A program made the position numbers and the translations under genes. From Macrostomum lignano (taxonomy: Eukaryota), in the NCBI GenBank assembly GCA_002269645.1, contig NIVC01000854.1, forward strand, positions 365,183 through 429,182: a DNA stretch of 64,000 bases. Direction: 5' to 3'. Within the stretch, counting starts at the first letter, position 1. Each line of letters opens with the position of its first letter. This document shows, piece after piece, positions 1 to 64,000 of the stretch. The notes under the pieces are model-generated. The model was not told the DNA's origin. It did no database searches and saw nothing but the letters and a program-made list of their open reading frames with translations.

Positions 1-256
1 TCTCTTCGCTTGATCCATCTTTGGTACGTGTGCACGCGATTTGAAGGTTAGATTGCTGGGCGTGTGAACGCGCCTTGATTACCTGCCACAGAGTCGGACC
101 GAAGGCGGTTCCTATCGGCTAGAAAAATCGCTTCTGATGGGGGTTCTGATACCTCTGGGGGTATCGGGTTCTGATGGCACCTGACCGATATGTAAAAAAA
201 GACAGCGAAAAATGTAAATTGTTCCAGCCACAATCAGATGCCTCTCTTTGCATCTT

Positions 257-345
257 CTCCCGCAGTCTTGTCAGGTCTCCCGCAGTCTTGTCAGGTCTCC
301 CGCAGTCTTGTCAGGCCTCCCGCAGTCTTGTCAGGCCTCCCGCAG
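257..345. repeat. 20-bp tandem repeat (CTCCCGCAGTCTTGTCAGGY), about 4.5 copies, upstream of the GPCR
   Basis: Read directly from the sequence. Confidence 0.9.
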
Positions 346-545
346 CCATATCGAATCCAACACCGATTGGCTACCTGCAGATGAGCAGCTGCAGTTAGAG
401 ATCTCAAATCTTCAAGTCGTCCTATGCAGGTGAGACTCCCCGGGTCGGCCTTGGATTGGCTGGAAATCGCTGCATTGCCGCAGCTTAAATTCTGCAGCCG
501 AGGCTTCCCAACAGCAGCAAGAAACAGAAGAGGCGCACTTGAATC

Positions 546-1775
546 ATGACAATGTTCCAGCTAGTGCTGCTCAGCCCAGGTGACAACTCAAGCAACAGCA
601 GCAATATCTCCTGCGACGGAACTGCCGGCAGCGCCGATCCAGTTGGGCCGAATGCGCTGCTATTCAAGTCGGTATTTGTGGCCCTCGGCGCCCTGAATCT
701 GGTCCTCAATAGTCTCTCTGCCGTTATCTTCCTGTGCCAGCGAAAACAGAAAGGCCGCCTGATCCGCCTGCTGCTGCTTCTACTCTCCTTCACAGAGGTC
801 GCTGCGAGCTTCGCGATGTCCAGCGTTGAGGCCAGTCGTATCGCTTTGGAGATTCGCCGCAACGATATAGTGTACAACTCGCCGGAGGCGGCACGCCGAC
901 TCGTGCAGTTTCTGGCCGTCACCTGGGCGCTGGCCAACGCCGCCCTGCTAGCCAGAAACTGGTGCGTCGTGCTCATCGCTGTTAGCCGCTGTGAAGCCGT
1001 GGTTCGCCCGTTCTCGCGCAACACCGGCCGTCGCTGCGGGCCTCGAACCGTGATAGCGGCATTCGTTATTATCAGCGTCACGGCTGCAATCCTCAGCGCG
1101 CCGAAGGCCTTTCAGGAGCTTTATTATCTGTGCCTCAGTGAGGGGCAGCTGCGTATCGTCGGCAGGGACTTCCAACCGCCGTTTCCGCACTACGGCGAGT
1201 TTTATTTGGGCACGGTGTTCTGCCAGGCCGTGCTGCCAGTCCTGATTGTCGGCGTCGCCACCGCGGCGATGACACTGGGCCTCCGGGCTCATCAGAGGCG
1301 CTCCGGACTCGCGTCAAGTCGAGCCCACTGCAAGGCCACGCGAATGATCCAGCTGCTGCTTGGAGTCTTCGTGTGCCTGGAGATGCCGATGTTCGTTACC
1401 GTCTTACTCGGCATCATGACGAAGAACGACAGCTCGGGCTGGGACGCCTTCATGTTTTACGCCGTTGAGGTGTCGAACCTGTGCATCAATCTGGACTCCA
1501 CGTGCAACTTTGCGGTCTACATGAAAACCAACTGGGCGTTTCGTTCAGCCGTTCTGCGCCGCTCTCTGCAAACTCGGGGTCCGCTGGGATACACTGGCGG
1601 CCTGCGCGGCTCCTCCTACCAGGCTGGTGGCGCCGCCACGTTGAACAGCCAGAGGGCGAACGCCATTCGCCGCTTTAACAACTCGCGCAGCAGCTCATCG
1701 TTGATGACTTCGGAGCAGCTCCGACTGCAGCGGCAGCGACAGATCGTGCTGACGGCCGGTCAGGCTAAAGATTGA
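546..1775 (+). CDS. Intronless rhodopsin-like (class A) 7TM GPCR, invertebrate peptide-receptor/orphan type, 409 aa
   Basis: Seven hydrophobic segments; N-terminal sequons NSS/NSS/NIS; TM3 end LIAVSRCEAVVRP (DRY equivalent); TM5 FCQAVLP; TM6 FVCLEMP; TM7 NLDSTCNFAVY (NFxxY for NPxxY). GC-rich codon usage against an AT-rich 3' flank. Confidence 0.88.
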   Translation: MTMFQLVLLSPGDNSSNSSNISCDGTAGSADPVGPNALLFKSVFVALGALNLVLNSLSAVIFLCQRKQKGRLIRLLLLLLSFTEVAASFAMSSVEASRIALEIRRNDIVYNSPEAARRLVQFLAVTWALANAALLARNWCVVLIAVSRCEAVVRPFSRNTGRRCGPRTVIAAFVIISVTAAILSAPKAFQELYYLCLSEGQLRIVGRDFQPPFPHYGEFYLGTVFCQAVLPVLIVGVATAAMTLGLRAHQRRSGLASSRAHCKATRMIQLLLGVFVCLEMPMFVTVLLGIMTKNDSSGWDAFMFYAVEVSNLCINLDSTCNFAVYMKTNWAFRSAVLRRSLQTRGPLGYTGGLRGSSYQAGGAATLNSQRANAIRRFNNSRSSSSLMTSEQLRLQRQRQIVLTAGQAKD

Positions 1776-3535
1776 GCTGATGTTGCTGAACAACGTCACG
1801 GCGCTCTAAGAATTCTCTATAAAATAGATCAATCAAAAGCTATTTTCCAGAATGACGATTAGGTATGATATTATTGTCATATTATTTTAATAATATATTA
1901 TTTTCGATATTATTTTCATCGCTATTTTTTTCTCTAAAAATTGTCTGCGTTTTGGAAGCAAAGCAGTGTAAGTTTTTTTTTCAAATGTGAATTATAAAAA
2001 TATCTATATCTAAGCTTAACAAATGAAAAAATAACGAGTTCCTTTCTCGGTCTCTTTATGCTTTAATTTTGTAAGTCACGGAATTATCCTTGTTCGTTAA
2101 CTATTGTCGCAGCCTTCATATACAAAAGAAAAAATTCTACATCAAGGATGTCGGAAATTTTGGGGAAGCTTTCATGCTCAACACTTACCAAGACGGTCTC
2201 TAGAGCCTGAACTACTCTACCTAGCAACTCGAAATGGCAGGTCCGCATAATTACTGAGCACTCCACTGCAATCATGTCTTGTCCAAAGCGTGAGCTCAAG
2301 ATGGCGTGCTAAATAAGACATTCAAATTTTACAATGCCACGCTGTGTGGGATTGAGCGCACTGACCAAAACGTAGGCAGTATATAGGCCTTAGGCCAAAC
2401 TGCGTCTTCAATACTTTTAAATAGGATTCGTTATCACTTAGCTGACAAATTAGCTCCAGCAGAATCTACTTCCTGGCATCTCTACCTCTGTGCTCATTAC
2501 CGTAGCGGAACTTAATCTTCTTTTCCTACTGTAACCCTCTTTGAGTTAGAAGATGAAAGTGCTTGAGAACCTGACCACACGCTTTTAGGGAAATCCGCAG
2601 ATCCGTGATAGCATCCTCTGTTTTCTGTAGCCTCCCTTCCCGCCGATGGCTTCTGCTGGGAAGTCTAAAAAATTCTAGAAGCAAAAACTTCTGCCGTGCG
2701 AATGATACGGCTAAGAAACTGATTAAATCGTTTGATGGACACGTGCGCATCAGCTAGTAGCTCGTACAGTACGTGTACAAAGGAGTTTATAAGCTGGGAA
2801 ATTGGAAAAAATTGCTTAGTGGTAATACTTGAAGGACTCGCATTTAAGTACCTGGGTGCGAGCCCTTAGTACCTGTCACTATAATCCTGACCACTGAGTT
2901 TGCCCGGGTCTTTTGTGCTATTCTCGCCCACGATCGCCAACTCCCGTGGTATTCCCAAACTGACTGCGTCAGTTCATTTGGATCTTTACCATAGACTATA
3001 GGCTGATCTGTATACACGATTTGATGCACCTTCTATATTTGGAGAGTCAGAGCTTAACCATAGACTATGATGAATAGTCTATAGATCATACTCTATAGAT
3101 TAAGACTATGGTAGAAAGTATTTCAGTTTTGCTCCTGATATGGTTATCTGATTTAATTCTCCTCAAAAGTGGCGACTTTTTCCATAGACTACGGATTTCA
3201 GGCTCAGAATGAATCAATTAGATAACCATTTAATACGCAGTGGTAATATCTATATTATGTATAGAAATACACATTCGCCAAAAGAAGCATTACGATTTCT
3301 TGGCCGTCAGAATGCAACAACTCCAAAGGTACTAATTACTTGCGAACGTAAAAAGCGCTCGATTTTCCTAACTGTGCTCTTTCGATTAATCAGAGAAATT
3401 CCATGGGCTGTTAATTTATGAGGCGACTTCCGTGTCTTAAGGGCAGAGTTTCGACGAAATAATCCTACAAAATTCCTTTTTTTTCCAGGGTCTGAATCCG
3501 AGTAATTGATCCCAAATTAATTTGATTAATCATGA

Positions 3536-4459
3536 AATATAGCTTTTTGCAAGCCATTTAATGCTACTAGCAAGCAATTTAATAATCAGTGGGGAAAACC
3601 AATGCTAAAAGATAGATTTCTCAGTACTCTGTGGTCCAAACCATGGGCTTTGGAAGAACCAATTTAATAATCCGAGCATCCAAATAGTCATTTAGATCGA
3701 CTTGCGTCGCATTTAAGCACTGCATCAGGGTAGACAAAACAATAAAGCACAAGCAGCCTGAGAAAGAAGACAGAACACAGCTAAACCGACAACTGGGCTG
3801 AAAATTAGCAAAAGCGGGTCAGTGAAATGAAGTGCCTTGTCGACGCCTTCACATTATTGACCGAGTTCTCGATGAACACCTGGAATAGGTCGGCAGTCAG
3901 TGTCTGGCTCACGATTTTATGGTGAACCAGGCCAAGATCCGGTGAAACCTGGATGATTTTCATCAACACAGATCAGATGACATTCTGGGGTCAAATAAGT
4001 CAGCCACTGGGGGGAATTCCTGCCTCCGTGCTGTGTTTTCTGGCGAGTTCCGAACCACCGGCATGTCTGTATCTCTTCCCAAGCACTTCAAAGTTATCAA
4101 CTGCTTGTCTAGGTTTTTGCTTATTGCGGCTTCAGTCAAGACCATTCAAGACCATGGCAAACTTTTTAGCGTGGACAGTGGAGACACGGTGCTGCATGAT
4201 CTTGCTCTTCTAGCGCTTCATCAGCGGTGGCAAAGCTTCCTCCGACTTCTTCCAAAACCTCGCTGGCTTCCTCGTCTTCTACCATGTTGAATGCGTGCGT
4301 CTATTTGCAGTCAATGCGACACAAGTAACACTGGATGTCTATGGTAAAATCTCTGGTTTGGACCATAGAGTACTGAGAAATCTGTCTAGAGCACTGGGTT
4401 TCCCCACTGATTATTAAATTGCTTGCTCTAATATCAAATAGCTAGCAAAAAGCTATATT
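3536..4459. mobile_element. Non-autonomous TIR element with about 105-bp imperfect terminal inverted repeats
   Basis: 3536-3642 (aatatagctttttgc...ctcagtactctgtggtccaaacca) is the reverse complement of 4355-4459 with scattered mismatches; GC-richer interior; no transposase recognised. Confidence 0.7.
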
Positions 4460-7400
4460 ATTAGCTTATCAATACAGTCTCGGTAAATTATGCTGATTTA
4501 AAATCGCCTGACCGGTTGCAGTGCTCGGTGCATCTGAGTACAATCTAAAATGCAACTCCTTGTTCGATCACACACGAGATCCGTCTTACGCTCTTAGCTG
4601 CAAAATTGCATTAGCAGCTAACTGTCCCTTTGATGCAGGGCCTACCAACAACTCCCAATCGACCCCTTGGTATCTGGTATTGGTAGCAACTATCCATGAG
4701 CCACAGCGTTCCAGCGATTCCCTCATTAAGCCTTGACATCTCAGCAATTCGACCATGAGCATAATTTTAATTTTAATTTTAGATTATTTTTCGTCTTCAG
4801 TTTTTGATAATTTTTTCAGACATCAAATAGATCAAACGGCGAATAACATCGAAATATCAAAAGGGTAAATAAATTTCAACTGATAAATTTAGCAAGCAGT
4901 CTGTAATGTTATTGATATTTTCAGTATCGTGGGTAGAAAGCACGAGCATTTAAACTTTTGGGCAGCGTGAGTTAGGGGCTGATTATGGTCGCTGATTATT
5001 AATTTATTAATTTTTCTGTACTAAAGATATAATGCATCCATTGAATTGTACATTGGGCCTTTGTTTTACCGTCTTCAAAAACTTCAATTTAATCCAGGTG
5101 TTATGAATTGAGTGACGTTTTGAGTGAGTGCACGGCTATTGAGAATGAAGTGTTGCAAAATGGCGGGTACTTTTTACGCTATCGCTTCTGGGTGCTCAAT
5201 GTAAATTCAATGCGTCATCACGAACTAAAATCACTGCATTCCCATTTTCTTTCGGCTATTTGTAGCTGGCGAATTTCATGCAGCTACAATGACGCGAGGC
5301 GGAGAACTCGAATTCCGTCAGTCATTTCTCAAATTACTTTAAAAATAACTTGCACACCGATTTGAGATTTGATATTAAATTTCAATTCGGAATTCGAGTA
5401 CTTCTAGTGCATTAAGAAGTAATACGAGTATAAGCTATATATTAAGCGACTGAGGGCAAACAATCGACCATAAAACATCATGACTAGAATGTTCAGCAGA
5501 TCTCTGAAAATTTAACCGCCTAACAGCGCAACAATGGTAAGTTCAAAAATCCTCAGACAGACTCGTATAACATTTGCGAGTTCCAGTTCGCCAGTTTTTA
5601 CGAAGCAACAAAAATTTATTGTTATAATGCAACTGTGGTCACTTTTTCTGACTAATCCCAAGATGTGAGCGTAAGTAGATCTTCTCGTTTTGTAAAATTA
5701 TCGCCTGAGCGGCATGCGTTTATATAAAAAGTACGACGTAACATGAATAATTGCAGTTGTAGTGAATGTTTGAACCCCAAACCCAACAACCAGCCGAAAT
5801 AATAGCTACCAGGGGGTGGCTTAAGTCCTTACCGGTCCGACCGCTAGCAACCGAGAAGCTCCCGGCTAAAGCCCTGGCCTGGAAAAACCTGAGGTTCTAC
5901 ACTGGGTCCTTGAGGAAGACAGGAAGGCTGTCTCCGGAGCCTGCGGACTGGCCTTGTTAAAGCCAGAGGGTGATACCTGTTCCTCAGAGCGGTGGCCAGA
6001 GGTACTTGATACGCACAGGTTCACTTCTGGGCAGAGCCCGTACCCAATACGGCCGGGACAGAAAGGCCACGGATGGGTTGCCTTAAGCACATTCGGGGCG
6101 TGAACCCCTGGATCGGCTTGCGAGTCAGCTTGGAGAGAGTTCTCCTGCCATTCCTGCACCAGAATAGAGGGGGTGCAGGTGTGTAGGATCGCAGACCTTA
6201 GCTCGTAAGCCTGGTCTGTCTCTTACTACAGAGGCATGCCGAGCTTACCATTGGGTGCTCGGTGGACGTCGCAAGGAGTAAAAAGAATTGAGCGGGCACA
6301 GTGTTACTTAGTTCCCGGATATACACTGTCAGGCTTATAGCATGTTCGATATGAGAGAAAGCACCCTCAATTCTTCCTTTCGATTCTTCAGGCACAAATA
6401 TAGATAGTCCTTTGTCTTTTACTGAAGGTACCGCTCATTTAGTGTTTATTAAAACATGTTTTCAACAGAAGTTATCTGATTCTGGGTGCCAATTTATTGC
6501 CAACAGAATTCTTGAATATCGTTTTAGGAACAGACGGCACTAATGCGTTAAATCGATTCTAATCAGTGAGAATTCAGGCTCAGTGAGTTATGATAAATTG
6601 AAATCCCCAATCCCAAGGCTATAGCACAGATTAAATGCTAAGCTTGAATCGAAAATATTTTTTGAACTTTTGTTAAGCTGCTAGGCTAGAAAACAACAGC
6701 GAAATTTACGAATGGAAAAACATCAGCTCCGTTTATAATGTTTTGGGCGGTTATAAAGATAAATATAATCTTGAATTGATATTTAGCTATCTCAATTTAA
6801 ATGATACCTATATCGAAATATTTATGATTCTTTTCATTCTTAGCATTCATTCTTATCATTTTAAATCCTAATTTTCTAATTAAAAACCTGTATGTTATCA
6901 ATATAGAGCTATAAGAAAGGCAAGGCATATCAAAAGATGAACATTGGGTCCCCCTTCTATCAAAAGCAATAACTAATTTTGCGCTGAAAATGACTTTTGA
7001 ATAAAATGACCAAAATAAACTAGGTTAACTTTATTGGAAGTAAGAAATATGCCACTTTTAGGTTGAATAGCAAGTTTATCATGTTATATTTTTCCTCAAA
7101 CGCTTCTGGAAACCGTCATGCCAGCAAAGTTCATCAAACTTCTATTGTTCCTATTGTATCTTATTGTACTTAAGAATACTTTCCTTCTACCTGTCGATTC
7201 TGTAGTCGAAACGAGACAGAGGACTTTCCTCAGCTACCGCCATTTGACTGTCACAATTCGATTGCCAGTGAATGCAGCTGATACAATAAACTTTGATCGT
7301 CCAGGCCGATTATCAGCATTTAAATATCGGCAGTCAGATTGCAGGCAGTTTGAGACGCTCATTATGCACACCCTTGTTTTCAAGTTCAACTGCAAGTGGT

Positions 7401-9139
7401 ACTCAAACACTGAAATGGCAAAACATTTGCGAGTAGCGCAACAGAGATTGCGTTCCCAAATTTCTTGTCTCACGTGATTCAACGCCTTTCTTATCTGGTT
7501 ACGATTCAGATAAATTATCCTTTTAAAGATGGGTCATAAGTTGACCCCACCTTACGCTTAACTCCCTTTTTACGTCCATCCATGGTTTTTTGAAATCATC
7601 ATGACAGAACCCCTTTGCCGCGAGAAAAGGGACGCTCGGAAAGGGATTTTATTTTAACGCGTCACGTGCATGATACGTGACGTGACTTCTCTGAAATCAG
7701 AAACTTTTGCCATGCCTTCGTGAACAGGTGTGTGGTCTCCCCTCGCTTCGATATCCACTTTCGAATAGCGGTAGTATTGTCATCCTCTTTGTACCCACTA
7801 CTCTCCATTAATCTACTTCTTGCCTATCGGATGAAAACTGATCCCCTTGAATAAACTTGAACTCACACCCACCTGCTTTGCTTGGTAATCCATCTCTAAT
7901 CCCAATCTAATCTGAGAGCAATCCCTAAATCATCCGCCGCGACCTCGCAACCAGCCGAAGTCCTCATCAGACTGACTATCCGGGGTCCTCAAGGCTGGCT
8001 TTGAGTCCTTTCTCATTAGCAGGAGTTTGTTTGGGTGTGCATGTATTTCTGTGCTGGTGACTGGTGGTCATGCTTCTGGCATGTACCTTCAAATGTCCCC
8101 TAGTGCCACTAGTTTAGCATATATTGGGACCTTGGCCACTCCGGTGCATCCGAACCAGGTCGCAGCATGGGGCTAGGTGAATATGTCTTGGAAGCTAAGC
8201 ACGATGGTTGTACTACTTTTAGCACCAGAACGGAAAGCCAGGATCGGTACGGTCGCACGGTGGTTGCGTTGCGATATCGAAGGCAATGACGTGAAATTTT
8301 GAATACGAGCTACTCTACGGGGCAAGTCCTGGTCGCACGGGTTAGAAGAAACCCTAGCTGATATAGCATCAGCTAGTCAGTGGAGATACGTTAGCTCTTA
8401 TAAAAATGCAAGCGTTCCTGTTATTTCTGCTTTTCGATCTATCTAAGCAGACAACTCATTTTATCTGAAATCAATTTTCAGAACACACAGAAATCTTGCT
8501 ACCATTGTCAAAGTGCGAGGAAAACTACTTTTAGTAGTCAAAAGTAGTTTGATATTTTAATTTTTTAATTTTACATTACAAATGTTATAATTGTTATAAA
8601 TTCCTTGTCGAATTCTAGTTTGAGAACAGTGGCAGCTCTTTACCTTCTTTTGACGTTTTATGTAAGATCAGAGTTATGTATCCAGAAAAGAAATGTTGTA
8701 ATTCTTCATTCATTCCTGGTGGTGCAAAAGATGCATTAAAACTAATAATGAGTAAAAAATCACACCGAAATTCAGACTCTTAACAACAATGAGGTATAAC
8801 GGGCGTTAGCCAGCAAGCAAATCAGTCAGCAAGTTATGATTTCCCTGTCAAATATCGTCGTTGACTATATCCTTTTCCTACATCAGACCTGAGCACACTA
8901 GGCAAGGAAATTCTTGCGCTACAACAGAAGAAGAAACCAATAGCAGCAGGCTCTTGATAAGTCTCAGGGCTCACTTGTCAGCGATAGTCTTCTTCCCCGT
9001 TGCTAGGGGCAATAACAGAAAAACAGTCGAGAAGAGAAGGGGGAAGACTTTACAGCTTGATTTATAGCTAGGCACAAGTATCCAAGCAAGGGAGCGGGAG
9101 TTGAGAAAGTTAACGGGTTCTAAGTGGAGAAATAGACAC

Positions 9140-12100
9140 ATGACTTCTAAGATTTCTGCTCGATTCCTGCTTTGGTGGCTCGTGTGCTGCTGCTGCCACG
9201 GTCCGGTCTACCTTGGCTACCGGTGGGATTACGTCAAGATGCCGAACTTCAGGGGCACTGAGTACATCTTCCGCTACCCGATCGACGGCTCCAGCTTATA
9301 CACCGACCTGCGATATACGACTTTTGCCTCTGACTGTTTTAGCTTGACGGAGGAAGGTCACAAGATCTACGCGCCGCTCAACGACACCAGAGCGCTGGAC
9401 GCGTTTACCAAACTATTGGCTGAGAAGTAAGTGAGAGTTGTAAGCCACAGCTTTTTACCATAGACTAAGTCCAGACTAGACCACTCAGGTCGATGGGAAA
9501 CACGCAAATAATGGTGAAAAAAGTAACGATGCTCGTTTTAACTCATCGTCTATGGCCAAGCCTTATACTTCGTACAAACTCCATATAAGCTCGTACTAAA
9601 ACTTGCATTACGTGTCGCCCAGAGAATATCTAGATAAATCTATAATAATATCCATAATCTATCTTCCTATTATCAGTGAGTTTTCCTCACTGAAAGATGC
9701 TTGCAGTGCTAAAAGCCCTTTGATGAAGCAACCATAGATATTCTCTGGATATTCTCTGATGTCTTGATTTCTAAAATATTATTTAATCTCCTGTTACTGT
9801 ATTGACTTCTAGTGGTCCTTGGTCAATTCACACTTGCATTTGATGGTCGGAAAAATGGTTAACTGATTCAGTTCTTAATTATTTGTATAAGGCTTGGCCA
9901 TAGACAGTGCTTTTGAACGAGCCTCATACTTTTTTCACCAAGATTTTGCGAGCTTCCCCTCCTGAGTGATTAAAAAGTCGTTAAAACGCACCAAATGGTG
10001 TTACTTCAATTTGCGTCTATTGGGGTCTGACCGGAGAGCCAAAAATGGACGACAAAGACCAACAACCAACACAATAGTACTACGAGCTACAATATATAAC
10101 TATCAAAAACTTCAGTCAAGCTACTTCTCACAAAAAATATTAGTTGCCTCGGGAAAGCTTAGCAAAAGTGGTCGTTTTTAAATGCTGACAGTAGAAGTCC
10201 CCGTCGTATTCCTGAACGAAACCGACCGATCAATCCCTGTTAGTTTGGATTTTTTAGAAGACTTATTTAGAAGATTTTTTTTCAATTATTACACCAAATC
10301 AATATCTTTATATACTTTTAATTCATACGAAACTGCAACAGCGCCACAGTCAGAATAATTGTGGACGACGAAGAGCTGGCAACCAACTGGACCTACAAGC
10401 CCTATTACTATTATGGAGGAGACCCGGTGCCCCTGGCCTGGAACATGTTCGGACCGACTTTCACCCCGCCAGCTTGGCAGTGGGATAAAAAATCCGTTAC
10501 TAAAAAAATCAATCTGATCGCATTGAAGCGAACTCAGAATTCGTTTATGTACACGGCCGTGTCTACCGATGTGCACATGTACCCGATGTGCGAGTACTTT
10601 CCGCTGCGTGAGTAGCCGCTTATTCTCAAGTTGCTTAATTATTCAATGAGTAGAAAATAATTCCTAGAGCGCGAAAGCTACTGAAATGGTGTTGACAAAG
10701 CTACTGCAATGGGGATGACAGAGCTACTGAAATGGTGTTGACAGAGCTACTGCAATGGGGGTGACAAAGCTACTGCAATGGGGGTGACAAAGCTACTGCA
10801 ATGGGGATGACAGAGCTACTGCAATGAGGTTGACAAAGCTACTGCAATGGGGATGACAGAGCTACTGCAATGAGGTTGACAAAGCTACTGCAATGGGGGT
10901 GACAAAGCTACTGCAATGAGGTTGATAAAGCTACTGCAGTGGGGGTGACAAAGCTACTGCAATGGGGTGACAAAGCTACCGCAGTGGGGGTGACAAAGCT
11001 ACCGCAATGAGGGTGACAAAGCTACCGCAGTGGGGGTGACAAAGCTACCGCAGTGGGGGTGACAAAGCTACTGCAATGAGGGTGACAAAGCTACCGCAGT
11101 GGGGGTGACAAAGCTACCCCAGTGAGGGTGACAAAGCTACCCCAGTGAGGGTGACAAAGCTATCGTAGTGAGGGTGACAGAACTACTGCAAATGATCGAA
11201 TATGGTGATAGGGATGGAGGATAGAGAATGATATTAACAGACCAATCTCATTTAATGTAGGCGGCTGATACTTTTACCTGAAGTCAGTTTCCTATTTCTG
11301 CCACACTGTTCTGTTTAGCTACACAAGAGTTAAAATCTGATTATTCGAAAAATTTGCAGCCAACGGCTCAACTGGAAGCAGCACCTGCAGCCCGGTCACA
11401 TTGGTTGCCAGCATTGACGAAGGGCCGCTGGTGAATCAAAGCTATTGCGTTCATTTTCAAAAGCTGAAACTGGATGACGAGTACGAAAAAGACAAATATA
11501 ACTTGTTCTGCGAGAATCGGACTGGTCGGCCTGCTCAAGCTGAGAGTGCAGAGAAACGACAAAAGATGTGGTGTGTTTCTATTCATACCTTTGGATTCTT
11601 GGTGTACTTTTATCTTATTTTACCTCATCATTTTTATCACAAAAAACCTCACGCCAAACGACAGCTCTTTCTGTCGCTCAAATTCTCTTTTCTGACTTTT
11701 CTGTCTCTTCCATTTCTTATAACGTTTTGGTGGAAGTCTCGTCAAAAATCGAGTCAAAACATTCCACACAGGTGATTCCGATCAAACATTCAAATTCTAG
11801 GCCTCTGATTGAAACTGCTAACAATTTTAGCAAATCGATTTTAATTCATTTAGGGAGTTCCTGAACAACTCTATCCTGCAAAGCCAATCTGTGAACGAAG
11901 GAGACCACCTGATGTTGGCGCTAATGTTCGACACTGGCATGACCAACTGGAGGCATCAGTCCTTCTGCTTGCCGAGAATTCCGTGCCGGTCCAGTCTCAA
12001 CAAAGACATCCTTGATCACGATAAGGAGAAAGGACTGATAGTGATTTCAAAATGGGACAATGGTGATCCAAAAGAAATCAAGGACAAGGAATTTGACGAA

Positions 12101-15100
12101 CAAGTGGCTGTCCTATGTGCAGGTCGGAACCACTATTCTGGCTCTTAATAATCTAGTTTAATGCAGTATAATATTTTATGCCTGTCCTACATTACGCTAT
12201 TTTCTTGGGGGACAGCAAATAAAGCTTGACGTGCAATAGGCCTTTTCCGATATTGGGATTTTGGGATGTTACCCATGCTACATGTACACGTTATAATACA
12301 TTAATAAAATTCAAGTCTCTCATGATTAGTAATCAACAGAGTTGGTTGTTTACAAATCAAAGCATAATCCAAAAAAGTTATCTTAAGCCATAATTTCCAC
12401 TTCACTTCAGCCATGACCTGCCCCAGTCCGCACACTGACGACCAGCTGACGGAGAGGCATCTCGTCTGCGCCTCCTGGAACAGTTCGCTCTCCGCTGCGG
12501 AGCTGCAGCTGAAGAAGCTGCCGTTTCACCACATTGAATACACTTGCGCTCCCAACTTTGTGTTCGTCGGTGCCGAGCAAAATAGCAGCATTGTGAGGCG
12601 ATGCACTCAGGTAAAACAGACGGTGACGTTTACTACATTCAGGTAACAAGTTACATAAGTATTTCACGCGCCAATGCTGTACACAAGCGCTATATATCCT
12701 GTAACTTAATAGGAGAAAAGTGGAAAAAGATCAAAACTTGTGCATAGTCAAATGAGTTTCCATTATTATACTGAACATAAGGCTGAACTAATTTTGTTGC
12801 ATGTGATTCAACAGGATGCCGTTTGGGACAGCGAAATTCCGACCTGCGTCTCGCTGCCGTGCACCCAGATGCCCGTCTATCCGAATGACACAGCAACCAT
12901 CACCAGCTTCACAACGAAGGGCGTCACCTACAACTACACTGACAGCCAGCTGCTGCCGCACCTCTTGTCGAACGGAACATTCCGACCCGGAGACGAAATC
13001 CACATCTCCTGTGAATCCGGTCTCACAGGCTCCAGCCAGACCGCCTCCTGCATGCCTGGCGGCAGCTGGAGCCCCGTCACCATGGACTGCAGCCCCGGAT
13101 ACTGTGGCGGCATTTCCGTCCCTCCGACGGTGGCCAACTCGCAGACCAACGCCACCCTCGGAAACACCTCCTGGGAGGGCGCCAGCCTCGCCTTCACCTG
13201 CAACACAAACTACAGCGTCAGCGGCCTGCCCAACGGATCTGTCAGCTTCGTCATCAGCTGCATCAACAGCAGCTGGACCTCGTTCACCCACCTGAACTGC
13301 CGACCGACCGCCTGCTCGAGTCTGCCACCGGGACTGGGAAACTCCAGCCTGTACAGCTCGCTGAACCTCGAGCAGGAGCTGCAGACGGGTCTGCCGGCTT
13401 CCGGAGTGCAGGTCGACGACAGCCTCAGCTACGAGTGTCGGCCCGGCTTCGTTCGGACGACGCAGAACCGGCGATTGAGCATCTTCTGCAGGCTGGGAGA
13501 CCGCTGGGAGCCGGACGTTCCCGGTCCGTGCCAGCTGCTCAACTGCTCACAGCCGGATGCCATCGTGCTGCAGCCTCAGGCCGCTCGCATGACCGTCATC
13601 AATGCATCGTTCAACTTTGCTAACAGCTCGCACCTGCCCTACACAAGTTTGGTGCGGCTGAGCTGCGAAGAGCCGTACTTTGCCATGCCGGGCAGCAGCG
13701 AGCTGGCCGTGTGCGGACTGTCAGACGGAGATCCGCCTGCGGCAGTGTGGCGCAGCGTCGGCTCAAATGTGGCCTTCAGCTGCCGCAGTAAGCAACTTGT
13801 CATTATTGCTTCTAATCCGAAACTTGGAGTGGTGGCTTGCAAAAGAATGTACACCACTCTGGGCAATCTAGTTATAGATACCGGTATATAATTATTCAAT
13901 GTAGCGGCTCGCCTTAGGCTGTGCGAGCGAGTAAAGAAAGTCCGCTTGCCAGGCCTCAAGTTCGGCCTGGCTTCTTAACTTGAGCGTCTATTTGGGCCAT
14001 AGGTATAACAGTAAGGGAGGCATTTAGGCAAAGCTCTGCAGTCCGCATTATGTTAATAAGTTGGCGGCAGTGGACCGCCACATCAATGAACTACAATCTT
14101 TTTCAACAGAAAGCCATCTCCGAACCTCTTGTAGAGCACTGCAACAACAGTCTCTTGGCGCAGCTGGTCGGAGTCGGACTGGTCGACTTCCCCACCAGCT
14201 CCTACACGGATCCCGACCGAGTCGCCAACGTCACCTGCCTTTTGAGCGCCTTCGCTCCGCTGGCGGCGAACGTCAGTCTACAGAGCGACTCGCAGTTCTT
14301 CCTACAGGCTGTCTGCACGGCCGGAGACTGGACGGTGCTCAACCAGCTGCTGCTGCCGACATCGGAGACTCTGTGCCAGCCGAAGCCCTGTCTGTTGCCT
14401 ACCAACCTGACTCGATCTACAGCCGTTCCCAGCAACAACCTGGGAAACGTGACTACGGGAGACGGTCAGGTGTACCTGCCAGTGAACAGCACCGTGGAAG
14501 TGAGGTGCTGGCCCAACAGCCGCTTTGTGGACGCGTACGCGAGCTCTCGGACGGCTACTTGTGTTCTAGGTAAGTTCCCTGACTGATAATTCGCATTCAT
14601 TCTTAAGCTTCGAGTTGGGCATGTTGCTAATAATAGGTGTAGGATTTTTCGTTTAATTATGAGCTACTTTGTTTTATCAACGCGTACGTGTGCTCAGACG
14701 ATGAAGTTTGATGCTCTACTGCTAAAAGTCCTTCAAATTTTTATGGTTGTGAAGGCTCCTAGTTTATGACGAGAGTTGCAGGTATACAATATAACTACCC
14801 GCGATTTCCGTGTCTGGGTTATCCCAGTCTTGACAAACTGAAATTCGGCTACGTGAGCCAACACTTTCATTTTTAAATCCAGGCCCCCAGTGGAGCGCCG
14901 GCGGCTCTATGAACTGCCAGTTGGTCGTCTGTCCGGACAGCCACTTCGGTCCCGGGATCGATCCCAGCGTGCTGGCCGGCCCTCTAAACGCTTTCGCCCT
15001 GGCCGAGACGGCAACCGGGCCGTACCTCATCGGAGACCAGGTGGCCTTCGTGTGCCGGGAGAATGCGTCTTCTCCGGGCTCAGTGCTGCTCAACTGCACC

Positions 15101-15158
15101 GCTGGGCCGAACTTCACAGCCGTCTGGCAGTCGAATTCTACCCGACCGTATTGCACTG
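9140..15158 (+). CDS. Paralog A: secreted/cell-surface protein, signal peptide + 2 degenerate C-type-lectin-like domains + 8 sushi/CCP modules; 3' end not found
   Basis: Exons 9140-9426, 10342-10607, 11360-11570, 11854-12122, 12411-12610, 12815-13787, 14135-14569, 14883-15158. All introns are GT-AG and phase-consistent, giving 2917 nt of open frame. CCP pattern C..C..C.W..C occurs eight times. Same exon structure in paralogs B and C. Confidence 0.85.
9512..9940. mobile_element. MITE-like element in intron 1 of paralog A
   Basis: Terminal tggtgaaaaaagta / tacttttttcacca plus an inner perfect 21-bp inverted pair gtctatggccaagccttatac (9548-9568) / gtataaggcttggccatagac (9885-9905). No clear TSD. 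Confidence 0.65.
10674..11190. repeat. 23-bp minisatellite (GACAAAGCTACTGCAATGGGGGT-like), about 22 copies, intron 2 of paralog A
   Basis: Read directly from the sequence. Confidence 0.9.
13900..14082. mobile_element. 183-bp TG...CA insertion (solo LTR/TRIM-like) in intron 6 of paralog A
   Basis: Ends tgtagcgg...ccgccaca, flanked by a TCAA duplication (13896-13899, 14083-14086). The empty site attattcaatgaac is present in paralog B intron 6. Confidence 0.7.
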
Positions 15159-15834
15159 GTAAGTCTTTTCTTTTATGGAGGCCTGAATGAAATTTAGCGG
15201 CTTGGCACACTGCCAGATATGGTAAGTTTTCATTGGTAAGTTGGAACGAGTTGCCCTTTTTGCTAGAGATACGAGCTAGACGTTATTAGACTTAGGCTGA
15301 CATCACGGACATCTGTGCCTCTCTTGTGTATGACGGTATGACAGTACTTCTGACTATTTATTAAACAGACTTTAGTCCGCCGTTTTTAAAAGTAAGAAAA
15401 GATTTTATTTTAACTCTCTGTCTCTCAATATCGATTTAAATTTGCTGCGATAGTCTCGAACTGTGATTTTGTTCAGCAGATTTGTTTGACACTTTTTATT
15501 ACTGACCATTTCTTCCTGTTTCTTCAATTGCTAACTTAAGTATCAAATAAAAAACGTCACTTAAAAGTACATTCAAGCTACATACTTGAAGTATTTACGC
15601 TCGTGCGATACCAGCGTGTTTGCCTGCTCATGTTTCGAGTTGAAACTGTGTGCATAGTATGCATTCACGTGTGAAGACAGGAGTCTGGCAACTTCTCCTA
15701 ATTCCCCACGGTTCGCGAGCAAATCGATTCTTTGGCTGCATGCGCTCGAAAAGCGTGGAGTTCCGCTTCAGCAATGCTAGTAAGCAATTGACACCATCCG
15801 TCTCTTAGGTTCAGCTCATTCACGCCTCCGTTGC

Positions 15835-15873
15835 CTCACCTCACCTCACCTCACCTCACCTCACCTCACCTCA
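15835..15873. repeat. (CTCAC)n microsatellite between the 3' ends of paralogs A and B
   Basis: Read directly from the sequence. Confidence 0.85.
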
Positions 15874-16606
15874 ACTCATTCACCCCATCATTCACAGTCA
15901 CAGTCAGTCAGTCAGTGGGTTCACCCATGCAAAGTGATTAAGACTTTCTGCAAACAATATTTTAAACACTATGCAACCATTGCGCAACTATGCTACTAAT
16001 AAGTAGGTTGATTAAACAATTCTAGCAAAAACCATTGAAATAATGACAAAACCTGAATTGAGTGGAAAGTACAAAGAAATAAGTGGTTCTCTAAGAAATT
16101 TGTTTTATCAGATAAAAAAATTCATTTGAAATATTTCATAATTTACAGTGCGCTTGCCTTTCGAGTATTATTAGAAATTGAAAAAAGATAAATCACGTCT
16201 GATATTCAAACGAAACAAGGAACATTTCTAAGATAAAACAGACTCAACCAACTGTAACAAAAAATTGAAAATATCATAAATAAGCATCCTGGCTGCCTGC
16301 AGCATCGACGAAGCTATTCAAAGCATTTGCTGAATGGTACGAAGGGAGAGTTTGGTACTTACTCTGCTAAACTTACCCGATCCAAAACTCCAAAACTCCA
16401 CCTCGGAAAAAAAAAGTCACAGGTAAATCACTCAAGGACCAGTGGTGACAAAAGAGATCGTAGCCACTATGTAGAACCATTCATCTTTAAAAGTCGACGT
16501 TAGGAATAAAAAACCCTACCTCGCTACTGAAGAGCGATTCTTCAATTTTTTGAAGGCACCAGTGGCCTCGAAAAAATCCCCATTGAACTCATAGTAAAGT
16601 GCTCAC

Positions 16607-19600
16607 CTGCGCAGTAGGGCTGCTCAAAGTTTGGTCGCCAGACGGCTGTGAAATTCGGCCAAGCGGTGCAGTTGAGCAAAACTAAGCCAGGAGAAGAGGC
16701 GTTCTCCCGGCACGCGAAGGCCACCTGGTCTCCGATAAGGAACGGCCCTGTCGCAGTCTCTGCCGGAGAGGAGGCGTTCAGAGGACCAACCAGAACGCTG
16801 GATTCGATCCCGGGACCGAAGTCTCGGTCAGGACAGACGACCGACTGGCAGTTCATGGAGCCGCCGATGCTCCACTGAGGGCCTGGCAAGATTAAATGGT
16901 GGTATGCTGATGTCTGCACAGATCTCTAGCATTCTTTAGCATACTTTTCAGTTGAGCATCTAGTAATCTTTATAAAGCGCTGATCCAACCGGTAGGATTC
17001 TGGTGGTACAATCTATGTACGGATCTGCCAAAGCATAAACAAAATATAATTGAATGACAAATCCTTCTCTGGCTGACTGACTGACTGCCTAAGTTTTCGT
17101 TATTCTCCTAATGTGCACCTTGACTTAAACTGCAAGATCTACGAGTAACTAATTGATGTCGTGAAATGCTCAAGCCAGACCTATATCGCATGTCGCCGTC
17201 CGAGAGCTCGCGTACGCGTCTACAAACCGGCTGTTGGGCCAGCACCTCACTTCCATGGTGCTGTTCACTGGCAGGTACACCTGACCGTCTCCCGTAGTCA
17301 CGTTTCCCAGGTTGTTGCTGGGCACGGCTGTAGATCGAGTCAGGTTGGTAGGCAATAGACAGGGCTTCGGCTGGCACAGAGTCTCCGATGTCGGCAGCAG
17401 CAGCTGGTTGAGCACCGTCCAGTCACCGGCCGTGCAGACCACCTGTAGGAGGAACTGCGAGTCACTCTGTAGACTGACGTTCGCCGCCAGCGGAGCGAAG
17501 GCGTTCGAAAGGCAGGTGACGTTGGCGACTCGGTCGGGATCCGTGTAGGAGCTGGTGGCGAAGTCGACCAGTCCGAATCCCACCAGCTGCGCCAAGAGAC
17601 TGTTGTTGCAGTGCTCTGCAAGAGGTTCAGAGATGGCTTTTTATTGAAAAAGACTGTAGTTCATTGAATAATTATATACCGGTATCTAGAACGAGATTGC
17701 CAAGATTGGTGTATCTTCTTTTCCAAACGACCACTTCAAGTCACAAATTAGAAGCATCGTGAAAAGCTGCTTACTGCGGCAGCTGAAGGCCAAATTTGAG
17801 CCGACACTGCGCCACACTGCCGCAGGCGGATCTCCGTCTGACAGTCCGCACACGGCCAGCTCGCTGCTGCCCGGCATGGCAAAGTACGGCTCCTCGCAGC
17901 TCAGCCGCACCAAACTTGTGTAGGGCAAGTGCGAGCTGTTAGCAAAGTTGAACGATGCATTGATGACGGTCATGCGAGCGGCCTGAGGCTGCAGCACGAT
18001 GGCATCCGGCTGTGAGCAGTTGAGCAGCTCGCACGGACCGGGAACGTCCGGCTCCCAGCGGTCTCCCAGCCTGCAGAATATGCTCAACCGCCGGTTCTGC
18101 GTCGTCCGAACGAAGCCGGGCCGGCACTCGTAGCTGAGGCTGTCGTCGACCTGCACTCCAGAAGCCGGCAGACCCGTCTGCAGCTCCTGCTCGAGGTTCA
18201 GCGAGCTGTACAGGCTGGAGTTTCCCAGTCCCGGCGGCAGACTCGAGCAGGCGGTCGGTCGGCAGTTCAGGTGGGTGAACGAGGTCCAGCTGCTGTTGAT
18301 GCAGCTGATGACGAAGCTGACAGATCCGTTGGGCAGGCCGCCGACGCTGTAGTTTGTGTTGCAGGTGAAGGCAAGGCTGGCGCCCTCCCAGGAGGTGTTT
18401 CCGAGGGTGGCGTTGGCCTGCGAGTTGGCCACCGTCGGAGCGACGGAGATGCCGCCACAGTATCCGGGGCTGCAGTCCATGGTGATGGGGCTCCAGCTGC
18501 CGCCAGGCATACAGGAGGCGGTCTGGCTGGAGCCTCTGAGACCGGATTCACAGGAGATGCGAATTTCGTCCCCGGGTCGGAATGTTCCGTTCGACAAGAG
18601 GTGCATCAGCAGCTGGCTATCAGTGTAGTTGTAGGTGACGCCCTTTGTGGTGAAGCTGGTGATAGTTGCGGTGTCATTCGGGTAGACGGGCATCTGGGTG
18701 CACGGCAGCGAGACGCAGGTCGGGATTTCGCTGTCCCAAACGGCATCCTGTTGAATCACAGGCAACAAAATTAGCTCAGTCTAATGCTTGGTATAATAAT
18801 GGAAACTCATTTGACTATGCACAAGTTTTGATCTTTTTCCACTTTTCTCCCATTAAGTTTATCCTACGAGATATAGCGCTTGTGTACAGCATTGGCGCGT
18901 GAAATACTTATGTAGCATGTTACCTGAATGTAGTAAACGTCATTCAGCAGTTTTACCTGAGTGCATCGCCTCACAATGCTGTTATTTTGCTCGGCACCGA
19001 CGAACACAAAGTTGGGAGCGCAAGTGTATTCAATGTGGTGAAACGGCAGCTTCTTCAGCTGCAGCTCCGCAGCGGAGAGCGAGCTGTTCCAGGAGGCGCA
19101 GACGAGATGCCTCTCCGTCAGCTGGTCGTCAGTGTGCGGACTGGGGCAGGTCATGGCTGAAGTACAAAGTTGATTTAGCTAATCAACTTTACGCTCGTAG
19201 CTCAGCTGACAGACTTACAGACTAATGCAATACTCAGCTGTTATTGCATAAGTATGTAACAGTATATCAATATAAGCGTCAACTAACCTGTGCACAACGC
19301 GGCGCAATTATTGTTATATTCTAATATGCGAACTTCTCTCGGCCCATTGCCTTCCCAGCTGTAATACACAATGCCTCCTTTTGTTTTAGACTGTGAAAGA
19401 ATATCTCTGTTGATGCTTGACCGACACGGAGTCCCCGGCAAGCAGAAGGATTGATGCCTCCAGTTTGTCATTCCCGTGTCGAACATGAGAGCCAGCATCA
19501 GGTATTTTCCGTTTTGCACGTTTGATCCGGGTAGAATTGAGTCATTAAGAAATTTCCTAGACAAAATTTTAACTGCAATATTTTATGAGCTGGACGTTTG

Positions 19601-21356
19601 GGTAGACATCTGCTTCGTAGAAGTCATTCTTAAGTCATATTTTACGGATCGTATGTAACTGCGCGTACTACTTCATATGTTTGATTCGTTGCTAGGAATA
19701 CTAGAAATGTTTTGCTGTTTGAAAAAAACTTTCTCACCATAACTTGCTTCTCTTCTCACTGCTCTCCGCCTGAGCGGGCCGTCCATCGCCTTTCTCGCAG
19801 AACAGACGGTAGTTGTCGTACTTGTAGTCGTTATCAGGCTGCAACTGAGAGGAGTGAACGCAGTAGCTCTGATTTACCGATGGGCCCCCGTCCACTGTAG
19901 CAACCAGGCTCGCTTGGCTGCACGCAAAGCCGGCCATTGCCGAGGCGTTTGCTGTAAGGTAGGGAGGGGGACGGGGTGAGGAAATTACTTTGTACATGTA
20001 CATACATTTTGACACTCGACTGTACTGACACTAGACTGTACTGAAACTAAACTGAACTGACACTAGACTGTACTGAAACTAGACTGAACTGACACTAGAC
20101 TGTACTGAAACTAGACTGAACTGACACTAGACTGTACTGAAACTAGACTTGTACTGAAACTAGACTGAACTGACACTATACTGTACTGATACTCGACTGT
20201 ACTGACACTCGACTGTACTGACACTAGACTGTACTGAAACTAGACTGAACTGACACTAGACTGTACTGACACTCGACTGTACTGACACTAGGCTGGAATG
20301 ACACTATGCTGCAATGACACTAGGCTGGAATGACACTAGGCTGGAATGACACTAGACTGTACTGACACTCGACTGTACTGACACTAGACTGCACTGACAC
20401 TAGGCTGGAATGACACTAGGCTGCAATGACGCTAGGGGAAATGGGACGATTTTTATCCCCTCAATAAAGTGTGAATTCGCATTCTCGTAAAATATGTATA
20501 GACGCCACAATTTATAGTTTTTTATCTATCTTCTTTCGTAAAAGGCAATTCAAATAATCCGGATTACAAAAAATAAAAAAATTGTCGCGGCCTATGATGA
20601 CCCAATCGATACAGAATCCACTGATTAAGCAAAAAAAGAACTAAAAACTTACGCAGCGGAAAGTACTCGCACACTGGGTACATATCAGTGTTGACATCCA
20701 CAGCAACGTACTGAAACATATTCACGGTTCGCTTTAGCGCAATTAAGTTACACCTTTCGTCGACTGAACCGCTGTCCCACAGCGAAGCCGGCGGGGTAAA
20801 ACTCGGCCCAAACATGTTCCAGGCCAGGGGCACCGGGGCTCCTCCGGAATAGAAATAGGGCTGGTAGGTCCAGTTGGTGCAGAGCTGATTACCCTTTAGT
20901 ATGTTCATAAGCGTGGCGCTGAAATGAAAGGAAGATAAACAAATACATGCTTGTAAGCAGCTCGCTGTATTGACGTTATACTTGTTTTGCATCAGCAATG
21001 ATAACAAGGTGTTCTAGAGCTTTGAATGAATGAATTATCCTAAAAATCAGATCAGCCAAGTTGACTCACTTCTCTGCGAACAATTTGGTGAAGGCGTCCA
21101 CTGCTCTTGTGTCGTTGAGCGGGGCAAATATCGGATGCGTGTTTTCCGTCAGTGACAGACAGTCTGCTGCGAAGGTGGTGTATGACTCTGAGTCGTAGAA
21201 ACTGTTGTAGCTATTCAGCGGGTAACGGAAGATGTACTCGCTGCCTTTGTAGTTCGGCACCTTGACGTAGTCCCACCTGTAGCCGAAACAAAATGAGCCG
21301 AGGCAGCCGCTGAGAAGCCACCACAGCAGGTAGTTAAAGTACTGTGGCTGCATCAT
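16607..21356 (-). CDS. Paralog B (inverted): signal peptide + 2 degenerate C-type-lectin-like domains + 8 sushi/CCP modules; 3' end not found
   Basis: Exons (minus strand) 21356-21070, 20918-20653, 19951-19738, 19556-19288, 19156-18957, 18747-17775, 17615-17181, 16882-16607. GT-AG introns; lengths 287/266/214/269/200/973/435/276 match paralog A; no frameshift. Confidence 0.85.
20011..20433. repeat. 16-bp minisatellite (GACACTAGACTGTACT variants), intron 2 of paralog B
   Basis: Read directly from the sequence. Confidence 0.9.
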
Positions 21357-22961
21357 GCCAAAAGTTGATCTGTATTGAGAAGGGTTGATTCTAGCTGGGA
21401 CCGTTTTATGTTGCAGTTTCTAAACTTATTGTGTTTCCCTAGCAACACGTGGAGAAACCAATGATTGGATTAAGAAAGCAACCCAATAGCTGTCGCGTCA
21501 TTCTGACACTCTCCCTGTGGGTTGAAGCAATGGCAGAAAAATTGTCTTTATATTTGCAAAGACAAGAAAAATTATTGATCCCATGCTATCCCAGGAAAGA
21601 AAACTCTGGGTGTTTGAGTATCCTTACCATCGTTCAAATTTTTCTGTCATGTCAATATTACGCTCTCTTTAGTTTTTTTCTGGTCTTGTAAATTTAGCTT
21701 TGCTTGTTATCCAGAGAGTTTGTAACTACTCATGAACCTCTATCTGATTGTCTCTTTAGATTGACAAATCAATTAAAGCTTTACTGAAAGACAGGAACCT
21801 ACAATGTGTCAAATATTTAGCCATAACTTTTGAAATAAGTGCATGTAGCCAAAGGAGATGGAGCTACATGTAAAGCCCATTTAAGGTAAAACCAATGATG
21901 CAGCGTTAGCTTCTGGACCCCAGGGTCAAATTGCCAATTTTGAAAAATCCACGTATAATCCTGGGAAGCTTCTAATTTTTTTAACTTGCCACCAGCTCAC
22001 GTGGTGCGCTTGTCTTGAGAGGTGACGGGCAATACGCAGTGAGCTAACAAATCTGCAGTCCCGATCGGATGCACGCGCATGTACCTGTAGCTTCCTCCCG
22101 TAGCAAAGAAAACTGTCATTGCTAGTAAGTAAAGTAAGTAATGAAATTCATGCCTTCTGTTGACTGACTAACTGTCTTATTTCCCTTTAAGCCTTTCGCT
22201 CAGCATTCACAGCTTCCGTTGTCGCTACCAACATTGCTGTTTCTGCCTGAACGTTGCTGAACTTCTACAGATCCCGGTGTGTATGGGGGTTAAGCAACTG
22301 GGAACAGGTTGCAGGGTTGCTTTTCTCAGATAGCCCTGTTGATCACTGCATTGCGCAGATGCATTACCATTTTCTTTGGTAGATTAAGAAAGAGAAAGGA
22401 ACGCTGTGGAGGCTGAGCACACACTAGCTAGCGGAAGCTCTACTGCAGCTCCAGCTTTTATCGACTCTGCGAGGAAGCCATCGAAAAGGGGAAGCCATGC
22501 AACGCCCCATATGATCAATAGACAAATTTTTGGGAAAACTTCGGGATAAAGTCAGGCTTTATCAATGCGATCGATGCATGCAGGCTATGAAGATGCAGCC
22601 CAAAGATTCCGGCCAAACATTAAAATTAACTGGCTAAGTTTTGGAATGTTGTTCCATGGCATCGGTAGTAGCGATGAGTCATTCGTTACCTTTCAGTGGT
22701 TTTTTACTATCTAAATGGATATTTTCACTTCAATAAATATGCTACGATTGTACAATCATTGTTTTGAAACAGAAAATTGCGTCATAAAAATATAACACGC
22801 CCTCTTAGATTTACAAGACGCATTTTAGCAGGACCATGCACTGGACTGGTAAACTTAGGTATCGCCTTTTTTGGTGGCAGTCGGGAAAATTACAAGAACA
22901 ACTAAATGAAGTAGTTAGGGTGTGTCTTAGGGTCTGTCTCGAGGTGGCCTGGTAGGTCTTT

Positions 22962-22981
22962 GAATCCCACCGCTGCCACCA
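22962..22981 (-). other. Retroelement primer-binding site complementary to the tRNA-Leu 3' end
   Basis: Plus strand gaatcccaccgctgccacca matches the 3' end of eukaryotic tRNA-Leu including the post-transcriptional CCA, and lies 1 nt from a TG..CA-type LTR end. Confidence 0.8.
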
Positions 22982-23425
22982 ATGTTGTACCTGTGCTTCT
23001 CCTGCTGTCTAGCACAGTGATTTTGGCTCTCCGTCTTCTCAACCGGAAGCCTTCTATTAGCTCTTAGTAGCGTAAGTAGTGCTGCCACCAGTTCCTTCAG
23101 GCCTCGGTGAGGTGAGCTTCCTGTCGGAACGAAATAAACAAGTCAACGATCTCAGCACAGCGTGCAGATTTGCAGATTAATGAACAAGGCGTCTTGGTCA
23201 TCAGATCCCGCCGGACTCAGGGGGGTGGCTGGGAAGGCAGTGTTAGCCTCCCTTAGGCTTTGGGGTCTAATTTTAGTTAGGCTAATTACAGATAGCTTAA
23301 ATGAGAAACTGAATTAAGACAGAAGACTTAGGGGCTTAGAGAACAATAACGAAGTCTGGCAAACTAGACTAAAGAAGCACAATAAGAAGAAGAAAGAAGA
23401 ATCCTTGACCGAACCAAGGGTGAGG

Positions 23426-26400
23426 GGCACGTTTATGACGAGAATTGTAAAAAATGACATGGCACATTTAACAAAAAATGACCGCTGTGTATCCCAATGG
23501 AAACGCGCAAAGTTTTGGCCATGACACAGACTTTGCAAAAATGACAAATTCATGACACTTCCAAATTGCTCAATTTTTGTAAAACTTCCAGCCTCTCTGA
23601 CAATATACGTACAGTATTCCGTAGTGTACGATCCTTTAAGCCTGTATTGGCGCACAACCGCACGACATTTGTGCAGTGCTGATAAATACTGTTAGACTAA
23701 AATTAACGACTGTAAATACTTAGCAATTTATACAATAAACTTTACCATGTAATAAAACAACAGGGATCTTATATTCACATTAAATTAGTCTATAATAGAA
23801 GTAGTATAGCTACTAATAAAGAAATTGTAAAAATCAGTTAAGTAGAATGTGTGGAAGAGAAAGTAGAAAGTGAGTTGCAGCATTTTAAGTTTGAATTTTG
23901 TTGAACATGCAAATAGTTGTATGTTGCAAACATAGATGGTTTATTCATATACGAGATTGCAAGCATAGCACATTTAATATGACAATTATATACTAAATCG
24001 TTTTAAATTATAAAATTATAAAACTTATTAAAAGTACATAATTAAGGCTATAATACGTAATACACTGTCTTCTGTCATTTTTGGCACAATGTGCAATCGT
24101 CATATTTTACAGCTTGTGCAGCAGTCATTTTTACACAGCGAGCACTGCCAGAAAAGTAGTTAAACGCTACTGCAAGTAAAACCAACGGACATCAGAACCT
24201 ACATTTGAAATAGCCGATAAAAAGGAGGAACTATAATATAGTGTAAATAGAAGACTGTCTTCTGTCATTTTTGGCACAATGTGCAATCGTCATATTTTAC
24301 AGCTTGTGCAACTGTCATGTTTACACAAAAAGGACTGCCAGAAAAGTAGTTAAATGCTACTGCAAGTAAAACCAACGGACATCAGAACCTACATTTGAAA
24401 TAGCCGATAAAAAGGAACAACTATAATATAGTGTAAATAGAAGACTGTCTTCTGTCATTTTTGGCACAATGTGCAATCGTCATATTTTACAGCTTGTGCA
24501 GCAGTCATTTTTACACAGCGAGCACTGCCAGAAAAGTAGTTAAACGCTACTGCAAGTAAAACCAACGGACATCAGAACCTACATTTAAAATAGCCGATAA
24601 AAAGGAGGAACTATAATATAGTGTAAATAGAAGACTGTCTTCTGTCATCTTTGGCACAATGTGCATTTGTCATATTTTACTGCTCGTTCAACTGTAATTT
24701 TTACAAAAAGGACTGCCAGAATAGTACATAAATGCTACTGCAAGTAAAACCTTCCTTCAACATGCACTCCTTCTGTTCCTTCAACATGCAGGTCCTGGCT
24801 GTTAGATTTATCTGCCAGATGGCCAGATGACTGAGCTGGATTAATTAATTCACCTTGCAGAAATAATTCTTCCATTTCATGCATTGTTATAGAAGTATCA
24901 GTGAGTAGTTGTAAGAGACTATAACTAGAGACTCCATTTTCTAGAGGCTCTGAAGGCAGCTCCATTTTCTGCAGGAACTCAGATAAGTCAGACCTGCTAG
25001 TGGCTCTGCAGAAGTTTTTTAGCCTTTGGCCATTGCACCTGGAAATTGCAAGTGTTTTTCAATGCAAAGCTCAAATTTATTAGTGACAAAACCCAAAATA
25101 TAGCAGTAATTTTCAATATTGTTTGATATAGTTATTCTACATTATTGTGCAATGCCATTTGTACTAAGATATTTACTATTTACTTATATAAAAGGCCCTT
25201 TTTATTTATATACCTATAAATATAGTTATATTATATCTAGGACTTGGCTTTGCTTAAAAAAATTGTATAGAGTATTGTTTTTTTATATTGTTATGTTTTT
25301 ATAGATAAGTATAACTTTCATTTGTTAGCCTATATTTAAATATAGCTGTTATATTCCAGGGTTCAATTAAAGAGTGGGGCTGGCCATCTCCCTTAAAATG
25401 GCTTAATAAAACATTTTATACCCTATATAAACCTAAGTTTATTATACCTTTTAGACTTATTTTGCCCCTTATACAAATTTTTATGCCCTTAAGCTTGATT
25501 TGTTACCTTTAAATCTATACCCTAGCTTAAAAAATTGGTATCTCTTGTTTGTACCCCAGACTTGGACTACCTCCCAAAATGAAATTCTAAATTCTAGATT
25601 AAATCTTTAGGCTTTTTATACTTAGACTATCTTGGCCTCCTAGGTCCTATTAAAAGTCAAATTTTCTAATCAGATTATTATTGAAATAAGTTAATAATTA
25701 AATAATAAATAATAAGTTAATAAATAATTCTTTAAATATACCTAATCTAAGTTAATAATTAACTTTTTCTTTGCTAGCTACACAATTAAGTTGGATTTTT
25801 CTTAAGCTTCTTAATTTAATTTTTTTATATTTCACATGTCATAGCTATTGCTATTAATAAATAGTTATTAGATATTTACTACAAGCACTTTGAATATCAA
25901 CTTGCTTTATAAATAGGCTTATACATATTTATTAACTTCTTATTCACTAAAATAGAAATATCTAATATATAAATAAGCCTGCCACAAGAAGTTCATAGAA
26001 ATAAGTAATTGAATAATAGTATATGTTATGAGAATATAATGGTATAGTAATTTTATAACAAAAACCATTTATTATAAAATTATTCATTTTATTATTTAGT
26101 TATCATCATTAGACAATTCTATCTATTTAAAGGTTATAGGTAACACACTTATTACCATTGAACTAAGTTAAGATTTAATAAAATCAATATTTAAATATAT
26201 AAGTATAAGTATTAAATTGAACTAAACAAAATAAATCATTGCGTAAAAAATTGACTATTTAACAACTTCAATTCAATTTACTATTATATGACTACATATA
26301 CATAGTTCATGCACAAATGATTTTTAGAACATGAACCACAATGTGTGATAAAGTGATAGGAAGATTCAGGTTTTTCTTATTATGCCACTTGTCTATTGAT

Positions 26401-27078
26401 ATTGAGTGCTGCTTCATGGCATTATTCATATTTATGGACGAGTTAGAACAAGATTACATTAAAATATTTCGTATTAGGGCTATCTTTTTTAGTATATAAT
26501 AAGAATAAATGAAGTACAAATTAAAAGAATGTAGATGCGCATTTTCAATACAATAGGTTTACAGCAGGTGCACTTTTTATCTATCTATCGTGTGTTCTGG
26601 ACAACGACAAAGCTAACTATATTTAAAATAAATACATGCAATTTTTCGTTTAAAGAAATATATATTATTTTTTATCTACAAAATACTTTTTATTGAGTTA
26701 TCTGTATAACTACTATGCACCTATGCATCTACAATGTTTTTTAAACAAAAATACTGAAAAATTTGGTATACTATAGTAAACTGTTTTCAAGCCGGAAGGT
26801 GTGTCATATTTGTCATTTTTTACGTATGTGCAATCACCCGTATTTTTTGTTTGTTCCCGTCATATTTTCATGCCCTAATAACTCCTTTAATATCATACTA
26901 CTAGTTTTGAAACTTCAGTAATACTTAGCGGGTGAAAAGGCGCTTCATTTTTTCAGATTAATTTGTAAAAAGGACGTTTGTCATTTTTCATGACACATAA
27001 AAAATGACATCAGTACCAAAAAATGACTTCATGACACATTTTGTCGTCATTTTTGGAGAAATCTGTCATAAACGTGCC
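23426..27078. mobile_element. About 3.65-kb non-autonomous TIR element nested in the LTR
   Basis: Perfect 14-bp inverted termini ggcacgtttatgac / gtcataaacgtgcc; subterminal aaaaaatgac/gtcattttt motifs at both ends; 10-bp direct repeat aggggcacgt at 23423 and 27082. Confidence 0.65.
24065..24750. repeat. 190-bp tandem repeat, about 3.6 copies
   Basis: ctgtcttctgtcat starts at 24065, 24255, 24445 and 24635. Confidence 0.9.
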
Positions 27079-28794
27079 TATAGGGGCACGTATTTATAGG
27101 CAGGGGAATCCCCACTGCGCCAGTGTGCGCAGGACCTCATGACTCTGTTCTATTTTTAGAACTGACGTCACCCTCCGCCTTAGAGAAGGCAGGGTCTGCG
27201 GGTAAAGTGCACAGGGCCGCATGACTCAGTATTTTTAGAAACATGAGTCACCTATTACCTTAGAGAAGGCAAGGGCCCCGAAGCACGTGATTCCTCCTGT
27301 AAACACGGGCCAATGAGTGCAGTGAACATGTTTACTGCACTTAAGGACTTCGAGAAAACAAGACTTGGCAGGTGACTTGCTCACATGACAAGGGAAACAG
27401 GCCGCTAGCGTGACCTCAGGACAGGAACGAAACGCAGAGCAGGCCACAGCAGAGAAGCTCGTGGCTGCAAGCAAGAGCGCAGAGAAGAGGAGGGCGCCAG
27501 AGAACAGGCAGCAAAAGGAGGGAGGCTGCCCAGCGGCAGACAGCAACCCAGGGCGAGGGCGAGGGCGAGGGCGAGGGAAGCTGCTGACAATAGTGCGACG
27601 TCTGACACCAAACTAGCGGATCACTACATAAACAGGAAGTAAAACGATTAAAGATCTGTAATTTTTTGGAGGCTAATTACCTGGAAAACATCGACAGCAG
27701 AGATAGGAAAAATCAGTTTTCATCACAAAATCCATGATTGTATTGATCAAAGACAGTTTAATTAGATTACTATTCCTTTAATTTAGCATGCACAGCATGT
27801 TACTCCGTTGTAGTTTATGTAGTTGTGTAGTGAAAGCTCACTTTTCAGGTTGTATTTTTTTATTTCATAAACCGAAGATGAAGTTGTAACTACTCACAAC
27901 AATCACAAGTTAAATTTTTGTTTTGTTTCTTCTTGAAGCAAAGTAAATTGGTAAAAAAGCTGGATGCAGGATGCAGGTATGCAATTCTCAATGCTCCAGA
28001 TTAAATGCAACAATCAATTTTGTGAGGAAAAATACATGATTTTTAGGCAGTGCAATTTTTTTCCAAGAAATTAGCCTCCAAAAGTTACACTATATTTGAG
28101 TTTTAGCGGTTATATATAGCTAATACAGTGGGCCCTTGGAGAAGACGCTTATTTCAATCAGCCAAGACTAGTTTTATGACCTTATAAATCAATAGAATTA
28201 TTAAGAAGTATTGCTAGCTAAATTGAAATATAAGCACCTGAGCACAATATCTGAGGCGATCGCTCTCGAAACTAAACTATACGAGTAATACGTAAATCCG
28301 TAAATTTTAACTTATAACTAAAATACTTATTTTGCTCGTTTTTCCCCCGAATAGTTATTACTGACTTATTAAAAATTGTGTTTAAAAGTAGGTGCCAATA
28401 ATAGAAAACAGAAATATATTTGGTTGTTTATTCTGTAATTATTTAAACTTTTTTAAAACAAACCAATGAGTTTTTGTGTTTGTGTGAAACTATCAGACAA
28501 GCTCTAAAAAGAAGTCCATCGGGAACGTACGGATTTCGTATTCTGACACAAAACAGCGCGTCAGCCATTTAAGAAGGTGATTATTATTTAGTTAATATGT
28601 TCCATTCTATGTTTTAATAATTTACGGGAAATGATATAAAGCCATAAAAATACAAATCGAACTTTGTTTCGCATTATTGTGATTGTGGTCTGTACTAGTG
28701 AAACTGTTTTGTGTACAATTAAAATTCATTGAAACTGGTTCCATACCATGCCATCATCAATAAAACGCAGGTACAAACGCCCATTAAATTAGCC

Positions 28795-31700
28795 ATGGCT
28801 GAGCAGCTGCTGGGAAGCAGCATCGTAACCGAAGACAAAATCACTGCTCTAAAATCCGTGCTACTGGCAAAAAGTCAGCTGTTCGAAGATCAGGACTTTC
28901 CCGCCGTGTCATCCAACATCTACTACACGCGCAAAGTGAATTATGCATGGAAACGGCCTCATGTAAGCTTTACTAAATGTCTGTTTTTATGATTGATAAA
29001 TGACGTAATTTATAAGAAGGTTTTTGTTAACAACGTAAAAAGTTGATACGTCAAATAGAAATTCTGGAAAATTTGAAGGCGAATCTGTAAGTCAACACTG
29101 AAAGTGATGAATGTACTTTTATAGGCAGTTGACATGCGGTCTGTTAGCTAATAACCAATCAGAGAAATGGGGTGGTGGTGCTTGTGGCACATGGTTAAAG
29201 TGTACTCAGGGCAATCAGTGTACATGCACAGCTTTTTTAGAGCAGGTGCGAGCGAAACCGTAGATTTTATGTACAGGGAATGCACAAGGCTACTGAGACT
29301 GGTTAGAAGTTAAGAGTTGTAAATCACGTGTCTGTAGTTGGGCTGAAGTATAGTTAGCCTAAAATGAGACAGAATATACCCGGCAAAAATGACAGAAATA
29401 TAGTTCTGTCAACAACATTGAATCAGAAGCCACCCCTTTGCTAAATTGCAGTTTAACTTTAATGGGCTGGAAAACTTTCTGTGTTGCTGAATATACAAGT
29501 ATTCAAGCTTTCCTCTCCTGAACTTGTAAACTCGCTAAGATATTATCACCGATAGGCGCACTTGTGCTCTCACTCTTGATCTTGCTCATCACCTTACCCA
29601 TGATCTCACTCATTATCTCAATCGCAATCTGACTCATGATCTAACTCATGATCTGACTCGTGATCTCAATCGCGATCTCACTCATGATCTTACTCATGAT
29701 CTGACTATTGATCTCATTCATGATCTCACTAATGAACTTACTCACTTGTAAACCCAGTCACTCAGTCACTCACTCGTATACTCAAGTACGCATGAGCTCA
29801 CTCAATTCAGACCAAATTTTCAGGAAATCTGTAAAAATCCAAAATTCTTTGTCGGAGGCGCCAGTCGGTTTGACGTTGTCCAAGGAAAACTAGGTGAGTG
29901 GCTGCCCCTCCAAACTCTGACGTGTAGATTAAGCTCAGCTCAAAAAAACATTGATGAATTCCAACATGCAATTGAAAGCAGTCATAATATGCAAACCTAT
30001 ATGTTTAAAACAATTAACAACAAAATTGCCACAGTTGCATCCAGTGGAACATTGTTTGGCCCAACTGGCTTTCAAATTTCAACAACTAGAGTGAATGTAC
30101 ATTGACAACGCCGTGCAGTGTGGTCCTACATGTAGCTGACTTACACAAGCTCACAATAAATTCTTGATTGTTAATAATAGTATTAATAATCAATTTTATC
30201 TGCCACTGTTCACAATGAGGATCTCCTAAATTGCAGAAACGAGTATGCCTTGCGTACAGGGAAGCCCTTTCTTCTCTACGAGTATACCTATTCCCATGAC
30301 TGAAATTTTCAAAGTTTTGTTTTATTGTGAAACAGGCAATATTTATGAAAATCTAATACTGCTTAGAATTTAGACGATCTAATTCCGAAACATATTATCC
30401 CAGATAATTCCCAATCTAGTAAATTCCCAATCCAGAAACTTCCCAATCCAGAAACTTCCCAATCCAGAAACTTCCCAATCCAGAAAATTCTCAATCCAGA
30501 TACTTCCCAATCCAGATACTTCCCAATCCAGATACTTCCCAATCCAGATACTTCCCAATCCAGAAACTTCCCAATCCAGATACTTCCGAATCCAGAAAAT
30601 TCTCAATCCAGATACTTCCCAATCCAGATACTTCCAAATCCTGAAAATTATCAATCCAGATACTTCCCAATCCAGATACTTCCCAATTCAGAAAATTCTC
30701 AATCCAGATACTTCCCAATCCAGATACTTCCCAATCCAGTAACTTCCCAATCCAGATACTTCCCAATCCAGAAAATTCTCAATCCAGATACTTCCCAATC
30801 CAGATACTTCCCAATCCAGATACTTCCCAATCCAGATACTTCCTAATCCAGATACTTCCCAATCCAGATACTTCCCAATCCAGATACTTCCCAATCCAGT
30901 AACTTCGCAATCCAGATACTTCCCAATCCAGATACTTCCCAATCCAGATACTTCCCAATCCAGAAAATTCCCAATCCAGAAAATTCCCAATCCAGATACT
31001 TCCCAATCCAGTAACTTCCCAATCCGGATACTTCCCAATCCAGAAAATTCTCAATCCAGATGCTTCCCAATCCAGAAAATTCCCAATCCAGATACTTCCC
31101 AATCCAGAAAATTCCCAATCCAGAAAATTCTCAATCCAGATACTTCCCAATCCAGATACTTCCCAATCCAGATACTTCCCAATCCAGATACTTCCCAATC
31201 CAGATACTTCCCAATCCAGAAAATTCCCAATCCAGAAAATTCCCAATCCAGATACTTCCCAATCCAGTAACTTCCCAATCCGGATACTTCCCAATCCAGA
31301 AAATTCTCAATCCAGATGCTTCCCAATCCAGAAAATTCCCAATCCAGATACTTCCCAATCCAGAAAATTCCCAATCCAGAAAATTCTCAATCCAGATACT
31401 TCCCAATCCAGATACTTCCCAATCCAGATACTTCCCAATCCAGATACTTCCCAATCCAGAAAATTCCCAATCCAGAAAATTCCCAATCCAGATACTTCCC
31501 AATCCAGTAACTTCCCAATCCGGATACTTCCCAATCCAGAAAATTCTCAATCCAGATGCTTCCCAATCCAGAAAATTCCCAATCCAGATACTTCCGAATC
31601 CAGAAAATTCCCAATCCAGAAAATTCCCAATCCAGAAACTTCCCAATCCAGATACTTACCAATCCAGATACTTCCCAATCCAGAAAATTCTCAATCCAGA

Positions 31701-34700
31701 TACTTCCCAATCCAGATACTTCCCAATCCAGAAAATTCCCAATCCAGATACTTCCTAATCCAGATACTTCCCAATCCAGTAACTTCGCAATCCAGATACT
31801 TCCCAATCCAGATACTTCCCTGTCCAGATACTTCCCAATCCAGAAAATTCCCAATCCAGAAAATTCCCAATCCAGATACTTCCCAATCCAGTAACTTCCC
31901 AATCCGGATACTTCCCAATCCAGAAAATTCTCAATCCAGATGCTTCCCAATCCAGAAAATTCCCAATCCAGATACTTCCCAATCCAGAAAATTCCCAATC
32001 CAGAAAATTCCCAATCCAGATACTCCCCAATCCAGAAAATTCCCAATCCAGAAAATTCCCAATCCAGAAAATTCCCAATCCAGATACTTCCCAATCCAGA
32101 AAATTCCCAATCCAGAAAATTCCCAATCCAGAAAATTCCCAATCCAGAAACTTCCCAATCCAGATACTCCCCAATCCAGAAAATTCCCAATCCAGAAACT
32201 TCCCAATCCAGATACTTCCCAATCCAGAAAATTCTCAATCCAGAAACTTCCCAATCCAGATACTCCCCAATCCAGAAAATTCCCAATCCAGAAACTTCCC
32301 AATCCAGATACTTCCCAATCCAGAAAATTCCCAATCCAGATACTCCCCAATCCAGAAAATTCCCAATCCAGAAAATTCCCAATCCAGAAAATTCCCAATC
32401 CAGATACTTCCCAATCCAGAAAATTCCCAATCCAGAAAATTCCCAATCCAGATACTTCCCAATCCAGTAACTTCCCAATCCGGATACTTCCCAATCCAGA
32501 AAATTCTCAATCCAGATGCTTCCCAATCCAGAAAATTCCCAATCCAGATACTTCCCAATCCAGAAAATTCCCAATCCAGAAAATTCTCAATCCAGATACT
32601 TCCCAATCCAGATACTTCCCAATCCAGATACTTCCCAATCCAGATACTTCCCAATCCAGATACTTCCCAATCCAGAAAATTCCCAATCCAGAAAATTCCC
32701 AATCCAGATACTTCCCAATCCAGTAACTTCCCAATCCGGATACTTCCCAATCCAGAAAATTCTCAATCCAGATGCTTCCCAATCCAGAAAATTCCCAATC
32801 CAGATACTTCCCAATCCAGAAAATTCCCAATCCAGAAAATTCTCAATCCAGATACTTCCCAATCCAGATACTTCCCAATCCAGATACTTCCCAATCCAGA
32901 TACTTCCCAATCCAGAAAATTCCCAATCCAGAAAATTCCCAATCCAGATACTTCCCAATCCAGTAACTTCCCAATCCGGATACTTCCCAATCCAGAAAAT
33001 TCTCAATCCAGATGCTTCCCAATCCAGAAAATTCCCAATCCAGATACTTCCGAATCCAGAAAATTCCCAATCCAGAAAATTCCCAATCCAGAAACTTCCC
33101 AATCCAGATACTTACCAATCCAGATACTTCCCAATCCAGAAAATTCTCAATCCAGATACTTCCCAATCCAGATACTTCCCAATCCAGAAAATTCCCAATC
33201 CAGATACTTCCTAATCCAGATACTTCCCAATCCAGTAACTTCGCAATCCAGATACTTCCCAATCCAGATACTTCCCTGTCCAGATACTTCCCAATCCAGA
33301 AAATTCCCAATCCAGAAAATTCCCAATCCAGATACTTCCCAATCCAGTAACTTCCCAATCCGGATACTTCCCAATCCAGAAAATTCTCAATCCAGATGCT
33401 TCCCAATCCAGAAAATTCCCAATCCAGATACTTCCCAATCCAGAAAATTCCCAATCCAGAAAATTCCCAATCCAGATACTCCCCAATCCAGAAAATTCCC
33501 AATCCAGAAAATTCCCAATCCAGAAAATTCCCAATCCAGATACTTCCCAATCCAGAAAATTCCCAATCCAGAAAATTCCCAATCCAGAAAATTCCCAATC
33601 CAGAAACTTCCCAATCCAGATACTCCCCAATCCAGAAAATTCCCAATCCAGAAACTTCCCAATCCAGATACTTCCCAATCCAGAAAATTCTCAATCCAGA
33701 AACTTCCCAATCCAGATACTCCCCAATCCAGAAAATTCCCAATCCAGAAACTTCCCAATCCAGATACTTCCGAATCCAGATACTTCCCAATCCAGAAAAT
33801 TCTTAATCCAGAAAATTCTTAATCCAGAAACTTCCCAATCCAGATGCTCCCCAATCCAGAAAATTCCCAATCCAGATACTTCCCAATCCAGAAAATTCTA
33901 AATCCAGAAAATTCTTAATCCAGAAAATTCTTAATCCAGAAACTTACCGATCCAGATACCTTGAAATTTAAGAATTTTTCTAATCTCAAGCTTTCTCATC
34001 TCTGTATTTCTTCAATTAAAAATTTCGAATCTCAAAACTAAAAACGGAACCTGCACTAAAACAGACTTGTACATGTATAGCCATCTAAAATGACATATGA
34101 CAAGCGGCAATTTATGATTTATGACAATAATCAATGATATGATAAAAAGGTAACTATTACACACCCATACCTTAATTACAAACAAACCTAATAGTTGTTG
34201 TTTTTAAAATTCAATCAGCTCTTAATGCCACATTGCCCATCACAGGCAACTGCTGGTTCCTATCAGCTCTGGCCTCTCTATCGCTGCATCCGCAACTGCT
34301 GCATCAGGTGGTGCCGCCGGATCAGGACTTCGACAGTAGCGACTATTGCGGCCTGTTCCACTTTCGCCTCTGGCAGTACGGAGACTGGGTTAACGTCATC
34401 GTGGACGATAGGTAAGATGTGTATGCATACGAGTAATGGTGCTCCTGATGAGACGAAATCAAGATCCAAAACACGAGATAATGGGTTATCCATTGAACGA
34501 AAGTGCCACTCAGTCAGTAGAGAAGTTTCTTGTCCATTGTCTCTAACTTAAAATAATATAACGAAGATGGGGGTAATAAGTTATCCTGATTTTTCACAGG
34601 GATCGTTTCTATATTGTTGAACTTTCAAAACGAAGATATTGGCTAAATTCACTCACCAACATTTAGATAATAATGCGTAATTAGAGATAAAATCATTCAG

Positions 34701-37700
34701 GGATGTAGGAGCGTATCTGCAATTGGATATAAAATACTGTGGTTTTAAAGATTTCAAAATTTCTGTGTTGATAGGTCAGGTCGAGTTCTAGGTCAAGAAG
34801 CGCACCCGGAAGCTCCCAGGACGATCAAAGCTTAAGAAAAGCAAGAGCGTTACATATTTTCGTGGACTGCATCATAAATCCGGTAGTTTTTTTACCACTT
34901 CTTCTAACACGCTTTGCAATGGCCCCTGTAAATGTGAACCTTGAACAACGGTGCGCACTCTCAGTGTGCCAAGGGCTACACAGTCGGCCATGTCACATAT
35001 TAGTTACTGTCGGGAACTGTCAGACATCCAAATCAAATACGAACAGATTTGTTTTTGTTCCAAAATCAATTAGCTAAAAATGCTCTTTCACATCTTTTTG
35101 CCACTAAATTGATCAGCTGGCATTCTAGGTAAGCTGTGCATGCATGCAAGTAAAGGCAGTGGCGTCGCCATGAATTTTATGGTCGGGGGACAAAGCCAAG
35201 AATTCTACATGTACATGTACATTATTAAAGGAATCGGTGTTTTCAGCCCTCATTTTGGCGCACCAGGCACTCTCTTGGCGCACCAGACACTCTCTTGGCG
35301 CACCAGGTACTCATCTTGGCGCACCAGGCACTCATTTTGGCGCACCAGGCACTCATCTTGGCGCACCAGGCACTCATTTTGGCGCACCAGGCACTCTCTT
35401 GGCGCACCAGGCACTCATTTTGGCGCACCAGGCACTCATTTTGGCGCACCAGGCACTCATCTTGGCGCACCAGACACTCTCTTGGCGCACCAGACACTCT
35501 CTTGGCGCACCAGGCACTCATCTTGGCGCACCAGGCACTCTCTTGGCGCACCAGGCACTCATTTTGGCGCACCAGGCACTCATTTTGGCGCACCAGGCAC
35601 TCATTTTGGCGCACCAGGCACTCATTTTGGCGCACCAGGCACTCATTTTGGCGCACCAGGCACTCATTTTGGCGCACCAGGCACTCATTTTGGCGCACCA
35701 GGCACTCATTTTGGCGCACCAGGCACTCATCTTGGCGCACCAGGCACTCATCTTGGCGCACCAGGCACTCATTTTGGCGCACCAGGCACTCATTTTGGCG
35801 CACCAGGCACTCATTTTGGCGCACCAGGCACTCATTTTGGCGCACCAGGCACTCTCTTGGCGCACCAGGCACTCTCTTGGCGCACCAGGCACTCTCTTGG
35901 CGCACCAGGCACTCTCTTGGCGCACCAGGCACTCTCTTGGCGCACCAGGCACTCATTTTGGCGCACCAGACACTCTCTTGGCGCACCAGGCACTCTCTTG
36001 GCGCACCAGACACTCTCTTGGCGCACCAGGCACTCATTTTGGCGCACCAGACACTCTCTTGGCGCACCAGGCACTCTCTTGGCGCACCAGACACTCTCTT
36101 GGCGCACCAGACACTCTCTTGGCGCACCAGGCACTCTCTTGGCGCACCAGGCACTCATCTTGGCGCACCAGGCACTCTCTTGGCGCACCAGACACTCTCT
36201 TGGCGCACCAGGCACTCATTTTGGCGCACCAGACACTCTCTTGGCGTACCAGGCACTCATCTTGGCGCACCAGACACTCTCTTGGCGCACCAGACACTCT
36301 CTTGGTGCACCAGGCACTCATCTTGGCGCACCAGACACTCTCTTGGCGCACCAGACACTCTCTTGGCGCACCAGGCACTCATTTTGGCGCACCAGACACT
36401 CTCTTGGCGTACCAGGCACTCATCTTGGCGCACCAGGCACTCATTTTGGCGCACCAGGCACTCTCTTGGCGCACCAGGCACTCATTTTGGCGCACCAGGC
36501 ACTCATTTTGGCGCACCAGGCACTCATCTTGGCGCACCAGGCACTCTCTTGGCGCACTAGGCACTCATTTTGGCGCACCAGGCACTCATTTTGGCGCACC
36601 AGGCACTCATCTTGGCGCACCAGGCACTCTCTTGGCGCACCAGGCACTCATTTTGGCGCACCAGGCACTCATTTTGGCGCACCAGGCACTCATTTTGGCG
36701 CACCAGGCACTCATTTTGGCGCACCAGGCACTCATTTTGGCGCACCAGGCACTCATTTTGGCGCACCAGGCACTCATCTTGGCGCACCAGGCACTCATCT
36801 TGGCGCACCAGGCACTCATTTTGGCGCACCAGGCACTCATTTTGGCGCACCAGGCACTCATTTTGGCGCACCAGGCACTCATTTTGGCGCACCAGGCACT
36901 CTCTTGGCGCACCAGGCACTCTCTTGGCGCACCAGGCACTCTCTTGGCGCACCAGGCACTCTCTTGGCGCACCAGACACTCTCTTGGCGCACCAGGCACT
37001 CATTTTGGCGCACCAGACACTCTCTTGGCGCACCAGGCACTCTCTTGGCGCACCAGGCACTCTCTTGGCGCACCAGGCACTCTCTTGGCGCACCAGGCAC
37101 TCATTTTAGCGCACCAGACACTCTCTTGGCGCACCAGGCACTCATTTTGGCGCACCAGGCACTCATCTTGGCGCACCAGGCACTCTCACGGCGCACCAGA
37201 CACTCTCTTGGCGCACCAGGCACTCTCTTGGCGCACCAGACACTCTCTTGGCGCACCAGACACTCTCTTGGCGCACCAGGCACTCTCTTGGCGCACCAGG
37301 CACTCTCTTGGCGCACCAGACACTCTCTTGGCGCACCAGGCACTCATTTTGGCGCACCAGACACTCTCTTGGCGTACCAGGCACTCATCTTGGCGCACCA
37401 GACACTCTCTTGGCGCACCAGACACTCTCTTGGTGCACCAGGCACTCATCTTGGCGCACCAGACACTCTCTTGGCGCACCAGACACTCTCTTGGCGCACC
37501 AGACACTCTCTTGGCGCACCAGGCACTCATTTTGGCGCACCAGACACTCTCTTGGCGCACCAGGCACTCATTTTGGCGCACCAGACACTCTCTTGGCGCA
37601 CCAGGCACTCATCTTGGCGCACCAGACACTCTCTTGGCGCACCAGACACTCTCTTGGCGCACCAGGTACTCATCTTGGCGCACCAGGCACTCATTTTGGC

Positions 37701-40700
37701 GCACCAGGCACTCATTTTGGCGCACCAGGCACTCATCTTGGCGCACCAGACACTCTCTTGGCGCACCAGACACTCTCTTGGCGCACCAGGTACTCATCTT
37801 GGCGCACCAGGCACTCATTTTGGCGCACCAGGCACTCATCTTGGCGCACCAGGCACTCATTTTGGCGCACCAGGCACTCTCTTGGCGCACCAGGCACTCA
37901 TTTTGGCGCACCAGGCACTCATTTTGGCGCACCAGGCACTCATCTTGGCGCACCAGGCACTCTCTTGGCGCACTAGGCACTCATTTTGGCGCACCAGGCA
38001 CTCATTTTGGCGCACCAGGCACTCATCTTGGCGCACCAGGCACTCTCTTGGCGCACCAGGCACTCATTTTGGCGCACCAGGCACTCATCTTGGCGCACCA
38101 GGCACTCATCTTGGCGCACCAGGCACTCATTTTGGCGCACCAGGCACTCATTTTGGCGCACCAGGCACTCATTTTGGCGCACCAGGCACTCATTTTGGCG
38201 CACCAGGCACTCATTTTGGCGCACCAGGCACTCATTTTGGCGCACCAGGCACTCATTTTGGCGCACCAGGCACTCATTTTGGCGCACCAGGCACTCTCTT
38301 GGCGCACCAGGCACTCTATTTTGTCACCTTAAAGCAAAATAATTTATTTCCATAACGGGTCACAAGGTTGGGTGGGGGAAGAAAGCACGGGTATGTTCCC
38401 TATAGTTTTTTCTGGGGGGGGGACATGTTCCCCCCCCTGTCCCCCCCGGTAGTAAAGGTGTCCATTATACTATATGTACATGTACTTTAAGTTGTCCATT
38501 ATGCTAAAATCTGCAACACGATCTTTGTGTGTTATAAGAACTTCAATGGTCGCAATGTAATGCTATATCAAATTTTGGTCAGACTGCCGGTTTGCCAGCA
38601 GAACAACAACGCTAAAGGACCAAGCAAGTGGCAGTTGGTGTTCATGCAGTCAGCCCAGCGCACCGAGTTCTGGTCGGCCCTGCTGGAGAAGGCCTACGCC
38701 AAGCTGGCCGGCAGCTATGAGGCACTCATCGGCGGCCTGAGCAGCGAAGCCATGGAGGACTTCACCGGAGGCATCACCGTCAGCTACGCGCCGAGGCAGG
38801 TGCCGTGTCCCAGGGTGCTGTTCCACACTATTCTCGAGGCCAACAAGCGCTCCTGCCTGATGAATTGCTCCGTTGTTAAAACAAAAACCCTGTCTGACTG
38901 GGCTGGCTGCGGGCTGGACTCGAGACACGCCTACTCTGTCACTGGGGCAGCACCGGTGCGGGCGACTTAAGCTTGTTTAGTCTCTGTAAACTCTCTCTCA
39001 GGCTACTTTCCGTCTGTAAATAATAATAATATACCCTGCCTAAATTTGTAATTTCAGGTTAAAATGAAAACTCAAGATGCACTTCTCTATTGTGAAAATT
39101 TTGTCACCGAGGATGGCAAGGTAAGTAAGAACGTGCAGCTGTTACAGAGACGGAACTGCTAATAAGTAGCAAAAAATCAACTTAAGACAGACTAATAAAA
39201 GCCTGCATAAATAAAAAAATTAAATTATTGTTACTAAATTGTATATAATATTCAAAATACCAGTAAACTTTACTGAACAACAACTAATTGTAGGTTAATA
39301 CAATATTACACTTGATGTAACCGCCCTTGTCGCCCGTCCGCTCCGCGGGGAGGCGAACGCATGACCAGAGAGGGCACCGACCGTAGGCTGCCTATGACCG
39401 GGCAATGATCTGACGGACCTCCAGCACCAGACTGTCCCGCCCACATGATTGATAGCTTTGGTAGCGCTTTTCGTGACCAGAGGGCCAAGGACCCACATGG
39501 ACCCCACCTGTAGCCAAGGTGACCTGGCGCACCACTCTATGTGACCTGGCGCACCTAGATCTTACTACCAGACCTCTCGAGGCTAGAGCCCCGCCTGGAT
39601 TGGTTACCATGGGATTTAGGCTAACAGGGGAGACACATGCAGCCGAGTACAGGGACTCTGCTTGGGGCATGATCGGGAACTCTGGGCTCAATCTGGAGGA
39701 TTTCTCAGCAGGGGATCCTTTGTGGCTGTGAGCGAGGCGGACTTGCGGCTTCAATTACTAAGAGTAGTGTGAGGCGAACATGTACTGTCTATGGTTTAGA
39801 TTGCTCAGGGCGAAGGGACACGTCAGCATGGGGTTGCAACCAATTCCTACTGCCATTCCAAGACTCGCTAATTCCCTCTACTGCACGCACACTCGGACCC
39901 GCAGCACGCACACACAGGCGGGCTTTGCTCGGGGAGAGGCCATTAGCTTACCCAAACTTCCTTATGCTTTGCCACCCAGGGAGAAGGCTTAGCAAGCCAT
40001 GAGTGAAATGATGGTGAAAGTGTGAATAATGAGGAGTTTAGTAATAGTTAACGATTAGGCCCTTAGGCAAAGTAATCAGGCAATTAGGCGGCTTCACTAT
40101 TGAGTAAAATACAGCAAACATACGGCATCACAATTGGCTCAGCTCTCTAATCAAGCAATGGGAAATAAGCAAACCCCGGATAAGCAAAGGCAATTAGAGC
40201 ACAAATTAGTAACAGGAACTTACCGGCGGCTGCACAGAGAGAGAGAGAGCGATGGGGTGACCATGGGCGGCTGCTGGCTGCAGACAGGCAGACAGTGAGG
40301 CGGCGATGCGCTGAAGCGACGAGGCGCGGATGTAGTTCAGGCGATGCTGAAGATGCTGGGCGGTAACAGACCGCGGGCCGGCAGATGAGCTCACTTTGGG
40401 AGCTGAGGTAACTTGGCGGTAACAGACCGCGGACCGGCAGAGGTTCGTCCTATAGACGAATGGGTCAGATCAACGTCCGACAGCGAGTCCAAAGAAGGAC
40501 AAGAGGAGAGCCGAAGTTAAGTTTCTCACGCCGAAAACCGCTTCCTTAAATAGCCTTCCCAGCCGCCGCTCCAATGTCGTTTCCATGACTCCCTCTCTCT
40601 GATTGGCTGCCGGCGAAATGACGTCAGAATGAGTCATGATGAGAAGCATGAGACCGGCATAGCAACATGAGAAATAGAGAAATTGCGCAATCCGGAGGTG

Positions 40701-43700
40701 GGGTGGGGGATAATTGGCGCAGCGGGAGGTCGAGAAAGTGTTGCGCAAGCAAACATTGAGAACAATAGGGCTGGGGTCGAGAACAAAGGAAATGGAAATC
40801 GGGGATAATTGGGGAGAACCGAGAACAATGGAAAAGTAAACATTGGAGAAAAGGTGCTAATTGGGTGCGAAAACGAGAACAAAAGAAAGAGAAAATCCAA
40901 GAAAATGTGATAATTGGATGTGAAGAGGAGAACAAAAGAATCAAAAACGAGAACAATAGAAGCGGAGGTGGGGTGGGTGTCGCATGAGAAATTTGGGGAG
41001 GAGAACAATAGCATGAGAAAAGGTTGCGCAAGAGGGGGTGGTGAGTCATCGATGAGTCATCGAGGGGAAGAAGGGGTCACAAGGCTTGCGTCACCGTTTG
41101 GGAGTTCACTAAGGGGTGGGTAGACGGTGAGCGCACAAAGTACTGTGAGTAGGCACGGGAAGAGAGGGGCACAGCGCAGGAAAAACAGTCCAAAAAGAAA
41201 GAAAAAAGAGGGAGAGTGGGAGAAGTACATAATAGATAGGGTAGAGCGCATAGGAAATAGAGTAGCGGGTGGAGGCAGAGGGAGATAGGGGCTCCGGAAA
41301 GGCTCGTGTGGTTGGGTGGGAGACGGAGCCGAGGCAGCAGAGGCGCAGCAGAGCGGGAGTCTGCAGGCCTGGTCAAAGACCCGGCCCAGTCTCGACGGCT
41401 CTGCTCAGGGGGTGCACGGAGATCGGAGGTACTTTTGAAAAATTTCCCTTGCCATATCCCGCGACCAGAGCGTGGTTACATCACACTACTTTCAGTAACA
41501 AGACTAGTAAACCAATTAAAAACTTTACCGTGACAAGAATCGCTAAAGGGTCATTGCAAACAATACACTACTGACTAGCGACTCTGAGGCGACTCCTGTG
41601 TCACTTTTTAGCGACTCAAACGACTGTATTGCGACGGAGAAACGACGGAGAAACGCATCACATGGGTTATAAAATCGTTCGAGTCGCGAAAAATTCGTTC
41701 AAGAGTCTTAGTGTCAACGCTAAACTTCTACTAATGCAAGTCGACTAAATCGAGTTGTTATAAAATTAAATCGCGATTCTAATTCATAAAGTGATGCAGA
41801 TGCGCTATAGACGCAACTGAGTGATTCTGCAGCGACTCTACCACGCCTCAGGTACGACTCTCCAGTCCTTTCAGAGTCGCAGACAATAAAACGCCTTAAA
41901 TTGACTCTTGTTTTGGCGACTTGTACCGTGACATCTCATTTTAAAGTCGTCTAGAGCCACTTTTTTATTTTTTTACCTGTTTTGCCTGCAATGAACTCCG
42001 GGGCGACGCGAGTGACTCTGGGACGCTTTTTGTCCTCGTACCGTTTTTATCGGTAAAATACCGTTATTTTTTTATCCAAGCTGGTTTGCTAGTTTATTGA
42101 CTTCGATTCTGTAGAAAAAATATTAACGGCTGAAAACTACAAAGAACAAAAAAGTACAAATTTTGAACTCACAAACTCGTGATGTTAAATCCAGCCCCAA
42201 TGTAGCACATGCACAGCTTTACAGTATATGCGCAATGAGGGAAGTTCACACGATAAGAGATTTGCAATTTAGTGCTAAAAACAAGAAAAGCCGGTCATTG
42301 ATTCTGATGCCACCAGCCCACAGACGAGCCTCCAGGCGATACGGTGTTCGTCCCTCTCGTGCGCATCCGCAACCCCTGGGGCAGCTCCCGCGAATGGTCG
42401 GGCGACTGGGGCGACAAGTCCAAGGCCTGGGCCGCAGTTTCTGCCGAGGAGAAAGCTCGGATTAACGTCAAATTTAAGGGTGACGGCGAGTTCTGGATGA
42501 GCATCAAAGACTTCTGCAAATTCTTCTCTGTGAGTTCGGAGTGAACGGCATTGACTGAAAAGGGGAGAGTAGCATGCTTCATCGGTATGATTGACGTAGA
42601 ATGCTAAACGGATAACTTCAAGAATGCTTTTTTAAACAGTATGTCGCGCACGAAATTCTTACAAAGTGTATGATTACAACAAACTATACAAGTTAGAAGT
42701 GTTTTTATATGTCCACTTTTTTCACGGTTGAATGCTTGATTATTAATCACTACACTCAGAACAATTTGTGTCCTTGCGCAAGCCAGTTGACCTCTGATTT
42801 AGTCCATTCATCTGTAAATTGGGTACCAGAATTAGATGGGGTAATTGAGGGTGTGTGTGGCGACCCTCCAGTCCTTGGACTCAACAGCCGTACGCAGCTT
42901 TCAGACGCGCCGCACACTATCTGTGGCTGAGCTGTCGTTGGTACATCTGCCCTATAGGACTTTTATTATTATTATTATTATTTCCGTTTGTCAAAAACTA
43001 GCGATAAATTAGTGATAAAATCAATAGAGAGAATTACTGCAACACACATTTACTTACCGCACAGGATTTAGAGATGTGCCATCTTGGTCCTGAGAGTTTG
43101 GCCCACGCCCGTCGGCAGGCTGGCAAGTTGAACGACAAGCGGCGCTGCTGGGAGTCCGTGAGCCACAAGAGCGCCTGGCGCAAGCGCTTGAGCGCCGGCG
43201 GCTGCAGAAACAACTTGCGAAGCTTCGCTTCGAATCCGCAGTTCCAGGTGACGGTCGTTGACCCGGACGAGACAGACAACGACAATACGGGCACAGTGAT
43301 CGTCGGCTTGATGCAGATCAACTTGCGCAGGCGGCGGGCTGCTGGAGACCGCATGCTCTTCATCGGCTACGAGATCTACCGCCGCAGGACGGACGGCACT
43401 GGGCCGTTGGACACGAATTTCTTCAGGTGAAGCAGCAATGATGTTTTCTTTGCGACAAGGAACGCGTGTGAAGAGTTGAATTTTAAAACATGTGGCAGTG
43501 TCTGTTCCCTGAGTCATTAAAATATCTGAACTTTGACAATAGATACGCGTATAAATCGTTCTTTAACCAACAATGCCCATGCAGGTACAACCGATGCGCT
43601 GGCTTCACAACCCACACTAACAAAAGGCAGGTGTGCTTTCGGCACAAGCTAAAGCCTGGCAATTATGTCATTGTGCCCAGCACCTATCGGCCGGACTTTG

Positions 43701-46700
43701 AAATGGATTTCCTGCTTCGCGTGTACACCGAGCGACCCGCCAAGCTGGATGAGATTGATGACGTCACAGCTATTGTTGACCTGAAAGTAAGTTTCTTAAC
43801 TGATGTTATGCTGTCTGGAGGCATGCATGTCAGATACGAAATCAGTAATAAACGTATTACCGTTTGGATCAGAGAATGGTAGCCTTGATATCATTGATGG
43901 CATAATCTAATATACTAAAAATGAAATGCTTGGTTGCTTGCTTGTAATTGATTTTCTCCCGAACGGCTCAACCGATTTTCTTCAAACTTGCACCATTCGA
44001 TCAGAAATTTTCCCGGGACGGTACATGCATATTGGCTAAGAAATTGCTCAATGTTAAAGGCATTAAATATTCGAAAAACATGATTTTTTGCAAAGGTCAA
44101 GCAGCTCTTTCGACCTGAAATGCATTGTAAGAATGCTAGAGAAAAATCTGACTGGTTGAATTCTGATTCTGAAATAGATTGCATCACAATACACTTTATT
44201 TATCGTCTGTGTACTGGCTGAATTTGACACTCAATTGAATTGCGTCACAGCTTTGAGGGTGAAAGTATAGTGCAGTACTGAATTTATATTACGTAACCAT
44301 ATTGTTAACTTTCATAGACACTGGTACTGACTTGCCTAAGAAATTGATTATGTCATAACTGCTTCGCGTGACTTTTTACTCTACCTGACTTGGTGTGAGT
44401 GTTGAATTAATTATATAAGTGGTACAAATTCACTGATAACTTCGATGAGAGCTAGCCTAGAGCTGAGCAGACCAGACTGCTAATGCAGCGACCTGGGTTC
44501 GAATCTAAGTAGTTTAAAAGTAGTAGTGTAAAATTTTTTATTAAAAGCTTTTATTAAAGGACTAAATAAAAACACTTAGATTACTGCACTCGATAAGCTA
44601 AGGATTATTGCTCTTGGCAAACCAAGGAATACTGCACTCGATAAGCCAAGGATTATTGCTCTTGGCAAACCAAGGATTACTGCACTCGATAAGCCATGGA
44701 TTATTGCTATTAATAAACCAAGGATTACTGCACTCGATAAGCCAAGGATTATTGCTATTAATAAACCATGAATTACTGCACTCGATAAGCCAAGGATTAT
44801 TGCTATTAATAAACCAAGGATTACTGCACTCATAAGCCATGGATTATTGCTATTAATAAACCAAGGATTACTGCACTCGATAAGCCAAGGATTATTGCTA
44901 TTAATAAACCAAGGATTACTGCACTCGATAAACCAAGGATTATTGCTATTAATAAACCAAGGATTACTGCACTCGATAAGCCAAGGACTATTGCTATTAA
45001 TAAACCAAGGATTACTGCACTCAATAAACCAAGGACTATTGCTCTTGGCAAACCAAGGATTACTGCACTCGATAGGCCAAGGACTATTGCTCTTGGCAAA
45101 CCAAGGATTACTGCACTCGATAAGCCATGGATTATTGCTATTAATAAACCAAGGATTACTGCACTCGATAAGCCAAGGATTATTGCTATTAATAAACTAA
45201 GGATTACTGCACTCGATAAACCAAGGATTATTGCTATTAATAAACCAAGGATTATGCACTTGGCAAACCAAGGATTACTGCAATCGATAAGCCATGGATT
45301 ATTGCTATTAATAAACCAAGCATTACTGCACTCAATAAACCAAGGACTATTGCTATTAATAAACCAAGGATTACTGCACTCAAAAAACCAAGGACTATTG
45401 CTCTTGGCAAACCAAGGATTACTGCACTCGATAAGCCAAGGATTATTGCTATTAATAAACCAAGGATTACTGCACTCGATAAGCCAAGGATTATTGCTAT
45501 TAATAAACCAAGGATTAATGCACTCGATAAACCAAGGATTATTGCTATTAATAAACCAAGGATTACTGCACTCGATAAGCCAAGGATTATTGCTATTAAT
45601 AAACCAAGGATTATGCACTTGGCAAACCAAGGATTACTGCACTCGATAAGCCAAGGATTATTGCTATTAATAAACCAAGGATTACTGCACTCAATAAACC
45701 AAGGACTATTGCTATTAATAAACCAAGGATTACTGCACTCAATAAACCAAGGACTATTGCTCTTGGCAAACCAAGGATTACTGCACTCGATAAGCCATGG
45801 ATTATTGCTATTAATAAACCAAGGATTACTGCACTCAATAAACCAAGGACTATTGCTCTTGGCAAACCAAGGATTACTGCACTCGATAAGCCAAGGACTA
45901 TTGCTCTTGGCAAACCAAGGATTACTGCACTCGATAAGCCATGGATTATTGCTATTAATAAACCAAGGATTACTGCACTCGATAAGCCAAGGATTATTGC
46001 TATTAATAAACCAAGGATTACTGCACTCGATAAGGCATGGATTATTGCTATTAATAAACCAAGGATTACTGCACTCGATAAGCCAAGGATTATTGCTATT
46101 AATAAACCATGAATTACTGCACTCGATAAGCCAAGGATTATTGCTATTAATAAACCAAGGATTACTGCACTCGATAAGCCATGGATTATTGCTATTAATA
46201 AACCAAGGATTACTGCACTCGATAGCCAAGGATTACTGCGCTTGATAAGCTTGGCTACATGTATAGGATTATTTCTATCCAGGGATGCTTGCTATTTAGG
46301 GATTCTTGCTATGTGCAGGATGCTTGCTATCTGGAAGGATGCTTCTACATTATTTGGGGTATGCTTGCTATCTGCAAGATGCTTGCTATCTGCAAGATGC
46401 TTGCTATCTGCAGATGCTTGCTATCTGGGTGGATGCTTGCTAGGAGTATTAGGGGATGCTTGCTACTGGGGGATGCTTGCTGTCTTGGGAATATTTTCTA
46501 TTTAGGGGTAATGACTAAAATTCATGAGAGCTAGCCTAGAGGTAAACAGACTAAACTGCTAAATGCAGGGACGATGGTTCGAATTTTTAGAGAGTAGAGT
46601 TTTTTTAATTAAAGCCTTTTAACGCCAAGACAAAAAAAATTATGGAAGCGTCATGTAAACAATCATACAAGCGTCATGTAAACAATCATAGAAGCGTCAT

Positions 46701-49700
46701 GTAAACAATCATAGAAGCGTCATGTAAAAATCATAGAAGCGTCATGTAAAAATCATAGAAGCGTAATGTAAACAATCATAGAAGCGTCATGTTAAAATCA
46801 TAAAAGCGTCATGTAAACAATCATACAAGCGTCATGTAAACAATCATAGAAGCGTCATGTAAAAAAATCATAGAAGCGTCATGTTAAAATCATAAAAGCG
46901 TCATAAAAAATCATAGAAGCGTCATGCAAGCAATCATAGAAGCGTAATGTAAACAATCATAGAAGCGTCATGTTAAAATCATACAAGCGTCATGTAAACA
47001 ATCATAGAAGCGTCATGTAAAAAAATCATAGAAGCGTCATGTTAAAATCATAGAAGCGTCATGTAAACAATCATAGAAGCGTCATGTAAACAATCATAGA
47101 AGCGTCATGTAAAAATCATAGAAGCGTCATGTAAAAATCATAGAAGCGTCATGTAAACAATCATAAAAGCGTCATGTAAACAATCATAGAAGCGTCATGT
47201 ATACAATCATAGAAGCGTCATGTAAACAATCATAGAAGCGTCATGTAAAAAATCATAGAAGCGTCATGTAAAAATCATAGAAGCGTCATGTAAAAATCAT
47301 AGAAGCATCATGTAAAAATCATAGAAGCGTCATGTAAAAATCATAGAAGCGTCATGTAAAAAATCATAGAAGCGTCATGTAAAAATCATAAAAGCGTCAT
47401 GTAAAAAATCATAGAAGCGTCATGTAAACAATCATACAAGCGTCATGTAAACAATCATAGAAGCGTCATGTAAAAATCATACAAGCGTCATGTAAACAAG
47501 CATAGAAGCGTCATGAAAAAATTATAGAAGCCTCATATAAAAACTAATGAAAGTGTGTCATTTAAAAAATTAAGAAGCATCATGGAAGAATAAAAGAAGA
47601 GTAACGTAAAAATCAAAAGAAGCGTCATGTCAGACATGAAAGAAATGTCATATAAAAATTAAATGAAGCTATAGTACAGTGCTGTGCTGGGGAGAATTAC
47701 TGAGACGTCAAGGCTCACAGAGAATAACTGAGATTACAGGGGGTTTCTGAGATGTTAAAGCAAAAGTCAGAAGCTACTTCAAAGTACATGTACTTTACTT
47801 AAGTTTTTTATTGCATTCTTTGTTGGCTTGCCACGGTGGGGGGGGCGCTGATAGAAGAAGAGTCATGTAAAAATAAAAGGAGCACTATGTATACATAAAA
47901 TAAAAGTCATGTCAAAGTTAAAAGATTCATTTGGGAATTGCTACGATGTCAAAGCTTGGAGGGAATCGTTATAGTGCTGTGATTCTTAAAGAAGGAATCA
48001 CTTAAATGCCAAGGCTTAGGGAAGAAGAATTGCTGTGATTTCAAGGCTTTAGGTTGGGTGAAAGTTAGGTTTACGTCAGGTTTGGGTTGAGGGTTAGATT
48101 TTAGCGCGTTTCAAGGTTAACAGGGGATTTTTTAGATTTCAAGGTTTATGGGGGCATCGCTGACATGTCAAGGCTTACGAGGGGAATCTATCTATCTATC
48201 TATAGCTGAGATGTCAAGGCTCACGGGGGAATAAATGAGATGTCAAGGCTAATGTCAGAAGCTACATGTAGTTTATTGGAAAAAAGTTATTACATTATTT
48301 GTTGGCTCCTCACGGGAGGGATCGCTGATAGAAAAAGCGTAATGTAAAAAAAAAGAAGCTTCATGTCAAAGTTAAGAGATTCATTTGGGAATCCCTACGA
48401 TGTCGAGGCTTGCAGGGAATCGCTATAATGCTGTAGTAGTGCTATAGACTCTTAGAGAGAATTACTGAAATTTCAATGCTTTAGGGTTAGGGTTAGGGTT
48501 AGGGTTAGGGTTAGAAAATAGACAGATTTTTTAAGATTTCAAGGCTTGTGGGAGCATTGCTGAGATGTCAAGGGGGAGTTGATATGTTAAGGCTTGTGGG
48601 GGGGGATTGCTGACATGTCAAGGCTTACAAGGGTACTGGTAGCGTACTGAAGCATACTGGTAGAAGTAGCTCTGAAAGAAGGCAAGTATGGTTGAATTTC
48701 AATGTCTGTTATAAAATTCTGCACAAACATGTTTTATTGGTACATAAGCCTGGAATTAAAATGAGAATTCGATTCCTAGCCCCCCTCCCTAAGAATTTTT
48801 TTTCATTTAAAAGGATTCGTCCCTTGCTTATTGGCCACCCGAAGGCCATTTTTTATCAAAAATGATAAAAATAATTTTTATCAAACACGTTGACATATAC
48901 AGGGCTCTAAACTAAAAACTGTAAAAAGTTGATAGTTTTGTTTTACCTAAAATGCGTTATTAACGATCTCCAAAAATTCCTATTTTAAGCTTAAGCTTAA
49001 GAAAAACACTTAAAGTACTCCTGCTAAAAGGTATATTATATTAGACGAATATTAATTATTTCTGCTCCCCGAAGGGGGGCAAAACTTTAGCTAGTCCAAT
49101 ATACTAAAAATGGTCTGTCTGTGTCTATCTATCTATCTATCTATGTGATCGATTAGAGAAAAAATGGCTGGACCGATTTTGTTCGAACTTGCACTGTTCG
49201 ATCAGAAATTTTCCCGTGACGGTACATGCATCGTGGCTAAGAAATTGCTCGATGCTAAAGGCATTAAATATTCGAAAAACATGCTTTTTTGCAAAGGTCA
49301 AGCAAACTTTTCGACTTACATGTAAAATGCATTGTAAGAATGCTAGAGAAAAAACTGACTGGTTGAATTCTGATTCTGAAATAGATTGCATCATAACTGA
49401 ATTGTAACTCCGACTTGAATTGAAAATGCAGTGTGGAAGCGTAGCACCAGACTTGATTTAAATTGCGTAACCATATTGTTAACTGATACTGACTGACTGA
49501 GAAACTGATTATGTCATAACTGCTTCGTGTGATTTACTCTATGCTTGGATTTTAAAGTGTTGAATTATATAAGTGCAAAATTTGATGTTATCAAAACGAC
49601 GAGAGCTAGCCTAGAGGTGAACAAACTGAACTGCTAAATGCAGCGACGATGGTTCGAATTTTCATAGAGTATAATTTTTTAATTAAAGCTTTTCAACGTC

Positions 49701-52700
49701 AGGAAAACTAAAAGACTTTTTAAAAAGAAGCGTCATGTAAAAATCATAGAAGCGTCATATAAAAAATCATAGTAGCGTCATATAAAAATCATAGATGCGT
49801 CATTTAAAAAATCATAGATGCGTCATTTAAACAATCATAGAAGCGTCATGTAAAATATCATAGAAGCGTCATGTAAACCATCATAGAAGCGTCATGTAAA
49901 AAATCATAGAAGCGTCATGTAAACAATCATAGAAGCGTCATGTAAACAATCATAGATGCGTCATTTAAAAAATCATAGATGCGTCATTTAAACAATCATA
50001 GAAGCGTCATGTAAAATATCATAGAAGCGTCATGTAAAAAATCATAGAAGCGTCATGTAAAAAATCATAGAAGCGTCATGTAAACAATCATAGAAGCGTC
50101 ATGTAAACAATCATAGAAGCGTCATGTAAAAAATCATAGAAGCGTCATGTAAAAAATCATAGAAGCGTCATGTAAACAATCATAGAAGCGTCATGTAAAC
50201 AATCATAGAAGCGTCATGTAAACAATCATAGAAGCGTCATGTAAAAAAATCATAGAAGCGTCATGTAAACAATCATAGAAGCGTCATGTAAACAATCATA
50301 GAAGCGTTATTTAAAAAATCATAGGAGCGTCATGTAAAAATCATAGAAGCGTCATGTAAACAATCATAGAAGCGTCATGTAAACAATCATAGAAGCGTCA
50401 TGTAAACAATCATAGAAGCGTCATGTAAAAAATCATAGAAGCGTCATGTAAACAATCATAGAAGCGTCATGTAAACAATCATAGAAGCGTCATGTAAACA
50501 ATCATGGAAGCGTCATGTAAACAATCATAGAAGCGTCATGTAAAAAATCATAGAAGCGTCATGTAAAAAATCATAGAAGCGTCATGTAAAAAATCATAGA
50601 AGCGTTATGTAAACAATCATAGAAGCGTCATGTAAACAATCATAGAAGCGTCATGTAAACAATCATAGAAGCGTCATGTAAACAATCATAGAAGCGTCAT
50701 GTAAACAATGATAGAAGCGTCATGAAAAAATCATAGAAGCCTCATTTAAAAACTAATGAAAGTGTCATTTAAAAAATTAAGAAGCATCATGGTACAATAA
50801 AAGAAGCGTCATGTCAGACATGAAGGGTGTCATGTAAAAATTAAATGCAGCTATAATGCTGTGCTGGGGAGAAAAACTGAGACGTAAAGGCTCTCAGAGA
50901 ATAACTGAGATTACGGGGGGGGGGTTCTGAGATGTCAAAGCAAAAGTCAGAAGCTACTTCAAAGTTCATGTACTTTACTAAATTTTTTTATTGCATTCTT
51001 TGTTGGCTCGCCACGGGGGGGGGCGCTGATAGAAGAAAAGTCATGTAAAAAATAAAAGTAGCACTATGTATACATAAAAGAAAAGTCATGTCGAAGTTAA
51101 AAGATTCATTTGGGAATTGCTACGATGTCAAAGCTTGGAGGGAATCGTTATAGTGCTGTGATTCTTAAAGAAGGAATCACTAAAATGTCAAGGCTTAGGG
51201 GAGAAGAATTGCTGAGATTTCAAGGCTTTAGGTTGGGTTAAAGTTAGGTTTAGGTCAGGTGTGGGTTGAGGGTTATATTTTTATCGGGTTTCAAGGTTAA
51301 CAGAATAACAGGGGATTTTTTAGATTTCAAGGTTTATGGGGGCCATCGCTGACATGTCAAGGCTTACAGGGGGAATAGCTGAGATGTCAAGGCTCACGGG
51401 GTATAAATGAGATTTCAAGGCTAAAGTCAGAAGCTACATGTAGTTTATTGAAAACTTTTTATTACATTATTTGATGCCTCCTCAGGGGAGGGATCGCTGA
51501 TAAAAAAAGCGTAATGTAAAAAATAAAAGAAGCTTCATGTCGAAGTTAAGAGATTCATTTGGGAATCCCTACGATGTCGAGGCTTGCAGGGAATCGCTAT
51601 AATGCTGTAGTGCTATAATGACTCTTAGAGAGAATTACTGAAATTTCAATGCTTTAGGGTTAGGTTAGGGTTAGGGTTAGGGTTAGGGTTAGGGTTAGGG
51701 TAGGCTAGGGTTAGGGTTAGAAGGTTGACAGATATTTTTAGATTTCCAAGGCTTATTGGGGGCATTGCTGAGATGTCAAGGGGGGAAGTTGATATGTTAA
51801 AGCTTGTGGGGGGGAATTACTGACATGTCAAGGCTTACAAGGTTTGACAGGAGATTTTTTAAGATTTCAAGGATATATGTAGCTTATTAAAAAAATGTGT
51901 ATTGCATTTTTTGGCTCCCCAACGGGGGGCGTAGATTGCTAGTATAAACTGTGACAAAAAACTGAAAAGTATTTGGCACCTAGACCACCGCTTGAGACCT
52001 TGGATCTATTCCTGATTTCACAGGCAACGTGAAGCTTTTTAATTGAAGGTTAGAACCAGAGTGTTTACATAACTTCTCATCGCCAAACACAAACAGATAC
52101 CAATGGAGCCTTCAGCACAAGAACTCACCCTCGAGCGGGCCCTTCGCGACGCATTCGCCAAAGTGGCTGGTGCCGACCTGGAGGTTGATGCTTATGAGCT
52201 GCGCGATATTCTCAACATTGCCTTCATGAAAGGTTAGTGGACTGGATGTCGATAGACGCATTACTCTAAAAGAAACAAAAATCATTAAGTTTTTGTTATG
52301 ATTAAACCAGAGTTCAAATTCGACGGCTTCTGCCTCGAGACCTGCCGCTCGATGGTGGCTATGATGGACGCCGACCAGTCAGGGAAGCTGGGCTTCCAGG
52401 AGTTCAAGACGCTATGGAGCAGCCTGCGACTGTGGAAGACTGCTTTCAAAAAGTTTGACGAGGACAAGTCTGGTAATTTCAACAGCTACGAGTTGCGGCA
52501 GGCCTTGAAAACAGTCGGTGAGTGCTCACAGCAACTTCGCTTTAGTAATTTTTTTATGGAAGTTTGTCCCATAAAATATTTTCCCGCATTTTATCCACAC
52601 AAAATTATAATTATCGGCACGGGACCGTGGGGATAAGCACTTCTATTTTTTTATAGTGACATAATTGAGGAAACTATCTCAATCTGCACTCCAAGGCTAC

Positions 52701-52980
52701 CGAGTAAGCAACAAGATTTTCAACTGCCTGGTGATGCGTTACGCGAATCGCCAGGGCGTCATCGAGTTTGACGACTTCATCGTCTGCTGCGTACGACTGA
52801 AAACGGTCTTTGAGACGTTCAGCGCTCAGGAGAAGACAGCGGATGGCGTTAGCGCCCTGTTCTCTAAAGACAAGGTGAGAGAAAAGACGCTTTCTCAGGG
52901 AAACTTGCTTTCTTAATGCGCTTGTAAAAACTACAAATAACTTTAAATTGCAGTTTCTAAGCGCAGCGGCTTACGTTTGA
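28795..52980 (+). CDS. Classical calpain (CysPc protease core, C2-like/CBSW domain, penta-EF-hand), 12 coding exons, 721 aa
   Basis: Exons 28795-28962, 29824-29893, 34246-34411, 38583-38955, 39058-39120, 42317-42529, 43065-43426, 43585-43786, 52097-52232, 52311-52517, 52696-52874, 52954-52980. All GT-AG and phase-consistent, 2166 nt. Motifs FEDQDFPA, WKRP, QGKLGNCW (Cys), FWSALLEKAYAK, HAYSVT (His), RIRNPWG (Asn), GEFWM, NPQF, PSTY, EF hands DADQSGKLGFQEF and DEDKSGNFNSYE. Specific paralog not assignable. Confidence 0.93.
29600..29735. repeat. Imperfect 12-bp repeat (CTCATGATCTGA-like), calpain intron 1
   Basis: Read directly from the sequence. Confidence 0.7.
30395..33960. repeat. 16-bp satellite (AATCCAGATACTTCCC / AATCCAGAAAATTCCC), about 220 copies, calpain intron 2
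   Basis: Read directly; identical ORF translations are offset by 1456 bp (91 x 16). Confidence 0.97.
35157..38450. mobile_element. hAT-like non-autonomous element carrying a 20/21-bp satellite, calpain intron 3
   Basis: Left end cagtggcgtcgcca; 8-bp duplication AGTAAAGG at 35149-35156 and 38451-38458; G/C-run subterminal region on the right; the right TIR is not visible. Confidence 0.6.
35253..38320. repeat. Mixed 20/21-bp satellite (TTGGCGCACCAGGCACTCTC / TTGGCGCACCAGGCACTCATT), about 150 copies
   Basis: Read directly; identical ORF translations are offset by 1416 bp. Confidence 0.97.
39313..41483 (-). mobile_element. 2171-bp solo LTR, antisense in calpain intron 5
   Basis: Perfect 10-bp inverted ends TGATGTAACC...GGTTACATCA; 4-bp TSD CACT (39309-39312, 41484-41487); minus-strand TATTTAA 40546-40552, CCAAT 40602-40606, TGACGTCA 40619-40626, TGAGTCA 40630-40636. 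Confidence 0.85.
44576..46245. repeat. 48-bp satellite built from two 24-bp halves (AACCAAGGATTACTGCACTCGATA + AGCCAAGGATTATTGCTATTAATA)
   Basis: Read directly from the sequence. Confidence 0.95.
46645..47540. repeat. About 23-bp satellite (AATCATAGAAGCGTCATGTAAAC), array 1
   Basis: Read directly from the sequence. Confidence 0.95.
48481..48514 (+). repeat. Interstitial (TTAGGG)n tract
   Basis: Five full units plus ttag. Confidence 0.9.
49725..50745. repeat. About 23-bp satellite (AATCATAGAAGCGTCATGTAAAC), array 2
   Basis: Read directly from the sequence. Confidence 0.95.
51654..51720 (+). repeat. Interstitial (TTAGGG)n tract, imperfect
   Basis: About 11 units with variants. Confidence 0.9.
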
Positions 52981-53124
52981 TCAAAGCTCGATGATATCCA
53001 TTGAATCTGAAGCTTCAATCAACTTCGAGATGCACATAATTATTTTCTTCGCCACCTTTTTATTGCCAATTGACAAATTTGACATAGACAGCTGGTCTAG
53101 CTTATGTATCTATTAAAACATTTT

Positions 53125-53130
53125 AATAAA
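53125..53130 (+). terminator. Candidate polyadenylation signal of the calpain gene
   Basis: AATAAA 145 nt after the stop codon; position only, no transcript support. Confidence 0.4.
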
Positions 53131-55634
53131 CTAGTCTATTGAGCTCTTTGCAGAAAATTTTACATCCTCCTTGTTTCGTTTTCATTAAAAGTTTTATCAC
53201 CCTGTGTCAGGTAGAAAACCTGTATTTACATAACCGTAGGCTCAAGGACCACTAGGAACACTTCGTTCTAGTCTAGTAGTCCTTGCTTTAGGCTTCAAGT
53301 ACCAAAATATCTTTATCATGTTATCATGTAAGAAATGGCTTTTCATTCTGGTCCTGCTTACTAATATTTCTTTGTAAATTAAAAATTGCTCCTGCAGAAT
53401 TATTGACGCCTCGACGACAGAATACACTATTCGCGTAAAACATTAAAAATGTTCGTATAACTGACATACTGTTCGTAAATAAATATTATTTGATTTTCGA
53501 AAGTTATTATTTTCTCTGTAAATGTACTTATTTAATGGATTTGTCCATAGAGATTCTAACAAAAGTGCCTCAATTTAGTTATAACAGATTCAGTGTAGAG
53601 TGTAACTTTCATGATGGCATGTCAACTATACCTCTTACGTCTGGATGACACCGATTGAACACATGACTTAAAAAAATTGTAGCACATGCTAAAATTAAAT
53701 TCAAAATTTATCAAAATATCATATCATCCTATTGCGTAGGATAGCTAAAACGTGGTAATGGGTTCGTCACATTAGCTAAGTCTAAAGGGTTGTGCTAAAA
53801 AGATGGACCAGGGATTGGTAGTGCAATTCGACCTTGTTGGGGCCAACTCTCCAGGCAAGTCGGGTCCACTGTAGCTTGCTGAACACCCTGTGTAGGTTCA
53901 TGCCTGTGTACATGTACTTATCTGTCAGCGTGTGGGCTCAATGGTTAGCGAAATGAGCAAAACTACACCATTTCAACTTCGGATTCGTCTAAAGTGAGTT
54001 CAAATTCGTCAGAGTATGCAAAACAAAGGGAAAAGAACTAAAATGTCTATGGTAAAATTTTGTTAGTGATTTTGAATTCGTCTAAGTGAGTGGAATTCTT
54101 CAGTGCAGCAGGAGCATACTGTTCACAGTTAAAGCACAACAGCAACAGACCAAACAGAACAGGAAAACAGGCGTTTAAAATCTCAACATGTCCTATTGCA
54201 GGTCTTTGTAATAATCTGGCCTCTTTTGTCACGTCACTATTCCAATCTCTATGAAGTCGTCGTATATCCCGACTGACTGAATGCGTTGTCACAGTGAAGA
54301 TCAACCCTACCCTCTTCAACATATTTCTTGATGATGTCATTGCCAGTTGTCTTTTGGATATCCAGTTAAATCGCGAGTTGTCTGCTGGAAACATCGCACG
54401 AGTCTACCATGGGCATTCATTCTCTTCCGCTTGAGCGCTATATAGTTTTGCATACACTGACGAATTTGAACTCACTTTACTTGTCTCCTCACTGGCTGGG
54501 GAGTGGAATGGATTATCAATACATTCGACCTATAGCTCAGAAAGTGGAATCAAAGGTTATTTTCGAAAATTTCTCGAGAAATAATATATATTTTACAGGT
54601 GCTTCTAAATCTGCAGTGAAATTTTAAAGCTTTATGCAAGTCACGCTATCGATTGGGAGATTCTGTAAAAAACTTCTACCGGAAACTGCAAGACAAAGCT
54701 GCAAAGGAAATGTTGGGAAAGAGACAATTTCTTTACAAAACCAAAGCACGAAAGGCGTTGTATCAGTGAAACTTGTATTTATTCAAGGCAAGCAGATTGG
54801 ATTGACTTTGCGGAAACGAAGGCGGCGTTAAACCTGTTAGTCCCGTTAGCGTGGTTGGGTGAAAGCTTTTTCGTTGAAACAAAAGCGGCGGAAAAGTGTG
54901 GGGCAGAATATTTGACAGCCAGTGCATCTCTCACTTCTCTCCTGTCGCGCAAGTTAGCGATGCGGTAGCGACTGTGACGTCACGGAGTGAGGCAAGCCTG
55001 CTGGCCAGGATATGCTGAAACACTGGGGACAAATTGCACGAGAAATATTTTAAGTCTATCTTGTTAAGTAAGTAGTGACTTAGCTACAACTTTGTGTGTA
55101 GTCTGATGGTTGAATTTATGACGTATAAAAACTGTAACGTGCTGACGTGTTTGCAGGCCGTAAACTGCTTGTAATTTGCAAGGAACTTCAGGCGAGATTC
55201 AAAATTCAGAGTTTGTACGTTCGTCAGTTCTATGCGACCTCCGTTGAGAGCAAAGGCGAAAAATTATAAAGTTTAAAGTTATGATCGACGAGATTAATAA
55301 GTTCATTTCCCATTCATTTTTTATCAGATGGCGTGAGTGCATCGACATAACCGTAGCTTATGTCTTGCACTCGGCGATTCAATATGAAGCCTTTGTATAC
55401 TTAGTGCGCTTAAACTTCTGTCCTAAAGCTGACAAATCTTGATTGTTTCATCTTTCTCGATCTGCAGCTTAGCCAATCAGGACTTGCCGGTTGCCAAACT
55501 AAACATTTGCTTTCTTAGCTATAAGAAACTCCTGGCTTGATTGGCGAGGTGAAATACACCGGCAATTCTGGTTCAATCTCATAAACGTTGTAGTGATATA
55601 GTTGAAAGTTTTTGAATAAGCAAGAGCGGCACAA

Positions 55635-58600
55635 ATGATGTCAAGTGCTGTTATTTATTACCTACTGTGGTGGCTGGCTCACTACTGTGGTTCCCAAGTC
55701 TGCCTTGGCTACCGGTGGGACTACGTCAAAATCCCCGACTTCAAAGGCACAGAGTACATCTTCCGCTACCCGATTTCCGATGCCGACCCGCCGACGTTCA
55801 ACAGGTCCCTGCCGTACGCTACTTTCGCCTCCGACTGCTTGGCCCTGAAGGAGAACAACCACAGCATATTCGCTCCTCTCAACGACACTCGAGCCGTCGA
55901 CGCATTCAACAGTCTGATTACCGAAAAGTGAGCCTTTGCTGATTAAATTCTTGCAAAACCTTTCAACAGTTACATCTTCTGAACTATGAGTCCAAATGAA
56001 AGAGTGCTCGCTTAAACATTCCGCAACAAAAATTTCAGCGTTACACTCAGTCTCATCGTAGACGGCAAAGACCTGTGCACTAATTGGACCTATCAGCCTT
56101 ATTTTTACACAGGAGGAGACCCGGTGCCCCTTGCCTGGAACATGTTCGGTCCATCCTTCACCCCGCCAGCTGGGCAGTGGGACAATTCCTCTGTCGACGC
56201 GAAGTTTAACCTGATAGCCTTAAACCGATTCGAGAATAAGTTTCTGTACACAGCTGTGGACACAAGCGTCGAGTTGTATCCAGTCTGCGAGTATTTCCCT
56301 CAGCGTGAGTCGCATTCTGTTAAAAAATTCAATACTTGACACCTTCTAGCACTTTTATATAAGCAAGCTACTATCTTCAGGTAATGGCTCTGCAGAACCT
56401 TACATTGCCTGCAGTCCAGCAAGCCTGGTTGCTAGCTTGGACGGAGGACCGCTGGTGAATCAGAGCTTCTGCGTCCACTCCACCAAGCTAAAGTTTAAAG
56501 ACGAGTACCTGCAAGATGCCTACGAGCTGTTCTGCGAAGCCGGCAATGGCCGTCCGCGCAAGCGGAGAGCTTAGAGAAACGAGATAAATTATGGTTTGTT
56601 TACACTGTTAGAGAAAGTTTAGGAAGTTTTTGGAAAATTTTCCCCATTCTTTGTGATATCTAAGCTCGACTGTTGAATCTTTGTGCGTAGTCTTGAAATG
56701 TATATAAATCCTTATGCGAGCTAGCATAGCATACGGTAGTATAGTCTAATATAGTACCATATGATAGTATCTCTGCATCCTTGCAAAGACACAAGACCAG
56801 ACCCAAAGACTTGAGATCTTTACAAAGACCCCAAAACCAGCCCTCGATAATCCATCAACTTACTGCTAGCTAAAACTAGCTAAAACGCCTCATTGTGACT
56901 CCTCACCGTGTACCCATTGCATTCGGGATTAGGAAATTTCTGAATGATTCAATCATTCCGGGAACCTATGTGTTAAACGGAGGCCACCTGATGCTTGCGC
57001 TCATGTTCGACACCGGCATGACCAACTGGAGACGTCAGTCCTTCTGCCTTCCCGGGATCCCCTGCCGGTCTAGTCTCAGCAAAGAGATCCTTAGCCAAGA
57101 CAAGAGCAAGGGACTTGTCGTGAGATACATCTGGAAAGACTCGTTGCCCAAGGCGGTTAAGAGAAGCAATTACCACTCCAACGAGGGTGTACTCTGTACA
57201 GGTAAGCATCTTTGATTGGAAGCACTTCTCTGTAAAGAAATTTTCACATCTTTTTCCAAAGCCATCTTTCTATTGCTGGAAGGTTTACATATAGTGAGCG
57301 TTACAACGAATAACAAAAACAAACGCTAGTAAAATACATTCAAAGTGCCTCGCCCACGGGAAGAGAAGAGAGAAGTGAGGAGATAGAACAGCTACGCCAA
57401 CCTTGAGCGGGCGGGATTGCCATTGTGAAGTTATAAGGACCCGAGGGCCGGATTAGAGAGGCCTCGTGGGCTGGAGTTTGCCGACCCCTGCTTTATAACT
57501 TTGAAAGGCATTTGCATTATGAACTTCATCATAAATATTCCTTTTGTTGCCCCTCCCAACGTCACCAGTGTAAAACCAATTTCCAAGGAACGTTGTTCGA
57601 ACTGCATAGTTACGTGCCGATACGCTTACTGGGAGCATTAGGATGGACAACGTCTTCTGATACTTAATCTACTGACCCCTTGCTACGTGTAATCCAAAAT
57701 ATACTAACATCCCCAAAGTAGGAAACAAAAATGTCACTCCAGCTTATTTTGGGTCATCTGAGTTCTGAAGCATTATCCAATCGGTTCAGATCCTCAAAAA
57801 CTACCATGAGCAAGGGGAGACGAATTTATTGTTTCCAATAAAAATGTACTTTATGGGTATTTATTCTGAAATAGACAAACTTACTCTAGAGCTTTAAATT
57901 AAACTTATGAGCAAGTTAACTTACAATTAATTTCCACTTCAGCCATGACCTGCCCCAGTCCGCACACTGACAATCAGCTGACGGAGAGGCATCTCGTCTG
58001 CGCCTCCTGGAACAGTTCGCTCTCCGCTGCGGAGCTGCAGCTGAAGAAGCTGCCGTTTCACCAGATTGAATACACTTGCGCTCCGAACTTTGTGTTCGCT
58101 GGTTCTGAAAAAAACGGCAGCAGCATTGTGAGGCGATGCACCCAGGTACAGGTTCAGCTCGATTAAGCTGAGAATAACTCTAATTCACGTATGTTAAATT
58201 AATGACAAACAACCCTAAATGTTTAAAACAGACATAATGGAATCTCCTTAAATTAACTTTGCAAAAATCTTTGAAATTTTTCTTACATCCATATTCGTAA
58301 TTATTGATATATCAAAATAGTAACTCAAGTGACTCAATAATTCCGCCGCTCAGGACGCCGTGTGGGATATTGAAATGCCCCAATGCGTCTCGCTGCCGTG
58401 CACCCAGATGCCCGTCTACCCGAATGACACCGCAACTATCACCAGCTTCACCACAAAGGGCGTCACATACAACTACACTGACAGCCAGCTGCTGACGCAC
58501 CTCTTATCGAACGGAACATTCCGACCCGGGGACGAAATCCACATCTCCTGTGAATCCGGTCTCACAGGCTCCAGCCAGACCGCCTCCTGCATGCCTGGCG

Positions 58601-60416
58601 GCAGCTGGAGCCCCGTCACCATGGACTGCAGCCCCGGATACTGCGGCGGCGTCTCCGTCCCTCCGACCGTGGCCAACGCGCAGGCCAACGCCACCCTCGG
58701 AAACACCTCCTGGGAGGGCGCCAGCCTCGCCTTCACCTGCAACACAAACTACAGCGTCGGCGGTCTGCCCAACGGATCTGTCAGCTTCGTCATCAGCTGC
58801 ATCAACAGCAGCTGGACCTCGTTCACCCACCTGAACTGCCGACCGACCGCCTGCTCGAGTCTGCCGCCGGGACTGGGAAACTCCAGCCTGTACAGCTCGC
58901 TGAACCTCGAGCAGGAGCTGCAGACGGGTCTGCCGGCTTCCGGAGTGCAGGTCGACGACAGCCTCAGCTACGAGTGCCGGCCCGGCTTCGTTCGGACGAC
59001 GCAGAACCGGCGGTTGAGCATCTTCTGCAGGCTGGGAGACCGCTGGGAGCCGGACGTTCCCGGTCCGTGCGAGCTGCTCAACTGCTCACAGCCGGATGCC
59101 GTCGTGCTGCAGCCTCAGGCCGCTCGCATGACCGTCATCAATGCATCGTTCAACTTTGCTAACAGCTCGCACCTGCCCTACACAAGTTTGGTGCGGCTGA
59201 GCTGCGAGGAGCCGTACTTTGCCATGCCGGGCAGCAGCGAGCTGGCCGTGTGCGGACTGTCAGACGGAGATCCGCCTGCGGCAGTGTGGCGCAGCGTCGG
59301 CTCAAATGTGGCCTTCAGCTGCCGCAGTAAGCAGCTTGTCATCATTGCTTCTAATCCGAAACTTGGAGTGGTGGCTTGCAAAAGAATGCACACCAATCTG
59401 GGAAACCTCGTTCTAGATACCGGTATACAATTTTTTTATTGAACTGCCGTCTTTTTCAATAGCAAGCCATCTTCTAATCTTTTTTAGAGCACTGCAACAA
59501 CAGTCTCTTAGCGCAGCTGGTGGGATTCGGACTGGTCGACTTCGCCACCAGCTCCTACACGGATCCCGACCGAGTGGCCAACGTCACCTGCCTTTCGAGC
59601 GCATTCGCTCCGCTGGCGGCGAACTTCAGTCTACAGAGCGACTCGCAGTTCCTCCTACAGGCGGTCTGCACCGCCGGTGACTGGACGGTGCTCAACCAGC
59701 TGCTGCTGCCGACATCGGAGACTCTGTGCCAGCCCAAGCCCTGTCTGTTGCCTACCAACCTGACTCGATCTACAGCCGTGCCAGCAACAACTTGGGAAAC
59801 GTGACTACGGGAGACGGTCAGGTGTACCTGCCAGTGAACAGCACCGTGGAAGTGAGGTGCTGGCCCAACAGCCGGTTTGTAGATGCGTACGCGAGCTCAC
59901 GGATGGCGGCATGCGAAAAAGGTTTTTAAAATCATAAATCGTATATGTTTACAGGAAGATTATATATAAAATTATGTTTACCACTGAAATTCCCTCAGGC
60001 TTTTCCTGGATAAAAAAGACCTCAAACTTTGTTTATAAAAACATTTTGCATAGAAATTGTTTGTTTACAGCGAGATGACTGCGTAACATAGTGACAGTCT
60101 GAAGTGCAGCTATGGGAGCCACCAATTTAATTTTTTCAATCCAGGCCCTCAGTGGACTGCCGGCGCATCCATGGACTGCCAGCCGGTCACCTGTTCAGAA
60201 GACCACTTCGGTCCCGGAATCGATCCCAGCGTGCTGGCCGGTCCTCTGAACGCCTCCACATTGGCAGTGGCTGCAGCCGGTCCGTTTCTCGTCGGAGACC
60301 AGGTGGCCTTCGTGTGCCGGGAGAATGTGTCTTCTGGCTCAGTTTTTTCAGCTGTCTGTCTGAACAGAACTTCACAGCGGCTTGGCGACCGGACAAAGCG
60401 CAGCCCTACTGTCCAG
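55635..60416 (+). pseudogene. Paralog C of the lectin-like/CCP gene, with three 1-nt deletions (pseudogene or assembly error)
   Basis: Exons 55635-55927, 56039-56304, 56381-56593, 56933-57201, 57943-58145, 58354-59326, 59488-59921, 60145-60416. Exons 3, 7 and 8 are each 1 nt short of phase (213, 434, 272 nt); premature TAG at 56572-56574. Gene identity is secure; pseudogene status is not. Confidence 0.6.
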
Positions 60417-62189
60417 GTAAATTTTTTGTCTTTTCTGTTTTTGTCATTCTTGTCAGCTGTACTTTTAGATAAAACTGGGATGGTACATTTATGGTAGTTG
60501 AGAAGGAGAAGAAATCGAGGTAAGTGTTTTTAACTGTAAGTCGATTTAATATTTTCATGATGATGTTGGTTTTCTGCTCTTGACATGACAGTTACACTTT
60601 GTACGCGTAGTTTTGAATAGAGGTATTACGGATGTATCAATATTATTGGAGTTAATATTTTAAATATAACAGGCCACTGTTACAAAATGCAACGATGATT
60701 TCACTTTGCAAAAATTGAATCCTGATTGTAAAATAATGAGACACGGCTTTGCTCATCATGAGTAGTCTTTTGCCTTATAATCGATTCATAGCAACTTAAA
60801 AAACATGCAGTCGATAGGTCATAAAAATGATACCAGCGTCACACAGACTTGGGCGAGAACATTGACAGCATCGTCGACTTGTCTGCGACGCCAGAATCAG
60901 CGAGCAGGCAGCTGACGAAGCGCCAAATACGCGCCTGCCATCGCTGGTAGGGCGCCTGCCGCCTCAGCAGAAGCACCTTCTGCGCAGGCGGTGAGCAGTG
61001 AGGCTGGGCACGGATGAAGTGGCCTGCCAGCTGTAGTCACCAACGGCGCAACAAGTCAAGGGACCAGGCCTGTTTGTCAAGTGCCGCATTGGTGAGTCGC
61101 TCGTCGCCAGTCTTGAAGGCGTCGTGCAGCTGGTCCAGCGTGAGTTGCGTCAGCATGTTGTTCGAGCGTATGTGCAATATGCACATGTAAACTTAGAGAT
61201 TTATGTAAGTAGTTGTACATATAAGATAAAAATGCTACAATTAGGGATGAGATGAAATGCAAATTTCAGAGGATTACAAAGGTACGGAAGATTGAAAAAG
61301 AATAAAATTACACTACGCTGGATAATCATGAATGTTTAGTGTAATTTCAATAAATTAACCAATCACTTACTTGAATTTTCAAAAGCTTAATCTTGGGTGG
61401 GGGCAGCTGCAGAATTTCATGTAAATCCCGGTAAAGTGGCTCGCTTAGCAAGTAAAATAAAGAGAAAGCCAAAAATTAACATGTAGGTTGTTACGACGCG
61501 TTTCGCACACCAAGGTGCACCACACCGTCAGACATATTGTTTGAAACGAGAGAAAGTTGTGAATAAAGCGAATTTATAAATTATTTGACAATGTAACTAA
61601 TGTAGCTAGTGAGTAAATGTTTCGTATGTAGCTACAAAGAAATTGGAGGTTGATAGGGAAGGGCGAAGACCAATGAGCAGAAAACAAACTGTAATTGAAT
61701 GTGCACTGGTACGAGCTAAAATCTTTTTGCTGCTTTCATTTTCTGTTTCAGATATGGTAGCTTCACAAACATGTGCAAACCCTCCAGGGGCAAATATTAA
61801 CTCCACAAGAAACATTTGATATCCAAAATCTTTGCTTTTCTGCTGCAAATCAATGAAAAAGAGCACCATAAATTAACGAAAGTAAAATTAGCAGTACGCT
61901 AGCAAGCATTGTGGGAAGTCCTGCAGACAATGGCTTGAGAATAGGCAGTGCGTTCTGGTTTCTGAATAAAATACAGTAAATACAGTGCACAGTACAATGT
62001 ACGTGCATATGAACGATAATGTTCTTCCAGCGTCTCTGAATACGAGGCACTACCTTGAGCACCGCGGAAAATAGTAGTGATGTGTGCAGGTCGCATTTGT
62101 AGGAACTAATTTTGATGTAGGACCCGATAGAAATCGTTTTAAATAATACTGATACAATGTATATTTTAGACTGTACGTCGTAACTCTGC

Positions 62190-62737
62190 GGGTCCATGAG
62201 ATTTGCCCGCCGAGATTTGCCCGCCGAGAATTGCCCGCTGAGATTTGCCCCGCCGAGTTTTTTCCCGCAGAGGTTTGCTTTTTTCCTGCAGCGCATTTGG
62301 CAGCTACGAGCGTAGATTCTGTCTGCGCTGCCCCCACCCCTCCCAAAAAATATGTATTTAATACGAGCTATGCAGTTACTATCAAAACGTTTTGATCGGG
62401 AATACATGTACCTCTTTATTAAAAGCATTAAAAGCTTTAGTAAGCATTGGGGAGGCAATGCAGACAAAATCTGCCGCGTGGCCAAATGCGCTGCAGGAAA
62501 AAAGCATTGCGGGCGAACCTCGGCGGGAAATTCTCGGCGGAAATTCTCGGCGGGCAATTCTCGGCGGGCAATTCTCGGCGGGAAATTCTCGGCGGGCAAT
62601 TCTCGGCGGGCAATTCTCGGCGGGCAATTCTCGGCGGGCAATTCTCGCGGGCAATTCTCGGCGGGCAATTCTCGCGGGCAATTCTCGGCGGGCAATTCTC
62701 GGCGCGGCAATTCTCGGCGGGCAATTCTCATGCTCCC
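62190..62737. mobile_element. Foldback/MITE-like palindromic element with 14-bp tandem subrepeats in its arms
   Basis: catgagatttgcccgccgag (from 62195) is inverted against ctcggcgggcaattctcatg (to 62732); AATTCTCGGCGGGC arrays; the inner arms also pair (ttttcctgcagcgcatttggc / gccaaatgcgctgcaggaaaa). Confidence 0.75.
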
Positions 62738-64000
62738 AATTAGTTTCGCAAATGTGATAAGGTAGTACTTTTCATACTCATGCTTTCTGTTTGGGTACTA
62801 CCGAGAGGTACTACCGAATAAAATCACTATATACTAGCTAAATAAAGACTTTATTGTACATGGTTTTTACTCGTATAACAATCGGCCTCCCAAATAATAA
62901 CAAATCAAGAAATTTACAATAAAAAATGTCTGCAACGATTCCTGTCAACGTTGGCCAAATAAACGTCATTACAAATCCATGCGGATTATCGGACCAGGGC
63001 TGCTGTTGGTGAGTTACAATTCATCGTTTAGGTTACAATATGCCAGAAGGGTCACATCAGTCATGAATTTATATCAATCATGGCATTAGCTCGTACATCA
63101 GCAAGAGTCATATCAGTCAGTTTCAGTTTGTCATGGCGTCAAATCAGTCGGTACATCACATCAGTGATAGATCACAGCATGGGTGGATCCGATCAGTGGT
63201 AGATAAAATCAGTGGTGGGTCATATAATTCATGAGATCATATTATTGATTTATGAGTTAGAAAGTCAAGCCAGAATCAGAAGGTCAAGCAGATGACACCA
63301 GCTTCTAATTTCTGTTTGACCCATATAAAACCTCTAACTAACCTGCTTTTTCCTTATATTTGCTTAACAGCTGTGTTATCCTGCGTCAACCAGGGTCGGG
63401 TCCGAAATCGGGAATTCCTGATGCTCAAGGTCGGCAAGTGGCAACTACACTCGACAAAGTCCATCTGCAACTGAAGCAATTGAAGTTATCTTCGATTGAA
63501 ATTGATATTATGAATCAAGTGCAGAGGACGCATTTTTTTTCCAAATCTCACGCTTCGTACATGGATTCCAAACTTGTTAGCCTACTATCAGCAGGCTATG
63601 GGTTTTTTTTTATATGTAATTTTCCCAGAATTCATTCTACTTGTAGTCATTATACCTCCTAACATAGGCGCGGTTTTTGCTACTTTTAGGGTCATAAATC
63701 ATGGCTTGTGAGCATGCCTGACAGCCACCTGCGCCTTACTTTTAGTGTTGAGGCTGGCGCCAGATGGTCTGTGGGATGCGGGCGGTTGGCTTTTTTCTCA
63801 CCACCATTTTTGACAGGCTATCCAGATTTATGAGGTAGGGCCTATTGTTATTGTTCACTCAAGCGTTTGACAGCTCTGACAGCTTTACCCCTTTTTACCC
63901 CTAAAAGTACTTTGGGATTTAGCGATTAGCGATTTTCTTAACCATTCACTTTCAACTCAATAAGACCTTTCTAATGCATATTTTTTCATTAATTTTTTTG

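What the first reader, a model, noticed from the sequence alone, without database searches (positions are those of the whole stretch)
9140..60416. Three-member lectin-like/CCP family with diversified heads on a homogenised stalk
Seen: paralogs A, B and C share an 8-exon structure. Exons 1-4 (two lectin-like domains) are only roughly two-thirds identical by eye. The 324-aa exon 6 (CCP stalk) differs at just 9 residues between A and B and carries 12 N-glycosylation sequons. Known: CTLD followed by CCP repeats is the selectin-type architecture, and variable ligand-binding heads on conserved stalks typify invertebrate recognition families such as FREPs. Inference: a locally expanding recognition or adhesion family (immunity, allorecognition or gamete/mucus interaction) with diversifying heads and concerted evolution of stalks. 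I do not recognise this 2xCTLD-8xCCP architecture as a named family.
Basis: partly seen in the sequence, partly recalled or inferred. Interest (0 to 1): 0.82.

Follow-up and report, generated by a model that had tools for sequence, protein, structure and literature searches.

The report
Flatworm sushi-stalk gene family, orphan heads
Three neighbouring flatworm (Macrostomum lignano) genes encode probably secreted proteins with an old, diverged N-terminal head of unknown fold on a stalk of eight sushi modules that gene conversion keeps almost identical; this is an ordinary way for a gene family to evolve, but the head has no detectable relatives outside this genus.

Summary
There are three paralogs with the same 8 exons: A on the + strand at 9140-15158, B on the - strand at 21356-16607, and C on the + strand at 55635-60416. 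Exons 1-4 are 63-70% identical at the DNA level and exons 5-7 are 93-99% identical. Exon 6 encodes 324 aa, with 9 A/B differences and 12 sequons.

- As assembled, C carries 1-nt frameshifts in exons 3, 7 and 8.
- All three copies end exon 8 on a conserved phase-1 GT donor, and I could find no exon 9 or membrane anchor.

The stalk is eight sushi (CCP) modules, shown by the Pfam Sushi model and the Cys/Trp pattern.

Concerted evolution of the stalk is supported. Synonymous divergence (dS) is about 0.1 in exons 5-7 against about 1.7 (saturated) in the heads. Introns 5 and 6 are homogenised too, and the shared variants are mosaic.

"Diversifying heads" is not supported. Head dN/dS is about 0.17, the same as the stalk, and no window exceeds 0.6.

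"Lectin-like" is not supported by any test I could run:
- Pfam gives no hit even at E<=10.
- A sequence search of solved structures finds nothing.
- Profile-profile comparison with C-type lectin domains is no better than shuffled controls.
- Two AlphaFold runs failed (pLDDT about 35).

A HMMER search of 1.84 billion representative proteins found head relatives only in Macrostomum lignano. This is a lineage-restricted sushi-stalk family with an orphan head, and is of moderate interest.

The parts
9140..9426 (+). Gene A exon 1: ATG, hydrophobic N-terminus (putative signal peptide), start of head half 1
   Evidence: the junction with exon 2 is reproduced by P0004
10342..10607 (+). Gene A exon 2: rest of head half 1
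11360..11570 (+). Gene A exon 3: head half 2, first part
   Evidence: junctions reproduced by P0003
11854..12122 (+). Gene A exon 4: head half 2, second part
   Evidence: the exon 4/5 junction is reproduced by P0005
12411..12610 (+). Gene A exon 5: CCP1 up to its third Cys; the homogenised block starts a few bases upstream, at about 12404
12815..13787 (+). Gene A exon 6: end of CCP1 plus CCP2-CCP5, 324 codons, 12 sequons
14135..14569 (+). Gene A exon 7: CCP6 and most of CCP7; the homogenised block ends at about 14571
14883..15158 (+). Gene A exon 8: end of CCP7 plus CCP8; ends in phase 1 on GTAAGT, with no stop codon
21070..21356 (-). Gene B exon 1
20653..20918 (-). Gene B exon 2
19738..19951 (-). 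Gene B exon 3
19288..19556 (-). Gene B exon 4
18957..19156 (-). Gene B exon 5 (99% identical to A exon 5)
17775..18747 (-). Gene B exon 6
17181..17615 (-). Gene B exon 7
16607..16882 (-). Gene B exon 8; ends in phase 1 on GTGAGC; only 1448 bp separate it from the end of A exon 8 (convergent genes)
55635..55927 (+). Copy C exon 1
56039..56304 (+). Copy C exon 2
56381..56593 (+). Copy C exon 3, with a 1-nt deletion after 56549 relative to A and B; read as assembled it gives a stop at codon 251
56933..57201 (+). Copy C exon 4
57943..58145 (+). Copy C exon 5 (in-frame 3-nt insertion)
58354..59326 (+). Copy C exon 6, intact 973-nt open frame, 96.6-96.7% identical to A and B
59488..59921 (+). Copy C exon 7, with a 1-nt deletion after 59780 (CCC to CC)
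60145..60416 (+). Copy C exon 8, with a 3-nt deletion and a 1-nt deletion after 60346 (in a T run)
12532..12844 (.). Tract where A and B share every variant against C (end of exon 5, intron 5, start of exon 6); intron 5 is 91% identical between A and B but cannot be aligned with C
13799..13849 (.). Tract in intron 6 where A and C share 12 consecutive variants against B
12404..19163 (.). Inverted repeat formed by the stalks of A (12404-14571) and B (19163-17179): arms of about 2.1 kb, 95% identical, about 2.6 kb apart

Best explanation
The window is from Macrostomum lignano or a very close relative. It holds three members of a family restricted to that lineage.

What the proteins look like:
- Each is a modular and probably secreted glycoprotein. 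The 972 aa modelled carry about 30 N-glycosylation sequons.
- The N-terminus is hydrophobic and looks like a signal peptide.
- A head of about 320 aa follows, in two parts of about 160 aa, one with 2 and one with 6 conserved Cys. Its fold is unknown.
- The head is followed by a rod of eight CCP (sushi) modules joined by 3-4 residue linkers.

How the family evolved:
- The paralogs are old. Synonymous sites in exons 1-4 are saturated, and introns 1-4 can no longer be aligned.
- The DNA from just upstream of exon 5 to the end of exon 7 (CCP1-CCP7) has been repeatedly overwritten between copies by non-allelic gene conversion. The inverted A/B stalk arms are an obvious substrate.
- As a result, exons and the introns between them differ by only 3-9% in that block.
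- Exon 8 (CCP8) was homogenised longer ago or less often (dS about 0.5-0.65).
- Heads and stalks are both under ordinary purifying selection, with dN/dS about 0.17-0.2.
- Copy C is a recent pseudogene, or else it carries assembly indel errors.

Inferred function: these are extracellular binding proteins. A paralog-specific head would supply specificity, and a common glycosylated CCP rod would act as spacer or as a shared docking surface.

Shown: gene structure, domain content of the stalk, the dS contrast, intron homogenisation, mosaic tracts, and the taxonomic restriction of the head. Inferred: secretion, the binding role, and which copies are expressed.
For: Gene models and junctions:
- Searches give the models. 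Independent predictions P0001 and P0003-P0005 reproduce six of the seven junctions.

Organism:
- The only hits are M. lignano UniRef entries. P0002 is 96% identical to B in exon 8.

Stalk:
- Pfam Sushi gives E=1e-22, with 4-6 stretches.
- There are 8 modules with C1-C4 and a Trp.
- The nearest solved chains are Crry, CR1 and beta2-glycoprotein I.

Concerted evolution:
- By the Nei-Gojobori method, stalk dS is 0.087-0.129 and head dS is 1.62-1.80.
- Intron 5 is 91% identical between A and B, and intron 6 is 80-86% identical in all pairs. Introns 1-4 and 7 are at the identity of unrelated sequence.
- Runs of AB-, AC- and BC-shared variants cluster more than chance. The permutation P is 0.002 for the number of runs and 0.001 for the longest run.
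- Stalks of further family members (P0001, P0002) are also 91-99% identical to A, B and C, while P0001's exon 8 is only 61-72% identical.

Selection:
- dN/dS is 0.16-0.18 in the head and 0.17-0.23 in the stalk. No head window exceeds 0.6.

Head restriction:
- A profile HMMER search of 1.84e9 representative proteins returned only Macrostomum fragments and one spurious repeat protein.

Membrane anchor:
- No 19-residue stretch has mean Kyte-Doolittle hydropathy above 1.7, and the highest-scoring stretches lie inside CCP modules or at the N-terminus.
- No candidate terminal exon is conserved between copies.
Against: - The 3' end is undefined. All three copies keep a consensus donor after exon 8, so one or more exons, possibly a membrane anchor, may exist that I could not find.
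- The signal peptide is judged only from hydrophobicity.
- No expression data were available, so none of the copies is shown to be transcribed.
- With saturated dS in the heads, episodic or site-specific positive selection cannot be excluded.
- Within exon 6 after 12845 plus exon 7, the three sharing patterns are about equal and not significantly clustered. The mosaic signal therefore rests mainly on two tracts.
- Polishing of a long-read assembly with multi-mapping reads could in principle exaggerate paralog identity. Against this, the older-assembly proteins P0001 and P0002 show the same pattern.
Confidence: 0.6

Rival explanations
1. One reading: these are selectin-type recognition or adhesion proteins. 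Two C-type lectin-like domains would bind glycans, would be diversified by positive selection, and would sit on a conserved CCP stalk.
For: - By eye, both head halves carry strings reminiscent of the first half of a C-type lectin domain (for example FASDC...IYAPLNDTRALDAF and LFCE..GRPAQAES.EKR..W.FL, then TNW). This is my own inspection.
- hhalign aligned head half 2 to my C-type lectin profile in that same register.
- The CCP stalk is real.
Against: - There is no Lectin_C hit even at E<=10, and no solved C-type lectin domain at E<=10.
- hhalign probability is 0.2% for half 1 and 2.4% for half 2.
- Column-shuffled controls reach the observed score in 96 of 200 trials (half 1) and 13 of 200 trials (half 2).
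- There is no WIGL or WND and no EPN/QPD at a lectin position (B has one QPD at 222), and the spacing of the Cys pair in half 2 (293 and 299) does not fit the C2-C3 pair of a C-type lectin domain.
- There is no EGF domain and no transmembrane segment.
- Head dN/dS is 0.17, and no window is above 0.6.
- Both AlphaFold runs were uninformative, so the fold itself remains untested.
Confidence: 0.15
2. The stalk identity reflects very strong purifying selection on an essential stalk, or one recent duplication, rather than ongoing gene conversion.
For: Stalk dN/dS of 0.17-0.23 shows the protein is constrained. In the core of exon 6 and in exon 7 the three copies are about equidistant, as a single event would give.
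Against: - Selection on the protein cannot hold synonymous sites at dS about 0.1 and introns 5 and 6 at 80-91% identity while the same genes' exons 1-4 are saturated and introns 1-4 are unalignable.
- A single whole-gene duplication cannot give an 18-fold difference in dS within one gene.
- Different segments group A with B, A with C, or B with C.
- C's intron 5 is unrelated to that of A and B, although the flanking exons are 93-97% identical.
Confidence: 0.07
3. These are flatworm counterparts of the complement-regulator (RCA) proteins, and the CCP array is the functional part.
For: The nearest solved chains are Crry, CR1 and beta2-glycoprotein I. Tandem CCP genes with segmental gene conversion are typical of the human CFH/CFHR cluster (PMC9923232, PMC1828695).
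Against: - The similarity is only at the level of the generic Sushi module (E=1e-8 for one module).
- No non-Macrostomum protein matched the full query at E<=1e-3.
- RCA proteins have no such head.
- Nothing in the window links the genes to complement.
Confidence: 0.08
4. The cluster is decaying and these copies have no current function.
For: Copy C has three frameshifts and a stop at codon 251 as assembled. No gene model has a defined 3' end.
Against: - A and B keep 972-973 codons open across 8 exons with intact splice sites.
- dN/dS of about 0.17-0.2 in both head and stalk shows constraint.
- All three of C's indels lie next to short homopolymers or dinucleotide runs and could be long-read assembly errors. 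That reading is my inference.
Confidence: 0.1

Closest known systems
Human CFH / CFHR1-5 cluster (regulators of complement activation)
   Same: Tandem genes made of CCP modules. Some modules are nearly identical between paralogs because of segmental duplication, non-allelic recombination and gene conversion, while other parts are diverged (PMC9923232, PMC1828695). The nearest solved chains to the stalk are RCA-type CCPs.
   Different: The proteins here carry a 320-aa non-CCP head with no known relatives. Their CCP modules are long (66-80 residues from C1 to C4). No complement link is shown. Similarity is only at the level of the generic module.
Selectins (CTLD-EGF-CCPn-TM)
   Same: An N-terminal globular head followed by a row of CCP modules, heavily N-glycosylated and extracellular.
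   Different: The head is not detectably a C-type lectin domain. There is no EGF domain, no transmembrane segment and no cytoplasmic tail, and the head has two parts.
Arm-to-arm gene conversion in inverted repeats or palindromes (for example the human Y-chromosome palindromes; from my own knowledge)
   Same: The stalks of A and B form inverted arms of about 2.1 kb at 95% identity, 2.6 kb apart. The identity includes intron sequence.
   Different: Only part of each gene is homogenised. A third, directly oriented copy about 40 kb from B takes part as well, and so do copies elsewhere in the genome (P0001).
Invertebrate variable recognition families (FREPs, Ciona vCRL1, Botryllus fester; from my own knowledge)
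   Same: A multi-copy, lineage-specific family of extracellular proteins. Some of those families contain CCP modules.
   Different: There is no fibrinogen or Ig domain. No evidence of diversifying selection, somatic diversification or alternative splicing was obtained here.

Membership tests
CCP / Sushi / SCR (Pfam PF00084) | Match to the family HMM above the curated cut-off | tested here: met
   80.4 bits against a cut-off of 20.7, E=1.3e-22, with 4 stretches (6 at E<=10)
CCP / Sushi / SCR (Pfam PF00084) | Modules with four Cys and a Trp between C3 and C4, joined by short linkers | tested here: met
   8 modules, C1-C4 spans of 66-80 residues, a Trp in every module, and C4-to-C1 steps of 4-5 positions
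CCP / Sushi / SCR (Pfam PF00084) | C1-C3 and C2-C4 disulfides and the beta-sandwich fold | not tested
C-type lectin-like domain (Pfam PF00059) | Match to the family HMM, or to a solved C-type lectin domain by sequence | tested here: not met
   No Lectin_C hit at E<=10 for A, B, P0003, P0004 or either head half. No C-type lectin domain among PDB hits at E<=10
C-type lectin-like domain (Pfam PF00059) | Profile-profile similarity to C-type lectin domains | tested here: not met
   hhalign probability 0.2% (half 1) and 2.4% (half 2). Shuffled controls reach the score in 96 of 200 and 13 of 200 trials.
C-type lectin-like domain (Pfam PF00059) | The C-type lectin fold (two helices, two sheets, long loop region) | tested here: inconclusive
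   AlphaFold2 mean pLDDT was 35.6 (whole head) and 33.6 (half 2) with only 4-5 diverged sequences. No fold search was run on these models
C-type lectin-like domain (Pfam PF00059) | Ca2+/sugar motifs EPN or QPD plus WND, and the WIGL motif | tested here: not met
   None is present in the heads of A or C. B has one QPD at residue 222, which is not at a lectin position
Selectins | CTLD + EGF + CCP repeats + transmembrane segment + cytoplasmic tail | tested here: not met
   There is no EGF or Lectin_C in Pfam. No hydrophobic segment of transmembrane grade was found in the 972 aa, and no candidate downstream exon is shared between copies
GON domain (Pfam PF08685; the name UniRef gives P0003) | Match to the family HMM | tested here: not met
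   No Pfam family at E<=10 for P0003 or P0004. The PROSITE profile that probably produced the name could not be run
Multigene family under concerted evolution by non-allelic gene conversion (a process, not a protein family) | Synonymous and intronic divergence far lower in one segment than in the rest of the same genes | tested here: met
   dS about 0.1 against about 1.7; introns 5 and 6 are 80-91% identical while the other introns cannot be aligned
Multigene family under concerted evolution by non-allelic gene conversion (a process, not a protein family) | Mosaic of tracts that support different pairings of the copies | tested here: met
   An AB tract at 12532-12844, an AC tract at 13799-13849, and short BC and AC runs. 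Permutation P is 0.001-0.002. The pattern is not significant inside exon 6 after 12845 plus exon 7 taken alone
Families under diversifying selection (as in FREP-like recognition genes) | dN/dS above 1 overall or locally in the variable part | tested here: not met
   Head dN/dS is 0.16-0.18. The highest pN/pS in a 30-codon window is 0.60. dS is saturated and there are only three sequences, so site-level tests were not possible

The most novel reading that the evidence does not exclude
The 320-aa head would be a new extracellular binding module invented in macrostomid flatworms, with a new fold or one diverged beyond recognition. The family would be a recognition system, for example in mating or sperm-recipient interactions or in defence in this hermaphrodite. 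Each paralog's head would bind a different ligand, and gene conversion would keep the CCP stalks interchangeable because they dock to one common partner.
Probability: 0.2. Interest if true: 0.65.

Novelty: new variant of a known kind. Interest (0 to 1): 0.4.

Why it matters
- It is a clean, small example of gene conversion confined to part of a gene. The 5' limit sits just upstream of exon 5 and the 3' limit at the end of exon 7, in a convergent gene pair plus a distant copy. It can be used to measure tract lengths and rates of conversion in a flatworm genome.
- The head domain has no detectable relative among 1.84 billion representative proteins, yet it is conserved under purifying selection in at least four diverged paralog types. 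It is therefore a real, functional, lineage-specific domain worth a structure.
- M. lignano is a tractable model with RNAi, in situ hybridisation and transgenesis, so the function can be tested directly.
- The result also corrects the record: the attractive 'selectin-like lectins under diversifying selection' story is not backed by the data.

Tried and rejected
1. Spliced head proteins could not be submitted to the structure and representative-search tools. I worked around this with P0003 plus exon-exact window fragments (alignments A4 and A8).
2. AlphaFold2 on the whole head (pLDDT 35.6) and on half 2 alone (33.6) gave unusable models, so I ran no Foldseek search.
3. The first fragment alignments were wrong and were discarded: exon 4 was misaligned in A2 and the end of exon 1 in A3.
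4. Internal duplication of the head (half 1 against half 2) gave hhalign probability 1.2% and is not supported.
5. I looked for an exon 9 or a membrane anchor in three ways:
   - tblastx and blastn between the downstream regions found nothing.
   - A scan for phase-1 acceptors followed by hydrophobic open frames gave one unconvincing candidate at 15541 in A only.
   - Smith-Waterman alignment of all downstream open frames between copies gave no score above chance.
6. Exact look-ups of P0001 and P0003 in the assembly collection found no contigs, so no extra genomic copies could be compared.
7. GC-biased conversion: stalk GC3 is 0.72-0.82 against 0.51-0.74 in the head, but exon 1 is as high as the stalk and the converted introns are AT-rich. 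The signal is too weak to use.
8. Literature searches for Macrostomum with 'sushi' or with 'gene conversion' found nothing on this family.
9. I left the third word-indexed protein search unused. The exhaustive HMMER search had already shown no outside relatives, so the expected gain did not justify the cost.

Full report
**What is there**

A self-comparison of the window shows three related loci:
- A at about 9.1-15.2 kb on the + strand;
- B at about 21.4-16.6 kb on the - strand;
- C at about 55.6-60.4 kb on the + strand.

I derived exon models from three-way alignments of every conserved block and assembled them. Each copy has eight exons with AG/GT borders and the same phases.

My outer coordinates are 9140 for the ATG of A and 60416 for the end of C exon 8. 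These are exactly those of the finding.

Independent gene predictions from Macrostomum lignano in UniRef reproduce the junctions 1/2, 2/3, 3/4, 4/5, 6/7 and 7/8 (P0001, P0003, P0004, P0005). Only junction 5/6 rests on my model alone. It restores a normal CCP module, with C3 in exon 5 and the Trp and C4 in exon 6.

A tblastn search with protein A finds no further copies or fragments in the window.

**Organism**

The only database relatives are M. lignano proteins. P0002 is 96% identical to B in the fast-evolving exon 8. The window is therefore M. lignano or something extremely close to it.

These are all correct.
- DNA identity is 63-70% in exons 1-4, 93-99% in exon 5, 96.6-96.9% in exon 6, 93.5-95.9% in exon 7 and 76-82% in exon 8.
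- Exon 6 is 324 codons with 9 amino-acid differences between A and B. It has 12 sequons in each copy.

First, C is not intact as assembled. Relative to A and B it lacks one base in each of three exons:
- after 56549 in exon 3;
- after 59780 in exon 7;
- after 60346 in exon 8.

Read literally, it stops at codon 251. All three sites lie beside short runs of identical bases. C is either a young pseudogene or a victim of long-read indel errors, and I cannot tell which.

Second, no copy has a stop codon in the model. Exon 8 ends in phase 1 on a good donor in all three (GTAAGT, GTGAGC, GTAAAT) although the surrounding DNA has diverged.

I found no ninth exon:
- tblastx and blastn between the downstream regions gave nothing.
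- A scan for phase-1 acceptors followed by hydrophobic open frames gave nothing.
- All-against-all alignment of downstream open frames gave nothing above chance.

A and B are convergent, and only 1448 bp separate their eighth exons. Read-through would add 10-21 residues and no anchor.

**The stalk**

- Pfam finds Sushi only (80 bits).
- By the Cys/Trp pattern there are eight modules. Each has four Cys, a Trp between C3 and C4, 66-80 residues from C1 to C4, and 3-4 residue linkers. There are 1-5 sequons per module.
- The nearest solved chains are Crry, CR1 and beta2-glycoprotein I, at the level of the generic module.
- No stretch of transmembrane grade exists in the 972 residues.

**The head**

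- There is no Pfam family at E<=10 for A, B, the two halves, P0003 or P0004.
- Nothing relevant comes up among PDB sequences at E<=10.
- A profile of the head was searched with HMMER against 1.84 billion representative proteins. It found only three Macrostomum fragments and one spurious repeat protein.
- Profile-profile comparison with 14 C-type lectin domains gave 0.2% probability for half 1 and 2.4% for half 2.
- Column-shuffled versions of the head profiles reach the observed score in 96 of 200 and 13 of 200 trials.
- The alignment of half 2 does fall in the register I would have chosen by eye (LFCE..GRPAQAES.EKR against C..GG.LASI.S.EE). It remains a lead and nothing more.
- The lectin motifs EPN/QPD, WND and WIGL are absent, apart from one QPD in B at residue 222 that is not at a lectin position.
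- The Cys pair at 293 and 299 does not fit the C2-C3 pair of a C-type lectin domain.
- The two halves are not detectably related to each other.
- Two AlphaFold2 runs were the only ones the tool would accept (P0003 with window fragments). They gave pLDDT 35.6 and 33.6. I did not run fold searches on such models.
- UniRef calls P0003 a 'GON domain-containing protein' and P0004 a 'Conjugal transfer protein'. Pfam's GON model does not match, and I treat both names as unreliable.

**Evolution**

Nei-Gojobori estimates:
- Head: dS 1.62-1.80 (saturated), dN 0.29-0.31, omega 0.16-0.18.
- Exons 5-7: dS 0.087-0.129, dN 0.017-0.023, omega 0.17-0.23.
- Exon 8: dS 0.46-0.67.

The roughly 18-fold drop in dS inside one gene is not due to protein constraint, because introns share it. 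Intron 5 is 91% identical between A and B, and intron 6 is 80-86% identical in all pairs. Introns 1-4 and 7 align no better than unrelated DNA.

The block starts a few bases before exon 5 and ends at the exon 7 donor.

Variant sharing is mosaic:
- A=B against C over 12532-12844. There C's intron 5 is unrelated to that of A and B, although the flanking exons are 93-97% identical.
- Five consecutive B=C sites at 12880-12916.
- Five consecutive A=C sites at 13000-13076.
- Twelve consecutive A=C sites in intron 6.

Permutation gives P=0.002 for the number of runs and P=0.001 for the longest run. Inside exon 6 after 12845 plus exon 7 the three patterns are about equal and not clustered. This fits either many short events or a near-simultaneous homogenisation.

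Other family members behave the same way. P0001 is 91-95% identical to A, B and C in the stalk but only 61-72% identical in exon 8. The P0003/P0004 head is 61-67% identical to all three.

The stalks of A and B form inverted arms of about 2.1 kb at 95% identity, 2.6 kb apart. This is a natural substrate for conversion.

GC3 is somewhat higher in the stalk (0.72-0.82 against 0.51-0.74), but exon 1 is as high and the converted introns are AT-rich. I draw nothing from it.

**Selection on the heads**

There is no sign of diversifying selection.
- Pairwise omega equals that of the stalk.
- In sliding 30-codon windows, pN/pS ranges from 0.13 to 0.60.
- Long invariant blocks (GYRWDYVK, PVPLAWNMFGP, LMLALMFDTGMTNWR and others) alternate with variable stretches.

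This is what an old family under purifying selection looks like. Saturated dS and only three sequences mean that site-level positive selection cannot be excluded.

**Interpretation**

The best-supported account is a Macrostomum-restricted family of probably secreted, heavily glycosylated proteins.
- Each has a conserved but orphan two-part head on a rod of eight CCP modules.
- The paralogs are old.
- CCP1-CCP7, with the introns between them, are kept alike by non-allelic gene conversion.
- A and B look functional; the status of C is uncertain.

That the proteins bind extracellular ligands through the head is an inference from the architecture. Tissue and role are unknown.

The closest known parallel for the evolutionary behaviour is the human CFH/CFHR cluster of CCP genes (PMC9923232, PMC1828695). 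The selectin comparison fails on the lectin domain, the EGF domain and the anchor.

**Verdict**

The lectin label and the diversifying-selection story are not supported. The family is a new variant of a familiar kind, and its interest lies mainly in the orphan head and in the sharply bounded conversion block.

Noticed in passing
window 29752-52633 (+): A calpain gene lies between B and C. Exons match Peptidase_C2 (29752-30102 and 38491-38967), Calpain_III (43008-43879) and EF-hands (52289-52633). Its introns hold several kilobase-sized minisatellite arrays.
   Followed up: partly
window 546-1775 (+): A single-exon 409-aa open frame upstream of A matches the rhodopsin-family 7TM receptor model (7tm_1, E=6e-9).
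   Followed up: partly
window 30400-33959; 35249-38316; 44579-46239; 46634-47659; 49726-50814: Large tandem arrays. One of 3.6 kb has 64/80/112-bp periods built from a roughly 16-bp unit and a strong C-over-G skew. One of 3.1 kb has a 21-bp unit. One of 1.7 kb has a 48-bp unit. Two separate arrays share the same 23-bp unit (AGAAGCGTCATGTAAACAATCAT). These arrays produce the long spurious ORFs seen.
   Followed up: no
window 10674-11191 and 20010-20435: Intron 2 of A holds a 23-bp x 22.6 tandem array, and intron 2 of B holds an unrelated 16-bp x 26.6 array. The same intron of two paralogs has independently acquired a minisatellite.
   Followed up: no
window about 13895-14082: Intron 6 of A carries an insertion of about 188 bp that is absent from B and C, inside the otherwise homogenised block. 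It may be a small mobile element, or it may mark the edge of a conversion tract.
   Followed up: no
window 15159-15164, 16601-16606 (-), 60417-60422: All three copies keep a consensus splice donor directly after exon 8 (GTAAGT, GTGAGC, GTAAAT) although no downstream exon is detectable. Poly(A) signals (ATTAAA at 15360, AATAAA at 15546) were found only downstream of A.
   Followed up: partly
P0003, P0004 (M. lignano UniRef entries): The database names for two head-only predictions of this family ('GON domain-containing protein' and 'Conjugal transfer protein') are mutually inconsistent. The Pfam models do not back either name.
   Followed up: partly
window 61850-62760: A 14-bp tandem repeat (CTCGGCGGGCAATT x 15, at 62519-62729) creates long open frames on both strands downstream of C. 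It is probably non-coding.
   Followed up: no
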